Below, piece after piece: positions 1-64,000 of a stretch of 64,000 nucleotides of DNA. Position 1 is the stretch's first letter; each line of letters starts with the position of its first letter. Below the pieces are notes generated by a model. That model had not been told where the DNA came from, did not search any database, and saw only the letters and a program-made list of their open reading frames with translations. The DNA is from a virus (Duplodnaviria; Caudoviricetes): IMG/VR virus record IMGVR_UViG_3300025358_000002, positions 32,001-96,000 of that record. One strand, given 5' to 3'. Made by a program: the position numbers and the translations under genes.

Positions 1-2
1 CT

Positions 3-110
3 CCGGTCGTAGGACCGGCTGGTTATATGTTCTTGAAAAGCACATTTTCAAGTATTAACTTATACCCAGGGGATAATTTACAATTTAATATCAGCGTACA
101 ATTCTCTTAG
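3..110 (+). CDS. 3' end of a probable virion structural gene (partial)
   Basis: Open frame PVVGPAGYMFLKSTFSSINLYPGDNLQFNISVQFS* ending in TAG at 108-110, just before the next ORF. Confidence 0.6.
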   Translation, partial: PVVGPAGYMFLKSTFSSINLYPGDNLQFNISVQFS

Positions 111-117
111 GATCTAA

Positions 118-2751
118 ATGGCTTACCCCACATATACAACTCCTAGATCAATCGCTGGCGCAGCTGCACCTTCCTATCTTTCTGCAACGCTTGCTAGCGG
201 GTATTCTGCTGGGCAAACAGTTACAATTGGCAATACATCTGGCTGGTATGAAGTAAGCTCAAGCGGCACTGCCACCACAAACCCATTGGGAACTAGTGGT
301 GTATTTACGTTGGTGGTTGATTACGGCCTCAGCACAGAGGAAAAGATCCTGTGCGCATCCGGTGCTATCTCTATTGGTGTTAATGCAGTAATCCCAGTGT
401 GGACAGACGGTACACACAACGGCCGTGGCTGGGATGGAACAAAATCAGTAGCACATGCTACGGGTAGTGGCACCAACCCTAATGTATTCCTCGTTAGAAC
501 TGCAGTAGATGACCTTCAGTTCAATACATCAGCGGCCACACTAACCAACAACCTTGCTACTCTTTCGGGTCAATATGTCGTCACTAGCGGCATTGTAACT
601 AATACAACTACCAATGTTGCTGCTCTTAGCGGTTCACTCGCTACCTTGTCTGGCCAATATGTTGTCACCTCTGGCATTGTTACAGCTCAAGCTGGTTACA
701 TTTCTACGATCTCAGGCAAGCAAGTAACTGATGAAGCAAATATTGCTAGTTTTTCAGGCAGCTTGGCAACCCTCAGTGGTCAATATGTAACAACCAGTGG
801 GATTGTAACCAGCCACACTGGGTCAATTGCAAGCATCAGCGGTAGCCTTACTACTCTTTCTGGACAGTTTGTTGTGCTAAGTGGTGCATACGCTGCCACT
901 TCAGGTAGCCTAAACACCGTAAGCGGAGTCGCTTACTCTGCTTTGCAACGATCAGGTGGCACTATCAGCGGTGCATTGAATATCACCAGCCCCATCCTTG
1001 GTGGTGTAACTGCTACTAGCGGACAATCTCTTGTATGGAACAGCACACAATGGGTGCCAGCAACGGTTAGTGGCGGTGGTGGAGGGATCACTTCTCTTAC
1101 CGGTGACGTAACTGCAACCGGCACAGGTGCAGTCGCTGCAACTCTGGTTGGTACAACCGCTGTTAGTGGTGTGGTAAATGCCATTGTCAATAACAACTCA
1201 ACAGTAACAGGAACAGTTGCAAACCTTGCCACATTGAGTGGACAATTCGTTACACTTTCAGGTCAGTTTGCGACCCTTAGCGGCGCCTATGCAACCACAT
1301 CAGGCAACCTCAATACAACAAATGCTAATGTAGCAAGCTTAAGCGGCCAATTTGCTTCACTTTCAGGACAATACTTAACAACGTCTGGCATAGTTACTAC
1401 TGCTACCGGTAACATTGCTACCCTTACCAGTAACCTCGCTACCCTTAGCGGACAATATGCAACCACATCAGGAATCCTCACAACGCTATCTGGTCAATTT
1501 GTTGCATTGTCTGGTGCATACGCCACAACATCAGGCAATTTAAATACAACTAATGCTAACGTTGCAACTCTTTCAGGACAATTTGTAACATTATCTGGGC
1601 AATACAATACAACTAGCGGGATTGTAACTTCCCACACAAGTTCAATTGCTTTAATTAGTGGCAGCTTGAACACTCTTTCAGGGCAATACGTTGCTACATC
1701 AGGCAGTCTAACAACGTTATCGGGTCAGTTTGTAGCACTCAGTGGCGCTTATGCCACTACATCAGGTAACTTAAATACAACCAATACAAATGTATCGAAT
1801 CTTAGTGGTCAGTTTGCTTCATTGTCAGGTCAGTACCTAACAACTTCGGGAATAGTTACTACTGCAACTGGCAACATTGCTACATTAACTAGCAACTTAG
1901 CTACCCTGAGCGGTCAATATGTTGCTACGTCTGGAAGTCTTACAACTCTTAGTGGTCAATTTGTAACATTAAGCGGTGCATATGCAGCGACTTCAAGTTC
2001 TTTGAACACACTTTCTGGACAGTATGTAGCCACTAGTGGTAGCCTTACAACTTTGTCAGGTCAGTTTGTAACGCTTAGTGGGCAATATAACACAACATCT
2101 GGTATTGTTACTGGTCACACGAGCTCTATCGCGCTAATTTCAGGCAACCTTAACACCGTTAGTGGTGTAGCTTATGCTGCCCTGCCAGGATCCGGTGGAA
2201 CTATTAGCGGCAACCTTGTTGTTGCTTCTGGTCTTACTGTATCTGGCACATCAACACACATTGGTAACTCTACGTTTAGTGGTACTCTTACAGTGGCAAG
2301 TGCCATTATCAACCCTATCCTTCAGGGTGCTTATGAAGTTGTATCTTACAGTGGATCAACCGTGCTTAGCGGAACGGCTACTCCAGCTACGCTTAATGCA
2401 GCAAACAGCTCTTTCTATTTCTATAACACAGCACCATCTGGTTCATATACAGTAGCAATCACCGGAGCACCAACCGTGTCTGGTAGAAGCGCCACTTTTG
2501 CTTTGCTTGTAAATAATGGTTCTACGGCTTATTTGCCCAGCAACGTTACCATTAATGGTAATCAAGCGGGTGCAAGTAGCTCAGCACTCCCATTGCAGGG
2601 TGCGACAAACAATAACATTACTACATTTTACCAAGGTGGCACAGCATGGTCTTCAGCGGATGCAAGCACTCTTGATTCATACACGTTTACTGTGATCTGC
2701 ACGTCATCCACCCCAACATGGACATTGTTAGCAGGATTGACAAAGTTCTAA
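118..2751 (+). CDS. Long fibre/whisker-like virion protein with heptad repeats
   Basis: 877 aa, rich in S/T/G; long (LSGQYVT/TSGxLxT)n repeat shaft; beta-rich C-terminal domain shared with 19845..20630. Confidence 0.75.
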   Translation: MAYPTYTTPRSIAGAAAPSYLSATLASGYSAGQTVTIGNTSGWYEVSSSGTATTNPLGTSGVFTLVVDYGLSTEEKILCASGAISIGVNAVIPVWTDGTHNGRGWDGTKSVAHATGSGTNPNVFLVRTAVDDLQFNTSAATLTNNLATLSGQYVVTSGIVTNTTTNVAALSGSLATLSGQYVVTSGIVTAQAGYISTISGKQVTDEANIASFSGSLATLSGQYVTTSGIVTSHTGSIASISGSLTTLSGQFVVLSGAYAATSGSLNTVSGVAYSALQRSGGTISGALNITSPILGGVTATSGQSLVWNSTQWVPATVSGGGGGITSLTGDVTATGTGAVAATLVGTTAVSGVVNAIVNNNSTVTGTVANLATLSGQFVTLSGQFATLSGAYATTSGNLNTTNANVASLSGQFASLSGQYLTTSGIVTTATGNIATLTSNLATLSGQYATTSGILTTLSGQFVALSGAYATTSGNLNTTNANVATLSGQFVTLSGQYNTTSGIVTSHTSSIALISGSLNTLSGQYVATSGSLTTLSGQFVALSGAYATTSGNLNTTNTNVSNLSGQFASLSGQYLTTSGIVTTATGNIATLTSNLATLSGQYVATSGSLTTLSGQFVTLSGAYAATSSSLNTLSGQYVATSGSLTTLSGQFVTLSGQYNTTSGIVTGHTSSIALISGNLNTVSGVAYAALPGSGGTISGNLVVASGLTVSGTSTHIGNSTFSGTLTVASAIINPILQGAYEVVSYSGSTVLSGTATPATLNAANSSFYFYNTAPSGSYTVAITGAPTVSGRSATFALLVNNGSTAYLPSNVTINGNQAGASSSALPLQGATNNNITTFYQGGTAWSSADASTLDSYTFTVICTSSTPTWTLLAGLTKF
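541..2180 (+). repeat. Degenerate 21-nt-period coding repeats encoding LSGQ(F/Y)xx / TSGxxxx heptads
   Basis: Peptide blocks such as ATLSGQFVTLSGQY and LSGAYATTSGNLNTTN recur with divergent synonymous codons. Confidence 0.85.
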
Positions 2752-3773
2752 TGCCACTCGTAACTACATTCGCAAACGATGCTATCCAAGCACTCAATGT
2801 GTTTTCTTCGCAAACTGTAGTAGCTGTTACAGGATCACACATTTATTTTAACGCTTCAAATACTTATACTTTTACCGTTCCATCAGGTGTAACTCAAATT
2901 TCAGTCCTTGCTATCGGGGGTGGTGGCGGTGCTGCTGGTGGTGTAATTGCTGGTCAGAATGGCACTGCTTCAACCGTAAAGAACAGTGGTGGAACGACCC
3001 TTATCAGTGCCGGTGGTGGTTCTAGAGGAGCAAGCGGTGTCCCAGGCACAGGCGGAACTGCTTCATTCGGAACTGGTGTCACGGGAACAGGATATTCAGG
3101 TGGTTCTGGTGGTTTGCGTGGTGGCGGTGGCGCAGGTGGTTACACAGGTGCTGGTGGTGCTGGTGGTGCTACAGCGTCTTCGGCTGGTTCGGCAGGTACA
3201 GGTGGTGCTGCCGGTGGTGGTGGCTCGCCATCGTCAAACGGTGGTGGCGGTGGTGGAACGGGCGTTTATGGCTCTGGTTCCAACGGCGCAGGTGGTAACT
3301 CAACAGTAGGCTCACCAACAGAGGGCGGTCAGCCGGGTTCCAATGTCACTTACACGGCTGGCGCAGGTGGGCCCGGTGGCAACAACACGTCGTCTACTTC
3401 AGAGGGCGGTGACATTGGTTCCTATCCATACACGGGTCTTGTCGCTGGTTCGTCAACCGGACTTCAATCGAACACCGTATATTCGGGTGGTGGAAACGCT
3501 AGTGGTGCTGCTGGTGGCGGAGGAGGCGGTTGGCCCGGTGGTGGTGGTGCTGGGCAGAACTCCACAGGGGGTGGTGGAGGCGCTTTAGCCTACGCCAATC
3601 TTAGTGTTTCACCGGGTCAGACCTACACGATAAATGTTGGAACTGGCGGAGGCGGATATGGTAACGGTGCCGGTGGAGCATCTGGCGTTGTCCGCATTGT
3701 CTGGAATACAACATCAACGCCATCATTCCCATCAACTAATGTTGCTTCAACTACAAATGAAGTGTATAACTAA
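2751..3773 (+). CDS. Glycine-rich virion protein (fibre-tip associated)
   Basis: ATG at 2751 overlaps the upstream TAA; motifs FTVPSGVTQISVLAIGGGGG, VSPGQTYTINVGTGG and GASGVVRIVW are typical of glycine-rich phage tail proteins. Confidence 0.7.
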   Translation: MPLVTTFANDAIQALNVFSSQTVVAVTGSHIYFNASNTYTFTVPSGVTQISVLAIGGGGGAAGGVIAGQNGTASTVKNSGGTTLISAGGGSRGASGVPGTGGTASFGTGVTGTGYSGGSGGLRGGGGAGGYTGAGGAGGATASSAGSAGTGGAAGGGGSPSSNGGGGGGTGVYGSGSNGAGGNSTVGSPTEGGQPGSNVTYTAGAGGPGGNNTSSTSEGGDIGSYPYTGLVAGSSTGLQSNTVYSGGGNASGAAGGGGGGWPGGGGAGQNSTGGGGGALAYANLSVSPGQTYTINVGTGGGGYGNGAGGASGVVRIVWNTTSTPSFPSTNVASTTNEVYN

Positions 3774-4102
3774 TGCTAGGTAACCGAGGATATTACAGCG
3801 CAAACGCCAAAGTGTATGAAGGCTACCGTGGTATACGTAAGCTGCAATCTTATATATTAAACATCTTGTTGGTTGAATTTGGTAAAGTACAACCACTTAT
3901 CAATGTTAATAATTATGCATTAGATAACGATCAAAATCTTGATAATGCTGGCAACTTCACTGCGAATAATGACCAGCCAGGTCTTAATTGGATAGAACCA
4001 ATAATTCCTGCTAGCGAAGGGTACACCGCAGAAGAAGTCCTGCAACCCAATGACTTTACAGAACCTGACTATCCGTCTGGCGAGGATGTAGTGCCTTCTT
4101 GA
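3773..4102 (+). CDS. Hypothetical protein
   Basis: 109 aa; start overlaps the upstream stop (TAATG). Confidence 0.55.
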   Translation: MLGNRGYYSANAKVYEGYRGIRKLQSYILNILLVEFGKVQPLINVNNYALDNDQNLDNAGNFTANNDQPGLNWIEPIIPASEGYTAEEVLQPNDFTEPDYPSGEDVVPS

Positions 4103-4136
4103 TTTTACCTTAGTTAATAGACCAAAAGGAGATAGT

Positions 4137-4685
4137 ATGAACGACACACGCAACGCACAAGTAGCCTGGGCTGAATGGGGCGTAGCCAACCACCAGCACT
4201 TTAATTATTCAGAAGGTGCTGACCGCATGAACGCCATTGGTGTTTGGCCTCCCAAGTTTCCCATCAATACCGACTGCTCGGGTTCTTGCACCCTGTGGGC
4301 ATTCCTTGCCAATGGCAATGACCCAAACGGCCTTAACTTTGACCACGAAGGCTACACTGGCACATTCCTTAGCCACGAAGAGCACCTTGCTCTCTGGGTT
4401 AAGAATGCTAAGGGTGTTCTTGTAGAAGACGTTTTGCCAGGTGACTACGTAGTTTATGGACCTGGAACGGGCGAACATGTAGCGATTGTCGTGGAGGTAC
4501 ACGGCAATGACATTTTGACCGTTTCACACGGCGCACAAGGTGGACCTGGCTATTGCTGGATTAATGCTCCTAAGACAGTTCCTTCACGTGGTTATCCATT
4601 TGATGGCCGTACCCCACAGACGTTTCTCCGCAATGTAACTGACACAGCTAAGACTGTCCGTACCCCCGACAACCTCCCAAAGTAG
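4137..4685 (+). CDS. NlpC/P60/CHAP-type cell-wall hydrolase (endolysin or virion lysin)
   Basis: TDCSG catalytic Cys motif, PGDYVVYG, HVAIVV His motif; RBS AAGGGAG. Confidence 0.75.
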   Translation: MNDTRNAQVAWAEWGVANHQHFNYSEGADRMNAIGVWPPKFPINTDCSGSCTLWAFLANGNDPNGLNFDHEGYTGTFLSHEEHLALWVKNAKGVLVEDVLPGDYVVYGPGTGEHVAIVVEVHGNDILTVSHGAQGGPGYCWINAPKTVPSRGYPFDGRTPQTFLRNVTDTAKTVRTPDNLPK

Positions 4686-4690
4686 TTTAA

Positions 4691-5674
4691 ATGACACGTT
4701 ATCGTCAAAATTTCTTATCAGGAACAGCATCTAATGTTATTGCTAATACCAACCAGCTGACAATTACTGGTACGGGATTTCCCACAAACATTCCAGCTGG
4801 CCAATACATGGCAATTACGCTGAACCCAGGATATTACGGCACTACCGCAAGCCCTGAAGTTATCTACATTAACAGTAACACCACCTCCACTGTAGCTAGC
4901 GTTACGGCTAGAGCCCAAGAATCCAGTGTACTCACCAGTGGAACATTGGTTCCTTGGGTTGCTGGTCCTTTGGTAGCTGACTACGATGTAACAAACCTTA
5001 CATCAACCGGTACGTTGTCGTTGAACAATGGACTTAGTGTTGCAGGATCAAGCACCCTCAGCACAACAAACGTTAATGGAGTGCTTACAGTCCAAAGCGC
5101 AATTGTCGCAAATGGTACATACTCAACATTTAATACGGGTATCCTTTCTAATGGGAGCGCAACTTTTAACAACAGTGTTGCCGTAAACAGCACAATTACC
5201 GGCATACCCAAAGCAAGAATGTACGGTGTAGGTACGACTGTAAACTCAAGCACTTATACAACCATCCAAACAGTTGTTACTGGTACATATGGGTTTGTTT
5301 CTGGTGGTATGACCTATTCTAATAATGGTCTTACTGTTCCATATACCGGCTATTACCAGATCAGTGCATCCATTGGTTATTCAGCATATGGTGCTTATGG
5401 TGAACCAGCCGCCTCCGGTGTATACGGGTGTCAGCTTGGCATTTACACAACATCAACAGGTACAAGCACTGGATATTACGTCGCAGCAGACGCTTATATT
5501 GCAGGAGTGCCTGTAGCTGGGTTGATTCCAGAAACGGTTGTTTTGTCTGACATTATTCCGTTAAATGCTGGCAACACAATTACTTTGATTGGTTGGGCTC
5601 CTAGCTTGGCTCTTGCCGGTTCAGTTGCTGGTGCACAAACAACATACGTATCTATTCACTATATCGGTAGCTAA
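4691..5674 (+). CDS. Short fibre/receptor-binding protein with C1q/TNF-like C-terminal domain
   Basis: GLTVPYTGYYQISASI...LNAGNTITL...TYVSIHYIG pattern; S/T/G-rich. Confidence 0.6.
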   Translation: MTRYRQNFLSGTASNVIANTNQLTITGTGFPTNIPAGQYMAITLNPGYYGTTASPEVIYINSNTTSTVASVTARAQESSVLTSGTLVPWVAGPLVADYDVTNLTSTGTLSLNNGLSVAGSSTLSTTNVNGVLTVQSAIVANGTYSTFNTGILSNGSATFNNSVAVNSTITGIPKARMYGVGTTVNSSTYTTIQTVVTGTYGFVSGGMTYSNNGLTVPYTGYYQISASIGYSAYGAYGEPAASGVYGCQLGIYTTSTGTSTGYYVAADAYIAGVPVAGLIPETVVLSDIIPLNAGNTITLIGWAPSLALAGSVAGAQTTYVSIHYIGS

Positions 5675-6537
5675 TGAGAGTACGTCCTATCCCACAATAC
5701 GCAGCCGAGCCATTGGGAATCACAACGTACATCAGCGGTTCTCTTGCTGATCCTGACAATCAATACGTTTGGATCAACATTACAAACACTGATAATGGCA
5801 CTGTGGTGCTCGCTTCTGGACAAGCAACGTGGGAAAGCACGGGTACATACCAGTACACAACCAACTCTAGCCAGACAGCAATTCAAGGAAACTACGCAAC
5901 CACTTGGAACTACGCCATCAATGGTAGCCCAAGAACGTACGTAGATAATTTTATCATTACTGATCAGATGCCGTATTGGAGCAATCTGGATACGGAACAA
6001 CGTCAGCTGGTGACGGGTATTGTGCACCGACTTGACAAGAGTTTTGACAGTACTGCTGGTGGTCCATACTTGCAGGAACTCAATCAGAGTGGTTTCTTGA
6101 TGTATGAAGAAGTGGCCATGGTTATGCAAGACGAAACAATGGACTACATCAACTTCGAATTTCAACCGATCTTTAGCCCTGCTTATCAGGTTGGTATCAA
6201 CGCTACTGTTCCTTTTCCAACCACGTATTACGGTGTCTTGTCTACACAAACGTACGCTCACTTCTTGAAGCACATTGCTCGTAACTACATTGAACAACCA
6301 ACGCCAGCTGGTATGAACGCTGCTTGGATGGACCGTCGAGATTACTACAACCGTTGGTGGCAGTTGTACCTGTTTGACAAGGAAGTTGCTGACAAGCAAC
6401 TCCGTCAGATGAAACGTCAATACATGGTTGGTTCCAAGAGATCCCTTTTGGTTGCTGGTGGTCTTATTCCGCGTATGTTCACGAATCCGAGCCGACCGCA
6501 TTTTCAATATGCAGCGGTTAATATGGGTGGAGTTTAA
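5674..6537 (+). CDS. Head-tail adaptor/neck protein (Ig-like N-terminus)
   Basis: Position at the start of the neck block; N-terminal TGTYQY...GNYATTW beta domain followed by a helical domain. Confidence 0.55.
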   Translation: MRVRPIPQYAAEPLGITTYISGSLADPDNQYVWINITNTDNGTVVLASGQATWESTGTYQYTTNSSQTAIQGNYATTWNYAINGSPRTYVDNFIITDQMPYWSNLDTEQRQLVTGIVHRLDKSFDSTAGGPYLQELNQSGFLMYEEVAMVMQDETMDYINFEFQPIFSPAYQVGINATVPFPTTYYGVLSTQTYAHFLKHIARNYIEQPTPAGMNAAWMDRRDYYNRWWQLYLFDKEVADKQLRQMKRQYMVGSKRSLLVAGGLIPRMFTNPSRPHFQYAAVNMGGV

Positions 6538-7198
6538 TATGTGCATGGGTTGTAAGACAGGAACAAAAAAACGTACGACACGCACTTATACCTGCACGCG
6601 TTGTAACGAAGAACGTACACAAAACTCATGTGGACGCCTACGTGAAGTATGTGATGTTTGCAGAAACAAAAAAAACCCATGTGAGTGTGGTTGCGGTGGT
6701 TTTGTAAAAGCTGCACTGAATAATTCTAAATTTATCAGTGGGCATAACATTAATTTGCTTACAATTGATGAACAACGTCGCCGTAGGTCTTTACAGCGTA
6801 AACGGTACGTAGAACTTAATCCAGATGGCCCTTCAGTTGCAACTCGTGCCAAGATTGCCAAAACCGTCAGCCAACGTCACAAAGAAGGCGCGTTTGTAAA
6901 TGCCTACGGGAATAAGGTATCTAAGGTAGAATTGTCGTTAAAGCCTGTCCTCGAACCACTTGGCTACGAACACACTGGTGAGGGTGGTTTTCACATCCGC
7001 GCTAAAGGCGGCAAGACTCGTATTCCAGACTATGTTAAGCGTGATACCCGTGAGATTGTAGAAGTATGGGGAACATACTGGCATCGTGGCGAGAACCCGC
7101 AGGATCTTATTGACTGGTATGCAGAGCAAGGTTGGAATGCCCGCGTGGTATGGGAAAATGAAGTAGCCGAATTTGCCGTAAACATGGGTGGAGTATAG
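6514..7198 (+). mobile_element. Endonuclease insertion bounded by a 24-nt imperfect direct repeat (6514-6537 and 7175-7198), both copies encoding AVNMGGV*
   Basis: GCGGTTAATATGGGTGGAGTTTAA vs GCCGTAAACATGGGTGGAGTATAG; 19/24 identical, all mismatches at third codon positions. Confidence 0.7.
6539..7198 (+). CDS. Free-standing homing-type endonuclease (Cys-rich/NUMOD-like N-terminus, DUF559/Vsr-like PD-(D/E)XK C-terminus)
   Basis: CECGCG...FISGHN motif; SKVELSL, IPDY, IVEVWGTYWH, GWNARVVWENE; ATG at 6539 after GGAG. Confidence 0.75.
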   Translation: MCMGCKTGTKKRTTRTYTCTRCNEERTQNSCGRLREVCDVCRNKKNPCECGCGGFVKAALNNSKFISGHNINLLTIDEQRRRRSLQRKRYVELNPDGPSVATRAKIAKTVSQRHKEGAFVNAYGNKVSKVELSLKPVLEPLGYEHTGEGGFHIRAKGGKTRIPDYVKRDTREIVEVWGTYWHRGENPQDLIDWYAEQGWNARVVWENEVAEFAVNMGGV

Positions 7199-7199
7199 T

Positions 7200-7889
7200 G
7201 TGTCGGGTATCAATCCACAGCCAGGCCCAGTAGTCTCAGGCACAGGCACAGGTTTAAGCTACCAAGTTGAAAGCCCAATGCTTGTTGTCAAGCAGAAGGA
7301 AATCTGGGCACAGACAGATCAGCAACGTTTTCATGATGAAGCTTTGCAATGGTACGGAGAAGAAGCCATCGTACGTCAACTGTGGCGTGCAGAAGATCAG
7401 GTCAATGGGCTGGTCAATTACTGTCTCACTTGTCAAGACAGCCCAAACCCTACAGCACCGTCGCTGGCAACGCAGAGCCGTGTAAACCAGGTGTACCGTC
7501 AGACTGGTAACAGCTACTGTCCAGACTGCTACGGTACGACATTCAGTGGTGGTTTCAAGCCAATCTGCTACCACCTTTACATGATCGCTGCCGACACACC
7601 ACAGCAACGCTCCAACCTCAGCACTGGTCAGTTCTGGAAGAACACTCCTCAAGTACAGTTCAGTTGGTACCCAGAAATTCGCGTTGGAGACCTGGTGATC
7701 CGTGTAAACCAATGGACTAACGGCACTCCAACATCTTTGGGTGAACGTTTTGCCGTAAGCACGGTAAACCCTAACTCAATTCGCACAGGCCCTGGTCAAA
7801 GCTACAACACAACAACGTACGTCAATCAAACAACCACGTTGGAGAATGTACCACCAAGCCACCCATACTATGGAGTGCCAGTTATATGA
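7200..7889 (+). CDS. Head-closure/neck protein with CxxC pairs
   Basis: GTG at 7200 after GGAG (ORF track starts at 7188); CLTC...CPDCYGTTFSGGF; IRVGDLVIR; neck-block position. Confidence 0.6.
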   Translation: MSGINPQPGPVVSGTGTGLSYQVESPMLVVKQKEIWAQTDQQRFHDEALQWYGEEAIVRQLWRAEDQVNGLVNYCLTCQDSPNPTAPSLATQSRVNQVYRQTGNSYCPDCYGTTFSGGFKPICYHLYMIAADTPQQRSNLSTGQFWKNTPQVQFSWYPEIRVGDLVIRVNQWTNGTPTSLGERFAVSTVNPNSIRTGPGQSYNTTTYVNQTTTLENVPPSHPYYGVPVI

Positions 7890-8410
7890 GCGAGATGGTC
7901 CCAGTACCAGAGCAAATTGCTAGACAAATTGCAATGAGAGCTGTAGAAATTGCGCGCGTTATTGGTCCACGCAAAACCGGTAAAGCCCTTCTTGGTTTGA
8001 CACCTATTTCACAAGAAGGTATTATTGGTATAGATGCTAGTGAAGAAGTAAGTTATATTCTTGATCTAGACCAGGGTATTGAAGAGCACCCTATGACCAA
8101 CCTTGCTGGTCGTAACGTGCCAGTGCGCAGTCCTGGTGGAACAATATTTTTCCGCAGAGCTACAGAAAACAACATTGGTACTATTCCGATTATTACTAGG
8201 CTTTCAAAAGACGGAAGAATCTACAACGGTAAGCCGGAATGGACCTACCCTGCAAAGCCCGGCCTCAACTTTATTCAACGTTCACTAGAGATGAGCGTAG
8301 ACGAATGGTGCAGATCCGCAAACACTCAAAAAGTCGTTGACATGATGCTATTATCGTCTATCAAAGATGATGTAAGCATGTTTGTTTATGGAAAGAAAGC
8401 CAGCGTATAA
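7886..8410 (+). CDS. Neck/tail-completion protein (HK97 gp10-like)
   Basis: PRKTGKAL, LDQG and WTYPAKPGLNFIQRSL motifs; synteny. Confidence 0.55.
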   Translation: MSEMVPVPEQIARQIAMRAVEIARVIGPRKTGKALLGLTPISQEGIIGIDASEEVSYILDLDQGIEEHPMTNLAGRNVPVRSPGGTIFFRRATENNIGTIPIITRLSKDGRIYNGKPEWTYPAKPGLNFIQRSLEMSVDEWCRSANTQKVVDMMLLSSIKDDVSMFVYGKKASV

Positions 8411-9087
8411 TGTTCGTAACAGCCGTAAAAACAACAATTATCGAAGCATTAAACGCAGGATTTAGCCAGCTGTCTAGCCACCCCGTTGATAATAGTTTAG
8501 ATCTTGTTCCCAATAGTATAACCATTGAGTATCCGCTAGAGTTAGTAGCGTGGCCAACCATTCTTGTGCAATTCCGCGCAAGCAAGGTTCAATGGACTGG
8601 ACTCAATCCAGATATTTATTCTGTTTCATCCAGCGGTATTTCTATTAGTGGCACCACATATTCGGGTACCGTAGTAAACAGAACCGGTTATTTTGAGGGA
8701 AGTATTGACCTTCAAATCATGGCAATGCACTCAGAAGAGCGCGACCGCCTTATGGACAGCGTTACAAACTTGATCCTTATGGGTGCGGGTAGCCCCGCTA
8801 GCTCCGCTTTCTACGCCAGTATCTACAACAACGACCTGGTTGGATTGACGCTGTTGCCCAGCACCTATACCAATTTGGGTGACAGCATTAGCTCAGGAAC
8901 TCCGTGGAGCCCAGAGGAATTAACTTACGAAGCCAGCTTCCGCATCAACTGCATTGGCGACTTCTACGAAACAAAATACAACTACGAATTGCCACAGATC
9001 ACAACAATTGTTACGAGTGGGACCCAATACTACCCATCAGTTTCATCGTTGTACCAGCCAGGAACCCCCTGGTATCCGCTTCCTTAA
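8410..9087 (+). CDS. Tail terminator/completion protein
   Basis: Immediately upstream of the sheath; EYP...WPTILV and IDLQIMA..SEERDRLMD pattern. Confidence 0.55.
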   Translation: MFVTAVKTTIIEALNAGFSQLSSHPVDNSLDLVPNSITIEYPLELVAWPTILVQFRASKVQWTGLNPDIYSVSSSGISISGTTYSGTVVNRTGYFEGSIDLQIMAMHSEERDRLMDSVTNLILMGAGSPASSAFYASIYNNDLVGLTLLPSTYTNLGDSISSGTPWSPEELTYEASFRINCIGDFYETKYNYELPQITTIVTSGTQYYPSVSSLYQPGTPWYPLP

Positions 9088-9152
9088 TAAAACTATGAAA
9101 AGAAGTATTGTAAAACTACGCAGATTCTGCACAAGACCGTGAAGGAGATTGT

Positions 9153-10946
9153 ATGCCCAATACCCCTATTACCAACTATTTCACGCCTGGTGTGTATGTA
9201 ACCCAGTCGGGTACTTCGCTGGCCTCAGTCAGCAATGCAAACATCAACATTGCTATTGTCGCTGACCAGCCTACGCCAGGTACAAGCACCGACACGTTCT
9301 ACGGTGTAGTCCCTGCGAGTGGCCTTAACATTGGTCAGCTCACTACACCAATGGTTAACACGACTTCTACTGGTACGTATTCTAACTACGCCGGTTACAC
9401 CGTGACCTGGGTGAACTCACTCGGTGTTACAGTTACCGGTACTTACGGTACCAACTTTACAGTCTCCACACCAAGCGGTAGCCCATTTAGCTACCTTACA
9501 ACCAGCGGTACTGCTGCCAACACAAACCTTGTAACTGTAACGGGTAACGGTACGCAGTGGGTGTTTAACACGACCACAACGAATAACATTGTTGCCGGTT
9601 CTCTCGTAACCATCACCGCTGTAACAGGTACTGTCGCTTTCGCTAGCGGTACGTACACCGTTGCAAGTGCTAACTCAAGCGCTTTCTACATCAACAACAC
9701 CACAAACGGCGGTATCGGTTCAACGACAATTACGGGTACTGCAACACAGAACGTTGTTCCTAGTGGCACCGTAGGCATTAGCTACGGCCACAACTGGGGT
9801 GCATACGGCAAGTTCCCTAACTTCAACGCACTTACCACTGCAATTGGTCCAGCAGTTAGCGGAACAACCATCGTAAACCCAGCAGTTCTTGCAGCACAAC
9901 TTGCTTTCCAAAACGGTGCAAGCAACGTAAGCATCATGCCGGTTGCCAGAATTTCTACAAGCAACACTGGTCCTGCACAGTTGAGCGACTGGACACGTAC
10001 TTTTACTGCTTCTAGCGGTATCAACAGTGACCCAACGTACTTGATGAGTTTGACCGGAGTAGACGTTATCGTTCCTCTTTACGGGTTTGTTAGCACAAGC
10101 GGCGCAACAAATGGTCAGATCATTCCTTACGGCGCAGGCACATTGGCAAGCGGCATCAACACTTACCTGAACAACCAGTTCTCATATGGTACAATGCAGC
10201 GTGCATTCATCGGTGTTGATGGCACTGCCAACCAGGTAACCTCCACAGCACTTGCATCACTTGCACAGTCTTTCTACAGCAAGCGAATCAGCTTGGTTTA
10301 CCCTGCTGTTGTTAACTACAACCCAGGATTCAACGCAGTTACTGGCTTGAGCACAACGAGCTTCAACATCCCTGGCTATTACATGGCTGCTGCTATTGCT
10401 GGTGTATTTGCCAACCAGCCCACCGTAGCTACGCCAATCACAAACAAGACCGTTGCAGGCTTCTCAAGCATCCCTAACCAGATCAGCGAGATCGACGCAT
10501 CAACTAACTACCTGCCGTATGGTATTACCACTGTACGACAGAAGCGCGACGGTAACTTCTGGATTCTCCAAGGTTTGACAACTGATACTACGTCATGGGT
10601 TAGCCAGGAAATCTCAATCAACGCTATTGGCGACTTGCTTACACGCAACGTAAGAACAGACCTTGTCAATAGCCAACTTGTTGGTGGTCCATTGACCAAC
10701 GTAACTTCAGCAGCCGTTCTCGGCACTGTACAGGCTACGTTGACCAATGCTCTTAGTGATGGTTTAATCCAGTCTTACCAAAACCTTAGCTTGTCGCTAA
10801 ACCCAGCAACACCAACAACCGTAAACGTCACATTCCAATACGCTCCGACGTATCCGATCAACTACATCCAAGTTAGCCTGAGCCTTAACACTCAGACTGG
10901 TACCGTAGTTGCTCAGAATGCTCAGAGCAACTTTGTAGTCTACTAG
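9153..10946 (+). CDS. Contractile tail sheath protein
   Basis: N-terminal YFTPGVYV; LAAQLAFQNGAS; AAAIAG..A...VATPITNK; C-terminal VNVTFQYAPTYPINYI; RBS GAAGGAG. Confidence 0.9.
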   Translation: MPNTPITNYFTPGVYVTQSGTSLASVSNANINIAIVADQPTPGTSTDTFYGVVPASGLNIGQLTTPMVNTTSTGTYSNYAGYTVTWVNSLGVTVTGTYGTNFTVSTPSGSPFSYLTTSGTAANTNLVTVTGNGTQWVFNTTTTNNIVAGSLVTITAVTGTVAFASGTYTVASANSSAFYINNTTNGGIGSTTITGTATQNVVPSGTVGISYGHNWGAYGKFPNFNALTTAIGPAVSGTTIVNPAVLAAQLAFQNGASNVSIMPVARISTSNTGPAQLSDWTRTFTASSGINSDPTYLMSLTGVDVIVPLYGFVSTSGATNGQIIPYGAGTLASGINTYLNNQFSYGTMQRAFIGVDGTANQVTSTALASLAQSFYSKRISLVYPAVVNYNPGFNAVTGLSTTSFNIPGYYMAAAIAGVFANQPTVATPITNKTVAGFSSIPNQISEIDASTNYLPYGITTVRQKRDGNFWILQGLTTDTTSWVSQEISINAIGDLLTRNVRTDLVNSQLVGGPLTNVTSAAVLGTVQATLTNALSDGLIQSYQNLSLSLNPATPTTVNVTFQYAPTYPINYIQVSLSLNTQTGTVVAQNAQSNFVVY

Positions 10947-10954
10947 GAGAATAT

Positions 10955-11428
10955 ATGGCAAAGTCCACATTCCGCGTAGGTGGAGGATACACCGCGTTCG
11001 TATACAACGGTCAGCCGTTGATTTACGCTCAGGTAATCAACGAGCGCGCTCCTTCACCCGTCGCATCACCAACACCGGTTCAGCCACTTGACTCGCCATA
11101 TCCTATCGAAATCGCGTTGCCCATTGCTCTTACCGCTGGATCAATTGAGCTTACGTTCCTAGAACAATGGAATGCAGAAGTCTGGGCACAGCTCGGCAGC
11201 AACTTCACCACAGCTTCTGACCTCCTTGACGTGTTCAAGGCCCAGCTGGCACAAGGTGAAGTGACATGCGTAAAGATCATCAATAAGCCAGACGGTACAC
11301 AACGCAAGATTGTTTACCAGGGGTGCGTCGTTACAAACGTCCAGATTGATGAAATGATATCTATTGGTGTAATGACAATTCCTAAGATTGTTACAATCTC
11401 GTATCGCTCAAGAAAAGAACTCTTCTAA
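10955..11428 (+). CDS. Tail tube protein
   Basis: 157 aa directly after the sheath; C-terminal YQGCVVT..QIDE pattern. Confidence 0.8.
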   Translation: MAKSTFRVGGGYTAFVYNGQPLIYAQVINERAPSPVASPTPVQPLDSPYPIEIALPIALTAGSIELTFLEQWNAEVWAQLGSNFTTASDLLDVFKAQLAQGEVTCVKIINKPDGTQRKIVYQGCVVTNVQIDEMISIGVMTIPKIVTISYRSRKELF

Positions 11429-11445
11429 GAAAGGTAACTTAAACA

Positions 11446-12447
11446 ATGTCTGCTCGTTCTTTTGTTATTCAACTCCAGCCAGGTCAAGGCCAGGCTCTCC
11501 TTCCTGATCACCGCAAGATGATCCCTGGTGTACAGTACGTCGTTGACGCTGACACCTTCAACCGGATCTCTCTTAGCGCACGTCAGAACGTAATCCAAGT
11601 TGTAACAGTCAACATGGATGCTACTAACACTGGTGCTACCAGCGTTAGCGGTACCTATGTTCCCGCCCAAGCTTCTTCAGGTATCAACCGTCAGGTGTTC
11701 GGTGCTGGTCAATCAGCGCTTAACATCCTTGGTACCGTAAGCCCTAACGCATCAACATTCAGCCTTGCTGGATTTGCTGCACAGGGTTGGAGCGCCGGTG
11801 GTGAGACTGGTTCCAACACTGGTATTAGCACTCCTCAGTCAACTTTGAGCGGTAATGCTGTCAATGTTGCTTTGACAAGCCCAGACGGTGCTCGCTACGT
11901 ACTCGGTTACAACGGCACCGCATCAACCATCTCTGGTGGTTGGGCTACCGTATGGTATGACTACAACAACCGCTACATCTCAACTGCTTCTGGTGTTTCT
12001 TTGCTCGTTAAGCAGGACAGCCTCGGCACGCCTTACGCTGTCAGCGTCAACACGACTTTGTCAGGTGTAAACGGTAACGTTGTTACTGTCGGCACAAAGC
12101 AGGGTGAGTTCGCAGGTATTGCTCTCACGAACATTCCTGCCGGTAACTTCGGTTTCATTCAGATCGAGGGTACCTGCCCAAGCGCAGTTGTGGCTTCCGG
12201 TACTGCTGTAGGTGCTACCGTAGCTGTTAGCGGCACAAGCAACAACGGTGTTCTTGCCGTTCCTGCAACCACCACTACATCTGTCAGCACTGCTGGTGTT
12301 GTAACTGGTTCAGCCCTTGCTAACAACACTGTTGGTACAGTTCTTACTGCTCCTGCATCAGGCACCAATGGTCAGTTCTACTCGGTCATTGAGATCCGCA
12401 GCCGCCGCTCCAAGAAGCCCTACAACCGCTTCCTGAACAAGAACTAA
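11446..12447 (+). CDS. Virion structural/decoration protein
   Basis: S/T/G/V-rich; FAGIALTNIPAGNFGFIQIEG resembles capsid cement/decoration folds; basic C-terminal tail. Confidence 0.5.
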   Translation: MSARSFVIQLQPGQGQALLPDHRKMIPGVQYVVDADTFNRISLSARQNVIQVVTVNMDATNTGATSVSGTYVPAQASSGINRQVFGAGQSALNILGTVSPNASTFSLAGFAAQGWSAGGETGSNTGISTPQSTLSGNAVNVALTSPDGARYVLGYNGTASTISGGWATVWYDYNNRYISTASGVSLLVKQDSLGTPYAVSVNTTLSGVNGNVVTVGTKQGEFAGIALTNIPAGNFGFIQIEGTCPSAVVASGTAVGATVAVSGTSNNGVLAVPATTTTSVSTAGVVTGSALANNTVGTVLTAPASGTNGQFYSVIEIRSRRSKKPYNRFLNKN

Positions 12448-12489
12448 CAAATAGTTGGTAGGCCGAAAGGCCCTAGACCCAAAGGTAAC

Positions 12490-13014
12490 ATGACAACAAA
12501 GAAGAACAACGGATGGGGGATTGAAGACCTCTCCCAGACCGGTGATGCAAACATTGATTCATTCCCAAACGAGTGGAAAGATGAGTTTGAAGGGTTGCTG
12601 TTTCTCGGCAAGCTTGAAACTGAAGTCACAAGTATTCCTTATCACAAATTTGTGGTAAGAACCCTTACAGTTAATGAAAAGCTAGAGGTTAGCCTACTAG
12701 CAAAGCCATTCATCGAAACGATCGGTTACGGTCGTGCTTACAGAGCCTCTGTAGTTGCAGCAGGCCTTGTAAGCGTGGATGGTAGAGACATGGTCCCATT
12801 GAGTAAGGGGATCAATGTCATTAGACAAAAGTATGAGTATATCGTTAACAACTGGTACGACACAGTTGTCGACATCTTGTATCAGGAAATCGACAAGCTC
12901 GAGACCAAGGTTATCCTTATCCTCCAAGAGTTGGGCATCATTGATGCCCTTATCCCCCTTGACGTCTTTGAAAAGACAGAAGAGGAAAAGGATACCCCAA
13001 AAGGTGGAGAGTAG
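12490..13014 (+). CDS. Tail assembly chaperone (G-like)
   Basis: Between tube and tape measure; RTLTVNE motif; slippery site at its 3' end. Confidence 0.75.
   Translation: MTTKKNNGWGIEDLSQTGDANIDSFPNEWKDEFEGLLFLGKLETEVTSIPYHKFVVRTLTVNEKLEVSLLAKPFIETIGYGRAYRASVVAAGLVSVDGRDMVPLSKGINVIRQKYEYIVNNWYDTVVDILYQEIDKLETKVILILQELGIIDALIPLDVFEKTEEEKDTPKGGE
12996..13002 (+). other. -1 programmed ribosomal frameshift slippery heptamer C CCA AAA
   Basis: The -1 frame is open from here (RWRVDPYIIEESELAYQQGVLNKPN) into the 13062..13418 ORF. Confidence 0.75.
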
Positions 13015-13061
13015 ATCCGTACATCATTGAGGAAAGCGAATTAGCTTATCAACAAGGTGTA

Positions 13062-13418
13062 TTGAACAAGCCCAACCTTAACATGGTTCAGCAAGCAATG
13101 CTTTCTGTCGTTAGAATCCGTAAGAACGAAGAAGAATACGATCTGGAAGTTGCTAAGTTTGAGCAGAATATGTTCATCAACAATCCTGAGCTTTACAAAA
13201 AGTACATGGAAAAGAAGGAACAAGACGCTATCAGTGGCAACACTGACATTCAGTGGCTTGCTCCTGAGAGTGTTGAAGAAGCTGCTGAGTTGGTAAACCT
13301 GTTTAGCGATATCGATAAACAGCTCAAAGAGATGGAAGACAACCCAGATTCACCGTCAGCAAGTTTCCTAGATTTGTTTGGCGGTATCAACGTGGACGAG
13401 ATTGGAGGTGATGAGTAA
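13062..13418 (+). CDS. Tail assembly chaperone, frameshift extension (GT-like)
   Basis: TTG start with no clear RBS; in the -1 frame of the upstream chaperone; stop overlaps the tape measure start. Confidence 0.7.
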   Translation: MNKPNLNMVQQAMLSVVRIRKNEEEYDLEVAKFEQNMFINNPELYKKYMEKKEQDAISGNTDIQWLAPESVEEAAELVNLFSDIDKQLKEMEDNPDSPSASFLDLFGGINVDEIGGDE

Positions 13419-15682
13419 TGCCAGATCCGATACAATTACAATTTGAATTCCCTGACGATGCTGGTCCGTTATCCGAACGATTTAATACCCTCGGCACAAT
13501 TTCTAGTCAGATGCGTGACGACTGGCAAACCATTTCCGATTCAATGCAGAGTACTCTTGATAAGGCCGTAGATATGCGGTCTAAGATTGTAGAGCCTCTT
13601 AACGAAATGCTTACTGGCATGAAGAGTGTCGTTGATCTTGTTTCTCAAGGCATTAAAGATAATGCTACAGGTGCCAAGGAAGTTCTGGCCACCATCAACA
13701 CTATCCTTCAGAGCTCAAACAGCATTAACGCTGTTATGAATAGAACAGGACAAAACGGTCCTGGAGCTGCCAGCCAAGGTTTCTCTAATCCTCTTGCCAA
13801 TCCTATGGCATGGGGAGCGTACGCCAACCAGATGCACAACTATAGCTCCGACCCTTTCTGGAGTGCAAGCAGTCGAGAGTCGCAGTTTGCTGACCCTAAC
13901 CACCCAGACTTCTTTGAAAGTAGGGCACGCATTGTTCCTACCGAAGAAGAGTTGGGTGGAACTGCTGCAGCTACCAGCAGGAAAAGATCAAGTGTTCCTG
14001 TAGAAGAACCATACGAAGAAGATCAAATCCCACATGCCAGTGGAAGATTGGCTGATGAAGCTCAATATGACACTGCAAGAGCTTCATACAGACCTCAATC
14101 CGCCATTCCTCTTAATATTTCTGAATTGTATCCTAATTTAGCTAATGCTGGTTATTTTGACAATCTAAATAACTACAACTATCAGCACGCTCCAAGCATG
14201 GCAATTTCTGGTTTAACGCAAACCATGCAAGACAGTGCAATCGGTCAGCTCCTTGGCATGATCCCAGGTGCGAACACTATCATTCCTGGTATGTCCAACA
14301 TTGCTCAATCTTATGCAAAATGGGCAAGTGCTGGGCAACAATATCAAGCACCTGCACCTGGTGAAGAAGTTGGCCCAGCACCGGCTGGCAATTTCTATAC
14401 ACAAGCTCAACAAGCATTGATGTCTAAGCTTGATTCACTGGTTGGTTCTTTAGACCGTTTTACTCAATCCAGCACTGCGGTAAATGCAGCAGGAATTATG
14501 AGCACAAGCATGGTTGCTTACAATCAGTTTAAAGTAGCAAACAATGCTATCCGCTCAGATATTTCTTACCCGATGCAAGCGTTGGGCGACATTACTGGTA
14601 CGGTAAGCCCCACACAGTTTGCTTCATACAAAGCTCAAGCACTTGGTTACAACATACCTGAAAAAGCTTTGTACAGTACTACTGACGCTTACACAGCAAT
14701 GCTGGCTGCCCAGCAGCTTGGTTACCGAGGGCCTGGTGAGGTCACTAATTACGAGAACTTAGACTATCAACTTCAGACAGGGTATGGTCTTAGTCACGGT
14801 GAAACCCAGCAGCTTATGAGTTCTGCGCTTGCCTATGGTCTTGACCTTAATCAATACACCACTGGTTACGAGCAAGCAAGAAAACTGGGCGCAAGCACCG
14901 ACACAAACATGGCTTATGTAAGCCAGAACTATCAGCTTGGTGCTGGTACAGCGGCAAGCCTTGGCTTCCGTGGTAGTGCTGCCACAGCGTTTGGTAATGC
15001 TGCCGTAGGATTTGGTGCTGGCAATTTTGTTGCTCAAGCTGCCGGTATGACCGGTCAGGAACTTATGGGTACTCCGCTGGGTATTGCTTTGTTCGCGCAA
15101 CAAGCTGGCACTTCATTCATGGACTCATACTCAGCAGCTCAGAACATGGGGGCAGCACAAGCAACCAAACTGCAGTCTCAGGCCATGATGCAGTTATTGC
15201 AACAGATTGGTATTCCGGTCAACACAATTAGCAAGCCTTCCGACCTTAACCCTTATGCAATTAAACTAAGTTTAATTCTCCCTCAGCTTGGTGTTACTGA
15301 TGTTACAACACCACAACAGGCAGTTGTTTGGGCGTACAGTATAATTGCACAGGCTAGAAACCTACCCAATACAACCTCTATGCTTAGTAGTTATACTCAA
15401 CCAACGACAGCATCGGGTACGGCCACGCAAGGTGTTCCATCAACATCAACATTCCTTAACAGCTTAACCACTGACACTAGTGCATTGGGAATAGCTGCAA
15501 TGAATAACGGATTGAACGTAGCCGGAACTTCATCGTCGACATCGGCCACCACATCTAATGGAGTCACCGTACAAGTGGCGTTGGCACCAGGATTACAGAA
15601 CATCCTTACTGCTGCAGTTCAAAGCGCAAACGCTAGCGTGACAAGCCCATCAGCAAGAGTTAATCAGACCACTACTTCATAA
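13418..15682 (+). CDS. Tape measure protein
   Basis: 754 aa, Ala/Gln/Gly-rich helical protein after the chaperones. Confidence 0.7.
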   Translation: MPDPIQLQFEFPDDAGPLSERFNTLGTISSQMRDDWQTISDSMQSTLDKAVDMRSKIVEPLNEMLTGMKSVVDLVSQGIKDNATGAKEVLATINTILQSSNSINAVMNRTGQNGPGAASQGFSNPLANPMAWGAYANQMHNYSSDPFWSASSRESQFADPNHPDFFESRARIVPTEEELGGTAAATSRKRSSVPVEEPYEEDQIPHASGRLADEAQYDTARASYRPQSAIPLNISELYPNLANAGYFDNLNNYNYQHAPSMAISGLTQTMQDSAIGQLLGMIPGANTIIPGMSNIAQSYAKWASAGQQYQAPAPGEEVGPAPAGNFYTQAQQALMSKLDSLVGSLDRFTQSSTAVNAAGIMSTSMVAYNQFKVANNAIRSDISYPMQALGDITGTVSPTQFASYKAQALGYNIPEKALYSTTDAYTAMLAAQQLGYRGPGEVTNYENLDYQLQTGYGLSHGETQQLMSSALAYGLDLNQYTTGYEQARKLGASTDTNMAYVSQNYQLGAGTAASLGFRGSAATAFGNAAVGFGAGNFVAQAAGMTGQELMGTPLGIALFAQQAGTSFMDSYSAAQNMGAAQATKLQSQAMMQLLQQIGIPVNTISKPSDLNPYAIKLSLILPQLGVTDVTTPQQAVVWAYSIIAQARNLPNTTSMLSSYTQPTTASGTATQGVPSTSTFLNSLTTDTSALGIAAMNNGLNVAGTSSSTSATTSNGVTVQVALAPGLQNILTAAVQSANASVTSPSARVNQTTTS

Positions 15683-16248
15683 TGACAATTATTAATCCGC
15701 CTAACATGCTTGTTGATGACAAGCCAAGTAATGCTACGGCAACGCTTGTTGACAACACTACCGGCATTACATACAGTTTCCCATACAACGTCAACTCAGT
15801 TAACTGGACCTACCAGATGAACACAACCAGCATGAGCACCATTGGTGGTCGTGTGACACAACTTCTTTCTGCTCGAGCCAACACGGTTGTAATCCAGGGA
15901 GAAGCTGGCAGTAGAGAAAAATTGCTCACACTCTACGGCAATTTTAAAACCATGCAAGACAACCAGAACATTTATAAAACAAGTGCGACGCTTAACATCC
16001 CACGACAGGGCGGCCAATCTTCTTTCTTCAACACCCATGTTTGGCTTGAGCAAATGCAAATTGGTTGGAGTGTTGACACTGTTGTTTACCCATACAGCAT
16101 GGCATTTGAGATCGACAACGATCTCAGTGGAAATTCAGCGTTATCAACAGCAATTGTAAACGATGCGTTGAACAGAATTACAAGTGGTATTGGATACAAT
16201 TCCAACTACCTTGGTTTCACTTCCCAAAGCGTAAACATTAGCTTATAG
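15682..16248 (+). CDS. Baseplate/tube initiator protein
   Basis: FPYNVNSVNWTY...TIGGRVTQLL pattern; follows the tape measure. Confidence 0.55.
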   Translation: MTIINPPNMLVDDKPSNATATLVDNTTGITYSFPYNVNSVNWTYQMNTTSMSTIGGRVTQLLSARANTVVIQGEAGSREKLLTLYGNFKTMQDNQNIYKTSATLNIPRQGGQSSFFNTHVWLEQMQIGWSVDTVVYPYSMAFEIDNDLSGNSALSTAIVNDALNRITSGIGYNSNYLGFTSQSVNISL

Positions 16249-16259
16249 ATAGGAGAATT

Positions 16260-16427
16260 ATGGCACAAGATTACACATACTCAAACTGCAAGATCTCCTC
16301 GCCTATCTTGCAGCCCGACAAGCAAACAGTTCAATTTAACGGTCTAGCTTGGAGCGTAAACGGGATGATTCATCAGGTTTCTAGTAACGATCAAAGTTGG
16401 CAAACATGGCTGGGAATGCAACAGTAA
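16260..16427 (+). CDS. Small hypothetical protein, 55 aa (not in ORF track)
   Basis: Strong RBS AGGAG at 16251; MAQDYTYSNCKISSPILQPDKQTVQFNGLAWSVNGMIHQVSSNDQSWQTWLGMQQ* fills the gap. Confidence 0.6.
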   Translation: MAQDYTYSNCKISSPILQPDKQTVQFNGLAWSVNGMIHQVSSNDQSWQTWLGMQQ

Positions 16428-17071
16428 CACTCTTTGATGGTAACAGATCCATCACGTTTGAAGTATGGCTTCAGAGTTTCTCTACTGCCACTACCAATGA
16501 ATTTGCTTCTACGCAAGTACGCTCAGGCGTTTGCTGGATGCCAATTCGTCGTGCAGAAATGTCCGTCTCATTCTCTATTGTGTGGCCACTTGTCAGTTTT
16601 AGAAAAAGCAAGGACTTGGGATTTGAAAATTTCGATCCTAAAGACGGATTTGGGAAGATGCAGTACTTCCAGGATGTTATCCGCAAGCATCAGTTAGCAC
16701 TTGTAAACGGCGGGACCAACACACCCATGGTTCTGAATTACTACAACAACAGTGATCCCGGCTCGCCCATCTACAACACGCTGATTAGCAAAGACCCTCT
16801 ACCTGCTTTGCAATACACAGGCTGGATTCAGAATGTAGAAAAGAACTATATTAGATTCCAGAGCGCTTATCAAACAAGTTACAACATGGTTGTTATAAAC
16901 AAGAACCAATCAAATCCAGCACTACCGTCATTCCAGAATTCAACATCTAACACTGTATTGTCCAGAACATATGCACCCACTGCTGCTACTCAGAACTTGT
17001 ACGGTAAGAATTGGATCAACGTGAATACAGTGGCAAGTGGCACTAGCTTAATTCAAGGACTTCCCAAATAA
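16406..17071 (+). CDS. Baseplate protein
   Basis: Synteny; ATG at 16406 (track starts at 16397). Confidence 0.5.
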   Translation: MAGNATVTLFDGNRSITFEVWLQSFSTATTNEFASTQVRSGVCWMPIRRAEMSVSFSIVWPLVSFRKSKDLGFENFDPKDGFGKMQYFQDVIRKHQLALVNGGTNTPMVLNYYNNSDPGSPIYNTLISKDPLPALQYTGWIQNVEKNYIRFQSAYQTSYNMVVINKNQSNPALPSFQNSTSNTVLSRTYAPTAATQNLYGKNWINVNTVASGTSLIQGLPK

Positions 17072-19848
17072 TGAGTTGGAATAAATCAGGTACATTCACG
17101 TACACACCAGATATTAGCTGCTCTATCAGCACGATCAACAACGGTGTTATTGACGTATCTGCTGATATCACAAACTTCCAGGTCACAAGAAACATGAATG
17201 CCACAAGCTCATTCACAATGACGCTTGCCAACCCTAGACGTAAGTACAACCGCGTAATCAATACGATGGACAAAATTACGGTGTTTCTTAAAAGAACAAA
17301 TTTTGTTCAAGTTTTTACGGGGTATGTGACGCTGGCACCGATCGAGACGTTGGTGCCAACACCGGTAACAGTAAACGCTTACTGTACGTTGAGAAATTTG
17401 CAGCAGACGTTCTGGGATGACACGCTTCTGCAGTTTCAATCTTTGTTGCTTAACTACATGGACAGCTCTGCATCCAGCAGCAACGCTACCTTGAATGATG
17501 GTGGTATTGCTCAGGTCATTGTCAACCTACTTACCAAGGTAGCTGGATGGGATCCAAGCAGAATCCACATCGCTCCAGTACCACAGAAGTTCCTTGATAT
17601 CGCCGGTTCAATTGCAAAGAACCAAGACCTTTACAATTCTACGCTTAACCAAGCAGCGGTAGAAAACATCGCAACCATTCTTGGTGTCAACAATATTACC
17701 AGTGGCAAAAGCGTATCCAAAGGCAAGTATACATACGGCAAAGTACAAACCATTAACGACACGTCTGCGCCGGACGGTGGTGTAGGTACAGCGTTCTCAA
17801 TCTCTCGTTTTGTTGCCCTAAAGACTGCTGGTCTTAACGGAGGTAAAAAGTACTTCCCAGGTAAGAACAGTTTGAATGCAGTCGACTATAGCTCTATAAA
17901 AGACGACACTTACTACTGCTCTCTACCGTTCAGTTACATAACCAACACAAGCGTTAGCGGTGTAAACGCAGCAAAGCAATGGGTTTCTTATAACCCATAT
18001 AACCCTAATGGTATGGACTACAACGGACGTTTGCTTATTGCTTCCAACGATAAGACCAACCAGGTAGTTGTACTGAGAGCCACAAGTGTCACGCAGAAAA
18101 CAGATGCAAACAGCAACCTTATTTATCAGAACGGTTCAACTGTTGCTGATCCCAATGTTAACTACGGCCAGGTACACCCTGGCGTTGTAGCTTATCTTAA
18201 TGGTGCTGTAAGCGATCCAACACTATGGACCGAGAAAATTCCTGTCGATTTCTCATACGTAAAGGTTGCATGGGCTGACGAATCACAGGTTTCTGTTCCA
18301 GGGCCACAGCCAACAATTGCCCAGTCGTCCTCCAACAACATCGATTCATATCTTGGCATCAACACTCAATCCGCCACCACGTCTACTGTTCTTACCAGCG
18401 CAGCGAAAGCATTGCTTACATACTTAGACCAACAGATTGGTGCTATGTACAGCCAGGCTACAAGCGGGCCTGAGTACAGAGAAACCCCCAACAACCCATA
18501 CACTCACTCCGGTGGTTGGTTCGACTGTTCTGGACTTGTGCAATGGGCATACAGACAAATTGGCATTAACATCGGCGCCAACACTTTTGCACAGTGGGGT
18601 GCTGGTAATAACTCGGATGCCAATGAGAACGGTTTGTTTATCCCTAAAAGTCAGATGCCACAAGTTGGAGACTTGCTTTTCTGGGATGTGCCAGGGGACT
18701 ATAAGCCAGGAGTAAACGGTCCACAACCTGCACACGTTATGTGCTTAACGCAGGATTTTGATCCTAAAACTGGTGTAGGCCAAGTAATCTCAGCTTCAGA
18801 TTATGGTAGGCCAGTAGCTTATGGCTCAATTGTTTGGAGTCAGATCAAGAATGGCGGTGCTCCTCCCGGCTGGGGCATGTCATACATGGGTGCACGTAGA
18901 CCACTATCCAAGATCTCTGGTATTGCAGGTTCGATAACACGACCCATCTCTGTGCCCAGTACTTCTGCATACTCCAACTACACAGGATCAGGTGCTTCAA
19001 ACTTTGCCACATCCAGCGGTTCAACGTCTGACAACGCCACCATTCTTACGGACATTCAAGGATGGAACACCACGTGGATTGCACCCAACTATAACATCAC
19101 CGCAACCACACTTCAGGGAACGCCCCAAGCATTTTCGCTTGACAATCCGTTGCTACAGGACCTTGACCAGGTAATTTCTGCTGGTCTTAGATCGTATATG
19201 AGCGCGCCAAACGGCGACTTCATTGCTTGGTTCCCTGATTACTACGGTGTTTACGGTCAAGACCCTGCACTTGAAATCTCTGATATTGAAATTATTGACT
19301 TCCAGATCTATCACAATGATGACGCATTAGCAACTCACATTGCCGTGATCGGTGACACTACTGGTATTGGTAGCTCTATCAACATGGTCGACTTCATGAC
19401 CACTCAGGGCATTGTGAGTATTCAAGACGCCACCACTATGCAATTGTTGTTCGGCACGCTCAAGAACAATGCATCTACCGACGAACAAAATGCTCAGATT
19501 GCCATCAAGTTCTTGAATAGATATGGCGTTAGACCACAAGTCTCCCAGCAGAATATGCTGCACAGTCATGCATTAGAGTACTTCTTTGCTTTGCAAACGT
19601 TCATGGCTCAATGGGGAGCACAGTTCGTTAGCAACGTAACGTTCACTTTTATGCCTGAGCTGTACCCAGGAATGAGAATCGTTATCAACTTGGACAACGA
19701 AAATGGTGGCCAGGATCAATACCAGTTCTATTGCACACAGGTTACACACAATGGTGACCGTGTGGCTGGATTTACTACGCAAGCAACGCTGACTGCACCC
19801 ATGAAGAACGGCGTAGTGATGCACTACGGTTTGGATTTTGTGTCATGA
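17071..19848 (+). CDS. Baseplate hub protein with inserted NlpC/P60 peptidoglycan endopeptidase
   Basis: Hub-like ends (FTMTLANP..., FMPELYPGMRI...VTH); internal FDCSGLVQWAY...QVGDLLFW...HV. Confidence 0.8.
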   Translation: MSWNKSGTFTYTPDISCSISTINNGVIDVSADITNFQVTRNMNATSSFTMTLANPRRKYNRVINTMDKITVFLKRTNFVQVFTGYVTLAPIETLVPTPVTVNAYCTLRNLQQTFWDDTLLQFQSLLLNYMDSSASSSNATLNDGGIAQVIVNLLTKVAGWDPSRIHIAPVPQKFLDIAGSIAKNQDLYNSTLNQAAVENIATILGVNNITSGKSVSKGKYTYGKVQTINDTSAPDGGVGTAFSISRFVALKTAGLNGGKKYFPGKNSLNAVDYSSIKDDTYYCSLPFSYITNTSVSGVNAAKQWVSYNPYNPNGMDYNGRLLIASNDKTNQVVVLRATSVTQKTDANSNLIYQNGSTVADPNVNYGQVHPGVVAYLNGAVSDPTLWTEKIPVDFSYVKVAWADESQVSVPGPQPTIAQSSSNNIDSYLGINTQSATTSTVLTSAAKALLTYLDQQIGAMYSQATSGPEYRETPNNPYTHSGGWFDCSGLVQWAYRQIGINIGANTFAQWGAGNNSDANENGLFIPKSQMPQVGDLLFWDVPGDYKPGVNGPQPAHVMCLTQDFDPKTGVGQVISASDYGRPVAYGSIVWSQIKNGGAPPGWGMSYMGARRPLSKISGIAGSITRPISVPSTSAYSNYTGSGASNFATSSGSTSDNATILTDIQGWNTTWIAPNYNITATTLQGTPQAFSLDNPLLQDLDQVISAGLRSYMSAPNGDFIAWFPDYYGVYGQDPALEISDIEIIDFQIYHNDDALATHIAVIGDTTGIGSSINMVDFMTTQGIVSIQDATTMQLLFGTLKNNASTDEQNAQIAIKFLNRYGVRPQVSQQNMLHSHALEYFFALQTFMAQWGAQFVSNVTFTFMPELYPGMRIVINLDNENGGQDQYQFYCTQVTHNGDRVAGFTTQATLTAPMKNGVVMHYGLDFVS

Positions 19849-20630
19849 GTGTAATTAGCAAGAAGGTAGATACTAACGATGGTGTACGCAAGGTTGTTTT
19901 AACAACTTACCCTGAGCTGCACCCACTCAGCCAGGCCCCGAACGCTGCTCAAAACTACTACTGCTTGGCATTTGACATGAAGGGTTTTCAGTATCAGGTT
20001 GATCTGCAGGCTATGCCACCAGGAGTTACGATTGATCAGCTGGCTCCCAACCAGGTGTGGTGGGTGGAAAAGCGCACTTCTTTATATCGCTTGTATCTAT
20101 ACGCTGGCCTCCAAGATCCTTCAACATTACAGATTGACAGTACCGCTTCACTGCCAGCACTCCAAAACATAACTACGTACAGTGGCACATATGTAAACCC
20201 CATACTTACTTCTGCTTATGAAACCGTGGCGTTCAATCCAGGGGTTTCGCTAAGTGGTATTGTTAACCCAGTAATTATGAACACCGCCAGCGGTTCATTC
20301 TATTACTACCCAACTGCACCTACTGGTCAGTACAGCATTGCAATAACTGGTATGCCTACCATGCAGGGTCAAAGCGCAACATTTGCTTTGCTCGTTGCCA
20401 ATGGGCCTGCTGCTTATCTCCCTTCCTCTATAGTTATTAACGGAGTTCCAGCATCTTCGGGAGGGCTACCGGCCCAGGGATCTACATACAACAACATCAC
20501 TACGTACTATCAGGGTGGTTATGTTTGGACATCTGCTGACCCGAACACGGTGGATTCATACACGTTTACCGTGATCTGCACATCATCTAAGCCCACCTAT
20601 GCGGTCTTTGCGGGCCTGACTAAGTTCTAA
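19845..20630 (+). CDS. Spike-position baseplate protein with C-terminal domain paralogous to 118..2751
   Basis: Follows the hub; C-terminal SATFALLV...DSYTFTVICTSS.PT...AGLTKF shared with the first fibre. Confidence 0.55.
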   Translation: MSVISKKVDTNDGVRKVVLTTYPELHPLSQAPNAAQNYYCLAFDMKGFQYQVDLQAMPPGVTIDQLAPNQVWWVEKRTSLYRLYLYAGLQDPSTLQIDSTASLPALQNITTYSGTYVNPILTSAYETVAFNPGVSLSGIVNPVIMNTASGSFYYYPTAPTGQYSIAITGMPTMQGQSATFALLVANGPAAYLPSSIVINGVPASSGGLPAQGSTYNNITTYYQGGYVWTSADPNTVDSYTFTVICTSSKPTYAVFAGLTKF

Positions 20631-20668
20631 CAGCAATGTACTATAACCCTTATTTTACATAAGATATT

Positions 20669-21130
20669 ATGAAGACGATCACAGTTAGCAACGGCGATAT
20701 TCAATTAAACAGCGGAAAACTGCAGTTTTCCTATGGTTCAAATAAACTAGCACAAGACATTGCTTTGTGGCTTGAAGAACCTTTGGGGACGGGGTGGACT
20801 ACACCTAATTTTGGTAGCCTTCTTCCTGGCATGATCGGTCAATCTCAGACTAGCGGAACACCCGCAAGCATTGAAACTGAGATAATTAGAGTGTTACAGT
20901 TGTACCAGGGCAATCAAATCTTGGCACTACAAAATGCGCAAAATTCTGCTCAACTATCGATCTGGAATAGAAACGAGATTATACAAAACATTGTTTCTGT
21001 CAACGCAACGGTCTCAAACAACAACGGGACACAGATTAATGCCACCATTGTCATTCAAACACTTGCTGGCAACCTTGTTAACTTAATCGCTTCTATCAAT
21101 AACAACGGAGTCACGGTCCAAAATGGCTGA
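20669..21130 (+). CDS. Baseplate wedge subunit (gp25/W-like)
   Basis: NGDIQL, KLAQDI..WL.EPLG...PNFGSLL motif. Confidence 0.75.
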   Translation: MKTITVSNGDIQLNSGKLQFSYGSNKLAQDIALWLEEPLGTGWTTPNFGSLLPGMIGQSQTSGTPASIETEIIRVLQLYQGNQILALQNAQNSAQLSIWNRNEIIQNIVSVNATVSNNNGTQINATIVIQTLAGNLVNLIASINNNGVTVQNG

Positions 21131-23648
21131 TACAACAGGAATTCTAGCTAGATTACAAGCAGCTCTCACCACGTACGACCCTTCATGGGACGTAAGCGTA
21201 GGCAGCCCTACCTACAAGATCTTTGAATCAGTTGCTCAGGAAATCGCAAACGCTAACAACAACTCTACGCTGCAGACTTACAGCTACAATATTAACACAA
21301 AATCCGGTAGTGACCTTGACACGTTTGTCAATTTGTTTGGTATCTATCGTCAGCTCGGTAAGAGATCTGTTGGAACCGTATCGTTTATTTCAAATACGCC
21401 AGCCATCAGTATCATCAATATTCCATTGGGAACTCAGGTAGCTGTACCAGTTGGCCCAAGGTACACAACGCCAATTTACTTCACCACTACTGCGCCTGCT
21501 ATTATCCCAATTGGCGGCACACAAACAAACGTGCCAGTCATTGGAACCCTGCCCGGTGTGTTCGGCAACGTTCCTGCTAATACCATTACGGCAATGGTAA
21601 CCACTCTTAACGGAGTCACGTCAATTGCCAATGTTAACCCCACTACTGGTGGTACTGATCCTGAAAGCGACGCCCAGCTTCGATCAAGATGGCAGGCTAC
21701 CGCATTCAACAACACTACCGGCACCAACGGTAAGTACATTGTTACTGCTTTGCAGAACCCAAACGTCAACCTTGCCAACGCTGTAAGCTCACAGTCTTTC
21801 TATGACGAACAGTTGTCAATTCAAGCAACGGTTAGTGGCGGCTCTAGCAACGTAACATTCCAGATGATTGCATACAGTGGCATGACTAACGTAGTAAGTG
21901 GCACTGTATACAGCGGAACCAATATCGTTACATATAGCGGCTTCACTTCATCAACAACTGGCACTGCACTTGCTTCTGGCCTTCAGGCAATGGTCAGTGG
22001 TGTTGCACCTAATTACGGTATTAACGTAACGGCAACACCTTCAGGAAACACAATCAACCAGGGTCTTAATATCCAATTCGGTGGACCTAGCCCATACCGC
22101 TTGACAATTGGTAGTGGCAACACGCTTAGTGCAAGTGGCGTAACAGGTGTTACTGGTGCAGTTACCATTAGTGGCACAACGTACACGGAATACGTACGTA
22201 GTGGCAACCCCGACATCGGTGCTCCAGGAACTTTGTCCTACAACCCAACATATAGCGGCTACCTATATCCACAGGGGAACGAGCTTGTAGGAACTAGCTT
22301 AAACTCAGCAAGTCAAACTGTATACGTTCCTAACTCTGACTACTACTACAACAGCGGTGGTACGTACACAGTAAGTGGTACCTTCTCGCCACAGCTGTTC
22401 TTGTCAATTGCTAACCCCACAAACAGCGGGACAATGTTTATTGGCAACACGGTTGAAGTGATCTCGGAATATAACCCTGCCTCCAATCGTTCATTGACAA
22501 TTACTAGCGGTAACTACGTAGACGTATTTATCGATGGTACAACAGCTGGCATTGCTACCGAACAAGTTGTGTTTAACCCATCCTTTACGTTGTCTTCGGG
22601 CAATAGCATCAGGTACTTGAACTCAGGGAACTACGTACTTGGTAGCGGTGGCAGCGCAGGCACTCACACAACAACCGATACTCAGGGTGACTACTACATC
22701 CCACTTGATCGTCAGCCACTTATCAACTTCCCATCGCAGCTCAGTGCAGCTTCTAGCGGAATTGCTGACACTTTTTTCCTTTACAATCCTATCAACAACA
22801 CTGGGGCAACTTACCCAATTTGTTTGAATCCATACAATTTTATTACGTTTACTGGAACCGTAACGGCGTCCCAATATACGTATATAAATGTTTACGGTGT
22901 AACAGTTACTGGATCCACCGTATCGGGTATTAACTTCGTTTCTGTTCCAAACGCAAACACGTTCCTGGCACCCGGGTTGGCGTTGGCACAAGATGGTAGT
23001 GGTATCCTCGGTGCTGGTACGTGGATTTCAAGTGTGTCGAGCAGCGGTATTTACTTGAGCTCATCGGTATCAAACAGCGGAACAACAACCTTTAGTGGTA
23101 AGTCCGTTGCTTATCCAATTTACGATAACACCAATCAAGCGAACAGTGTTCACTCGATGACAGGTATTGTTCTGGACGCATCCACACCGCCTTCAGGATG
23201 GCCATCTCAGCCATCTACTCCATCATGGGTACAGTACACACACAACTACAACAATGACGTTGTAGACGTAGAAGCACTTGTTCAGCAGAGCAGACCATTT
23301 GGTACCAACACCATGGTTCACCAGGCCGTCTTTCAGCGATTGAGTGTAAGCGTAAGAATCGTATTCTCCAGTGGGTACAGTCTGCCAATTGTTCAGTCGA
23401 GCATCTTGAACCAACTTCAGAACTATTTCAATGGCAGCGGGTATCTTTCTATCATCTCGTTTGCTCAGATTCAAACCCAGATCATGAACGTAGCTGGTGT
23501 ATCAAACGCACGTGTTACAAGTGTAAGCACAACGGCTCTGGATGGCACGGTTCTCAGTACATACACATCAGACTTCCTGCTTCCAAGCAACCAGTTACCA
23601 TTGATCAGCAACATTAATTACACAATTGTTGGAGCAAGCACCTTCTAA
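21123..23648 (+). CDS. Baseplate J-like wedge protein with a large inserted domain
   Basis: SGSDLDTFVNLFGIYR, IPLGTQV, GNVPANTIT, TTGGTDPESDAQLRSR, IMNVAGVSNA. Confidence 0.9.
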   Translation: MADTTGILARLQAALTTYDPSWDVSVGSPTYKIFESVAQEIANANNNSTLQTYSYNINTKSGSDLDTFVNLFGIYRQLGKRSVGTVSFISNTPAISIINIPLGTQVAVPVGPRYTTPIYFTTTAPAIIPIGGTQTNVPVIGTLPGVFGNVPANTITAMVTTLNGVTSIANVNPTTGGTDPESDAQLRSRWQATAFNNTTGTNGKYIVTALQNPNVNLANAVSSQSFYDEQLSIQATVSGGSSNVTFQMIAYSGMTNVVSGTVYSGTNIVTYSGFTSSTTGTALASGLQAMVSGVAPNYGINVTATPSGNTINQGLNIQFGGPSPYRLTIGSGNTLSASGVTGVTGAVTISGTTYTEYVRSGNPDIGAPGTLSYNPTYSGYLYPQGNELVGTSLNSASQTVYVPNSDYYYNSGGTYTVSGTFSPQLFLSIANPTNSGTMFIGNTVEVISEYNPASNRSLTITSGNYVDVFIDGTTAGIATEQVVFNPSFTLSSGNSIRYLNSGNYVLGSGGSAGTHTTTDTQGDYYIPLDRQPLINFPSQLSAASSGIADTFFLYNPINNTGATYPICLNPYNFITFTGTVTASQYTYINVYGVTVTGSTVSGINFVSVPNANTFLAPGLALAQDGSGILGAGTWISSVSSSGIYLSSSVSNSGTTTFSGKSVAYPIYDNTNQANSVHSMTGIVLDASTPPSGWPSQPSTPSWVQYTHNYNNDVVDVEALVQQSRPFGTNTMVHQAVFQRLSVSVRIVFSSGYSLPIVQSSILNQLQNYFNGSGYLSIISFAQIQTQIMNVAGVSNARVTSVSTTALDGTVLSTYTSDFLLPSNQLPLISNINYTIVGASTF

Positions 23649-24610
23649 TGCCGGGCAACGTCTTCCCAATATCTCCTCACTCTACCTTAGCCAAGAAGGT
23701 AGAGAACTTCCCTGAGCAGATTTACAACTTTAATGAGGGCGACAATCTCACAAACCTTATGACCATTTTGCTTGGCAACAGTGGAACTGGTCAGCTCAGA
23801 AATATTCAGACCGTAGCACGCCTTGGGCAAGAAATCATTGAGTTCAGTAACCTGGACAACATCCTCGGTCAAATCTACCAAATCAATAGAATTTCATCTG
23901 AGATCTATAGCTTCGCTACTAACCCGTTCATTGACCAGCTTCTTAATGCGCAATGGGAAGAAGTGCAACGTAAGGACGCTCTTTACCGCGAACGTTTGCT
24001 GGGAGCAGCGGAAGCATTTCAGATCGGTGCCAACCTATGGGGTATCCTCACCTTGTGCGAAGCTATCACTGGTATCAAGTTCTATGCGCTTGAAAGCTGG
24101 AGAACTCCTGGGTATGGCAGAGCAGGACTCAACGCAGGTCAAGAAATTGTTCTTATCCCCTTGGTTGACGGGAACGTATTCAAGTGGGATCAGAGCAAGG
24201 CTCAGGGAATTCTTTCTGCAATACAAAAGATTGTCCCCAACAACTACATCATTAGTTTTGGCAATCCATATCTGACAATGACGCAAGTGCCGCTAAGCAG
24301 CGTTACCGTTTCTGGCGGCAATCCAGTGGGTTATTCTGAATACTTTTATTTGCAGCCAACAGTAACGGCAACGAACATTTATACGCCAGCAAACATTACG
24401 CCAGGTGCTGGTACTAGATACTGGCTCACAAGAAATCAGCAAAGTGTTGCTCCATACTTTGCTCACTTACAGACTGAAGAAATCATCATTGACCTAACGG
24501 GCAACATTGTAAACGTTTCTAGCACAGATACAAATGGAAACGGTGCCCCAAGTAATAGCGTTGCCATCCCTACAGTACAAGTTACATCTACCCTTTATGG
24601 TGCACAATAA
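23648..24610 (+). CDS. Baseplate wedge protein (gpI-like)
   Basis: Follows J; LDNILG...DALYRERL...GILTLCEAITG pattern. Confidence 0.65.
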   Translation: MPGNVFPISPHSTLAKKVENFPEQIYNFNEGDNLTNLMTILLGNSGTGQLRNIQTVARLGQEIIEFSNLDNILGQIYQINRISSEIYSFATNPFIDQLLNAQWEEVQRKDALYRERLLGAAEAFQIGANLWGILTLCEAITGIKFYALESWRTPGYGRAGLNAGQEIVLIPLVDGNVFKWDQSKAQGILSAIQKIVPNNYIISFGNPYLTMTQVPLSSVTVSGGNPVGYSEYFYLQPTVTATNIYTPANITPGAGTRYWLTRNQQSVAPYFAHLQTEEIIIDLTGNIVNVSSTDTNGNGAPSNSVAIPTVQVTSTLYGAQ

Positions 24611-27600
24611 TGTCGATCATCCCAAGTAATACTGACCCGTTACAGGAATATGTAAGCGGTGGTGCGACTCCACCATTAACAATTAACGGGCTTGTATATA
24701 ACAAGATCTATGCACAAACAGGTGTGCTTGACACCATCAAGACCAACCAACGCACTGGGTATACAGATCCCAACATCAGCATTGTTAACGGGTCCAACAA
24801 CCTCACTATCTTTGACCAATTTGTTGAAAACACGTGGATCTCTAGCCAGCAATTCGGTGGACCCAACAGCCCTCCTGTTATCCTGACATACAATTTCAGT
24901 ACCAACACCTACTTTAACATTGTCAAACTGTATGCGCTTAATGTTCCATGCTTTGTTGAACTAGGTTGGATTGACACCAACAACAATTGGAACGCTCTTC
25001 CTGGTTCCTCCACGTTTGTTAACGCCGGTGGCTCTGATATCTACACCACTACTGACTGGTTGCCCCTTACATACAACGCACCGTCTACACAGTACACACC
25101 CAATTTAGCAATCCGGATCACACGCAACCAAGCGGTTCAAGGTATTAGCAATGGTATCCCTGTAGACCTTGCATACTCGGTGGGCCTTACATCCGTCAGT
25201 GTCCGTTTGCAAGTGCTGCAAGAATCTGATGTACCTTCTGCGGTTATCAACGGAACAAACTCCGTCAATACGCAGAACCGTTTTGGTTTCTTAGAGAACT
25301 ACACGTTTGTCAACGATCCTATAGCCAACATTTATGGCAATGACACTGCATTCTGGAAGTGTGCACCACAACCAACTGGCGACTCCATTGTTTATTTTTA
25401 CGCTCAGGTAAGTGACCCTACGCCAACAACGATCAACCGTCTATACATTGACCCAATGTACAGCGGATGTAAGTTCAACATCTACTGGACTACTCAGTCC
25501 ACTGCAGGTGGAACTGTTGACCCAGGTCAGTTCACATGGACACCAATTCAGAGAGACTTTAATCTGCGTAAAGGGCTCTATGATTTGCCAAACGTTACGT
25601 GTACGTACTTGAAGTTTGAGTTCACACAGCTTATACCAGAAGCATATGACCTGCCTGTTGACGTCATCACAAAAACTGTCAACGTGTTTCCTTCAGATGT
25701 TGAAGAATATTACAGTCAAATTGAAAGCAACATTATCGATGGAAACTCTGTTCAGTACAGTTTCCTTGGCAACAACAACAACCCACAAACTTCAACTACC
25801 ACAAACCTGAATGCTTCTACGCTGTTTGGCCTGTCTTCAAATACTATCAACAATGACATCTCTTGGCCAAACCTAGGTTCACTTAATTCTTCACAGCTTG
25901 GTAATACCACTACGACTGCTCTTACAACCAACTCCTACATTACTGACCCTACTTTTAGTTACAAAACCATTGACAACAATGGTAATTACAATAACGTTGC
26001 ATACAACCAGTTCTTGCAGCGTCGTTTCCCGTGGACAACCGTACACAACTACACTCAGATTACTATTGATCAGAGCTGGCACGAAGCCTACTTCACGGGT
26101 ATCCAGTATCTTACAGCGTTTTACGAACAACAGTTTGACGATATCCGCAGCAACCCAACCAATCTGATCGCAAGTAACGGCACCACCAACGGTTTTATTT
26201 CTCAGAATGTTAACTACGTGGGTCTTAACCCCGATGACACTGCCACAACAAAATGGTACTCAACTCTTGATACATTCACCAGTTTTAATATCGGTGCTCT
26301 TACTAGTGACTGGAGCAGTTTCTTAACAGATTCGCAAGTTCTTATGAACGATTCATCGGTTCTGCTTAGCCAGTACAGAGATAATTGTTCCGCCAGCGGT
26401 ATTGGCAACTTTGGAACCAGCACCATTGTTGCTGTTTCAGGTCTTGCCAGCAACAACTCTTATAGCATTCGTTCAGCAGCGTACCCAACATCGAGTAACG
26501 AAATTGCGTATACAGATGCAAACTTTATCACGATCAACAATTGGTCAGGTTTGAGCGGCACCACCGTAGCAACACAAAAAGTGTCTTGGATTTCTGGCAC
26601 TACAAGTGGTACCGCTAGCGGGTTGTCTGTTAGTGCTGGTGCATACACAGCTGTATACAACTTCACTATTCCAGGTGTAGCGGCAAGCGGTACTACGCCA
26701 TGGCTTCTTGATTTTGGTGCTCCAGCAGAGGGTGTTACTGGTTATGGTGTCTATAACCCAACGAACCAATCTTTAAGCTATTACTTCTACACAGGGGTAC
26801 AAGTATCCGGCAATAGCTCTGGCATCTCACAGGTAAGCGGAACGCTTAGTGCCTACACACAGTTCGTGAATTCATCCAATGCTCCTGTTAGCGGTACGGT
26901 CGTACCAGGATCTACGGTTACATTCGCATCCGGTAGCGGTAGCAACCTTGGCTACTTGACATCAACGAACTATACCAGCAGCATTCCAACAAACACAATC
27001 CAGCTCGTTATCAGTGGCTTTGGTAGCCCGTACAACTTGTACCAACTTGGTGCTTTCCCATCACCAACAACTACATGGACATCTCCACAAGACCGAAACA
27101 ACATGCGTGTAAGTGGTGTTGCCAGAATGTTCTTACCCTTTACTGATAAGGGTACATACAGAATTAGTTTATTTGCAAGCAACGGTGCAACGCAGACAGA
27201 GCTTGCGTTCAAGCAGTTCTCATCTGGGCAGATCCCTCTCAATACGTGGTTTGAAGTACAACTGGAATCTTTTACGGGTAAAAACTACTCCAATTTCTAC
27301 GTACAAATTACCCAGGTAAACCAGTTTGTTGACGAAGTATTTTACGTAAGTATGCTGTCACCCTTCTACCACCCAGTACGTTTTGAGTACAGCACTATTA
27401 GCGGAGCTGCAACCAACTACCAGGTAATCACTGGTCCTATTAATGATCCTACATATTTTGTGAGCACCACATCAGGTATTCCAGCCAGTGGTATTCAGCT
27501 GAGGATGACCGCTCTTGACCCAAACGTTTTCATTTCTGGAGTGAGTGTTGTTCCTTATTACAAGAGTAGTCCTTACTATGCAGAACTGGATATTGATTAC

Positions 27601-27744
27601 GTTGGCAACAGTAAAACCAACGAGGTCAGTTCACGTAGAGCTGTAGCGAACAAACCGTTCTTTCAGAATACTACTGAGGTTTATCCTCTCCGTTTCAATG
27701 TAGATACTGTAGTAGGACCTACGACAAATTACGTTTCAGCTTGA
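24610..27744 (+). CDS. Large baseplate/tail-fibre-associated structural protein
   Basis: 1044 aa, beta-rich with S/T/N/G bias; ends the tail module. Confidence 0.6.
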   Translation: MSIIPSNTDPLQEYVSGGATPPLTINGLVYNKIYAQTGVLDTIKTNQRTGYTDPNISIVNGSNNLTIFDQFVENTWISSQQFGGPNSPPVILTYNFSTNTYFNIVKLYALNVPCFVELGWIDTNNNWNALPGSSTFVNAGGSDIYTTTDWLPLTYNAPSTQYTPNLAIRITRNQAVQGISNGIPVDLAYSVGLTSVSVRLQVLQESDVPSAVINGTNSVNTQNRFGFLENYTFVNDPIANIYGNDTAFWKCAPQPTGDSIVYFYAQVSDPTPTTINRLYIDPMYSGCKFNIYWTTQSTAGGTVDPGQFTWTPIQRDFNLRKGLYDLPNVTCTYLKFEFTQLIPEAYDLPVDVITKTVNVFPSDVEEYYSQIESNIIDGNSVQYSFLGNNNNPQTSTTTNLNASTLFGLSSNTINNDISWPNLGSLNSSQLGNTTTTALTTNSYITDPTFSYKTIDNNGNYNNVAYNQFLQRRFPWTTVHNYTQITIDQSWHEAYFTGIQYLTAFYEQQFDDIRSNPTNLIASNGTTNGFISQNVNYVGLNPDDTATTKWYSTLDTFTSFNIGALTSDWSSFLTDSQVLMNDSSVLLSQYRDNCSASGIGNFGTSTIVAVSGLASNNSYSIRSAAYPTSSNEIAYTDANFITINNWSGLSGTTVATQKVSWISGTTSGTASGLSVSAGAYTAVYNFTIPGVAASGTTPWLLDFGAPAEGVTGYGVYNPTNQSLSYYFYTGVQVSGNSSGISQVSGTLSAYTQFVNSSNAPVSGTVVPGSTVTFASGSGSNLGYLTSTNYTSSIPTNTIQLVISGFGSPYNLYQLGAFPSPTTTWTSPQDRNNMRVSGVARMFLPFTDKGTYRISLFASNGATQTELAFKQFSSGQIPLNTWFEVQLESFTGKNYSNFYVQITQVNQFVDEVFYVSMLSPFYHPVRFEYSTISGAATNYQVITGPINDPTYFVSTTSGIPASGIQLRMTALDPNVFISGVSVVPYYKSSPYYAELDIDYVGNSKTNEVSSRRAVANKPFFQNTTEVYPLRFNVDTVVGPTTNYVSA

Positions 27745-27769
27745 TCTTTTTCTTGATCGGTGATATGAT
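27741..27769 (+). promoter_or_regulatory. Sigma-70/SigA-type promoter giving a probably leaderless mRNA
   Basis: TTGATC-17 nt-(TGa)TATGAT; ATG at 27776 is 7 nt after the -10 box. Confidence 0.6.
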
Positions 27770-27775
27770 TTGTTC

Positions 27776-29629
27776 ATGTCTTCAGATAAAGTTATATACA
27801 TCCAGAGAAGTGAAATTCTCAATGGAGTACTAAGATACAGCAGTCTGGACGAAGAAGTCAAGAAATTATTTTCATTGGATTCCTACGGTACTCTCCGGGA
27901 TCGTGACAAGATCAGCTTTTTTGATGACTTGATCAGGTATAACGGTTACGAATTGCAGTTTGAAGATCAAGATGCTGAGGACAGGTACTACTCCCTCTTG
28001 GCATGTAGTAGGAACCCGTACGAGGTGAACAGTCCTTTCTTGGATGATCACCAGCTCTTCCCATTTCAACACATCGGGTTGAACTACGTCTGGGAACAAC
28101 TGCATTCTAGCAAACCAAGGGTGCTGGTCCAGTGGGACACTGGTGCTGGTAAGACTCTTCTCAGTTGCTTGACCAGCCAGAAATTGTTCGATGCTGGCGA
28201 TGTGGACCTTGTTCTGGTCTTCTGCAAAAAGATCAAGCAGTACGACTGGGAGCAAGAGTACCGTCGTATGACCCATCTTACTGTTGCACGTGTTGGCGAG
28301 AAGATGACCCGTGCCAAGCGTCATGCATTTTATGAGCAAGATAAGTCGCAGGTGCTAGTTCTTAATTACGAGAAAGTGCGTGACGGATCTCTCAAGAAGG
28401 TCAAGGGAGAACGTCGACGCGTTAAATCGTATGACCGCACTGACCTTCAGCAGATACTCGAGATGGCGTCCGACAAGCGTGTGCTGGTTGTCATTGATGA
28501 ATCACAGAAGATTAACACTGGCACTAGTTTATTGAGTGATGGGTTTACTCGCTTGATCAACGAAGTGGCAGACACTATGGTGCTGGCGCTTACAGCTACT
28601 CCCTACACCACCAGCCCACTGAACATCCGCAACATTATGTCAGTGGTTGCTCCTGGTATACCGGATGTAAGCGACATGAGTCGCGACAAATTTAAGTCCA
28701 TGTACGGCAAAGAGTTTGGTCTCTTTAACAATGGGTTTGTCCAGGAAGTGTACGTCAAGGAATGGGACCGTGCCAAGCTCCCTATCTTGGGTAAGAAGCA
28801 CGAGGACTGGACGCACATCGCAATGAAGAGTGACCCTACTATTGCAGCCCAGTTTCCTGAGAGTATGCCCAAGCGTCTGGTGTACGAGCTGTCAGATCTT
28901 GACCGTGAGATCTACGACTGGGCGGAAGAGCGTGCTCGAGAAAAGTACAACCCTGACAATCAGGTAGCCAACTGGTCATACATTGACACCCTGCGCATGA
29001 TCTGCAACACCACCGAGGGACTGAAGAACAGTGACAGCAAGTTCGCCAAGGAAATCGTGGCAGAATTTGGCAGCGACATCAGCATCCAGAACAGCTCCAA
29101 GTATCAACTGATCGAGGGCAACCTTGAATCCTACATTGAAAATGGCGACAAGTCTGTGCTGTTTACGTTCTGGACAAACGGAACGCTGTTCCCTTATCTC
29201 GAAGCCCTAAGGGCTAAGTTCTCTGGCGTACCCATCCTCCCTATCTGGGGCGTGGGCATGAGCAGCGACGAAGTAACCAAGAATATCAAAACATTCAACG
29301 ACACCAAAGGACCGGCCATCCTGATCACCAGTGATGTCGGTCAGGAAGGGCTGAATCTGTATGCGCCATACCTCTGGAATATTGAGATTCCAAGAACTTA
29401 TGCGGAATATAAACAAAGAGCTAACCGAATTAACCGAGCTGACTCGAAATCAAAGGGAATTAATCACACTTGGATCTACCGCCCAGTTGCGAGCAATACA
29501 ATCGAAGAGCGCGTTGATAGTAAAGTTCTGCGAAGAAGAGCTGAAGCGGAATCTATCCGTGGAGTAGTCGACGAGCTAGGCGACATGGAAGACACTATTG
29601 ATCTAACCCCTAAGGGTTTTCTTTTCTAG
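27776..29629 (+). CDS. SNF2-family (superfamily 2) helicase/ATPase
   Basis: LFPFQHIG, DTGAGKT, VIDESQ, ALTATP, TSDVGQEGLNL, QRANRINR, TIEERV. Confidence 0.9.
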   Translation: MSSDKVIYIQRSEILNGVLRYSSLDEEVKKLFSLDSYGTLRDRDKISFFDDLIRYNGYELQFEDQDAEDRYYSLLACSRNPYEVNSPFLDDHQLFPFQHIGLNYVWEQLHSSKPRVLVQWDTGAGKTLLSCLTSQKLFDAGDVDLVLVFCKKIKQYDWEQEYRRMTHLTVARVGEKMTRAKRHAFYEQDKSQVLVLNYEKVRDGSLKKVKGERRRVKSYDRTDLQQILEMASDKRVLVVIDESQKINTGTSLLSDGFTRLINEVADTMVLALTATPYTTSPLNIRNIMSVVAPGIPDVSDMSRDKFKSMYGKEFGLFNNGFVQEVYVKEWDRAKLPILGKKHEDWTHIAMKSDPTIAAQFPESMPKRLVYELSDLDREIYDWAEERAREKYNPDNQVANWSYIDTLRMICNTTEGLKNSDSKFAKEIVAEFGSDISIQNSSKYQLIEGNLESYIENGDKSVLFTFWTNGTLFPYLEALRAKFSGVPILPIWGVGMSSDEVTKNIKTFNDTKGPAILITSDVGQEGLNLYAPYLWNIEIPRTYAEYKQRANRINRADSKSKGINHTWIYRPVASNTIEERVDSKVLRRRAEAESIRGVVDELGDMEDTIDLTPKGFLF

Positions 29630-29773
29630 AAAGGATGTAAAGGTGGGGAGAACTTGGTCCCAGATAGTGAGGCGGCTGAATGTTTATCGTCGTCTCCAGA
29701 AGGGCCCGGTCTTCCTCGGGGGTCGCAGTCGGTGTCATACTTTGACTCCCCCCGAGGCCCTTCTGTAAACATT

Positions 29774-30133
29774 ATGCAATTAACAATTGATTACAGCTGG
29801 CAAAACAATGCCACGTGCAGCACCATGGACCTCAATGATTTTTTCTTAGGTCACGGTAAAAAATATTCAAAAGCAGTATCTGATGCGTGCACCTCTTGTC
29901 CGGTAAACAAAGAATGCTTAGACCATGCATTGAAGTATGAAGAGTATGGTTTTTGGGCTAACACCACGCCGCAAAGACGAGTAAAGATGCGCAAGGAACT
30001 TGGCATCAAGGTAGAAAGCATCACGTACGAATCTCAAAAAGCTGCTGACAAAGATGCTGCCAAGATAGAAGAGACGCGTGTTAAGATTAGAGGGCGCGGC
30101 AGAAAGCCACGCAATCTTCAGGAGCAGCTATGA
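29774..30133 (+). CDS. whiB: WhiB-family Fe-S transcription factor
   Basis: WQNNATC...FF...CTSCPVNKECLDHAL..EEYGFWANTTPQRR (4 Cys and a GxW turn); ATG 29774 preferred over the track start 29654. Confidence 0.85.
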   Translation: MQLTIDYSWQNNATCSTMDLNDFFLGHGKKYSKAVSDACTSCPVNKECLDHALKYEEYGFWANTTPQRRVKMRKELGIKVESITYESQKAADKDAAKIEETRVKIRGRGRKPRNLQEQL

Positions 30134-30831
30134 GATCAGTTAGAGTCGGTTTGGTAATCCCCGTATTGAATAACTTCGATCAAGCAATCGATGCCATCTA
30201 CTCAGCTAAGAGTGAAAACGATCTTAGGATCTACATCCAACCACAGTATCGTTATCAGGTGCCATTGGCAGCAGCATGGAATCGTGGCATCAAACAAGCT
30301 TACAATGATGGCTGTGTTGTTACTATTGTTAGTAACGACGACGTTCTGTTCGCCCCAAACACCATCGATGAACTGGCCGATGCGGCTAGAGACATGAACG
30401 ACGATGAGATCATGGTGCACCCCAACGACATCCTGGAAATACTGGATGACCCGTCAGAAATTTTATTCTTAGACGAATGGGGCGACGAACCACTTAGTCA
30501 CGAAGATCAAACATTCTCGTGCTTTGCTATCAGATCAGACTTTACTTCTGAGATGGGTACGTTCGATGAGAACTTTGACCCAGCCTGGTGGGAAGACACT
30601 GACATGAAGTACCGTATCAATCTCATGGGTTACAAACGTGTGCGTACACACATTCCATATGTGCACCTGCGCCACCAGTCAACACAGAAGCTGAACCTTC
30701 CACTCAACTCATTGAAGAGTGGCGAATACTATGCTAAGAAGTGGGGTAGCAACGGTAGAGGCTTGACAGAAACGTTTACCAACCCGTATAATGATCCTAG
30801 CTTAAGTCCTACAGAGTGGAGAAAACTGTGA
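30130..30831 (+). CDS. Glycosyltransferase family 2
   Basis: VIPVLN, AAAWNRGI, SNDD, GTFDENF...WEDTD...R, YVHLRHQS. Confidence 0.85.
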   Translation: MRSVRVGLVIPVLNNFDQAIDAIYSAKSENDLRIYIQPQYRYQVPLAAAWNRGIKQAYNDGCVVTIVSNDDVLFAPNTIDELADAARDMNDDEIMVHPNDILEILDDPSEILFLDEWGDEPLSHEDQTFSCFAIRSDFTSEMGTFDENFDPAWWEDTDMKYRINLMGYKRVRTHIPYVHLRHQSTQKLNLPLNSLKSGEYYAKKWGSNGRGLTETFTNPYNDPSLSPTEWRKL

Positions 30832-32099
30832 GCAAGACGCGCGTATTGGCATGGGGCGACTACGCCTGCAGTACTGGATTCGGCACCGTGATGAAGAACA
30901 TCATGAGTGAGTTAAACAATACTGGCAAGTATGAGATTGACGTTGTGGGTGTCAACTATGACGGTGGCCCATACGACACTGAGAAGTGGCCAGGCACACT
31001 GTGGCCAGCCATCAGCGCACTGCGCACACAGGGTCCATACGGTGACGTGTTCGGTCGACAGGTATTCCTAGACCTGCTGGGAACACGTGAGTACGATGTT
31101 GTGTTTATCGTGCAAGACACGTTCATCGTTCTGCCAATCGTAGCTCAGATCCTCGAGCTGCAGCGCACTAAAACTAAGACGTTCTCCACTGTTTACTACT
31201 ACCCGTTCGACTGCGCACCACGAGAAGAGTGGGTCACTCAGTGTGTTGCTAGCTTTGACTTCCCTGTTGCTTATACGGAATACGCAAAGAACGAAAGCCG
31301 AAAGTTCATTGGTGGTTTGGCAGACAAGCAGCACGTTATCTACCACGGTACCAACACCAAGGACTTCTACCCATTGTCACCAACCGACAAAGAATCTGCA
31401 CGCCAGTCAATCTTCCCAGCTCAGCTGCAAGACAAGTTTATTATCACCAATGTCAACCGTAACCAGGGGCGCAAGGATGTGTCTCGTAGCTTGATGATTC
31501 TCAAGCAGCTGAAAGACATGGGTGTTAAGGAAGCATTCCTTTACATGCACATGCAGGAGACGGACTTCGGTGGCAGCCTTATGCAAATGGCACAAGCTAT
31601 TGGTGTTAAGCCAAGCGAAGACTTCACCGTACCAGACCCACGTCAGTTCGGTGCGCACAGTGGATTTCCCATTGAGTTTCTCAACGGTATCTACAACGCT
31701 AGTGACTGCTACTTGACCACCACACACGGTGAGGGTTGGGGACTTAGTATCACTGAATCTATGGCCACCAAGCTTCCTGTTGTTGCTCCTGACAACACCT
31801 CAGCACCTGAGATCCTGGGTAATGACCGTGGCTGGAGAATTAGCAGTGGCCGTACACCTTCGCACTGGATTATCAAGGACAACGACAACGAGCGTATGCG
31901 TCCGCTGATGGATGTTGAAGAGGCCGCCAACACCATCAAGTACATCATGGACAACCCTGACGAAGCTGCTCGGCGTGCTGAGAATGCTTACGCATGGATC
32001 CAAGAACACACTTGGTCAGATGTATGCAAGCAGTGGCTCAACGTGTTCAAGCTGGCGGCCAACAGCGCAAAGTCTAAGAACCTGTTGAAGGGACAATGA
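30828..32099 (+). CDS. Glycosyltransferase family 4 (GT-B)
   Basis: STGFGTV, IYHG, NVNRNQGRKD, YNASDCYLTTTHGEGWGLSITESMAT. Confidence 0.9.
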   Translation: MSKTRVLAWGDYACSTGFGTVMKNIMSELNNTGKYEIDVVGVNYDGGPYDTEKWPGTLWPAISALRTQGPYGDVFGRQVFLDLLGTREYDVVFIVQDTFIVLPIVAQILELQRTKTKTFSTVYYYPFDCAPREEWVTQCVASFDFPVAYTEYAKNESRKFIGGLADKQHVIYHGTNTKDFYPLSPTDKESARQSIFPAQLQDKFIITNVNRNQGRKDVSRSLMILKQLKDMGVKEAFLYMHMQETDFGGSLMQMAQAIGVKPSEDFTVPDPRQFGAHSGFPIEFLNGIYNASDCYLTTTHGEGWGLSITESMATKLPVVAPDNTSAPEILGNDRGWRISSGRTPSHWIIKDNDNERMRPLMDVEEAANTIKYIMDNPDEAARRAENAYAWIQEHTWSDVCKQWLNVFKLAANSAKSKNLLKGQ

Positions 32100-32755
32100 T
32101 GAGAAATAACGTACTGTTGATCGTTCCTACGCGCAGTAGACCAGAGAAATCTTTTGAGTTCTACGAAGCGTTCAAGGAGAACTCAAGTATCACTGATCTC
32201 TTGTTTGCCCTGGACGATGACGACTTTGAGTACCCACAGATCGAGGGCGTACAGTACGAGATCAATCCACGCATGGGTATGAACGGAACGCTTAACTTCG
32301 TAGCCAACAAGTACGCTGAGGAATACGATTACCTTGCTTTTATGGGTGACGATCACCGCATTCGTACCAAGAATTGGGACAAGGAACTTGTGTCAACGAT
32401 CACTGGCTTTGAGAATGGCGTAGCTTATGGCAACGACCTGTTGCAGGGACAGAACCTACCAACAGCTGTCTTGATGGATGCTCACATTGTACGCAAGCTG
32501 GGATACATGGCACCACCTAAGCAGCGTCACCTATACCTGGATGACTTCTGGAAGACGCTTGGCGAAGGTCTGGGTACACTACGCTATAGCCCAGGTGTAA
32601 TCATTGAGCACCTGCACTTCACCAACGGCAAGGCAGACGAGGACGCATTGTATCAGGAAGTAAACGCACCAGCTTTGTTCGATCAAGATCGCAAAGCATA
32701 TGGCGAGTACATGCTTCACGACTTCGTTAATGATCTGGCTAAGCTGAGAGGTTAG
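32096..32755 (+). CDS. Glycosyltransferase family 2-like
   Basis: IVPTRSRP, FALDDDD, AFMGDDH, HLYLDD, IEHLH. Confidence 0.8.
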   Translation: MMRNNVLLIVPTRSRPEKSFEFYEAFKENSSITDLLFALDDDDFEYPQIEGVQYEINPRMGMNGTLNFVANKYAEEYDYLAFMGDDHRIRTKNWDKELVSTITGFENGVAYGNDLLQGQNLPTAVLMDAHIVRKLGYMAPPKQRHLYLDDFWKTLGEGLGTLRYSPGVIIEHLHFTNGKADEDALYQEVNAPALFDQDRKAYGEYMLHDFVNDLAKLRG

Positions 32756-32756
32756 C

Positions 32757-33338
32757 ATGGAGTGGAAACTTTTTGGCGGTGAAACTTCAGAGTATGCCAG
32801 CAAAGATTGGTATGAAAGTCGTGAAGTAGCCAACCATCTTGACCAGCAAGAACACCGTGAGCGTTTGCTTAAAGCGTTTTATTTCGTTCGTGAAGCAATT
32901 GAGATGGGTGCTAAGTCTGTTGTAGACCTCGGATGTGGTGATGGCGGTCTGCTGTCATTGCTTAAAGATGAGCCCATTGAAGCATGGGGCTATGATCTTA
33001 TGCCAGTCAACGTTGAGTACGCCAAGAATGTTAGAGGTGTAGATGCACGTTACACCGACTTTAACAACGATAGCAGTATTGAATACGCAGACGTTGCTGT
33101 CATGACTGAAACGCTTGAGCACATGGAAGACCCACACTTAGTCGTTAGAGAATTGCCATCCAAGTTCTTGGTAGCAAGCAGTCCATATAATGAAAACGAC
33201 GTATCACACTATGAGTTCCACCTCTGGGCTTGGGATAACGATGGATACCGAAAGCTTTTAGAGCAGGGCGGCTACACAGTTATCAGGCAAGAGAATGTAA
33301 GTGGTTGGTCACAGGTTTTGCTGGGAGTTAGACAATGA
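32757..33338 (+). CDS. Class I SAM-dependent methyltransferase
   Basis: VVDLGCGDGGLL, GYD, ETLEHMEDP. Confidence 0.9.
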   Translation: MEWKLFGGETSEYASKDWYESREVANHLDQQEHRERLLKAFYFVREAIEMGAKSVVDLGCGDGGLLSLLKDEPIEAWGYDLMPVNVEYAKNVRGVDARYTDFNNDSSIEYADVAVMTETLEHMEDPHLVVRELPSKFLVASSPYNENDVSHYEFHLWAWDNDGYRKLLEQGGYTVIRQENVSGWSQVLLGVRQ

Positions 33339-34210
33339 AAATCCTTATTACTGGCTACAAAGGATTTGTTGGCAGATACTTTGTTAGAAAGTACGGAAGC
33401 GACCACGACATCACTGGCATCGACATTGTAGACGGTCGTGAGCATGATGTCCGCGAATTCTTTAAGCGCAACAGAGAACACTATGATCTTGTAATCCATC
33501 TAGCAGCTGTTGTAGGTGGCCGCATGACTATCGAAGGCAACCCACTCTCTGTTGCTGTAGACCTTTCCATTGATGCAGAGATGTTCCAATGGGCATTGCG
33601 CACTAAGCCAGGACGCATCGTTTACTTCTCTAGCTCCGCTGCTTATCCCATTGATCTGCAGACAAGAGATTCCGGCATCAAGCTTCGTGAAGATGCTATC
33701 GACATCAACAACCTGAAGATGCCCGACCTTACGTACGGTTGGAGCAAGCTGACCGGTGAGTACCAGGCACAGTTCGTTCAGGCGGAAGGTGTCAAGGTAA
33801 ACGTCTTCCGTCCGTTCAGTGGTTACGGGGCTGATCAGGATCTGGACTATCCTTTCCCATCGTTTATTAAGCGTGGCAAAGACCGTAGCAACCCATTTGA
33901 GATCTGGGGTGATGGATGCCAGGTCAGAGACTTTATCCACATAACTGACATTGTCAACGCAGTTGATGAAGCCGTGCGTCAGGATGTAGAAGGTCCAGTG
34001 AACCTGGGCTGGGGTAGACCAACTTCTTTTAACGAGCTTGCCGAGATAGTATGCCACCAAGTGGGCTACGAACCAGAGATCAAGCACATTGAAACAGCAC
34101 CTACCGGAGTAATGTATCGCGTGTGTGACCCCACAAAGATGCTGTCTTTCTATCAGCCAAAGATCTCCCTGGAAGACGGTGTTGATCTAGCACTGGCATT
34201 CAATGTCTGA
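33335..34210 (+). CDS. NAD-dependent NDP-sugar epimerase/dehydratase (extended SDR, GDP-mannose-epimerase/fucose-synthase-like)
   Basis: ITGYKGFVG, HLAAVVGG, SSSAAYP, YGWSK, IWGDGCQVRDFIHITD. Confidence 0.9.
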   Translation: MKILITGYKGFVGRYFVRKYGSDHDITGIDIVDGREHDVREFFKRNREHYDLVIHLAAVVGGRMTIEGNPLSVAVDLSIDAEMFQWALRTKPGRIVYFSSSAAYPIDLQTRDSGIKLREDAIDINNLKMPDLTYGWSKLTGEYQAQFVQAEGVKVNVFRPFSGYGADQDLDYPFPSFIKRGKDRSNPFEIWGDGCQVRDFIHITDIVNAVDEAVRQDVEGPVNLGWGRPTSFNELAEIVCHQVGYEPEIKHIETAPTGVMYRVCDPTKMLSFYQPKISLEDGVDLALAFNV

Positions 34211-34790
34211 GATCACCGCACTGATCAGAACCATCGGCAGGCCAACACTCGGCAATGCCATTGAGTGCGCAAAGCGTGAGTTTGACAGAGTAGTTGTTGT
34301 CGCTGACAACGTTGATATCTCACAAGATGTTGACAACGTTACCTACTTGCGTACCGGACAGAAGTTCGGATTCTATGGAGGAGCGGCTATCAACATGGGT
34401 GCTTACGCCACAACCACCGACTTCTTCTGCCTGCTGGATGACGACGATGAATACGTAGATGGTGCAGGGTACAAGATGAAGTCCTGCATCATAGAAGAAC
34501 CTGATGTTGACATCTGGATTCCCGGCCTTCTTTACAACGACGGTGCGACTGCATGTATGTCAGATGCAGCAGGTGTAGCGATTGGCAACATTGCTGTCCC
34601 AACGTATCGCACACAGCTACTGTGGGAGCAGCCATTCCACGCCAAGCTTGGAATCCATGACATCAACTGCATAGATTTTTATCACGTCTTGTCTTTACAT
34701 GCCGCTGGCCATAGTGTACAATGGTACGGAGAAGCACTGTACAGGGTGAGACCAGAACTATCTGGTAGATTTGGAAAAGGAAGCGTATGA
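34203..34790 (+). CDS. Glycosyltransferase family 2-like
   Basis: IRTIGRPTL, VVVVAD, CLLDDDD. Confidence 0.75.
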   Translation: MSEITALIRTIGRPTLGNAIECAKREFDRVVVVADNVDISQDVDNVTYLRTGQKFGFYGGAAINMGAYATTTDFFCLLDDDDEYVDGAGYKMKSCIIEEPDVDIWIPGLLYNDGATACMSDAAGVAIGNIAVPTYRTQLLWEQPFHAKLGIHDINCIDFYHVLSLHAAGHSVQWYGEALYRVRPELSGRFGKGSV

Positions 34791-34969
34791 CGTTTGATGA
34801 ATGGTTGAAGTTCGGAGTGGACAATGGTTACTGCAGCGAACAGTTCTGTGACACTCATGATGGACCACCTATGCACGAGAGCGAAGAGCTAGCGTGGGAA
34901 GAAGGTGGCGATCCTTGTATGCACATGGTGCGTCTTGGCACACCATCTGACTGGGACATCAGCGAATAA
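34787..34969 (+). CDS. Small hypothetical protein (Cys/His)
   Basis: 60 aa; FDEWL..G...GYC...CDTHDG...DPC.H.VRL; coupled start. Confidence 0.65.
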   Translation: MTFDEWLKFGVDNGYCSEQFCDTHDGPPMHESEELAWEEGGDPCMHMVRLGTPSDWDISE

Positions 34970-35014
34970 TCCGTAGATGCAGCACCTCCTGGGTATGAGG
35001 AAAACTACCCACCA

Positions 35015-35086
35015 GCCCTTGTAGCTCAGGGGAAGAGCGCTTCACTTGTAATGAAGGGGTCGGGGGTTCGAATCCCTCCGGGGGCA
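35015..35086 (+). tRNA. tRNA-Thr(TGT)
   Basis: Acceptor GCCCTTG/CGGGGGC, D-arm TAGCTCAGGGGAAGAGC, anticodon arm CTTCA-CTTGTAA-TGAAG, T-loop GGTTCGAATCC; CCA not encoded. Confidence 0.9.
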
Positions 35087-35088
35087 CT

Positions 35089-35316
35089 ATGACATTAAAC
35101 CAAGCAGCAAAGATCATGTTGGAGCTGGCGAAGATACCTGCACAGCCCAAGTTGATTGCAGCGTTTAGTAATTACTCAGCCAATAGCATGTGGGTCAAGG
35201 GTGTCTTAAAGGCCGCTGCCCCAGCTGCGAACAGTATGAGTAATCCCGCATACGAAGAGGCGATTAACGTCTTGCGTTTGAACGGGATTGATGTTAACAT
35301 CTTTGATACCAACTAA
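35089..35316 (+). CDS. Hypothetical protein
   Basis: 75 aa ORF directly after tRNA-Thr. Confidence 0.5.
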   Translation: MTLNQAAKIMLELAKIPAQPKLIAAFSNYSANSMWVKGVLKAAAPAANSMSNPAYEEAINVLRLNGIDVNIFDTN

Positions 35317-35330
35317 GTAAGGAGTAAAAA

Positions 35331-35507
35331 ATGCACCACGAAACCTGGTGGACAATTCTCACTGATCCCAACCACCTCATTGCAGAAGCAATAGTAGGGT
35401 TTGTGGAAGAACTTCTCGTTCTTGGAATCGGCTATGCTTTTGGTCGCAAGAAGATTTGGCAAAAGATTCACAAGCAGTTCGATGAAGAGCACAACATCGA
35501 GCACTAG
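35331..35507 (+). CDS. Small membrane protein, 58 aa (not in ORF track)
   Basis: RBS AAGGAG; MHHETWWTILTDPNHLIAEAIVGFVEELLVLGIGYAFGRKKIWQKIHKQFDEEHNIEH*. Confidence 0.7.
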   Translation: MHHETWWTILTDPNHLIAEAIVGFVEELLVLGIGYAFGRKKIWQKIHKQFDEEHNIEH

Positions 35508-35512
35508 GATTG

Positions 35513-35585
35513 GCCCCAGTAGCTCAGTGGACAGAGCAGGTGGTTTCTACCCATCTGGCCGGGGGTTCGAATCCCTCCTGGGGTA
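35513..35585 (+). tRNA. tRNA-Arg(TCT)
   Basis: Acceptor GCCCCAG/CTGGGGT, anticodon arm GGTGG-TTTCTAC-CCATC, T-loop GGTTCGAATCC. Confidence 0.85.
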
Positions 35586-35624
35586 CGCAGTAACAAATAA
35601 AAAAACAAATAGAAAGGCATTAAA

Positions 35625-35879
35625 ATGGTAGTATATTTTGAGGTAGTAATCTGGGCAATCCTGGCAGCATCGTTGCTGGCATCAGTGTTCTCTTTTTTTA
35701 GCGCATTGTTCCAGCCAGCTCGTGCGTTCAGAAAGAATGGTCAGAAGAAGTACGTGTGGTTGTTGTTGATCTTCGTCTTTGGCGTGTTCGCTGCTGCTCC
35801 ATACCTGCACTTGATCCGTCCTAAGCTTATCTTGACGCGTGAGGTGCTTGACGTACGCAACGTACGCTACGGGAACTAA
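35625..35879 (+). CDS. DUF2516-like small membrane protein
   Basis: Two hydrophobic segments separated by PARAFRKNGQKKYVWLLL, followed by YL..IRPKL. Confidence 0.55.
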   Translation: MVVYFEVVIWAILAASLLASVFSFFSALFQPARAFRKNGQKKYVWLLLIFVFGVFAAAPYLHLIRPKLILTREVLDVRNVRYGN

Positions 35880-35885
35880 GGTTCA

Positions 35886-35958
35886 GGATGGTTAGCTCAG
35901 TTGGTAGAGCTCCTGATTTACACTCAGGCGGTCGGGGGTTCGAGTCCCTCACCATCCA
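35886..35958 (+). tRNA. tRNA-Val(TAC)
   Basis: Acceptor GGATGGT/ACCATCC, anticodon arm CCTGA-TTTACAC-TCAGG, T-loop GGTTCGAGTCC. Confidence 0.92.
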
Positions 35959-35981
35959 CTGCATTATAGTAAGGAGAAACA

Positions 35982-36329
35982 ATGACAACGTTGATGAAGA
36001 CAACAGCAAAGAATACCATTCAACTCGCAACGATATTAACGTTGTGGAAAATGGGAAGAGAAAACGTTAAAAGAAAGAAGCTCATGGAAAAAACGCCAAG
36101 AGAAGACATAATTATTAAACCTTACGAGTTCGGTGTATACGAACCAGCCCTGATTGAAATCATGGGCACGTTGTCATCGCTTATGGAAACCATCTTGCGT
36201 AACGGCATTGATGTAGACCCAACGGTAATGAAGTCGGCACAAGAGATCATCAACGATTTTCAAACCGTGCTGGACATGAAAAAGAAATACCTAGCAAACC
36301 TAGAAAAGGAAAAGGAAAATGGAAATTAA
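35982..36329 (+). CDS. Hypothetical protein
   Basis: RBS AAGGAG; 115 aa. Confidence 0.6.
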   Translation: MTTLMKTTAKNTIQLATILTLWKMGRENVKRKKLMEKTPREDIIIKPYEFGVYEPALIEIMGTLSSLMETILRNGIDVDPTVMKSAQEIINDFQTVLDMKKKYLANLEKEKENGN

Positions 36330-36657
36330 ATTGAGTGTCAGTATCGGAGCAACACTCCAGGTAAAGAATGCTAAGGGCGAATGGGACTGGATCAAGCCAG
36401 AGGTCGGCTGCGAAGTTAAGCTAGTAGATGGTGAGATCAAAGCAGAAACACTCCCCGTACAGTTTGCAGCTATGTGGGATGACGTAGTAGGGCCACAGTT
36501 TGCCAACGTAGTCGTTGAACTGATTGAAGGTTCAGTGCCAAAGCCTGAAGCTGATGAAGTTGCTGAGGATTCCACTGAATCTGGTGAGGAGTTCATCGAG
36601 AAGCTCACCGCTATTATGGACGAGAAGCCGAACACTGATGAGGATGATTACTACTAA
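36319..36657 (+). CDS. Hypothetical acidic protein
   Basis: RBS AAGGA; 112 aa. Confidence 0.6.
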   Translation: MEIKLSVSIGATLQVKNAKGEWDWIKPEVGCEVKLVDGEIKAETLPVQFAAMWDDVVGPQFANVVVELIEGSVPKPEADEVAEDSTESGEEFIEKLTAIMDEKPNTDEDDYY

Positions 36658-36815
36658 TGCAAGTCTGGGTTGTAACTACAAAAGAAAAGGGCAAGGTTGT
36701 AGGTGTTTACTCCGATCCTGCTTATGCTAAGAAGAACATTGTTGACCCTGACAACGTAGTGGTTACCAAGTTTCAGGTGAACGACACTGTTAAGAAATCA
36801 AAGAAGAGTGCTTGA
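36657..36815 (+). CDS. Small hypothetical protein, 52 aa (not in track)
   Basis: TAATG coupling; MQVWVVTTKEKGKVVGVYSD... Confidence 0.55.
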   Translation: MQVWVVTTKEKGKVVGVYSDPAYAKKNIVDPDNVVVTKFQVNDTVKKSKKSA

Positions 36816-36949
36816 TGAGTGCGTTCGATGAATTCGATGCGTTCGTAGAGAAGCACAACATCAAGGATGACGAGCTCGGTGCAGCATTCGCTGCCTGGAT
36901 GTCAGGTGCCACTGGTTGGGACGGAGACTTTCAGAAGGTAGAAGAATGA
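36815..36949 (+). CDS. Small hypothetical protein, 44 aa (not in track)
   Basis: TGATG coupling; MSAFDEFDAFVEKHNIKDDELGAAFAAW... Confidence 0.5.
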   Translation: MSAFDEFDAFVEKHNIKDDELGAAFAAWMSGATGWDGDFQKVEE

Positions 36950-37494
36950 CAGTCGTCGCTGCAGCTGTTACAAAGAAGCATGGTGTTGTTCTCGTTAGCG
37001 ACTCATCTCTTGAATCTCAAACCAAAGATAACGATGGTTACAGCAAGGTTTGGGTTGACAACAGCATGGGCATGATCTTCGGTGGTGCTGGTGGTCTGAG
37101 AGAAATCCAGATCATCAAGCACCACATGGGGCTACCGTACTATCCACCGTACATGGACGTAGAAACTTTCGTTGTTAAGGAAGTGGTGCCACGTATGCGT
37201 GAAGTGCTCAACGAACATGGTGCCAAGATGGACAACTATGAAACATCGTTCATCCTTGCTTGGAAGAACACCCTGGTGACAATCGATGAAAGCTTTGCTG
37301 TCTTTGTGCCTTCTAGCAACCGCTATGCAATCGGCTCAGGACAAAGTGAGGCGTTCGGTAGCCTAGGCAACCAAGGACCATGGACTCGTGATGATGTGAT
37401 CGGAGCAGCCAGTCGTGCTACAATCACAGCACTTGGAGTGGGCGGACCATTGTGGGCAGTAGACACAGTGTCAATGCAACTAGAACAAGTATGA
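36946..37494 (+). CDS. Ntn-hydrolase, HslV/proteasome-beta-like peptidase
   Basis: ATG 36946 gives an N-terminal Thr (MTVVAA); VLVSDS, SKV, GGAG, YAIGSG. Confidence 0.75.
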   Translation: MTVVAAAVTKKHGVVLVSDSSLESQTKDNDGYSKVWVDNSMGMIFGGAGGLREIQIIKHHMGLPYYPPYMDVETFVVKEVVPRMREVLNEHGAKMDNYETSFILAWKNTLVTIDESFAVFVPSSNRYAIGSGQSEAFGSLGNQGPWTRDDVIGAASRATITALGVGGPLWAVDTVSMQLEQV

Positions 37495-37502
37495 ATTATT
37501 AT

Positions 37503-37531
37503 TTGACATTCCCATCCGGGACTGCTAGCTT
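37503..37531 (+). promoter_or_regulatory. Sigma-70/SigA-type promoter
   Basis: TTGACA-17 nt-(TGc)TAGCTT in an intergenic gap. Confidence 0.65.
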
Positions 37532-37560
37532 TTATATAACAACCAGTAAGGAGAAAAACA

Positions 37561-38250
37561 ATGACCAATTACATTATGCCCAAGCGCAAGACACCCGCTA
37601 CCACTCCACTCCAGGAAGTAACGGAACCTACATTTGGGGAAACTACTAAGGCTCCAACCAGAGCTGATAAGCGTCGTGCCAGCGAGCAGGATGTAAACTC
37701 AGCAGATCTTGACACCGTGTTCGGTAACCTCTTCGAGGTCATTGGACAGACCGACATCACTGAGCCATCACCAGATATCACTCCTCTGCAGATCGACAAC
37801 ATGGCGCAGGAACTCCTGGCTGTTCGTGACGCAAAGGATGTTATCGAAGGTCGTGAGTCTGCACTCAAGGCGTATGCCACAGAAGTAATCAACATGCAGA
37901 TCGCTCAGACTGGTCAGGCTGCTTCAGAGACCAGCGGTTACCTGGTTAGCCCTGAGAATGGTGTCAAGCTTTCCAAGGAAGTCTCCGGTGGCAAGCTCAC
38001 CGTTGATATCGACATGCTTGAGAGCGTGCTGGAAGAGGATCAGTTCCACTCCGTTACCAACCTCATTCACAACTACCGCACCATCACTTACCCTGACGGT
38101 AAGACGGTAGAGGAGACGACTGTAACCCGTGAGCTCAACGAAGAATCTCTCGAGAAGCAGCTTAAGCTTGGCAACATTGGCATGGAGCAGATTGTAAAGG
38201 CTACCACTCCTGGCAAGGTTCGCTCAGCCTTCTATGTCAGAAAGCTCTAA
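37561..38250 (+). CDS. Hypothetical protein
   Basis: 229 aa; RBS AAGGAG. Confidence 0.7.
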   Translation: MTNYIMPKRKTPATTPLQEVTEPTFGETTKAPTRADKRRASEQDVNSADLDTVFGNLFEVIGQTDITEPSPDITPLQIDNMAQELLAVRDAKDVIEGRESALKAYATEVINMQIAQTGQAASETSGYLVSPENGVKLSKEVSGGKLTVDIDMLESVLEEDQFHSVTNLIHNYRTITYPDGKTVEETTVTRELNEESLEKQLKLGNIGMEQIVKATTPGKVRSAFYVRKL

Positions 38251-38560
38251 GAAAAGAATAATCCCAGTACGTGATGATGTGCCCATGTATTCTCAGGGCA
38301 TGGCTGCAGCGTTCTTTGATCTCACCGCAGGTGCCCTCCGGTTCAAGGAGCAGTACTTTAAAGATTCGGTTGATGTTCAAAGAACTGCTGCAGGCACACG
38401 TATATATAGCTTAAATGATATACTAAAGATAGCCCATGCACTCAGAAGAGCTAACAAGATGACAGACCGGCAGCTCAGGCTGATCGTCTTAAGGGTAGAT
38501 GCGTTCAAGGAGCCTATCAAGCATCGTCGTTTAAAATACCGAAAAGGTGACAAGATATGA
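38234..38560 (+). CDS. MerR-type HTH DNA-binding protein
   Basis: YSQGMAAAFFDLTAGALRFKE...RTAAGTRIYSLNDI. Confidence 0.7.
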   Translation: MSESSKKRIIPVRDDVPMYSQGMAAAFFDLTAGALRFKEQYFKDSVDVQRTAAGTRIYSLNDILKIAHALRRANKMTDRQLRLIVLRVDAFKEPIKHRRLKYRKGDKI

Positions 38561-39510
38561 AAAAGAGCACACTACTCTTACTCGATGGCCATAACATATT
38601 TATCCGTAGCTTCAGTGGACTTATGCGTCATGGTCTAAGCGCACCCAACGGTGAAGGAACCTGGGGAGCTTACGGTGCATACAACGTACTGACTAGTATG
38701 GTGCGGAAGTATGATCCTAGCCACGTGCTCATCGCTTTTGACAAAGGTCGTAGCACCAAGCGTCTAGCGATTGACCCAGAGTACAAGGCCAACCGACACA
38801 AGCCAAGCGACAAACCACGCAATGCTACAGACGATGCATTCTCTACGGAGTTCAAGCCACAGCTAGCTACGTTTATGAACCTATGCTTAAAGAGTGGTGT
38901 GCCCTTCATGAGCCTGGATGGTGTTGAAGCTGACGATATCATTGCTACAGCTGCGCTTAAACACAGGACCGTATTCGATCGTGTTGTTATTGTGAGTGCA
39001 GACCACGACCTACACCAGCTGATCCGTGACAACATAATTGTTGTTAAACCCAGCATTAGCTACCGTGACATTGACGCTGAAGTGTTCGACACGCAATCTG
39101 TAAAGGCAGAGTGGGGTGTAGAGCCTGAGCGACTGCCAGAGATCTGGGCACTCATGGGTGACAAGGGTGACAACATCAAAGGCATCCAAGGTGTCGGTCC
39201 TAAGAAGGCTACCAAGATGATCGCTGAACATGGCGACCTCGAGACCGTGCTTAGCTTAGATGATGAGAAGATCCAGAATAACATCGATGTAGTTCGCAAG
39301 GCTAAGTCCTTGATTGAGCTGGGGGTAGATGATGAACTACCGTTCCCTCCACTAGGGGATCTGCAGTTCCACCCAGTAGAACACGGTGGCCCCAATGCAC
39401 GTGAGCTGGAAGAAGTGTTCATTAACCTAGGGTTCACTCAGATTAGAAGTAAGTGGTTCCACCGTAACCTTTGGGCTGACAAGAGGGGATTCGGCAGGAG
39501 TCTTCTCTAG
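38557..39510 (+). CDS. 5'-3' exonuclease/flap endonuclease (PolA N-terminal-like)
   Basis: LLDGHN, AFD, YKANR, EADDIIAT, SADHDL.QL, LMGDKGDNIKGIQGVGPKKA. Confidence 0.92.
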   Translation: MKKSTLLLLDGHNIFIRSFSGLMRHGLSAPNGEGTWGAYGAYNVLTSMVRKYDPSHVLIAFDKGRSTKRLAIDPEYKANRHKPSDKPRNATDDAFSTEFKPQLATFMNLCLKSGVPFMSLDGVEADDIIATAALKHRTVFDRVVIVSADHDLHQLIRDNIIVVKPSISYRDIDAEVFDTQSVKAEWGVEPERLPEIWALMGDKGDNIKGIQGVGPKKATKMIAEHGDLETVLSLDDEKIQNNIDVVRKAKSLIELGVDDELPFPPLGDLQFHPVEHGGPNARELEEVFINLGFTQIRSKWFHRNLWADKRGFGRSLL

Positions 39511-40565
39511 TGGCTCAGTGGATTATTAACCCATCCGTTGACATGCCAGAGGTAATGCAGCAATACGGTAGGTTCCTGGAAGACGATTACCGCATGGCCA
39601 TTGAGTCTATGCGAGTACCAGATTCGTTCGATGAATACTCTGAGAAAACTGGCAGACGCTTCATAATCATTGGTGGCAAAGAACGACCAGGGCTTATTGC
39701 CAAGAGCGTCTTCCTCTGCCTTAAGCTATCTGGACCAGAAAGCGTAGCGGTGTATGTGAATACACTCGACGAATTGTTCCTGGTACAGAACGTGTTCGAC
39801 TACTACGGTGAGAACGTAGAGAAAAAGATTTTTGCTACTCACCACGACATGCTTAACCTTAGCCCAGAGTGGCGTAACTACATTGACGCTGCCACTGACA
39901 TTGTGGTATACGGTGACGAACGTGACATGGAAGTGTGGCGTGAATATGAAACGGTAGAACGGCATGTGTGGGAGCACAACTACACGTTCAGTTTTGGTAT
40001 TATCAACGCTGAGAATCTACCCAGGACACTTATCAATGAGGTGTGCTTTGACTTCTTCTGTTACTACGGAGAGGGAAGGCTAGCACCGAAGTTTTATTTT
40101 GTAATCGGTGAGTACTCGAAAGCATTGATTGAGAAGTTTGCAATGAACATGTCGTTCAACTATAGCAACCTCATCAACGATTACCGTTCCAAGCTGCCGT
40201 TCACACGTAAGAGCGACCTAACCGTAGGGGTACTGAGCAACCCGTATTCTGCAAAATTTATTCGTGTAGATCATTTGAAGTCCGACACGATCTTTGATAC
40301 TCTGTATGGTGATGTACGTCTCATCTTCGTGAATGACCTTGACGAAATCGAAACGTTCATTGAGAAGTGGAAAGATCACATCGGCACAGTCGCCATCAAT
40401 TGGGATGACGACGAAGACGTGTTAGACTTGCTCGAGGAGTATATGGTCCCGCGCATCTGCCACGTTGGTGACATGCAGTTCCCAGACTTCTTTGAACAGT
40501 ACGATGCAGTAGATGACTTCAACATTTACGTCAGAGATGATAGTGACATTGATGGTCTTATATAA
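39510..40565 (+). CDS. LuxC/acyl-CoA-reductase-like (ALDH-fold) protein, apparently lacking the catalytic Cys
   Basis: IVVYGD, SFGII, DFFCYYGEGRLAPKFYFV, RICHVGDMQFPDFFEQYDAVD. Confidence 0.5.
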   Translation: MAQWIINPSVDMPEVMQQYGRFLEDDYRMAIESMRVPDSFDEYSEKTGRRFIIIGGKERPGLIAKSVFLCLKLSGPESVAVYVNTLDELFLVQNVFDYYGENVEKKIFATHHDMLNLSPEWRNYIDAATDIVVYGDERDMEVWREYETVERHVWEHNYTFSFGIINAENLPRTLINEVCFDFFCYYGEGRLAPKFYFVIGEYSKALIEKFAMNMSFNYSNLINDYRSKLPFTRKSDLTVGVLSNPYSAKFIRVDHLKSDTIFDTLYGDVRLIFVNDLDEIETFIEKWKDHIGTVAINWDDDEDVLDLLEEYMVPRICHVGDMQFPDFFEQYDAVDDFNIYVRDDSDIDGLI

Positions 40566-40588
40566 ACATATAAGTAAGGAGAAAGAAA

Positions 40589-40822
40589 ATGAATGAATTA
40601 ACCGAACTTCGCAAGAAGCTGATGGAACACTGGGATGTTATCAACAAGCTCGGTGGTGAATGGAACGCTGGATACGAGCAGGCTTTGCGCTATTCGATGT
40701 CTCTGATCTACGATGCCATCCGCAACCTGGAGCTCAACGAACAGCCGTACAAGGGCAGTATCCCCAAGGGGTTCAAGCACGAGCACGATAAGTGGAACCC
40801 AAATAAGAAGGATAACAAGTAA
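40589..40822 (+). CDS. Hypothetical protein
   Basis: RBS AAGGAG; 77 aa. Confidence 0.6.
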   Translation: MNELTELRKKLMEHWDVINKLGGEWNAGYEQALRYSMSLIYDAIRNLELNEQPYKGSIPKGFKHEHDKWNPNKKDNK

Positions 40823-41106
40823 TGTACAAATTCGAATTGCCATCCGTATCTTCAAAGAAGCACGAATGGACTGAGTCAACGGTGATCAAAGTTGCTTTGT
40901 TCATTGTCATCTCTCTGTTCTCGCTGCTGCTATTGCCCATCGCCATTGTGGTGTACCCATTCATCTTTGCTTGGGAAGCAACCAATACGTTCCTCAAGGC
41001 CATGAGCAAGAAGGACCCTGTATCCAGCCACCTGCTTTCGTTCGACCCTAGCAAGTGGTCAGACATGTCGCTGGACTTCAGCAACTGGTTCAAGGAGGAA
41101 AACTAA
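40822..41106 (+). CDS. Small membrane protein
   Basis: Hydrophobic stretch VIKVALFIVISLFSLLLLPIAIVVYPFIFAW. Confidence 0.6.
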   Translation: MYKFELPSVSSKKHEWTESTVIKVALFIVISLFSLLLLPIAIVVYPFIFAWEATNTFLKAMSKKDPVSSHLLSFDPSKWSDMSLDFSNWFKEEN

Positions 41107-41483
41107 TGGAAACAAAAAAGCTTTCACAGTCCGGAGACATGGTCTTTGAACGTAACCTCGCTATCATTGCTGGCAGGCGTCAGGAAGTACAGGTTTTCAG
41201 TGATGGGTTTGTTTACCAGGGATACCTCTGTGGCCTTGACGAGCAGTGGATTCAACTGTACGGTCACGAAGAGAATGACGTAAACAACTACGATGCGAAG
41301 TGGCGTTTCCTCTTGATCAACAAGTCAAACGTATCAGCCATCGGTCCAACGGGTCAGAACCTAACCGACCTCGATAGCGAGACACGTGAATGGGTGAGCA
41401 AGAAGATTCAAATCTTCTCAGACGTTTGTGATAACTTTGCATCAGTAAGAGGAGTTAAGAACAATGGAAAAGAAAAGCTTTGA
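41106..41483 (+). CDS. Sm/Hfq-like fold protein
   Basis: ATG 41106 after GGAGG; RRQEVQVFSDGFVYQGYLCGLDEQWIQL (Sm1-like) and LLINKSNVSAIGP (Sm2-like). Confidence 0.5.
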   Translation: METKKLSQSGDMVFERNLAIIAGRRQEVQVFSDGFVYQGYLCGLDEQWIQLYGHEENDVNNYDAKWRFLLINKSNVSAIGPTGQNLTDLDSETREWVSKKIQIFSDVCDNFASVRGVKNNGKEKL

Positions 41484-41925
41484 TGGTGACCCCACGAACT
41501 ACGATGATGACAGCTACGATGATGTGGTTGAAGTCAAAGTGGTGGAGAGCCGTGAAGAATTAGTAGCGAACATCGATCTAACGAAAGCAACTCCACGTGA
41601 GTTGTTGATTTATTTCGCTGATCGTTTTAAGGAGACTCACGGCTATTCGTACAATGTCGAGTGGGTCAAGGAGTCTGCTATATTTAAGAGCTTTCTTGAT
41701 CGCTATGGCGTTGACGCAGGCCCAATGGTTGCACTATTGTTTGATAACCATAAGGGCAAGCTGAACGACCTGGTGATGACCGCAACAGCATTCAGCAAGG
41801 GTAGCAAGTGGATACAGGATACCCTGTACATTGAGCTACAGCAACAAAAGCAGAAAGAACAAAACCGTAATAGCACGGAAGGATTGATGAGTACAGATGA
41901 CTTCATTGAACGATTCGCTGTTTGA
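41464..41925 (+). CDS. Hypothetical protein, possible replication initiator partner
   Basis: Directly upstream of the DnaC-like loader and DnaB. Confidence 0.5.
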   Translation: MEKKSFDGDPTNYDDDSYDDVVEVKVVESREELVANIDLTKATPRELLIYFADRFKETHGYSYNVEWVKESAIFKSFLDRYGVDAGPMVALLFDNHKGKLNDLVMTATAFSKGSKWIQDTLYIELQQQKQKEQNRNSTEGLMSTDDFIERFAV

Positions 41926-42697
41926 CTGGGGTAAGGACTACGTCGACCTCAAGTACGAGTTCCTTGATGACGAGGAGATCGATTACCTTGAGCAGAAGTA
42001 TCCTCAGTTTGAGAAGTTCACAAAGCAGGGTTGCCCAACGTGCTTGGACAACACGTGCGGAGACTGCAAGCTACAGCTCCAGCTGTACAAGCACTACTCA
42101 CGTGCAGGCATTGGGTTAAACTACCAGCGTCTTAGCTGGGGGGACTTCCACGGTGACGAGAAGGCTCTTGCTCTTGCCAGGATTTATCTTGGTCAGCACA
42201 AGGACTTCGTCAAGGGTGGTATGGGTATCCTTTACCACGGCACCTGGGGAACCGGCAAGACACTGCTCACTAGCCTGATCGCTAAGGAGCTTGTTAAGCT
42301 AGGCTATAGTGTTTACTTCGCCACGTTCACTCAGATGGTTGACGAGTTTACCCGTGGGTGGGGTAGCAACGATGACAAGGCACGCTTCGAGAGCAAGGTC
42401 GTCAAGAGCGACGTGTTCTTCTTGGACGACATTGGTAAGGAGTTTCGTACAAAGAACAACCTGAGCGAAGCAACGTTTGACCACGTCATGCGTCAGCGTG
42501 CACTGGACAATCGACCAACATTTATCACAACCAACATGGGCATCAATGAGTTGATGGATGGCTACGGTGGTGCTATATTCTCTCTCCTGAAGGAGCGAGT
42601 AATCGAGCACAACATGGAAGGCATCGACTACCGTGAGTATGCCCGCAATCGTACTCTTGATGAAATCAAGGACGGAACAGTAAGGAAGATCCTGTAA
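41897..42697 (+). CDS. DnaC/IstB-like AAA+ helicase loader
   Basis: CxxC pairs, GTWGTGKT, FLDDIGKE, PTFITTN. Confidence 0.85.
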   Translation: MTSLNDSLFDWGKDYVDLKYEFLDDEEIDYLEQKYPQFEKFTKQGCPTCLDNTCGDCKLQLQLYKHYSRAGIGLNYQRLSWGDFHGDEKALALARIYLGQHKDFVKGGMGILYHGTWGTGKTLLTSLIAKELVKLGYSVYFATFTQMVDEFTRGWGSNDDKARFESKVVKSDVFFLDDIGKEFRTKNNLSEATFDHVMRQRALDNRPTFITTNMGINELMDGYGGAIFSLLKERVIEHNMEGIDYREYARNRTLDEIKDGTVRKIL

Positions 42698-43977
42698 TGG
42701 ACATTGAAAAAAGTTTAGTAAGACACTTCACGAACCTGGATAGCTTCAACGATATCTGGAACAAAGGTATCCGCAGCGAACACTTCTTTGACGAGGGTGT
42801 GCGCGAGCTGTTTGACTACAGTCTGGACTACTACATCCGTAGTGAGTTCAAGCAGACGGTAGACCAGGACTTCTTGGAGACCAAGTTCGCTGACTATTTT
42901 GCTCGTAACGAATGGCCAGAGGAACACTACCTGGTTGGTGTCCTCATTGAAGAGATGATGACCAAGTACCGCAAGGCTACGACGCAGAGCGTTCTGCTGA
43001 AGGCAGCTACGGCACTGGAGTCAGACCCTGAGGCTGGCATTGCGTTGGCACTGAGCAGTCTGTCAAAGATCCAGAACGACACCAGTACGCGTGAACGACT
43101 TGAGGTTTATGGTGAAGGATACGAACGTCGCGTTAACAACTACCTTGAGGAGGTAGCCAACCCTACTCGTGACAAGAAGGGTATCTACTTAGGCTGGGAT
43201 GAACTGAACGACCACATGTACGGCATTCAGAAGGGTGAGCTTGCGGTAGTCGTAGGTATCCCTAACGTTGGTAAGTCCTGGGTAGGATCCGTCATCGCTC
43301 TGGAAGCAGCACGCCGTAAGAACAAGGTGTACTTTGCATCACTTGAGCTCCGCAAGGAACTGACCCTGATGCGATTGGACTGCTTGGCTAGCGGTGTACC
43401 CTACAGTCGTTACGAACGTGGACAGCTGACACCCAACGAGCTTCGTCGTCTGAAGGAAGCGCGTGAAGAGATCATGGAGTTCGGTGAGTACCTGATGATC
43501 GACTCGCCAGCACGCAAGAACGAACGTAGTGTCTTGGAACTGTACTCCAAGGCTAAGCACTGGGGTGCTGACATGGTGGTAGGTGACCAGTTGTCATGGG
43601 TTACTACAGAGAAGTCGTATGGTCAGGCTAGCAACGTACAGTCATTGCAGATGGCTGAGGTCATCACTGACATTGCCAGTACCAACCGTGAGATGGGCAT
43701 GGCATCCGTGTGGCTTGCACAGTTCAACCGTGAAGCCATGAAGAACAAAAAGGGTCGTGGTGGCCTGGGTAACATTGGTCTCTCATCACAGATTGAACAG
43801 ATCGTGGACATGGCCATTGGTATCGGTGCTACCCGTGAGATGAAGCAGCAGGAAGCTCTCGTCATGGACATCATGAAGTCACGTCGCAGTGACCTTAAGT
43901 CCTGGATGATGGGCTTTGAGCTCAAGGACCGCACGTCACTCAAGATTGTTCGTGAGTACGAGGACGCATCAGAATGA
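42697..43977 (+). CDS. dnaB: Replicative DNA helicase, DnaB family
   Basis: GIQKGELAVVVGIPNVGKS, SLEL, LAQFNRE, SSQIEQIVD, KSR. Confidence 0.9.
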   Translation: MDIEKSLVRHFTNLDSFNDIWNKGIRSEHFFDEGVRELFDYSLDYYIRSEFKQTVDQDFLETKFADYFARNEWPEEHYLVGVLIEEMMTKYRKATTQSVLLKAATALESDPEAGIALALSSLSKIQNDTSTRERLEVYGEGYERRVNNYLEEVANPTRDKKGIYLGWDELNDHMYGIQKGELAVVVGIPNVGKSWVGSVIALEAARRKNKVYFASLELRKELTLMRLDCLASGVPYSRYERGQLTPNELRRLKEAREEIMEFGEYLMIDSPARKNERSVLELYSKAKHWGADMVVGDQLSWVTTEKSYGQASNVQSLQMAEVITDIASTNREMGMASVWLAQFNREAMKNKKGRGGLGNIGLSSQIEQIVDMAIGIGATREMKQQEALVMDIMKSRRSDLKSWMMGFELKDRTSLKIVREYEDASE

Positions 43978-44126
43978 CGCGTCAGGACCTGTACGACAAA
44001 CACCAGCCTTTGTTTCAATATCAAGGTCGCATAGGCAATGTGAACTACTGTGTAGGTTGCAAGGGTCCTAACAACACCCTGATTCAGAAGTGGCCGTGTG
44101 ACGTGATCAGAGCACTCGATGCCTAA
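43974..44126 (+). CDS. Small Cys-containing protein, 50 aa (not in track)
   Basis: MTRQDLYDKH...CVGC...WPCDVIRALDA*; overlaps both neighbours' ends. Confidence 0.6.
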   Translation: MTRQDLYDKHQPLFQYQGRIGNVNYCVGCKGPNNTLIQKWPCDVIRALDA

Positions 44127-45138
44127 GGTACAGCTCAAAGAGATCTTCGCAGGTCTTGATGCTCGGGTAGTCTTACAGGATATCCTGGGCGTTGGTGAGA
44201 TCCATGAGAATGGTGACGAGCTTATTCATAGCTGTCCGCTCCCATTCGGTGTACACAAGAACGGTGACCGTAGCCCCAGTGCCAGCCTGAACAAGGAGAC
44301 TCTTCTGTTCAACTGCTTTGGTTGTGGTGGCGGCAGTGTCATCTGGCTTGCCCAGAATGTGCTGGGAGTAGACCGTGACGAGGCTATTTCCATCCTCAAG
44401 AACGAGGTGGTGGAGCTAAAGGTTGTAGCTATTGAGGACTTCATCAAGCGTCTGGAGGGTGTCTTCGGATCTGGTCCATGTGGCTTTGTTGAGATCCCTC
44501 ACTACAGTGACAACATCATCAAGCGGTGGGAAGGTCCCTGTGATTACTTGGCCTCCAGAGGGGTCTCAGAGGCCGTACAGCGGGAGATGCGCACGGGCAT
44601 AGAGACAGGTAGACTAGAAATAGCTAAGGCGCTTACAGGCGAACAGGCTGTCAAGGTTGATCGTGTGGTGATCCCTCACTTCATGAACGGCAGACTGATC
44701 GGTTGGGTTGCTCGCAAAGTTGAGGATGTTCAGGGTGTACCCAAGTACCGCAACTCCAAAGGATTCCCAAGGGGAGCCTGGCTGTATAACCTAGACAACG
44801 CCAAGGAGCATGACGAAGTGTACGTGGTGGAGAGCCCCATGAGCGTACTAGTCATGAAGTCCAGAGGGGTTAGGAACGTCGTAGCCACCTTCGGTGCCAA
44901 GGTCGATGCACAGCAGATCAACCTGCTGCGTAGGTTCAACAAGGTCAACATCTTTATGGACGGTGACACTCCTGGTCGCATGGCTACCGATCACATCTTG
45001 GAAGAGTTACAAAATTATACGAAGCTTGGTATAATTATGACACCGGACGATGAAGATCCTGCTACTATGGAGATTATCCCCACACCAACAAGTTCGTTTG
45101 AGTATCAGTTAAAACACCGTTTGACTTACAGTAGTTAA
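44119..45138 (+). CDS. dnaG: DNA primase (CHC2 Zn finger + TOPRIM)
   Basis: CPLPFGVH..D.SPS...FNCFGCGGG; KYRNS; VVESPMS; MDGDTPG. Confidence 0.9.
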   Translation: MPKVQLKEIFAGLDARVVLQDILGVGEIHENGDELIHSCPLPFGVHKNGDRSPSASLNKETLLFNCFGCGGGSVIWLAQNVLGVDRDEAISILKNEVVELKVVAIEDFIKRLEGVFGSGPCGFVEIPHYSDNIIKRWEGPCDYLASRGVSEAVQREMRTGIETGRLEIAKALTGEQAVKVDRVVIPHFMNGRLIGWVARKVEDVQGVPKYRNSKGFPRGAWLYNLDNAKEHDEVYVVESPMSVLVMKSRGVRNVVATFGAKVDAQQINLLRRFNKVNIFMDGDTPGRMATDHILEELQNYTKLGIIMTPDDEDPATMEIIPTPTSSFEYQLKHRLTYSS

Positions 45139-45149
45139 GCTGGTACTCT
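45121..45149 (+). promoter_or_regulatory. Sigma-70/SigA-type promoter
   Basis: TTGACT-17 nt-(TGg)TACTCT upstream of the SSB gene. Confidence 0.55.
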
Positions 45150-45202
45150 TATGAGTGCAGTAACCAAAATAGCCCTAGGGCTTCTAACAGAAAGACACCA
45201 AA

Positions 45203-46030
45203 ATGGCATTACAAAAAGGCATGGCCGCCGTTAAGGCCAGCATCGAACGGTCACAAAAGGGTTCAGGCCCCAAGACCTACACCGAAACAAATTGGTTCTA
45301 CTGGACTGCAGGAGAAACAAAGCCTCTGCGCTTCCTCACGGACAGCAACGACATCTTTGTGGTCCCAGTCCACGAGAACGTACCAACCCACGATGGCAAG
45401 AAAAAAACTTTCGTATGCCGTTCAGTGTTCGACGCTTCCTGCGAGCTCTGTGCTCGTGAAAAGGGTACGCCTGGCGCATACCGTCGTGACGTGGGCTACG
45501 GCATCGCCGTGCTCCGCGAAGAGGTTTACGAAGAAGTAGATGGTCAGCGCAAGCTCACCGGCTATCGCGACGTAACCACCACCTATGAAGAAACCGTTGA
45601 CGGTAAGGTTGTCACCAAGAAGAAGCCATACGTGGGCATTGTCGCTCAGGGCATGCGCAACTTCTGGAACGCCATTGCCGTTATCAGCGAGAAGTACGGT
45701 AGCCTTCGTGACCGAGAGATCGAGATCATGCGCCAGGGGCAGGGAACTGACACCACGTACATGGCCTTTCCCTTGGACAAGAAGGAGATCGAGAACATCG
45801 ACACTCGCTACACCAAGTTCCTTCCCGATATCGAGGCCTTCCTCAACCGCATCGGCAGCCAAGAGTACTACGATGCTCAGCTGCACGGCGTTGTTAAGGA
45901 GAAGGGTTCCACCTCCTCTCCCGTTGCTCCTTCAGCGTCGTCTGACGATGAATACGGTGATGAAGAATTCGTCGCTATCGAGGAAGAGACTACTGCAGAC
46001 CGTCTGCGCCGGAAGATGGCAGGTCAGTAG
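45203..46030 (+). CDS. Single-stranded DNA-binding protein (gp32-like)
   Basis: LRFL, H...C...CELC Zn ligands, RQGQGTDTTY, acidic C-terminal tail; replication context. Confidence 0.7.
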   Translation: MALQKGMAAVKASIERSQKGSGPKTYTETNWFYWTAGETKPLRFLTDSNDIFVVPVHENVPTHDGKKKTFVCRSVFDASCELCAREKGTPGAYRRDVGYGIAVLREEVYEEVDGQRKLTGYRDVTTTYEETVDGKVVTKKKPYVGIVAQGMRNFWNAIAVISEKYGSLRDREIEIMRQGQGTDTTYMAFPLDKKEIENIDTRYTKFLPDIEAFLNRIGSQEYYDAQLHGVVKEKGSTSSPVAPSASSDDEYGDEEFVAIEEETTADRLRRKMAGQ

Positions 46031-46036
46031 TCAACC

Positions 46037-46115
46037 ATAGAGCAGGCCAGTGGAGTCAGTCAGCAATTTTTCACCTTCCTTTCGGTTGTTGATTTGACTC
46101 CACTGGTCACTCTAT
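46037..46115 (+). ncRNA. Long intergenic hairpin with a pyrimidine loop TTTCACCTTCCTTTC (candidate small RNA/terminator)
   Basis: 46045-46068 pairs with 46084-46108 with one bulge and several G-U pairs; outer ATAGAG/CTCTAT. Confidence 0.55.
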
Positions 46116-46122
46116 GTATAGT
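46094..46122 (+). promoter_or_regulatory. Promoter for dnaE (very short leader)
   Basis: TTGACT-17 nt-TATAGT; ATG 10 nt after the -10 box. Confidence 0.55.
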
Positions 46123-46131
46123 GAGTGAGAT

Positions 46132-49100
46132 ATGGAAAAGTTAGTTCACCTTCACGTTCACACGGAGCACAGCTTCCTTGATGGATTGCAAACAGTAGAC
46201 CAGCTCGTAGAGCGAGTAGTTTCCCTTGACCAAGAAGCCGTAGCCATCACCGACCATGGTGAGTGCAGCGGTCACCTTCGTCTTCAGCATGCAGCAGATG
46301 CAGCTGGAATCAAGCCCATCTTTGGTATGGAGGGTTACTTCACTGAAGATCGGTTCGACAAGACCGGTAAGAAGGGTGAGAACTACGACCACATGACCAT
46401 CGTGGCGATGAACGCCAAGGGGCTTGAGAACCTCTGGTCATTGTCTAGCATGGCATACATTGAGGGTAGCTACTACGGCAACCCACGCTTTGACTGGGAA
46501 CTCCTGGAACGTTACAACGAGGGACTGATCGTCACTGGTGGTTGCATGGGTGGCTGCATTGGTAAGCACCTCAAGGATGACGGCATCTACCAGCGTGCTG
46601 TTGAACGCATTGGACGCTACCAAGCTATCTTCGGTGATCGTTTTCACCTGGAGCTGCACACCTACCTTGACCCTGAGAGCAACGAGTGGAACTTGCGAGT
46701 GGCCGAAGCAGCCATTGACTATAGTGTTCCATTGATTGCTGTCAGTGACGCACACTACGCAGCACCTGACCAGTGGTTCGCACACGAACTCATGACCGCT
46801 GTTCAGATGGGCAAGACCATCGACGACCCTACACGATTCAGCTACGGACCTAACCAGCTGTGCATCTTCTCAGAGGAAGAGACTCGTAGTCGTCTAAGTT
46901 ATTTGCCTGAGTCTATCGTTGACCAGGCAATTAGTCGTACCAATGAGATCGCACAGATGTGTGACGCTCGTGTACCTGGCGCACGCAAGATGCCAGTGTT
47001 CTACAACACTCCTGAGATGGACGAGCGTAAGCTTCGTGAGTCTGTCGAGGAAGGGTTCAAGCGCAAGATCGAAGGCCACGTGTCAGAGGAAATGCTTCCT
47101 GTGTATCGTGAGCGTGTCGAATATGAAATGGATGTCATCATCAAGCGCGGTTTCCCTGGATACTTTTTAACAGTACAAGACATTATCAATTGGAGTAAAA
47201 ATGAAAACTTTTTGGTTGGTCCTAGCCGCGGTTCAGTCGGCGGAAGCCTCCTTGCTTACGTTATGGACATCACTGAAGTCGATCCAATCCCCTCAGGCCT
47301 TATTTTTGAGCGGTTTCTTAATCCTGAGCGCGTCTCTATGCCTGATATTGACATTGATATGCCCAAGCTAGAGCGGGGCATGGTTCGTGATTACCTGGAG
47401 CGTAAGTATGGTCGCAACAACATTGCTTCCATCGGTACGCTGAATACACTGGGTGCACGACAGGCTATCCGTGACCTGTGCCGTGGCATGGGTATCAGCA
47501 AGGACGATGCAGCAGCAATGTCTGACATCATCGATGACGACTGGAACATCAAGAACCGTGGTGCTGACTGGGCTACCGTATACAAGCAGTACCGCTCAGA
47601 GTACGCACCGTGGGTTACCAAGTACCCACAGCTGTTCGAGACACTGCCTGAGGTGGTCAACCACATTCGTCATGCCAGCGCACATGCTGCAGGCATTGTG
47701 ATCAGCAAGGAACCACTGGTTGGTTCCATGCCACTACGCTACAGCCCAACCAACGATGACATCCGTACGCAGTTTGACATGGGTGACATCGACGAGCTGG
47801 GATTTGTAAAGATTGACTTGCTTGGTCTACGTACGTTGAGTACGCTGATGGCTACGCTTGACCTTATCAAGGAGAACAACGATGGCGCCCTACCTTTCGA
47901 TCATTTCTACGAATGGAACAACAACTGGTCCAAGTATTACGACGACAAAGATGTCTGGGACTCCATCGGCACCGGTCACAATATTGGATGCTTCCAGATC
48001 GAGACAGGTTCCCTTAGAAACCTGGTTAAGCGATTCCTCCCCCGCAACATCGAAGACCTCTGCACAATGATTGCCATCTACCGTCCGGGTATTACTCGAG
48101 CGGTGGACGCAGAGACTGGCCTGAATCTTCTGGAGATGTACATGCAGAAGCGAGAGGGCAAGCGCAAAGTAAAGTACAAGCACCCTAAGCTCGAGAAGAT
48201 CCTCGGTGTATCGTACGGTAGCTTTGTGTACCAGGAGCAGATCATGGAGACGTGTGTCGAGCTGGCTGGGTACACCATTGTAGAGACTGACCGTGTTCGC
48301 AAGGCAGTGGCCAAGTCTAACTACGAAGACATGGTGGAAGAAGCTGAGATCTTTGTGCGCAAGTGTGTGGACAACGGCATCAGCACCGAGGTTGCTAAAT
48401 CCATCTTCGATGACATGCGTGCCTTTGGTATGTATGGATTCAACAAGAGCCACGGATATGGTTATTCTATGTTAACCTATTGGACTGCATGGATTAAGCA
48501 CCACTACCCACGTGAGTACATGACCGCCCTGTTCCGCACGAACCCCAAGGACAGCGTTGTCTACACACGTGAAGCTCGTCGCATGGGCATTGAGGTGTTG
48601 GGACCAGACATCAACGAGAGCGGTGGTAACTTCACCCTCACCAGTTCTGGCAGTATCCGATATGGCTTGAACAGTGTCAAGTACATCTCTGGGTCTGCTC
48701 AAGAACTGCAGAAGCTTGGACCTTTCTCTAGCATGGAAGACTTCGTAGCACGTGTTCCTTCCAAGAAGGTAAACAAGCGAGCAGTAATTGCCATGATTAA
48801 GTGTGGTGTGTTTGATAGCATATGTGGAGACGCCAGGACAGCTATGAGGCAGTACCTGGAAGCCCGTAAGGAGAAGAATCTTGATAGCGTTTGCCGTAAT
48901 GATTGTCTACATTGCTTGGGTCATCTTAGCGTGTTTGATTGCATCGTGGATGTACAAGAGAATGTCATGGCACGTGGCCAGAACGAACACGAACTACTGG
49001 GAACTATGGTTAGTGTTGATCCTCTTGCTGATTATCTTGCATTGATTGAAGAAGAGCACAACTTCCCGGGAGAGAAGAAGATGTTCCAAGGAGAGAAGGC

Positions 49101-49407
49101 TATGATTGGTGGCATGATCTCGCAGGTTAAAGAGCTGGTCACCAAGAAGGGAAAGAACCCTGGAGCAGAGATGTGCCAGGTGTGGATCGAGCTACCCATT
49201 GACAGTGTTGAAGACGAGTTGTCTATCGATGACGAGGAAGCCACCAAGGATGACAACGTACAGGTCGTAGCATTCCCTGATACCTACAAACGTATCAAGG
49301 GTGACATCCAGGTAGGCACTCCAGTCCTGGTGCAGGTAGAAAAGCTCCGCGATGGGCTGAGTCTCAAGAGCATCTTCCGTCTTGACAAGTTGAAAGAAGC
49401 CTGCTAG
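46132..49407 (+). CDS. dnaE: DNA polymerase III alpha subunit
   Basis: HLHVHTEHSFLDG, AITDHG (PHP), GPSRGSVGGSL, FERFLNPERVSMPDIDID, KIDLLGL, YQEQIM, FNKSH. Confidence 0.97.
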   Translation: MEKLVHLHVHTEHSFLDGLQTVDQLVERVVSLDQEAVAITDHGECSGHLRLQHAADAAGIKPIFGMEGYFTEDRFDKTGKKGENYDHMTIVAMNAKGLENLWSLSSMAYIEGSYYGNPRFDWELLERYNEGLIVTGGCMGGCIGKHLKDDGIYQRAVERIGRYQAIFGDRFHLELHTYLDPESNEWNLRVAEAAIDYSVPLIAVSDAHYAAPDQWFAHELMTAVQMGKTIDDPTRFSYGPNQLCIFSEEETRSRLSYLPESIVDQAISRTNEIAQMCDARVPGARKMPVFYNTPEMDERKLRESVEEGFKRKIEGHVSEEMLPVYRERVEYEMDVIIKRGFPGYFLTVQDIINWSKNENFLVGPSRGSVGGSLLAYVMDITEVDPIPSGLIFERFLNPERVSMPDIDIDMPKLERGMVRDYLERKYGRNNIASIGTLNTLGARQAIRDLCRGMGISKDDAAAMSDIIDDDWNIKNRGADWATVYKQYRSEYAPWVTKYPQLFETLPEVVNHIRHASAHAAGIVISKEPLVGSMPLRYSPTNDDIRTQFDMGDIDELGFVKIDLLGLRTLSTLMATLDLIKENNDGALPFDHFYEWNNNWSKYYDDKDVWDSIGTGHNIGCFQIETGSLRNLVKRFLPRNIEDLCTMIAIYRPGITRAVDAETGLNLLEMYMQKREGKRKVKYKHPKLEKILGVSYGSFVYQEQIMETCVELAGYTIVETDRVRKAVAKSNYEDMVEEAEIFVRKCVDNGISTEVAKSIFDDMRAFGMYGFNKSHGYGYSMLTYWTAWIKHHYPREYMTALFRTNPKDSVVYTREARRMGIEVLGPDINESGGNFTLTSSGSIRYGLNSVKYISGSAQELQKLGPFSSMEDFVARVPSKKVNKRAVIAMIKCGVFDSICGDARTAMRQYLEARKEKNLDSVCRNDCLHCLGHLSVFDCIVDVQENVMARGQNEHELLGTMVSVDPLADYLALIEEEHNFPGEKKMFQGEKAMIGGMISQVKELVTKKGKNPGAEMCQVWIELPIDSVEDELSIDDEEATKDDNVQVVAFPDTYKRIKGDIQVGTPVLVQVEKLRDGLSLKSIFRLDKLKEAC

Positions 49408-49410
49408 TGT
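49382..49410 (+). promoter_or_regulatory. Sigma-70/SigA-type promoter embedded in the last codons of dnaE
   Basis: TTGACA-17 nt-(TGc)TAGTGT. Confidence 0.55.
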
Positions 49411-49435
49411 TGGCCTCAGTAGGAAAGGAGTACGA

Positions 49436-49573
49436 ATGTCTCGTACAGTGAGCATGAAGAAGTGGGAATGCCCTAAGTGCAAGAACGAGGTGGAAGCAAT
49501 TGCTAGTGCAGTTGCGCACCGATGCCCCAGCAACAAGAACGCTTTTACGGCGTACGAATTAAAGGAGAAATAA
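49436..49573 (+). CDS. Small Zn-ribbon protein, 45 aa (not in track)
   Basis: RBS GAAAGGAG; WECPKC...HRCP. Confidence 0.65.
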   Translation: MSRTVSMKKWECPKCKNEVEAIASAVAHRCPSNKNAFTAYELKEK

Positions 49574-49893
49574 TGTCAGAGTATGAATACCAACAGCTCG
49601 AGAACAGCAAGATCAGTCTGTCTGTTCACAAGGCAGAGAACTGCATGGGTGATGTGTGCACCATCCACAAGCGCACTGACCACAGCATGAGACGGTTCCC
49701 CCAGATGTGGAGAGCAGATCGCAAGATCATGGAGCGCACATGTCCTCATGGCGTAGGTCACCCAGATCCAGACGAGTACAAAATCATCGAAGGCATCGAT
49801 GACGGTGAACATGCATGTGACGGTTGCTGCATTCAATTCTCGGATGAGGAGCCTGACTACGAAACACTACGCAAGCAGGCTGAAGGTGAGTAA
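49573..49893 (+). CDS. Cys/His-rich hypothetical protein
   Basis: H...C....C.IH...ERTCPHGVGHPDPD...HACDGCC; RBS AAGGAG. Confidence 0.65.
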   Translation: MSEYEYQQLENSKISLSVHKAENCMGDVCTIHKRTDHSMRRFPQMWRADRKIMERTCPHGVGHPDPDEYKIIEGIDDGEHACDGCCIQFSDEEPDYETLRKQAEGE

Positions 49894-50124
49894 TCCCTGT
49901 GACCACCTCGTTGGATACGATCACAAGGGTAGACCTGTGATGGCCAATGCCCAAGACAAAAGTATTATCTGGGATCATTTCTTTTACTGTCCACTATGCG
50001 GAGATAAAATCGATGGAAATTGTCGTTGACGTTACATTGAAAACTTACAATGCGATAGCTAAGATAGCTGAATCAAACGGATTGAATGTAGAGCAATGGT
50101 TGCAATACCATTTAGAGGAGGAAT

Positions 50125-51237
50125 ATGGCTACTAAAGATGCCATCGATAAACTGATTGCTGATCTCAACAAGTTTACACCCGAGGGATCCAGCAAACCAC
50201 TGGTGCTTCGTGGCAACGACATCGAAAGAGTCAATGCCATCCCTTGCTTCACGCCTGCCTTGGCATACCTGCTGGGCATTGGTGGTTGGCCTGAGGGTAA
50301 GCTCATCGAGTTCTTCGGTAAGGAGCACTCTGGTAAGACTTCATTCGCCATCATGGCACTGAAGGACTGCTACGACTACTACAAGGGCGAGAAGATGGTA
50401 GCCATCATCGACCTTGAGCACCGCTTCAACCCTGACTGGGCAGAGAAGCTTGGCCTGAAGATCGACGAGAACCTCATCGTTGTACAGCCACCAGACGCAG
50501 AGACCGGCACTGACATGATGGTTGCTCTCATCAAGAGTAAGCAGATCGGTGCCATTGTCTGGGACTCCGTTGGTGCAGCAGCTACCAAGCACAGCATGCA
50601 ACAGCTTACAGACAAGAACGACAAGATGGGTGGCAACGCTGCAGTGATGAAGCGTAACGTTCAGACCGTTGCTCCATTGGCTAACCTATATGGTGTTACT
50701 TGCTTCTACTTGAACCAGCTCCGTGCTGACATGGATGGTTACAACCGTCCTATGACCCCAGGCGGCCACGCAGTGAAGCATGCTATGAGCGTACGCATCT
50801 ACCTACGCCCAGGAAGTGACAAGTACTTTGACAAGATCAATGGCGAGAACACTCAGGTGGGTAATCCTATCGTTGTTAAGACAGTAAAGAATTCCTACGG
50901 CCCTCCCTTCCGCGAGGGTTGGACTGACTTCTACAGCCAGCCATGTGCCTACCTGGACCACCCAGGTATTGACACCCGTAGAGACCTTGCACGTATGGGT
51001 ATTCTTTTGGGAGTAGCTAACCGTGCAGGAGCTTGGTTCACCTGGCGTGACATCAAGGCACAAGGCCGTGACGCTTTCTTCGAGCAGATCTGGAACAGCG
51101 GAATGGCAGACGAGTTCGAAGCAGAGATTATTTCTGCCATCAAGAAGGGCTCAGGCATTACAGAGGTTGAAGGCGATGAGTTCTTTGGCCGACCATTAAC
51201 AGCAGACACAGATGATCTGCACGACCCTGAGGTTTAG
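50125..51237 (+). CDS. recA: RecA recombinase
   Basis: GIGGWPEGKLIEFFGKEHSGKT, IDLEH, WDSV, NQLR, TPGGHAVKH, AGAWF. Confidence 0.93.
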   Translation: MATKDAIDKLIADLNKFTPEGSSKPLVLRGNDIERVNAIPCFTPALAYLLGIGGWPEGKLIEFFGKEHSGKTSFAIMALKDCYDYYKGEKMVAIIDLEHRFNPDWAEKLGLKIDENLIVVQPPDAETGTDMMVALIKSKQIGAIVWDSVGAAATKHSMQQLTDKNDKMGGNAAVMKRNVQTVAPLANLYGVTCFYLNQLRADMDGYNRPMTPGGHAVKHAMSVRIYLRPGSDKYFDKINGENTQVGNPIVVKTVKNSYGPPFREGWTDFYSQPCAYLDHPGIDTRRDLARMGILLGVANRAGAWFTWRDIKAQGRDAFFEQIWNSGMADEFEAEIISAIKKGSGITEVEGDEFFGRPLTADTDDLHDPEV

Positions 51238-51239
51238 TT

Positions 51240-51398
51240 ATGCAATATGATCAAAGTTCAATCAACCTATTGGTGCGCATTGTTGTTGAATCAATGCAAG
51301 AAGTCGGCGTTACTGAGGAACAGATTGAAAAAATGAATGAGATTGTGCCAAGAAAATTTGAAGAAGCAACTCTTATTATGAAAGCAGGTATGTTGTAA
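51240..51398 (+). CDS. Small hypothetical protein, 52 aa (not in track)
   Basis: Fills the gap after recA; stop coupled to the next start. Confidence 0.5.
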   Translation: MQYDQSSINLLVRIVVESMQEVGVTEEQIEKMNEIVPRKFEEATLIMKAGML

Positions 51399-51589
51399 TG
51401 AATGTTGGAGACTCAGTAGTATCAGTATCTTCAGTTGGCACTATTGTTGGTGTAGCTAAGTCTGGTAACCCAGTCATTGAATGGTCTGGAACTTACTCAG
51501 AATTTGAAGAGGTGGCACCAGAAGATCTTATTGTCGTTGAGCTTCCTAAGCCAACCGAAGAGCTTGACCCATCAAAGGATGCAGAATGA
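51398..51589 (+). CDS. Small SH3/KOW-like hypothetical protein
   Basis: MNVGDSV...GTIVG...IEW. Confidence 0.5.
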   Translation: MNVGDSVVSVSSVGTIVGVAKSGNPVIEWSGTYSEFEEVAPEDLIVVELPKPTEELDPSKDAE

Positions 51590-51917
51590 CTGACCACGAG
51601 GAAGAATACGAAGGCGTAACTCTCTACGTTGACGCTGAAGGCTGGCCAGACAACCTAGCCGGTCTCGTCATCAAAGAGCAGAGAGCCTACATGGAAAACG
51701 GAAAGGTTAAGATCATCGGTGACCCAATCTGGAAGCTGGGATCTGATGAGTGACTACACACCAAAAACTTCTACGTGTAAGAACTGCCTTAAAAAGTTTG
51801 GCAACACGAGGGAAATTCTTCAGGGTGCTGACGGAACATGGGTACACAAGTTCAACGATGGAATGCACTACCCAGAAAAGTGTAACCTCTGGGAGAACTG
51901 GAAAGCAGAACCAATAG

Positions 51918-52226
51918 ATGAGTGAATTTGACAAGGTAATTGCTGAGATCACAGCACTACACAACAAGAAGCAGTCAGACTATGGTAGACCAGAAGAGGG
52001 TGACCCCTTCGCTAACGTACGTGCCAGCGAAGACTTCGGTATCCCTGGTTGGCTTGGTGCTGTCATTCGTGCCAACGACAAAGTACGACGCATTCAGAAG
52101 TTTGCACGTGGTGGCACCATGGTTAACGAGTCTGTAGAGGATTCACTCATGGATGCTGCAGTTTATTTTATCATAGCATTATGTCTGTTTAGGGAGAATG
52201 ATGGTAGAACAACTCCAACTATTTGA
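51918..52226 (+). CDS. DUF1599/nucleotide-modification-associated domain 1-like protein
   Basis: KKQSDYG...PFAN...IRANDKVRRI...ESVEDSLMDAAVYFII. Confidence 0.7.
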   Translation: MSEFDKVIAEITALHNKKQSDYGRPEEGDPFANVRASEDFGIPGWLGAVIRANDKVRRIQKFARGGTMVNESVEDSLMDAAVYFIIALCLFRENDGRTTPTI

Positions 52227-52449
52227 CCCAACTGATTACGTTGGTGTTGATGGCAACCACTACATTGAGATTGATCTTGATGACACAACTGTAAAGTGGT
52301 ACCAGGAAGAAGCAGCTCGTCGTGGCATCACGTTCGATGAGCTCGTGAACATGGCAATAAAGAACGCTCTCGATTTGACTTGTCCCACCTGCAGGGGGTA
52401 TCGTAGGTACGGAGGCGAGTGTCCTCACTGTGGAGAGTTAGATCATTAA
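52198..52449 (+). CDS. Ribbon-helix-helix-like/Zn-finger small protein
   Basis: IEIDLDD...AARRGITFDELVN.AI, plus CxxC...CxxC. Confidence 0.45.
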   Translation: MMVEQLQLFDPTDYVGVDGNHYIEIDLDDTTVKWYQEEAARRGITFDELVNMAIKNALDLTCPTCRGYRRYGGECPHCGELDH

Positions 52450-52877
52450 TGCAAACGTTCCTTCCTTACGAGAACTTTAAAAAGAGTGCCCAAGTATTAG
52501 ACCGTCAGCGTCTTGGCAAGCAGCGTGTAGAAACCTTGCAGGTCATGCATGCAATCACTGACCCTTCGTACGGCTGGCAGAACCACCCAGCTGTAAAGAT
52601 GTGGCGTGGTCACGAAATGTACTTGTTCATGTACCAAGAGGACATCTGCAACGAGTGGACCTCACGTGGCTACAAGGACACGTGTCTTCAGAAGACGTAC
52701 GACCTTGTCACCAGCCAGCTATACATTGGTACCGCCAGGCCGTCATGGCTTGGTCTCGAGGATATCCACCGCAGTCACCGTAGCAATTTGACGCGCAAGC
52801 TCCCAGAGCACTACAATCAGTACTGGGATATCGCTGACGATCTTCCATACGTATGGCCAACGGAGGAACTGGTATGA
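52449..52877 (+). CDS. Pyrimidine-dimer DNA glycosylase-like (MSMEG_6728 family)
   Basis: MQTFLPY...LDRQRLGKQRVETLQ...HPAVKMWRG...HRSHRSNL..K...Y.WP. Confidence 0.85.
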   Translation: MQTFLPYENFKKSAQVLDRQRLGKQRVETLQVMHAITDPSYGWQNHPAVKMWRGHEMYLFMYQEDICNEWTSRGYKDTCLQKTYDLVTSQLYIGTARPSWLGLEDIHRSHRSNLTRKLPEHYNQYWDIADDLPYVWPTEELV

Positions 52878-53251
52878 AACTTTGCTATGACTGCAAGCAA
52901 CCAATAGAGCACGATGACAACATGAACTATTTTCATTTGCCACCGATGCTGAGGGAGTGCGATATTACATACCCACTCCCCATTGAGGAGATCCTTGCTG
53001 GTGGTGTTGAGCTGGATGCAGAAGAAGCACGTGCGTTTGAGAACAACTTGAACTTCAGTGCTGAGCGCATTGATGAACTGCAACATCAAAAGTTTATACA
53101 GTTCCGTTCAGAAGAACTGCTGCTCGAAAAGATCTACGAGCGTCTGTGCAGTATTAAGTTAAAAGATGGTAGCTGGAACGAATGTCTAGATGCTCTGTGG
53201 GACATCATAGAAGAGCACAACGAAAACAACCAGTGGAGATTGCGTAAGTGA
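52874..53251 (+). CDS. Hypothetical protein
   Basis: RBS GGAGG; N-terminal CxxC. Confidence 0.5.
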   Translation: MKLCYDCKQPIEHDDNMNYFHLPPMLRECDITYPLPIEEILAGGVELDAEEARAFENNLNFSAERIDELQHQKFIQFRSEELLLEKIYERLCSIKLKDGSWNECLDALWDIIEEHNENNQWRLRK

Positions 53252-53426
53252 ACAGTCCATATAACATCTGGGCTATAAAGTATGATGGCAAACGTATGCA
53301 TGTAGAGTATGCTACACGGTTGCCACGTAAGTTAAAAAAACTTGCAAAGACTGTATTTGAAGCAACAGGAGATCGGCATGGAGAGATCGTTCTCGTTAGT
53401 CCAGGGTTTGGAGAGTTAACAGAAAA

Positions 53427-53849
53427 ATGGGTAAGTTCCAGCAAAGATTTAGCCAGCGTCAAGAGCGAGAGCTCGAAGAGCAGTGGCCTCTTGCCAAGCG
53501 AACAGTAGGCTCCGGCAACAAGTGGGAGAAGGGTGACCTCTCCACACAAGAGCAGCACATGATCGAGTTCGTCATCGAAGCGAAGTCTACGCAGGCTGCA
53601 TCGTTTAGCATCACCAAGAAGATCTGGGATACTATCAAGGGACACGCTCAGGACCGCAGCTGGTTAGCTAGACCCATTCTGGCCATACGTTTATATGGTG
53701 CTACCGAACAGGAAACTTCTTGGGGCGGTACTATCTCTCACACCCCTGAAACCTTGCCAGTAGAATTAGACCTCATCTGTATGGACAAGGACGACTTCCT
53801 TGAGCTATACTATGAATACATCCGTTTAAAGGAAAAAGAAAATGAGTAG
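53427..53849 (+). CDS. PD-(D/E)XK nuclease, Holliday-junction-resolvase-like
   Basis: SQRQE...RTVGSG...KGD...IEAKST. Confidence 0.7.
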   Translation: MGKFQQRFSQRQERELEEQWPLAKRTVGSGNKWEKGDLSTQEQHMIEFVIEAKSTQAASFSITKKIWDTIKGHAQDRSWLARPILAIRLYGATEQETSWGGTISHTPETLPVELDLICMDKDDFLELYYEYIRLKEKENE

Positions 53850-54600
53850 CTTTCTAGAACGTACGCTGGCTGCGTACCAGAACGACGAGCCTATCACCAA
53901 GTACATTGAGGAAGCTCTCATGCTTGGTGACGTGTTTCCTGAGGAGTATCCTGTCAAGGTGTACAACAAGGAACGAAAATTTGATAACATGTATCACCCT
54001 TCTTCAGACGTAACGGCAGGGGAATTGCGCCTTTATTATAAATTCCACCCTGAAGAAAGGCTGCTATGTTTAGAAGAAAGAATAAGTCCTACCCTCGCTA
54101 TGACGTTCCAGGTTGGATCGGTATTTCATTCGGTTATACAGAATTTGCTGATTCACATGGGCTTCACAACTCTGGAAAAGGTCGAAGTGAAGTTCGTAAA
54201 CGAGGATCGGATGATTGCTGGGGCCGTAGATGTGCTGGAGCTTGTAACGCCTGATGGCGAGAAGTTTCTCGTAGACATCAAGAGCACCAACCAACTTCCC
54301 AAAGAAGCTAGTGAGCAGTATGCCATGCAGCTCAGGGCGTATCAGGACAACTGCCCTGGTGCCCCTGACCGCATGGCTTTGCTATTTATTCAGAAGGCTT
54401 ACCCTCACAAGATCAAGACGATCGAAGTACATAAGGACCAAGATGCATTGGACAAACTCTACGACAAGTGGTCACGTGTTCGAGTGGCCATCAGAAACTC
54501 CGATCCAACTGGACTACAGTCCTGCTGCAACGGTCCTACAGATGAAGCTTTTCTTAGCTGCCCTGCAAGGAAAGTATGTTACCTTTGGAAGGATAAATAA
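53842..54600 (+). CDS. Cas4/RecB-like PD-(D/E)XK exonuclease
   Basis: HPSS, GSVFH..IQ, E, GAVD, VDIKS, QLRAY, C-terminal CC...CPARKVC. Confidence 0.8.
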   Translation: MSSFLERTLAAYQNDEPITKYIEEALMLGDVFPEEYPVKVYNKERKFDNMYHPSSDVTAGELRLYYKFHPEERLLCLEERISPTLAMTFQVGSVFHSVIQNLLIHMGFTTLEKVEVKFVNEDRMIAGAVDVLELVTPDGEKFLVDIKSTNQLPKEASEQYAMQLRAYQDNCPGAPDRMALLFIQKAYPHKIKTIEVHKDQDALDKLYDKWSRVRVAIRNSDPTGLQSCCNGPTDEAFLSCPARKVCYLWKDK

Positions 54601-54806
54601 TGGGGAAGAAGTTGAACAGAGCGACAAAGAACCTCAGGGTTCTGATGATCGAGGCGATGCAGAAGAGCTACAATAGAGGCAGTGATTACGATCACGGCTA
54701 CGCTCAGGGTATGTTTGAAGCCATGCGCATCATGGACGACGAACGTATGGGGCGTGGCAAGAGGTGGCGTTTCCCTGCATTCCTACAAAGAGAGTTAGAA
54801 CAATGA
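54600..54806 (+). CDS. Hypothetical protein
   Basis: 68 aa, coupled start. Confidence 0.5.
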   Translation: MGKKLNRATKNLRVLMIEAMQKSYNRGSDYDHGYAQGMFEAMRIMDDERMGRGKRWRFPAFLQRELEQ

Positions 54807-55045
54807 AGGGTTGCGCATGGCCACCAGTATTGCTGATGGTTTCTATCCTCTCAGTTCTTACCGTAATTAATGCTGAGTACCCTTGGGAACTGACGTTTGT
54901 ATTTGTTCCTATCATTTGTCTGATTGCATTCTATAAATGGCTGGATGACCACAACCTCTAGCTTGAAAGGATGGTTTTAAATGTTAGTTGCAATTCTATC
55001 GACGTTGCTTTTTATTGTGTCGATTTCTAATCTTAGGCGGGGTCG

Positions 55046-55288
55046 ATGACCTCCACCGAACGCCAAGTTTTACGAGAAAAGCACAGTGAGGACGAAAAGA
55101 ATCAATGTTCTTACTGCCTGTATGAAAAGTCTCCCTGCGACGCAATCAAGGTACTGGATGCGCTCGATGAGGCAGACCGGCGAGCAGTGGCAAACTACGA
55201 ACGTGGATACGATGACGGTTATAAGGGGTCTGTTGCCGACGCCGAATGGGATCACTGGGCTGATGGAGTGGACGATGACCAACCCTAA
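55046..55288 (+). CDS. Small Cys-containing protein, paralogue of 43974..44126
   Basis: RQVLREKH...CSYC...PCDAIKVLDA. Confidence 0.55.
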   Translation: MTSTERQVLREKHSEDEKNQCSYCLYEKSPCDAIKVLDALDEADRRAVANYERGYDDGYKGSVADAEWDHWADGVDDDQP

Positions 55289-55622
55289 CAAGGCCAAGGG
55301 TAGCAAGTGGGAGCTTGACGTTGCTAGGTACTTCAATGAGCGTGGTTTCCCAGAAGTAGAACGTCGTTACGGCGCAGGAGCTACCTTGGACAAGGGTGAC
55401 ATCAATGGTGTCAAGGATACTGTCGTAGAGGCTAAGAACTGGAAGAAGATCGAGCTGTCCACTATCATGGATGAGGCCCTGGTCGAACAGAAGAATGCTA
55501 AGAAGAAGTTCGGCATCAGTGTCATCAAACGACGCAATCGCAACGTTAAAGATGCCTACGTGGTTATGACGCTTGAGCAGTGGATCGATCTGTATAATTC
55601 CTATGTCCAGAATAATTCGTAG
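55275..55622 (+). CDS. Holliday junction resolvase (Hjc-like PD-(D/E)XK)
   Basis: NPNKAKGSKWELDVARY...DKGDI...VEAKN...EQ..NA...AYVVMTLEQW; ATG 55275. Confidence 0.8.
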   Translation: MTNPNKAKGSKWELDVARYFNERGFPEVERRYGAGATLDKGDINGVKDTVVEAKNWKKIELSTIMDEALVEQKNAKKKFGISVIKRRNRNVKDAYVVMTLEQWIDLYNSYVQNNS

Positions 55623-55682
55623 TAAACCATGCATTCTCTATTAAACCTATAGAAATTATCATATTTAAGGAACAGAAAAGAA

Positions 55683-56237
55683 ATGAGTATTAGTAAGGGA
55701 ATTAACCGTGGTCTCGAGGGTCTGACAGAACCAGAGCTCGGTGTCAGCCATGACGATAAGTTCGGTGAGCTGCATGAGTTCGCCGTACGAGCATTCACTT
55801 GGAAGACCAAGCCAGAGGATCTAGCTATGCTAGATACCATTGAACAGGTAGTGGATAGCTTCATGAGGGAATATATTGACCCCGCAGAAGTAATTATAGC
55901 ACGCTTCAATACAGATAAGAGTATAGGAGCTGACGAAGCGGATAGACTATTCCTCAACCTCCAGAGTGCTATCACGGCAATTGAAGAAGAAGTTACACGC
56001 AGATACTTGAAAGCTCAGTATTCTTACTATATGCTAGACGACAAGTACTGGAATGCCTGGCGCAAACCTACTGGCGGGACGCAGAAAGACCTTGAAGCTG
56101 TCGCCAAGATGGAGACTCGTGAGGACAGACAGTTCTACTTTGTCCAATACGCCGCCTGGAGAATGATCAATGACAAGGTGCAGAGTCTTAAGGCTACGCA
56201 AAGATACATTCAACAGCAAATATATCGAAGAACCTAG
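55683..56237 (+). CDS. Coiled-coil hypothetical protein (possibly a UvsY-like recombination mediator)
   Basis: Long helices with a T.KD.EA.A motif; recombination context. Confidence 0.4.
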   Translation: MSISKGINRGLEGLTEPELGVSHDDKFGELHEFAVRAFTWKTKPEDLAMLDTIEQVVDSFMREYIDPAEVIIARFNTDKSIGADEADRLFLNLQSAITAIEEEVTRRYLKAQYSYYMLDDKYWNAWRKPTGGTQKDLEAVAKMETREDRQFYFVQYAAWRMINDKVQSLKATQRYIQQQIYRRT

Positions 56238-56240
56238 ACA

Positions 56241-56612
56241 ATGACAGATCAACCATCTCCCAAGCGGAAGAGCCGAAAGCAAGAAGTAATCCAGGGTAAA
56301 ATTACCTGGCAAATACTTGAGCGACTTTTAAACCACTACTGGGAATGGTATGAGATCTATTTAACTACTGGCAACTCCGATCTGAAGCTCAACAACGGCG
56401 TTACTGTAAACATTTACGATATCCTGAAAGGAATAGATCGTCTGCCTCCTCGTCAGAAGCAGGCGGTCGTTTTGTCATGTCTAGAGAACCGCAAAGAAGT
56501 GGAAGTAGCGAAGATAATGGGCTTCACGAAGTGGAGCAGCCAAGTGGGGATGTACAAGCGCAAGGCCCTGAAGACCCTGTGCGAGACGGTCTGGAAGCAA
56601 GAGAACGACTGA
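56241..56612 (+). CDS. Sigma-70 region 4-like HTH protein
   Basis: IDRLPPRQKQAVVLSCLENRKEVEVAKIMG...V..YKRKALKTL. Confidence 0.75.
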   Translation: MTDQPSPKRKSRKQEVIQGKITWQILERLLNHYWEWYEIYLTTGNSDLKLNNGVTVNIYDILKGIDRLPPRQKQAVVLSCLENRKEVEVAKIMGFTKWSSQVGMYKRKALKTLCETVWKQEND

Positions 56613-56959
56613 GCCCACAGCAAACGTTTGATTTGCTGCTAGAAGAATACAAAGAAAAGCTGCCCAAGAACTGGGATGAGCTCAACTACAGCCAGCAACT
56701 CGAGTGGTTCGCCCACCGTATGCTGCTGGATCAGCGCGAAGCTATCCGTATCGAGCATGGCAATGAAGCCGCTAGGGACACTGGTTTCCTTAGTGACTAC
56801 CAGCTTGAACGTAGACGCCGCAGAGAGGTACATTCTAAGCTAGATAGCTGGGATGAAGTGCCACCCCGACAAGGTATCTTCAGTAGAACCTATGTCGATA
56901 AGAACACCCTGTTAACAGGAAGGAATACAGAAGATGGACCGCCGAACCCGGGAGTATAA
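56477..56959 (+). CDS. Hypothetical protein (true start probably near 56590-56610)
   Basis: Fills the gap between neighbours; the 5' part overlaps the sigma-like gene. Confidence 0.45.
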   Translation: MSREPQRSGSSEDNGLHEVEQPSGDVQAQGPEDPVRDGLEARERLSPQQTFDLLLEEYKEKLPKNWDELNYSQQLEWFAHRMLLDQREAIRIEHGNEAARDTGFLSDYQLERRRRREVHSKLDSWDEVPPRQGIFSRTYVDKNTLLTGRNTEDGPPNPGV

Positions 56960-57653
56960 CGAGCTCGTCAAGCTCACGCCAACTACAGAGGAGCTGCTGT
57001 CAGAAGAAATTGACGGTGAAATGTACCTCTACAAGTCATCGCCAAACTGCAAGATCTGCACCACCAGCGATGACCTTAAGAACATCATTGATTCACTCTT
57101 GCTGTTCCCTAAGTCTTACAAGGAAGTCCTCCAAGCCATTGAGCCTATCCAGGATAAGCTGGGTATTGAGGGTAAAGAGCGTATCAACTACGAAAACATT
57201 CGCAACCACCAGAAACGCCACCTGCCGTTTGAAAAGCGAATGGTTCGTGAGATAATTGAGAAGCGTGCTCGGGAAAAGAACCGCAGCATTCTTGACGCCG
57301 GTGAACGCTTGCTTACCGCCGAAGCTTTCTACGAAATCATTGTGGCCAAGGGGTTTGAGGGAATTGCTCTTGGATATGATAAGCCTACGTTGACTCAGAC
57401 CATGCACGCCATGGATATGCTAAGCAAGCTGGAGAAAGAAGGCAAGGACGATTACCGCCCAGAGGACCTGCTCAACCAGCTTGACCTTATCCTTACTGCT
57501 ATCCGTGAGGTGGTTCCACCAGCCATGCGTGAGGAAATATTCAACAAGATCGAAGAATACCAGGGCAATAGCATAAAGAAACCAAAGAAAAACAAGCCAG
57601 CAATGATCGAGGCCGATGGAGACTACATCGATGAAGATCTTGAAGACCTATAA
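56934..57653 (+). CDS. Hypothetical protein with CxxC...H..H, possibly a terminase small subunit/HTH
   Basis: CKIC...IDSLL...NIRNHQKRHL; helical C-terminus. Confidence 0.45.
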   Translation: MDRRTREYNELVKLTPTTEELLSEEIDGEMYLYKSSPNCKICTTSDDLKNIIDSLLLFPKSYKEVLQAIEPIQDKLGIEGKERINYENIRNHQKRHLPFEKRMVREIIEKRAREKNRSILDAGERLLTAEAFYEIIVAKGFEGIALGYDKPTLTQTMHAMDMLSKLEKEGKDDYRPEDLLNQLDLILTAIREVVPPAMREEIFNKIEEYQGNSIKKPKKNKPAMIEADGDYIDEDLEDL

Positions 57654-57719
57654 AAATTGCAGGCTTTTATGTAAAACATGCAGTAAAACGCTGCAGTTAT
57701 TGTAAACACAGGGGTATAT

Positions 57720-58217
57720 ATGGGCTGGAATCCTTACAAAATTTGGTATAGAAAAGAGAAGGAAGAGGTTCTACAACGCCCTATCAACATCATTGCGTAT
57801 CCTCCACCCGTTTACTACAACCGCGATGTCAGCCACCCCGACCCAGATATCCGTGAAAACGGCATGGTTATTATCAGTGACGGTCCAAGCATGATTGAAA
57901 GAATGTTCGGTCGAGGCAGACAGCAAAGCGGTGGTGGTGTATCATCTGAGAGTTCAAGAGTAGAACACCTTTCTCCCACCGTTCTCGGTACTGAATCGTT
58001 TAGAAATTGGTACGATCCATTTAGATGGATGAAAGCAAAAACAACACAGGGACTTATCTGTTCTAGATGCAAAGAGCCTCTTGAAGCAAAACAGTCTCTT
58101 GAAATTTCAGACCCAACCACGCAAAGTGGAATAAGCTTTGTTCACAACAACGAATCTTACGGTGGTTGTAAGCCGGTTGAGCGATCAGTCTACAGAGCTC
58201 CAATTAGAGGACGATGA
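57720..58217 (+). CDS. Hypothetical protein
   Basis: 165 aa; CSRC...H...C. Confidence 0.6.
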   Translation: MGWNPYKIWYRKEKEEVLQRPINIIAYPPPVYYNRDVSHPDPDIRENGMVIISDGPSMIERMFGRGRQQSGGGVSSESSRVEHLSPTVLGTESFRNWYDPFRWMKAKTTQGLICSRCKEPLEAKQSLEISDPTTQSGISFVHNNESYGGCKPVERSVYRAPIRGR

Positions 58218-59110
58218 TGGCGAAATCACCTGTTTTTGCTAAGCTAGCACAAGAATACGATGACAAGATGAGCAACGTAGAGCGTACGTTGATCGCTCTG
58301 CACGACGTCGCCGCCGATGCCACAAAGCCTGAAGATAAGAAGCTCGCTGATACAAAACTTACTGCCGCACTGCAGTCGAAGCGTCTTGATCTTTTCCGTA
58401 ATTTGCGTAAGAACTGGCAAAGCATTGAACGTCTCGGCACCGGAGCATTCCCTATCATCAGAGCTCAGGAAAGTCCTGACGGACAGTACACGTTCTATGG
58501 CAAAACTCCAGGTGATATGCCAGCATTCACCAGTGAGTTTAATAAGCATCTTCCTACCATTGCTGCCATTGCTCAGGCACCAACTGTTAGAACTTTGGCA
58601 AACGGCAAAAGAGTTCATTCATGCTTAAGCACCACCCAAGAATTGCCTAGCTTGACTTTGTTCCTCAGGGAAAAGAGAAACCAGGATGATCTCAGAGGGC
58701 TTGTACTTCCTAGATTATCAGCGGGTCAAATTGTTCCGTGCACCAACCCATTGTGCCAAGACTGCTGGGACTGTGAACCCATACAGCAAGAACTTAGAAC
58801 CAGCATGTCACTCATGAGCCCAACAAGCCCAGACGAAACGAGACAAGGCGGCATCAAGGGTATCATCACTACACTTGCTCACTTTGCTGCAGCACAACGC
58901 AACAGAGGTATGACAAAAGAGACTCAGGACATGGCTCAATACGGCCAACGTTGTGTCGACAATCACGATGGATTAAACACTGCTACTGAAGTAATTGCAC
59001 ACAGACTACGCAACGCATACCAAGATGATTTTATGATTAGCGGCGGTGCAAGCGGTGGTAGGCACAGGGATTATATAATCGGCAACGGCAATAATACGGC
59101 GGCATATTAA
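58214..59110 (+). CDS. Hypothetical protein (possible internal virion protein)
   Basis: 298 aa; Cys cluster CTNPLCQDCWDC. Confidence 0.65.
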   Translation: MMAKSPVFAKLAQEYDDKMSNVERTLIALHDVAADATKPEDKKLADTKLTAALQSKRLDLFRNLRKNWQSIERLGTGAFPIIRAQESPDGQYTFYGKTPGDMPAFTSEFNKHLPTIAAIAQAPTVRTLANGKRVHSCLSTTQELPSLTLFLREKRNQDDLRGLVLPRLSAGQIVPCTNPLCQDCWDCEPIQQELRTSMSLMSPTSPDETRQGGIKGIITTLAHFAAAQRNRGMTKETQDMAQYGQRCVDNHDGLNTATEVIAHRLRNAYQDDFMISGGASGGRHRDYIIGNGNNTAAY

Positions 59111-62100
59111 TGAAAATTAGTGAACTGTTTAGAACAAGAGAAGCAGCAACCTTCGCTGCTGAACCAGCAGAAAACCCGTCTCTCCCAGGGCACGAGGACT
59201 GTAACTGCGCCGACCTGTTCTTTGACAAAGACAAGTCCGCTGAAATAAAGTCTGCTGTTAGCAGTGGTAGCATGAGCCGCACATCTTTTCACCGCAGAGT
59301 AATGAACAGAATTTTTGAACTCATGCACGGACCAGAAGAAGGTCGTGCTGATGCTGCAAATAAACTAGGACAAATGAAGCGCAAGATTCCCGTTGAAGGT
59401 AACCCTGGCCAGGAGTGGGAGCGTCACTGGCTTATGCACTTCCTAAGTTCTGGGTTTAATCACAGAGATCTTGGTTTTAGAGACTATGAAATTGGTGAAG
59501 ACTACAGGAGGGGTCAGTCAGTTGCTTCTAGACTGGTTAGAACCGTTGCAGAATCCTCGCCAAGATACAACAGAGAGAATTGTGGAACGTGCAACCAATA
59601 CCTCACTGAGCTTCAGAACAGTGCTCGTGAATTAAATGACGAGATGCAAAGAAACAACGAGAAGCTGCCAAAAGACATGGGTCGTACCATGGCGGAATCG
59701 AAATCACGTCTTACGTTTAAGCGTATCTGGGACTCTTGGACTGGTAAGCAGCCTGTAAAGGACAATGATCACCCTATTGTCAAGCGTGGCAACAAGATGC
59801 TGAAGCGTTGGAATACTCACACGGTTAGAGACCACGGTGTTGAGCTAGACTTTGACAGCCACCTTAAGCACACTCCAATTTCTATCGATCCATTGGGTAA
59901 GAGACTGGAAGCAAGATACCGTGATTTCGAGGACCTTGCGCCTGGGTGGAGCATTTCTACTCGAGCAGATATCCCAGTACAAGAACTTAGCCGGGATACG
60001 ACTAACATGCTTGAAGGAGCATTCCCATTCCGCGAAATCTACGATCGCTACCTCTCTCCATTGGATACCAACGTCAACGAAGAACAAGCCAATGACATGC
60101 TAGAGACCATGAAGATGCGTGGCGAAGCAGAGCAATATACGTTAGAGCCAATGAAAAAGAAGTTCAGAATCATTCAACCGCCGCGCTCTAACTTAAACAG
60201 AAGAGAGCGTCAAAAATTCGAGGGTAGAACAGATGGAGAACTGGCTCAGTGTCCTGTTAGAGTGCGGAGAGACTTCCAAATAAACAGGCTAAACTACCAC
60301 CATCTCATTGAAGTACCGGATCACCTTAAAAACTTTTACCCCAATGGCATGTGCACAGAATGTATGAAGCAAGGGTGTGATGGTTGGCATGGACTCCCAC
60401 GCCACACTGAAACTATACTCGACATGCGTCCTCACGAAGTTAGAAGGGCGGAGGGTCAAGAAGTAGGTGAAGATGATCCTGAGTGGGATAATCTGAGCGA
60501 AAAGGAAAAGTTCGAATTACAGCAAACAACAGATGCTCACGATGATTATCTCTCTCCGTTGCCAAAGGCTGATCTTAGAGGTGAAAATGGCGTATGCGAA
60601 AACTGCGAACGTCCTGGATGCGATGGTAAAGAATGCCACAATATTCCTTCAGTATATGTAAGGGATGTTCAGCCAAACCCTGTCACCATTACCGAGACGC
60701 CGCGTGTCACCGTATACGACCGCGGTGGCAATCAATTCTATGAGCGTAAAACAGTCGGCAATGAACTAACCTATGAACCCGATACAACAAACTGGATGGC
60801 TCGTCCCATTGAGTACAATACTGATCGTCCAGAAATCCAACCCACTTACACCAACCACAAGTCAGCTGATGGAAATTGCACAAAGTGTGACAAGCCAGGT
60901 TGCAGCGGGTGGCACCAGGATGAAGGCTTCGCTGACCTCCAGCGTATCCCAAGACAGGATGCATTCCTCTTCCAGCGTGCTCGCATGCGTCCTAACCTAG
61001 AAGCTTTTGATGATTACCACCGTAGTCTTGAACGTTATAACAAACAGCCAAAGAGTAGAAGACTACCTGATGTTGTTACGCAAGAACCACGCACTGAGCT
61101 GGTTCCGTTGAAGTCTAGAGTAACAGAATTCTCATACCCAACCGTAGAAAAAATTGGTCCTCAATATTTGAACCCGGCACGTGTGTTAACGCGCGACGTG
61201 ACAAGAGTAATTCCCGAAGGCGCAAGAGCTATACCGGGCGAGGAACGCGATGTCACGTATAGCTATGAGCGAGTGCCATCCATTGACAAAGATACTGGCA
61301 AGCAGATCATTGATACAGTTACACGTCCAGTATATGAAGATATTCCAGAGCATGAGCTCACACACCAAAAACCATCTGATTCCCAGCTAACTGCTGCTAT
61401 CAGAGACTACACCAATTCACACAGCCGAGCACTTCGAGCAGCCTATCCAGGTATGTCAAGAAGTGAAGCATTGGATGCACTTGCTGCCGACCACGCTAAA
61501 GAAATGAAGCGTTATGAAAGCCAGCGTGAGCGATTCCGTACATCATCAAAGAAAGAAGACATTATGTCAAAATTTAATTCACGTTATGAAAAGGAAGCGA
61601 ACATCGGTCCTGATTTGATTCACAGTCTCTACGATCTGGGTAAGGCTGTTGTTGGTCCGGTTGTTGATCAGGTCAGATCGGTGGGTGATGTTATCCACGA
61701 TATTGCAACGCAAGACAACGGCATTATCGGTGAGAACCTTCGCAACCACACGGTAACCTACTCTCCTCAACAGCTAGCAGCTGATGCAGCACAACGTGCG
61801 CGTGAACACACGGACTTTGCCGGTGCAGTACGAGGATTAGGCGAAGAAGGTTTAGCTGGTATCTTGCTTAATAAAGAAAGAATCAAGGACTTTGCTCGTC
61901 ACAACTTTGGCATCGGTGGTAAGCACACGCGTCCACGTGGACAAGAACAAGAGCATCCAATCGATCATGAAGATCCAGAGATGGCTCTCAGATACCTTGA
62001 AAAGTGGGACAGAGAGAAGAACACCAGAGGTGCTAGCTTCTCAGAGCGTTTCGCTGCGGAAAAGAAGAAGCCTCCATGCGAAAAGTGTGGAAAGCACTGC

Positions 62101-62178
62101 TCAGATAAGGTAGAATGCAAGTCTAACCAGGATGATCGTCGACGCCAGCAAGCAGCTGACAACGCGTTCAACGACTAA
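59110..62178 (+). CDS. Large hypothetical protein with repeated CxxCxxxGCxGxH motifs
   Basis: 1022 aa; CTECMKQGCDGWH, CENCERPGCDGKECH, CTKCDKPGCSGWH. Confidence 0.75.
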   Translation: MKISELFRTREAATFAAEPAENPSLPGHEDCNCADLFFDKDKSAEIKSAVSSGSMSRTSFHRRVMNRIFELMHGPEEGRADAANKLGQMKRKIPVEGNPGQEWERHWLMHFLSSGFNHRDLGFRDYEIGEDYRRGQSVASRLVRTVAESSPRYNRENCGTCNQYLTELQNSARELNDEMQRNNEKLPKDMGRTMAESKSRLTFKRIWDSWTGKQPVKDNDHPIVKRGNKMLKRWNTHTVRDHGVELDFDSHLKHTPISIDPLGKRLEARYRDFEDLAPGWSISTRADIPVQELSRDTTNMLEGAFPFREIYDRYLSPLDTNVNEEQANDMLETMKMRGEAEQYTLEPMKKKFRIIQPPRSNLNRRERQKFEGRTDGELAQCPVRVRRDFQINRLNYHHLIEVPDHLKNFYPNGMCTECMKQGCDGWHGLPRHTETILDMRPHEVRRAEGQEVGEDDPEWDNLSEKEKFELQQTTDAHDDYLSPLPKADLRGENGVCENCERPGCDGKECHNIPSVYVRDVQPNPVTITETPRVTVYDRGGNQFYERKTVGNELTYEPDTTNWMARPIEYNTDRPEIQPTYTNHKSADGNCTKCDKPGCSGWHQDEGFADLQRIPRQDAFLFQRARMRPNLEAFDDYHRSLERYNKQPKSRRLPDVVTQEPRTELVPLKSRVTEFSYPTVEKIGPQYLNPARVLTRDVTRVIPEGARAIPGEERDVTYSYERVPSIDKDTGKQIIDTVTRPVYEDIPEHELTHQKPSDSQLTAAIRDYTNSHSRALRAAYPGMSRSEALDALAADHAKEMKRYESQRERFRTSSKKEDIMSKFNSRYEKEANIGPDLIHSLYDLGKAVVGPVVDQVRSVGDVIHDIATQDNGIIGENLRNHTVTYSPQQLAADAAQRAREHTDFAGAVRGLGEEGLAGILLNKERIKDFARHNFGIGGKHTRPRGQEQEHPIDHEDPEMALRYLEKWDREKNTRGASFSERFAAEKKKPPCEKCGKHCSDKVECKSNQDDRRRQQAADNAFND

Positions 62179-62190
62179 GAAAGATAAGCA

Positions 62191-62691
62191 ATGACAACAG
62201 ACATCAACGAAATTGGTGGTATCCGTCCAGAGGATGTGAAGGTTACGCCCGAACAACAAGCACAGATCAACGCATATCTTGCAGAGCAGAAGCGTGAAGA
62301 AGAAGAGCTTGGCAAGGAACAGCCTATCGAGCTTATGGAATCAGAGCTCATGGACGTATGGCACCTTCTCCAGGAACTCCAGTACAAGTATGGTAACCGT
62401 CCCGGTACCTTTGCTAACCTAACGTCTCTTCGCAATGAGGCTGACGAGAAGTTCCATGCTCTTGGTTTTCAAGTTGTTGTTGACTGGGTTATGCCGGGTT
62501 TGATGCAGCTTAACGGTCAGGCATCACCTGAGCCTCCCACCATCACTATCGTTGGTCGTGTCGATGGATCAGAGTACAACCCTGAACAGAACCGTTACGA
62601 GACGGGTGCCGGTGTGGCCGACGCATACTATGATGCTAAGCGTCAGTCATTGGGCATGAGCAACAAAAAGCTTATCCTACCAGGTCAGTAG
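62191..62691 (+). CDS. Hypothetical protein
   Basis: 166 aa; ends KKLILPGQ. Confidence 0.65.
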   Translation: MTTDINEIGGIRPEDVKVTPEQQAQINAYLAEQKREEEELGKEQPIELMESELMDVWHLLQELQYKYGNRPGTFANLTSLRNEADEKFHALGFQVVVDWVMPGLMQLNGQASPEPPTITIVGRVDGSEYNPEQNRYETGAGVADAYYDAKRQSLGMSNKKLILPGQ

Positions 62692-62699
62692 GTTTAAAT

Positions 62700-64000
62700 A
62701 TGAGTTGGCTTGCTAGGTTTCGTGATAGAGCAATAAAAATTGCTCGTAATGACGATGACCACGTCGATGATGAAGATCGTCCGTGGCCAAAGGTTGATGA
62801 TCAAGAGCCTAATTTTTTGTCGATGCTCGACGCCAACCGAAACAACCAGCAAGTAACACTTGAATATCCTAATGAACTTCTAACACCAAGGACTAACCCG
62901 GAGCGTGAGCCTGGTCTAGATACACACACTATTATCCCCGTAACCGTTGGTGCTAGGGATGGTCGTGGTGATTGGATGCACTCCAGTGTAAACGCATATT
63001 GTTTAACGCACGGTGAATGGCATGGCATGGCCTCGCCAAAACATATGCAGAACATAAGAGACATTGGCCCAAGTCCTTTGCCTGCTCTGCCAGAAGACCC
63101 AAGAATTGCTGAGCATAGAAAAGTTCTGGAGCAACAAGAGCGGGACTTGCGCGACCTCTTGCCACAAGTACAGCAGACAAGCTGGACTCCACCTGCTGAT
63201 GATGAAGGTGCTAAATGGCACCCGCACATTCAACGTGCTATCGACAACGAGCAAGAGTTTGACATGCTTTACACAAAAGCAAAAGAGAGTCAAGCTAGAC
63301 GTTACGTCGTTATTCCGACGCAGCTCGGCCCGTCACCCAATGGTAAATCGGTTTACATGCGAGGGTATGATCCTACTGGTGGGATGTTTAAAACATTCTT
63401 GACTGGTCGCATCAACCAGATTAACCCTAAGTTCCGTCCACGCTCAATAGAAATTGGTCAAGATCTTGAACCACTAACGTATCCTGACACACAGAAAGCT
63501 CCATCATCTGGGTTCGTTTCAGAAAATCCATCTGAACTTTCTTTCTATAATATAAATGAAGACCGAGGCCCAGTACAGCCTACTGACGAAGAGTACGATG
63601 AGCTGCGTAGACTTGACATCGATCCAGATACTCACGACAAGGCTACCATTAGGCGTTTGCGTAATAAGGGTATCACTCACCTACAAATCAAGAGTGCTGC
63701 TGAAGAGCATGGCCTGCCTTACGAAGACTACGAAAGTGCTTTGGTTGACACAGGGTACAACCACGAAATGGCAGTAGAAGAAGCGAAGAAGTATAGACAG
63801 CACGACACCCACATTATTGCTAAGAACAAAGAGATTAGAAGCAAATATCCTAATTTAAATGCTGACAATCGTTTGTCTGACCAAGACTACAAAGATACTC
63901 TTGAAGTGCTGTTCAAGCACCACCTTACTCTAAAGAACCTTGCAAGCAGCGAACTCGAGTCACCGTATGAGGATACTCCTGGGCGTGAACGTGCACATGA
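62700..64000 (+). CDS. Partial ORF with WYL-like domain(s); runs off the window and is absent from the ORF track
   Basis: Manual translation is open from ATG 62700 to the end; IQRAIDNEQEFDMLY...RRYVVIPTQL...VYMRGYD....FKTFLTGRINQI. Confidence 0.7.
   Translation, partial: MSWLARFRDRAIKIARNDDDHVDDEDRPWPKVDDQEPNFLSMLDANRNNQQVTLEYPNELLTPRTNPEREPGLDTHTIIPVTVGARDGRGDWMHSSVNAYCLTHGEWHGMASPKHMQNIRDIGPSPLPALPEDPRIAEHRKVLEQQERDLRDLLPQVQQTSWTPPADDEGAKWHPHIQRAIDNEQEFDMLYTKAKESQARRYVVIPTQLGPSPNGKSVYMRGYDPTGGMFKTFLTGRINQINPKFRPRSIEIGQDLEPLTYPDTQKAPSSGFVSENPSELSFYNINEDRGPVQPTDEEYDELRRLDIDPDTHDKATIRRLRNKGITHLQIKSAAEEHGLPYEDYESALVDTGYNHEMAVEEAKKYRQHDTHIIAKNKEIRSKYPNLNADNRLSDQDYKDTLEVLFKHHLTLKNLASSELESPYEDTPGRERAH

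Follow-up and report, generated by a model that had tools for sequence, protein, structure and literature searches.

Why should the outward-facing proteins of a virion be crowded with the dipeptide Ser-Gly (SG), and has this anything to do with the sugar-transfer genes that lie beyond its tail module? The question is raised by a 64,000-nucleotide stretch of DNA (the window) from an uncultured, freshwater, actinobacterial phage, whose features are given here by their plus-strand coordinates. An earlier note had proposed that SG is a phage-defined glycosylation sequon, over-used in outward-facing virion proteins. The over-use is real: the counts behind it were reproduced exactly, and composition does not explain the excess. 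When observed counts are set against composition-expected ones, SG is the strongest dipeptide outlier in a subset of virion proteins, with 69 SG against 16.5 expected in the 877-aa fibre (118-2751; 14 GS; z = 15), 30 against 10.3 in the baseplate J or wedge protein (21123-23648; 9 GS; z = 7) and 23 against 8.2 in a 1044-aa minor tail protein (24610-27744; phrog_2840; z = 5.5), where 21 of them lie in residues 560-1044. Outside the enriched set, the rest of the genome holds 147 SG, with 145 expected.

Around this core lie weaker signals. The tail sheath (9153-10946; phrog_2839 at 7e-36) carries 10 SG against 5.6 expected, a marginal enrichment (p about 0.05), and all ten fall in residues 19-333, in keeping with the N-terminal restriction described before. 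Equally marginal are the 225-aa protein encoded just upstream of the sheath gene (8410-9087; phrog_2748; 5 against 2.0, p about 0.04), in which the previously reported SG cluster SSSGISISGTTYSGT was located, and a 333-aa protein of no assigned family (11446-12447; no Pfam or PHROG match; 9 against 4.4, p about 0.025). Two small proteins encoded just upstream of the window, near the capsid gene, have 10 SG against 2.6 and 8 against 3.1. Internal proteins are SG-poor, as had been noted: none in the tube-position virion protein (10955-11428; phrog_2756), three in the tape measure (13418-15682; assigned by position and size and used as the SG-poor control; 6.2 expected, relatives' ratio 0.91) and five in DnaE. 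Neither the 925-aa hub-like virion protein with its NlpC/P60 domain (17071-19848; phrog_2810 at 4e-96, PF00877; 9 against 6.8, relatives' ratio 1.08), nor the 320-aa DUF7297 virion protein (23648-24610), nor the major capsid protein (2 against 0.9) is enriched, and capsid, tube and sheath core have neither SG enrichment nor Ser/Thr-rich C-terminal tails. Since enrichment is missing from capsid, tube and the greater part of the sheath, the dense coat once envisaged over the whole virion is unsupported; the excess keeps to those stretches of virion proteins that are exposed and clade-specific, and there it is conserved.

In the SG-enriched virion proteins GS stays at its expected level, and in eight SG-rich proteins Ser precedes 38% of the Gly residues, against 7% elsewhere. 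All six Ser codons occur at these sites, so the signal acts at the protein level. The enriched proteins have no detectable mutual sequence similarity; that SG should stand far above GS in each of them (z = 5 to 15), with the rest of the genome at expectation, argues for a trans-acting common factor rather than an inherited domain. Such a factor need not transfer sugars: the serines could be marked by phosphorylation or acylation, or recognised by an assembly chaperone, phage- or host-encoded, given that the same convergence demands a common Ser-Gly reader without saying which. We consider this improbable, since the proteins scanned include no pattern-linked candidate kinase, acyltransferase or fibre chaperone, and near the tail module no conserved modifying enzyme other than the glycosyltransferase GT4, described below, was seen.

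Alternatively, SG may be purely structural, a Ser-capped tight turn (ST-turn type) or beta-roll corner in fibrous, beta-rich outer domains, with the glycosyltransferases acting elsewhere, most plausibly on the host cell envelope or a lipid-linked glycan (for exclusion of other phages, or release), and GT4 co-occurrence reflecting shared ancestry only. This is a serious possibility, if short of a probable one, and a structural role is about as likely as a sugar-attachment role. The fibre speaks for it most directly: 36 perfect seven-residue units follow the consensus [L/T/I]-S-G-[Q/S/A]-[Y/F/L]-x-[T/A], with Ser and Gly invariant and hydrophobic positions alternating; SG spacings are 7 in 36 of 68 cases and 14 in 12 of 68, so that the claim of an SG about every seven residues stands inside the repeat zone and not elsewhere in the fibre; and the protein matches the Pfam family LbR_Ice_bind (PF21300; 1e-23, 83.6 bits). 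In homologs of the fibre SG is still 2-5 times as frequent as expected, and some of them bear YadA_stalk or Phage_fiber_2 domains. The fibre SGs belong to a heptad, beta-roll-like repeat, the roll being a candidate fold that the AlphaFold model (pLDDT 33.5) does not confirm. The local SG context, [T/V]-[A/V/I]-S-G-[T/I], reads as strand-turn-strand, and AlphaFold's model of baseplate J (pLDDT 71.6) puts most SGs at strand-SG-strand junctions or strand ends, the commonest class (7 of 30) lying directly between two strands and most others at strand ends or in loops. What a structural role leaves unexplained is why, in this clade alone, dissimilar proteins converge on SG, and not on GS, NG or DG, and do so with no hidden 7- or 14-residue periodicity outside the fibre.

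Baseplate J (PF04865, phrog_6; Foldseek matches to phage baseplate wedge chains) carries evidence in both directions. The earlier counts of about 30 SG and 9 GS, mostly in an inserted central domain, are borne out, 27 of the 30 SG falling in a clade-specific insert (about residues 230-700); homologs from Rhodococcus phage E3 and cluster C cover just 45% of the protein. SG stands at 1.9-3.8 times expectation in all 34 aligned sequences (the window and 33 homologs) and at 2.8 times across 23 relatives, the relatives' ratio for the 1044-aa protein being 2.47. SG serines are retained more often than other serines, both in the insert (0.53 against 0.33, p = 0.005) and in the C-terminal half of the 1044-aa protein (0.50 against 0.33, p = 0.014), while in the same analysis of these two proteins the Gly of SG is retained no more than other Gly. 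Extra conservation on Ser, not Gly, is hard to reconcile with a purely structural motif. The replacements in baseplate J point the other way: consensus SG Ser gives way mostly to Asn or Asp (odds ratio 3.2 against Thr), as would follow if Asx-turns and ST-turns can stand in for one another, and neither residue can be O-glycosylated, which counts against attachment at these sites. The Asn/Asp bias is absent from the 1044-aa protein.

The candidate enzymes are encoded after a SNF2/ResIII helicase (27770-29629) that separates them from the tail module. A WhiB-like regulator (29654-30133; PF02467 at 6e-13) overlaps by four bases the gene for GT2a (30130-30831), a 233-aa GT-A-like protein that matches a galactosyl transferase family (phrog_29879, 2e-16) and scores 19.1 bits with PF00535, below the cut-off of 23.3. 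There follow GT4 (30816-32099), a 427-aa GT-B glycosyltransferase (PF00534, 39.8 bits; phrog_2170, 1e-48) with an EX7E motif at E306-E314; a 219-aa protein that is a glycosyltransferase by PHROG only (32096-32755; phrog_14945, 9e-55; no Pfam match); a SAM-dependent methyltransferase with the motif VVDLGCGDG (32757-33338; PF13489, 7e-13); an NAD-dependent nucleotide-sugar epimerase/reductase with GxxGxxG and YxxxK motifs (33335-34210; PF01370, 6e-28), nearest to GDP-L-fucose synthase (NF047922) at 79.7 bits, far under the cut-off of 500; and GT2b (34203-34790), a 195-aa GT-A glycosyltransferase at 28.8 bits with PF00535, above cut-off. The cassette as first described is thus upheld by Pfam cut-offs for GT4, the methyltransferase, the epimerase and GT2b, and not for GT2a or the 219-aa protein. 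No membrane-spanning segment is present in any of the six enzymes. A perfect sigma-70-type consensus (TTGACA, 18-nt spacer, TATAAT; 30763-30792), a consensus match only, lies within the 3'-terminal part of GT2a, 24 bases ahead of where GT4 begins.

The cassette runs in the same direction as WhiB, overlaps it and follows the helicase, a placement that suits a host-directed function too, and PHROGs assigns each of the four glycosyltransferases to its category 'moron, auxiliary metabolic gene and host takeover', as a structural role for SG would have it. The enzymes might instead glycosylate phage DNA (hypermodified bases) to escape restriction, SG being unrelated: phage glycosyltransferases are, in the account given by PMC12619734, best known for DNA glucosylation, and GT4 has a match to PF20706 ('GT4 in conflict systems') whose score lies exactly at cut-off. 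We hold this to be highly improbable, because no thymidylate-synthase-like hydroxymethylase or TET/JBP was found in the 107-kb record (72% complete, with the TET control matching nowhere), and because an epimerase, a methyltransferase and four transferases have the look of a glycan pathway rather than of a DNA mark with one sugar.

Does the excess travel with the enzymes? Co-occurrence with the cassette in relatives, which the sequon proposal implied, holds for one gene. GT4 is found in 30 of 34 related records, that is, in all 30 that reach its position (59-81% identical, EX7E invariant), and is a core gene of the clade, the sole cassette gene universal there; GT2a occurs in most, not all, relatives, the other four genes are variable, and among the loci compared the 219-aa protein occurs in L010 only. 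SG excess is kept in every relative and is the same in the closest relatives without four or five of the six genes; the six-gene cassette is therefore not the correlate, and methylation of any glycan is optional at best. What survives of the proposal is an excess that is real, conserved and accompanied by GT4, and, both being universal in the clade, their co-occurrence amounts to one evolutionary event. Beyond the clade, homologous tail proteins lack SG excess in Rhodococcus phage E3 (no GT2 or GT4 family match) and Mycobacterium phage Cane17 (no GT4), and in three co-occurring freshwater phage records without a GT4 match (14-91% complete), whose fibres are very rich in Ser, Thr and Gly, those fibres hold SG and GS in about equal numbers, SG being 1.2-1.3 times as frequent as expected; a structural role accounts for neither. 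In the unrelated record G040, which has only GT2a and GT4 in common with this genome, SG/expected reaches 2.3 (Ser/Thr/Gly-rich proteins). Across unrelated phages with the GT2a-GT4 pair, SG excess is weak and inconsistent (1.2 to 2.3 times), and it is not clear in most independent carriers of the GT4 family, in line with a structural role: 1.34 in Tetrasphaera phage TJE1 and 1.22, 1.30 and 1.11 in G045, G046 and G047, against a baseline of 1.2-1.3, with 1.6 in G044 and G048 and 1.44 in fifteen further carriers pooled, counted within 10 kb of GT4 only.

Our tentative preference, held at somewhat less than even confidence, is that SG serines in outward-facing, clade-specific virion parts are candidate O-glycosylation acceptor sites, the putative acceptors being the fibre, the baseplate J insert, the 1044-aa protein, the outer sheath domain and the two small proteins near the capsid gene. 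The first sugar would be attached by a soluble, cytoplasmic GT4 before the tail is assembled or while it is; lengthening or diversifying the glycan would fall to GT2a and, in this phage, to three further enzymes together with the methyltransferase and the sugar epimerase/reductase. From the excess, its conservation and restriction to exposed parts, the retention of SG serines and a universal GT4 with its catalytic motif intact, we infer protein as the acceptor, SG Ser as the site and this order of enzymes. G040, the low SG of GT4-less phages, Ser retention and six enzymes without a membrane segment favour O-glycosylation; the near-baseline SG of most independent GT4 carriers and the unenriched capsid, tube and sheath core count against it, as do the strict fibre heptad with its beta-roll family match and the strand junctions predicted in baseplate J.

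Among known systems, eukaryotic proteoglycan Ser-Gly xylosylation uses the same dipeptide, and acidic flanks are the rule at its sites; here the residues flanking SG are depleted three-fold in Asp and Glu, so the analogy drawn earlier fails. The cassette also departs from the proteoglycan enzymes in having only GT2- and GT4-type family matches (GT14 was outside the search), with no match to UDP-xylose synthase and its sole epimerase-family protein nearest GDP-fucose synthase. The left-handed beta-roll of the Lolium ice-binding protein (PF21300) and YadA-type adhesin heads resemble the fibre in their seven-residue half-turn with a small residue and Gly at the corner, the repeat consensus being xxNxVxG in the Lolium protein and LSGQ[Y/F]xT here. 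By sequence, the best solved-structure match to GT4 is B736L of Chlorella virus PBCV-1 (PDB 3oy2; E = 2.7e-5, residues 195-412), a virus-encoded GT-B enzyme, the match being weak and limited to the C-terminal half of GT4. The closest cultured-phage GT4 homolog (38% identity over 96%) belongs to TJE1, whose cluster comprises a nucleotidyl transferase, a guanylate kinase, a nucleotide-sugar epimerase, a methyltransferase and GT4, the last adjoining the methyltransferase and the epimerase (24% identical to the one here); TJE1 differs in being a siphovirus, with the cluster beside terminase genes and SG at baseline. TibC and Aah, acting on TibA and AIDA-I, hyper-glycosylate Ser in the cytoplasm on repeated beta-solenoid adhesins, much as is proposed here; TibC modifies Ser, not Thr, in beta-helix repeats, and at one of its mapped sites, ...QNSGG..., an SG occupies the turn of a repeat, although these bacterial enzymes are dodecameric, iron-containing, ADP-heptose-using members of another family for which no strict SG rule is described (PMC4358343). 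Cane17, a distant relative in cluster C, has GT2 genes and no SG excess. In mycobacteriophages, phage-made glycans sit on capsid and tail tube subunits, at their C-termini (Freeman et al. 2023, Cell Host Microbe 31:1216, as relayed by PMC12619734), whereas here the candidate sites are SGs dispersed through fibre, baseplate and distal tail; the two are alike in being actinobacterial phages with their own glycosyltransferases, their own virion proteins as the proposed target and shielding as the proposed role.

The source record (IMG/VR; 106,865 bases, with the window at bases 32001-96000) has a CheckV completeness estimate of 72% and carries all its large genes on the + strand. Portal (genome positions 21345-23702) and major capsid protein (28633-29631) are encoded upstream of the window, which begins directly downstream of the head genes and runs through an 877-aa fibre (window positions 118-2751), neck proteins, sheath, tube, tape measure, hub, baseplate J and a 1044-aa tail protein, followed by an SNF2 helicase, WhiB, a sugar cassette and replication genes. 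WhiB and a distant similarity to Rhodococcus phage E3 and the Mycobacterium cluster C myoviruses place this virus among the phages of Actinobacteria. The identity of baseplate J is given by PF04865 (96.6 bits), phrog_6 (1e-44) and, in Foldseek, hits on wedge chains of phage baseplates (E = 1e-9).

The dipeptide Ser-Gly (SG) is strikingly over-used in a subset of these proteins. Each of the SG counts made by eye in the earlier note was recovered on recount, and the excess persists against one thousand residue shuffles per protein, from which the expectations, z and p of this paragraph were taken. The fibre holds 69 SG where 16.5 are expected (z = 15), baseplate J (21123-23648) 30 against 10.3 (z = 7) and the 1044-aa protein (24610-27744) 23 against 8.2 (z = 5.5). 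Between the capsid gene and the fibre, a 245-aa protein (L042:11662-12399) has 10 against 2.6 (z = 5.3) and a 201-aa protein (L042:12505-13110) 8 against 3.1 (z = 3.2); these two lack a family match, have some of the highest SG densities in the genome and may serve as decoration or fibre components of the head. Weaker excesses, each with p of 0.025-0.05, occur in the sheath (9153-10946; 10 against 5.6), a 333-aa protein (11446-12447; 9 against 4.4) and a 225-aa protein (8410-9087; 5 against 2.0). None of the eight has more of the reversed dipeptide GS than expected, and 38% of their Gly residues are preceded by Ser, compared with 7% elsewhere. Outside the fibre, SG is the largest deviation of any dipeptide in the SG-rich set (109 against 42.5), and the remainder of the genome sits at expectation (147 against 145). 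All ten sheath SGs fall at residues 19-333, leaving the conserved C-terminal core without any, and there is no enrichment in the major capsid protein (2 against 0.9), tube (10955-11428; none), tape measure (13418-15682; 3 against 6.2) or hub (17071-19848; 9 against 6.8).

Two further proteins deserve mention. A 351-aa protein (2718-3773), overlapping the last 34 bases of the fibre gene, is 30% Gly with 49 Gly-Gly pairs; it is rich in Ser and Gly, yet shows no SG excess (9 against 12.9). Upstream of the window, a 663-aa protein without a family match (L041:5670-7661, genome coordinates) contains an extended Pro-Ala-Lys repeat (APAPKPAP...) and, after it, approximately PTPSGTGGGQIKTP in six tandem copies, and its SG excess (14 against 6.4) arises from that tandem repeat.

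Use of all six Ser and all four Gly codons at SG indicates selection at the protein level and rules out a cause at the level of DNA. Several other explanations were set aside: BLASTP among the SG-rich proteins found no shared domain below E = 0.1, spacings of 7 and 14 residues gave no hidden heptad outside the fibre (p = 0.15), and avoidance of deamidation-prone Asn-Gly is not supported as a driver, NG standing at 0.79 of expectation like every other xG (DG 1.08). The local context is roughly [T/V]-[A/V/I]-S-G-[T/I], and charged residues, both acidic and basic, are scarce around it (within four residues, Asp 0.8% against 2.6% and Glu 0.5% against 1.4%). AGY codons account for 100 of 170 SG serines (59%) compared with 172 of 378 other serines in the same proteins (46%); together with frequent alternation of Ser and Asn, this bias hints that many SG sites may derive from Asn-Gly turns.

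Protein architecture offers one account of the pattern, namely that SG is a purely structural motif, a reading we rate as short of an even chance and only slightly less likely than the acceptor reading below. It draws support from the fibre, where SGs sit in a strict heptad, [L/T/I]-S-G-[Q/S/A]-[Y/F/L]-x-[T/A], with 36 exact units and 14-residue variants, and where five stretches match the beta-roll family LbR_Ice_bind (PF21300; 1e-23, 83.6 bits against a cut-off of 30); an AlphaFold2 model from 15 homologs (pLDDT 33.5) was unusable for the question of a left-handed beta-roll. Homologs of the fibre carry SG at 2-5 times expectation, including those with few heptads. A DNA pattern search for the heptad-SG fibre returned nine records, at least four of them already known from the baseplate J alignment and none demonstrably an independent lineage, and tblastn of the fibre against cultured phages gave one marginal match. 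Further support comes from baseplate J. Built on 34 sequences (mean pLDDT 71.6), its AlphaFold2 model is assigned by Foldseek to the phage baseplate wedge proteins. The commonest class of its 30 SGs, seven in number, lies directly between two strands, and the others are mostly at strand ends or in loops, with a few in helices. These modelled positions fit surface turns, which would be compatible with a structural role and with an acceptor role alike.

Conservation among relatives shows where the constraint falls. Searches recovered 85 homologs of baseplate J. In an alignment of 33 of them with the window's copy, to which they are 35-75% identical, every homolog carries 1.9-3.8 times the expected SG, and the majority of SG sites appear in the consensus. 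Across 23 distinct related loci the SG ratio is 2.8 in baseplate J and 2.5 in the 1044-aa protein, compared with 0.9 in the tape measure, 1.1 in the hub and 0.5 in the helicase (27770-29629); a search for related loci with the 1044-aa protein as single query found nothing. Measured with the window's own residues as reference, SG serines are retained more than other serines both in the baseplate J insert (0.53 against 0.33, p = 0.005) and in the C-terminal half of the 1044-aa protein (0.50 against 0.33, p = 0.014), and glycines in SG show no such advantage over other glycines. This measure replaced one based on consensus-defined SG sites, which pre-selects conserved columns and had suggested that these serines were no more conserved than others. 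Within the clade the SG serine is conserved beyond the level of other serines, yet far from invariant. Its replacements in baseplate J are Asn or Asp more than Thr (odds ratio 3.2), an exchange that also favours a structural motif, and in the 1044-aa protein Thr is the most frequent; neither set of counts is phylogenetically independent, and mutation may account for some of the Asn preference, since AGY-to-AAY is a transition.

The second account turns on the sugar-transfer genes behind the tail module. From WhiB through GT2a (30130-30831), GT4 (30816-32099), a 219-aa protein (32096-32755), a methyltransferase (32757-33338), an epimerase/reductase (33335-34210) and GT2b (34203-34790), successive junctions are -4, -16, -4, +1, -4 and -8 bases, and none of the six cassette proteins has a membrane-spanning segment. 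GT4, methyltransferase, epimerase and GT2b exceed their Pfam cut-offs. GT4 falls among the retaining GT-B glycosyltransferases (PF00534, 39.8 bits against 26.4; PF13692 above and PF20706 exactly at cut-off; phrog_2170, 1e-48), with an EX7E motif in its C-terminal domain (E306-x7-E314, EGWGLSITE) in which both Glu are unchanged in nine sequences down to 39% identity. GT2b scores 28.8 bits against 23.3 and has DDD and DVD motifs; GT2a falls below cut-off at 19.1 bits, with one DTD and a PHROG galactosyl transferase match (2e-16), and the 219-aa protein, lacking a Pfam match, is a glycosyltransferase by PHROG only (phrog_14945). A perfect sigma-70-type consensus (TTGACA-18-TATAAT, 12 of 12) lies at 30763-30792, within the end of GT2a and 24 bases before GT4; GT4 may have a promoter of its own, which would fit the many relatives that keep GT4 while lacking GT2a.

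Every one of the 30 related records long enough to include the region keeps the order baseplate J, 320-aa protein, 1044-aa protein, helicase, WhiB, (GT2a), GT4; the four without GT4 are small fragments or end upstream of its position. GT4 identity to the window's copy is 59-81% across the clade, a higher conservation than that of the tail proteins. GT2a is absent from 11 loci that hold GT4, including those of the closest relatives, where only about 1 kb separates GT4 from homologs of the window genes at 35982-37494, a gap that leaves them without the 219-aa protein, methyltransferase, epimerase and GT2b. These relatives show the same SG excess, so the correlate of SG is at most GT4 alone, and the proposal that the whole six-gene cassette accompanies it falls away.

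Other targets for these enzymes were also considered. Thymidylate-synthase-like and TET/JBP genes were not found in the record, which is incomplete, and the TET control search matched nothing anywhere. The nearest cultured-phage homolog of GT4 (38% identity), in Tetrasphaera phage TJE1, is grouped with a nucleotidyl transferase, an epimerase and a methyltransferase and adjoins terminase genes; in small freshwater phages a GT2a-GT4 pair lies directly upstream of ORFs that resemble terminase and portal in size only; and in Arthrobacter phage KellEzio a weaker homolog sits between tail terminator and tail chaperones. Such positions, adjoining structural modules or within them, hint at a virion target but do not prove one.

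Within the clade GT4 and SG excess are both universal, so their association there amounts to one evolutionary event, and other phages were compared by SG and GS ratios computed over every open frame that spans 150 aa or more and contains 22% or more Ser+Thr+Gly. This genome gives 2.02 for SG and 0.92 for GS. Five controls without a GT4 family match give 1.23 and 0.81 (E3), 1.24 and 1.04 (Mycobacterium cluster C phage Cane17), and, for the freshwater records G035 (91% complete), G039 (83%) and G038 (61%), 1.29 and 1.20, 1.17 and 1.26, and 1.26 and 1.28. Among carriers of GT4, those with GT2a give 2.30 and 1.27 (G040), 1.58 and 0.99 (G044), 1.22 and 0.96 (G045) and 1.30 and 1.02 (G046), and the others 1.11 and 1.31 (G047), 1.60 and 0.97 (G048) and 1.34 and 0.83 (TJE1). 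Pooled SG is 1.45 in these seven independent carriers and 1.26 in the controls, a borderline difference too weak to decide the matter; fifteen further carriers pool at 1.44, counted within 10 kb of GT4 only. Two fibre homologs without SG excess, P0115 and P0121, trace to phage records without a GT4 match (G035 for P0121); among these two and P0109, which have a segment in common with the fibre, some carry YadA_stalk and Phage_fiber_2 domains. The expected co-occurrence of SG with glycosyltransferases stands in part: the excess is absent from outgroups without GT4, and most other GT4 carriers show none either, as a structural motif would predict. On these comparisons the GT4-SG association is clear for the clade versus outgroups and weak elsewhere.

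The GT2a-GT4 pair itself, judged by gene content, is a portable two-gene module. It recurs in L110/L118 (G040), L137 (G044), L138 (G045) and L139 (G046) at 39-43% and 48-51% identity, in unrelated phages of 36-39 kb (with direct terminal repeats in G044 and G045), and GT2a (39%) and GT4 (51%) are the only proteins common to G040 and this genome. Three of these phages also each encode a tail-region protein of about 540 aa (G044:20248-21858, G045:16320-17954, G046:11752-13380), with SG at about twice expectation (9/4.2, 10/4.0 and 8/4.3) and GS counts of 4, 4 and 1.

We regard it as quite possible, if short of an even chance, that SG serines are candidate O-glycosylation acceptor sites. Unrelated proteins converge on one ordered dipeptide, confined to their exposed, clade-specific parts; the added constraint falls on Ser and not on Gly; GT4 is soluble and universally kept in the clade; and there is no excess in outgroups or in the equally Ser/Thr/Gly-rich fibres of other phages. 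Precedents exist in mycobacteriophage virion glycans, as summarised in PMC12619734, and in TibC, which acts on Ser (PMC4358343). The earlier note had gone further, to a dense, methylated glycan coat produced by the complete cassette, which is unsupported as stated: capsid, tube and sheath core are unenriched, as would also be expected of a purely structural motif.

Taken as a complete scheme, a phage-defined Ser-Gly code with its own enzyme module and dozens of evolved sites seems rather less likely than not to us, although worth setting out. A soluble GT4, often with a small GT-A enzyme, would form a portable two-gene module in unrelated freshwater actinophages, recognise [hydrophobic]-Ser-Gly where outer domains of tail, baseplate and fibre make turns, and add a glycan there; dozens of SG sites would have evolved in the phage proteins, a good number of them plausibly by AAY-to-AGY transitions in Asn-Gly turns. 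Glycosylation of their own particles is, to our knowledge, known for few phages, and we know of none among them with a simple acceptor rule. Were SG to serve as one, sequence alone would suffice to predict which phages are glycosylated and which of their surfaces are modified, with a bearing on host recognition, virion stability and immune shielding, and a small enzyme-plus-tag pair would be available for glyco-engineering. Were it only structural, an unusually strong clade-specific dipeptide bias would stay on record, along with a caution against over-reading SG as a sequon, here and in similar phages.

The candidate sites differ from two known systems. The Ser-Gly sequon of proteoglycans has acidic flanks and a supply of UDP-xylose, whereas in this phage acidic residues are scarce around SG and the epimerase is nearest to GDP-fucose synthase rather than to UDP-xylose synthase. 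Mycobacteriophage-type glycosylation uses the C-termini of capsid and tail tube subunits as acceptors, whereas here the capsid (2 SG against 0.9) and tube (0 SG) have ordinary C-termini; what this phage has in common with that system, by sequence matches, is that it encodes glycosyltransferases of its own.
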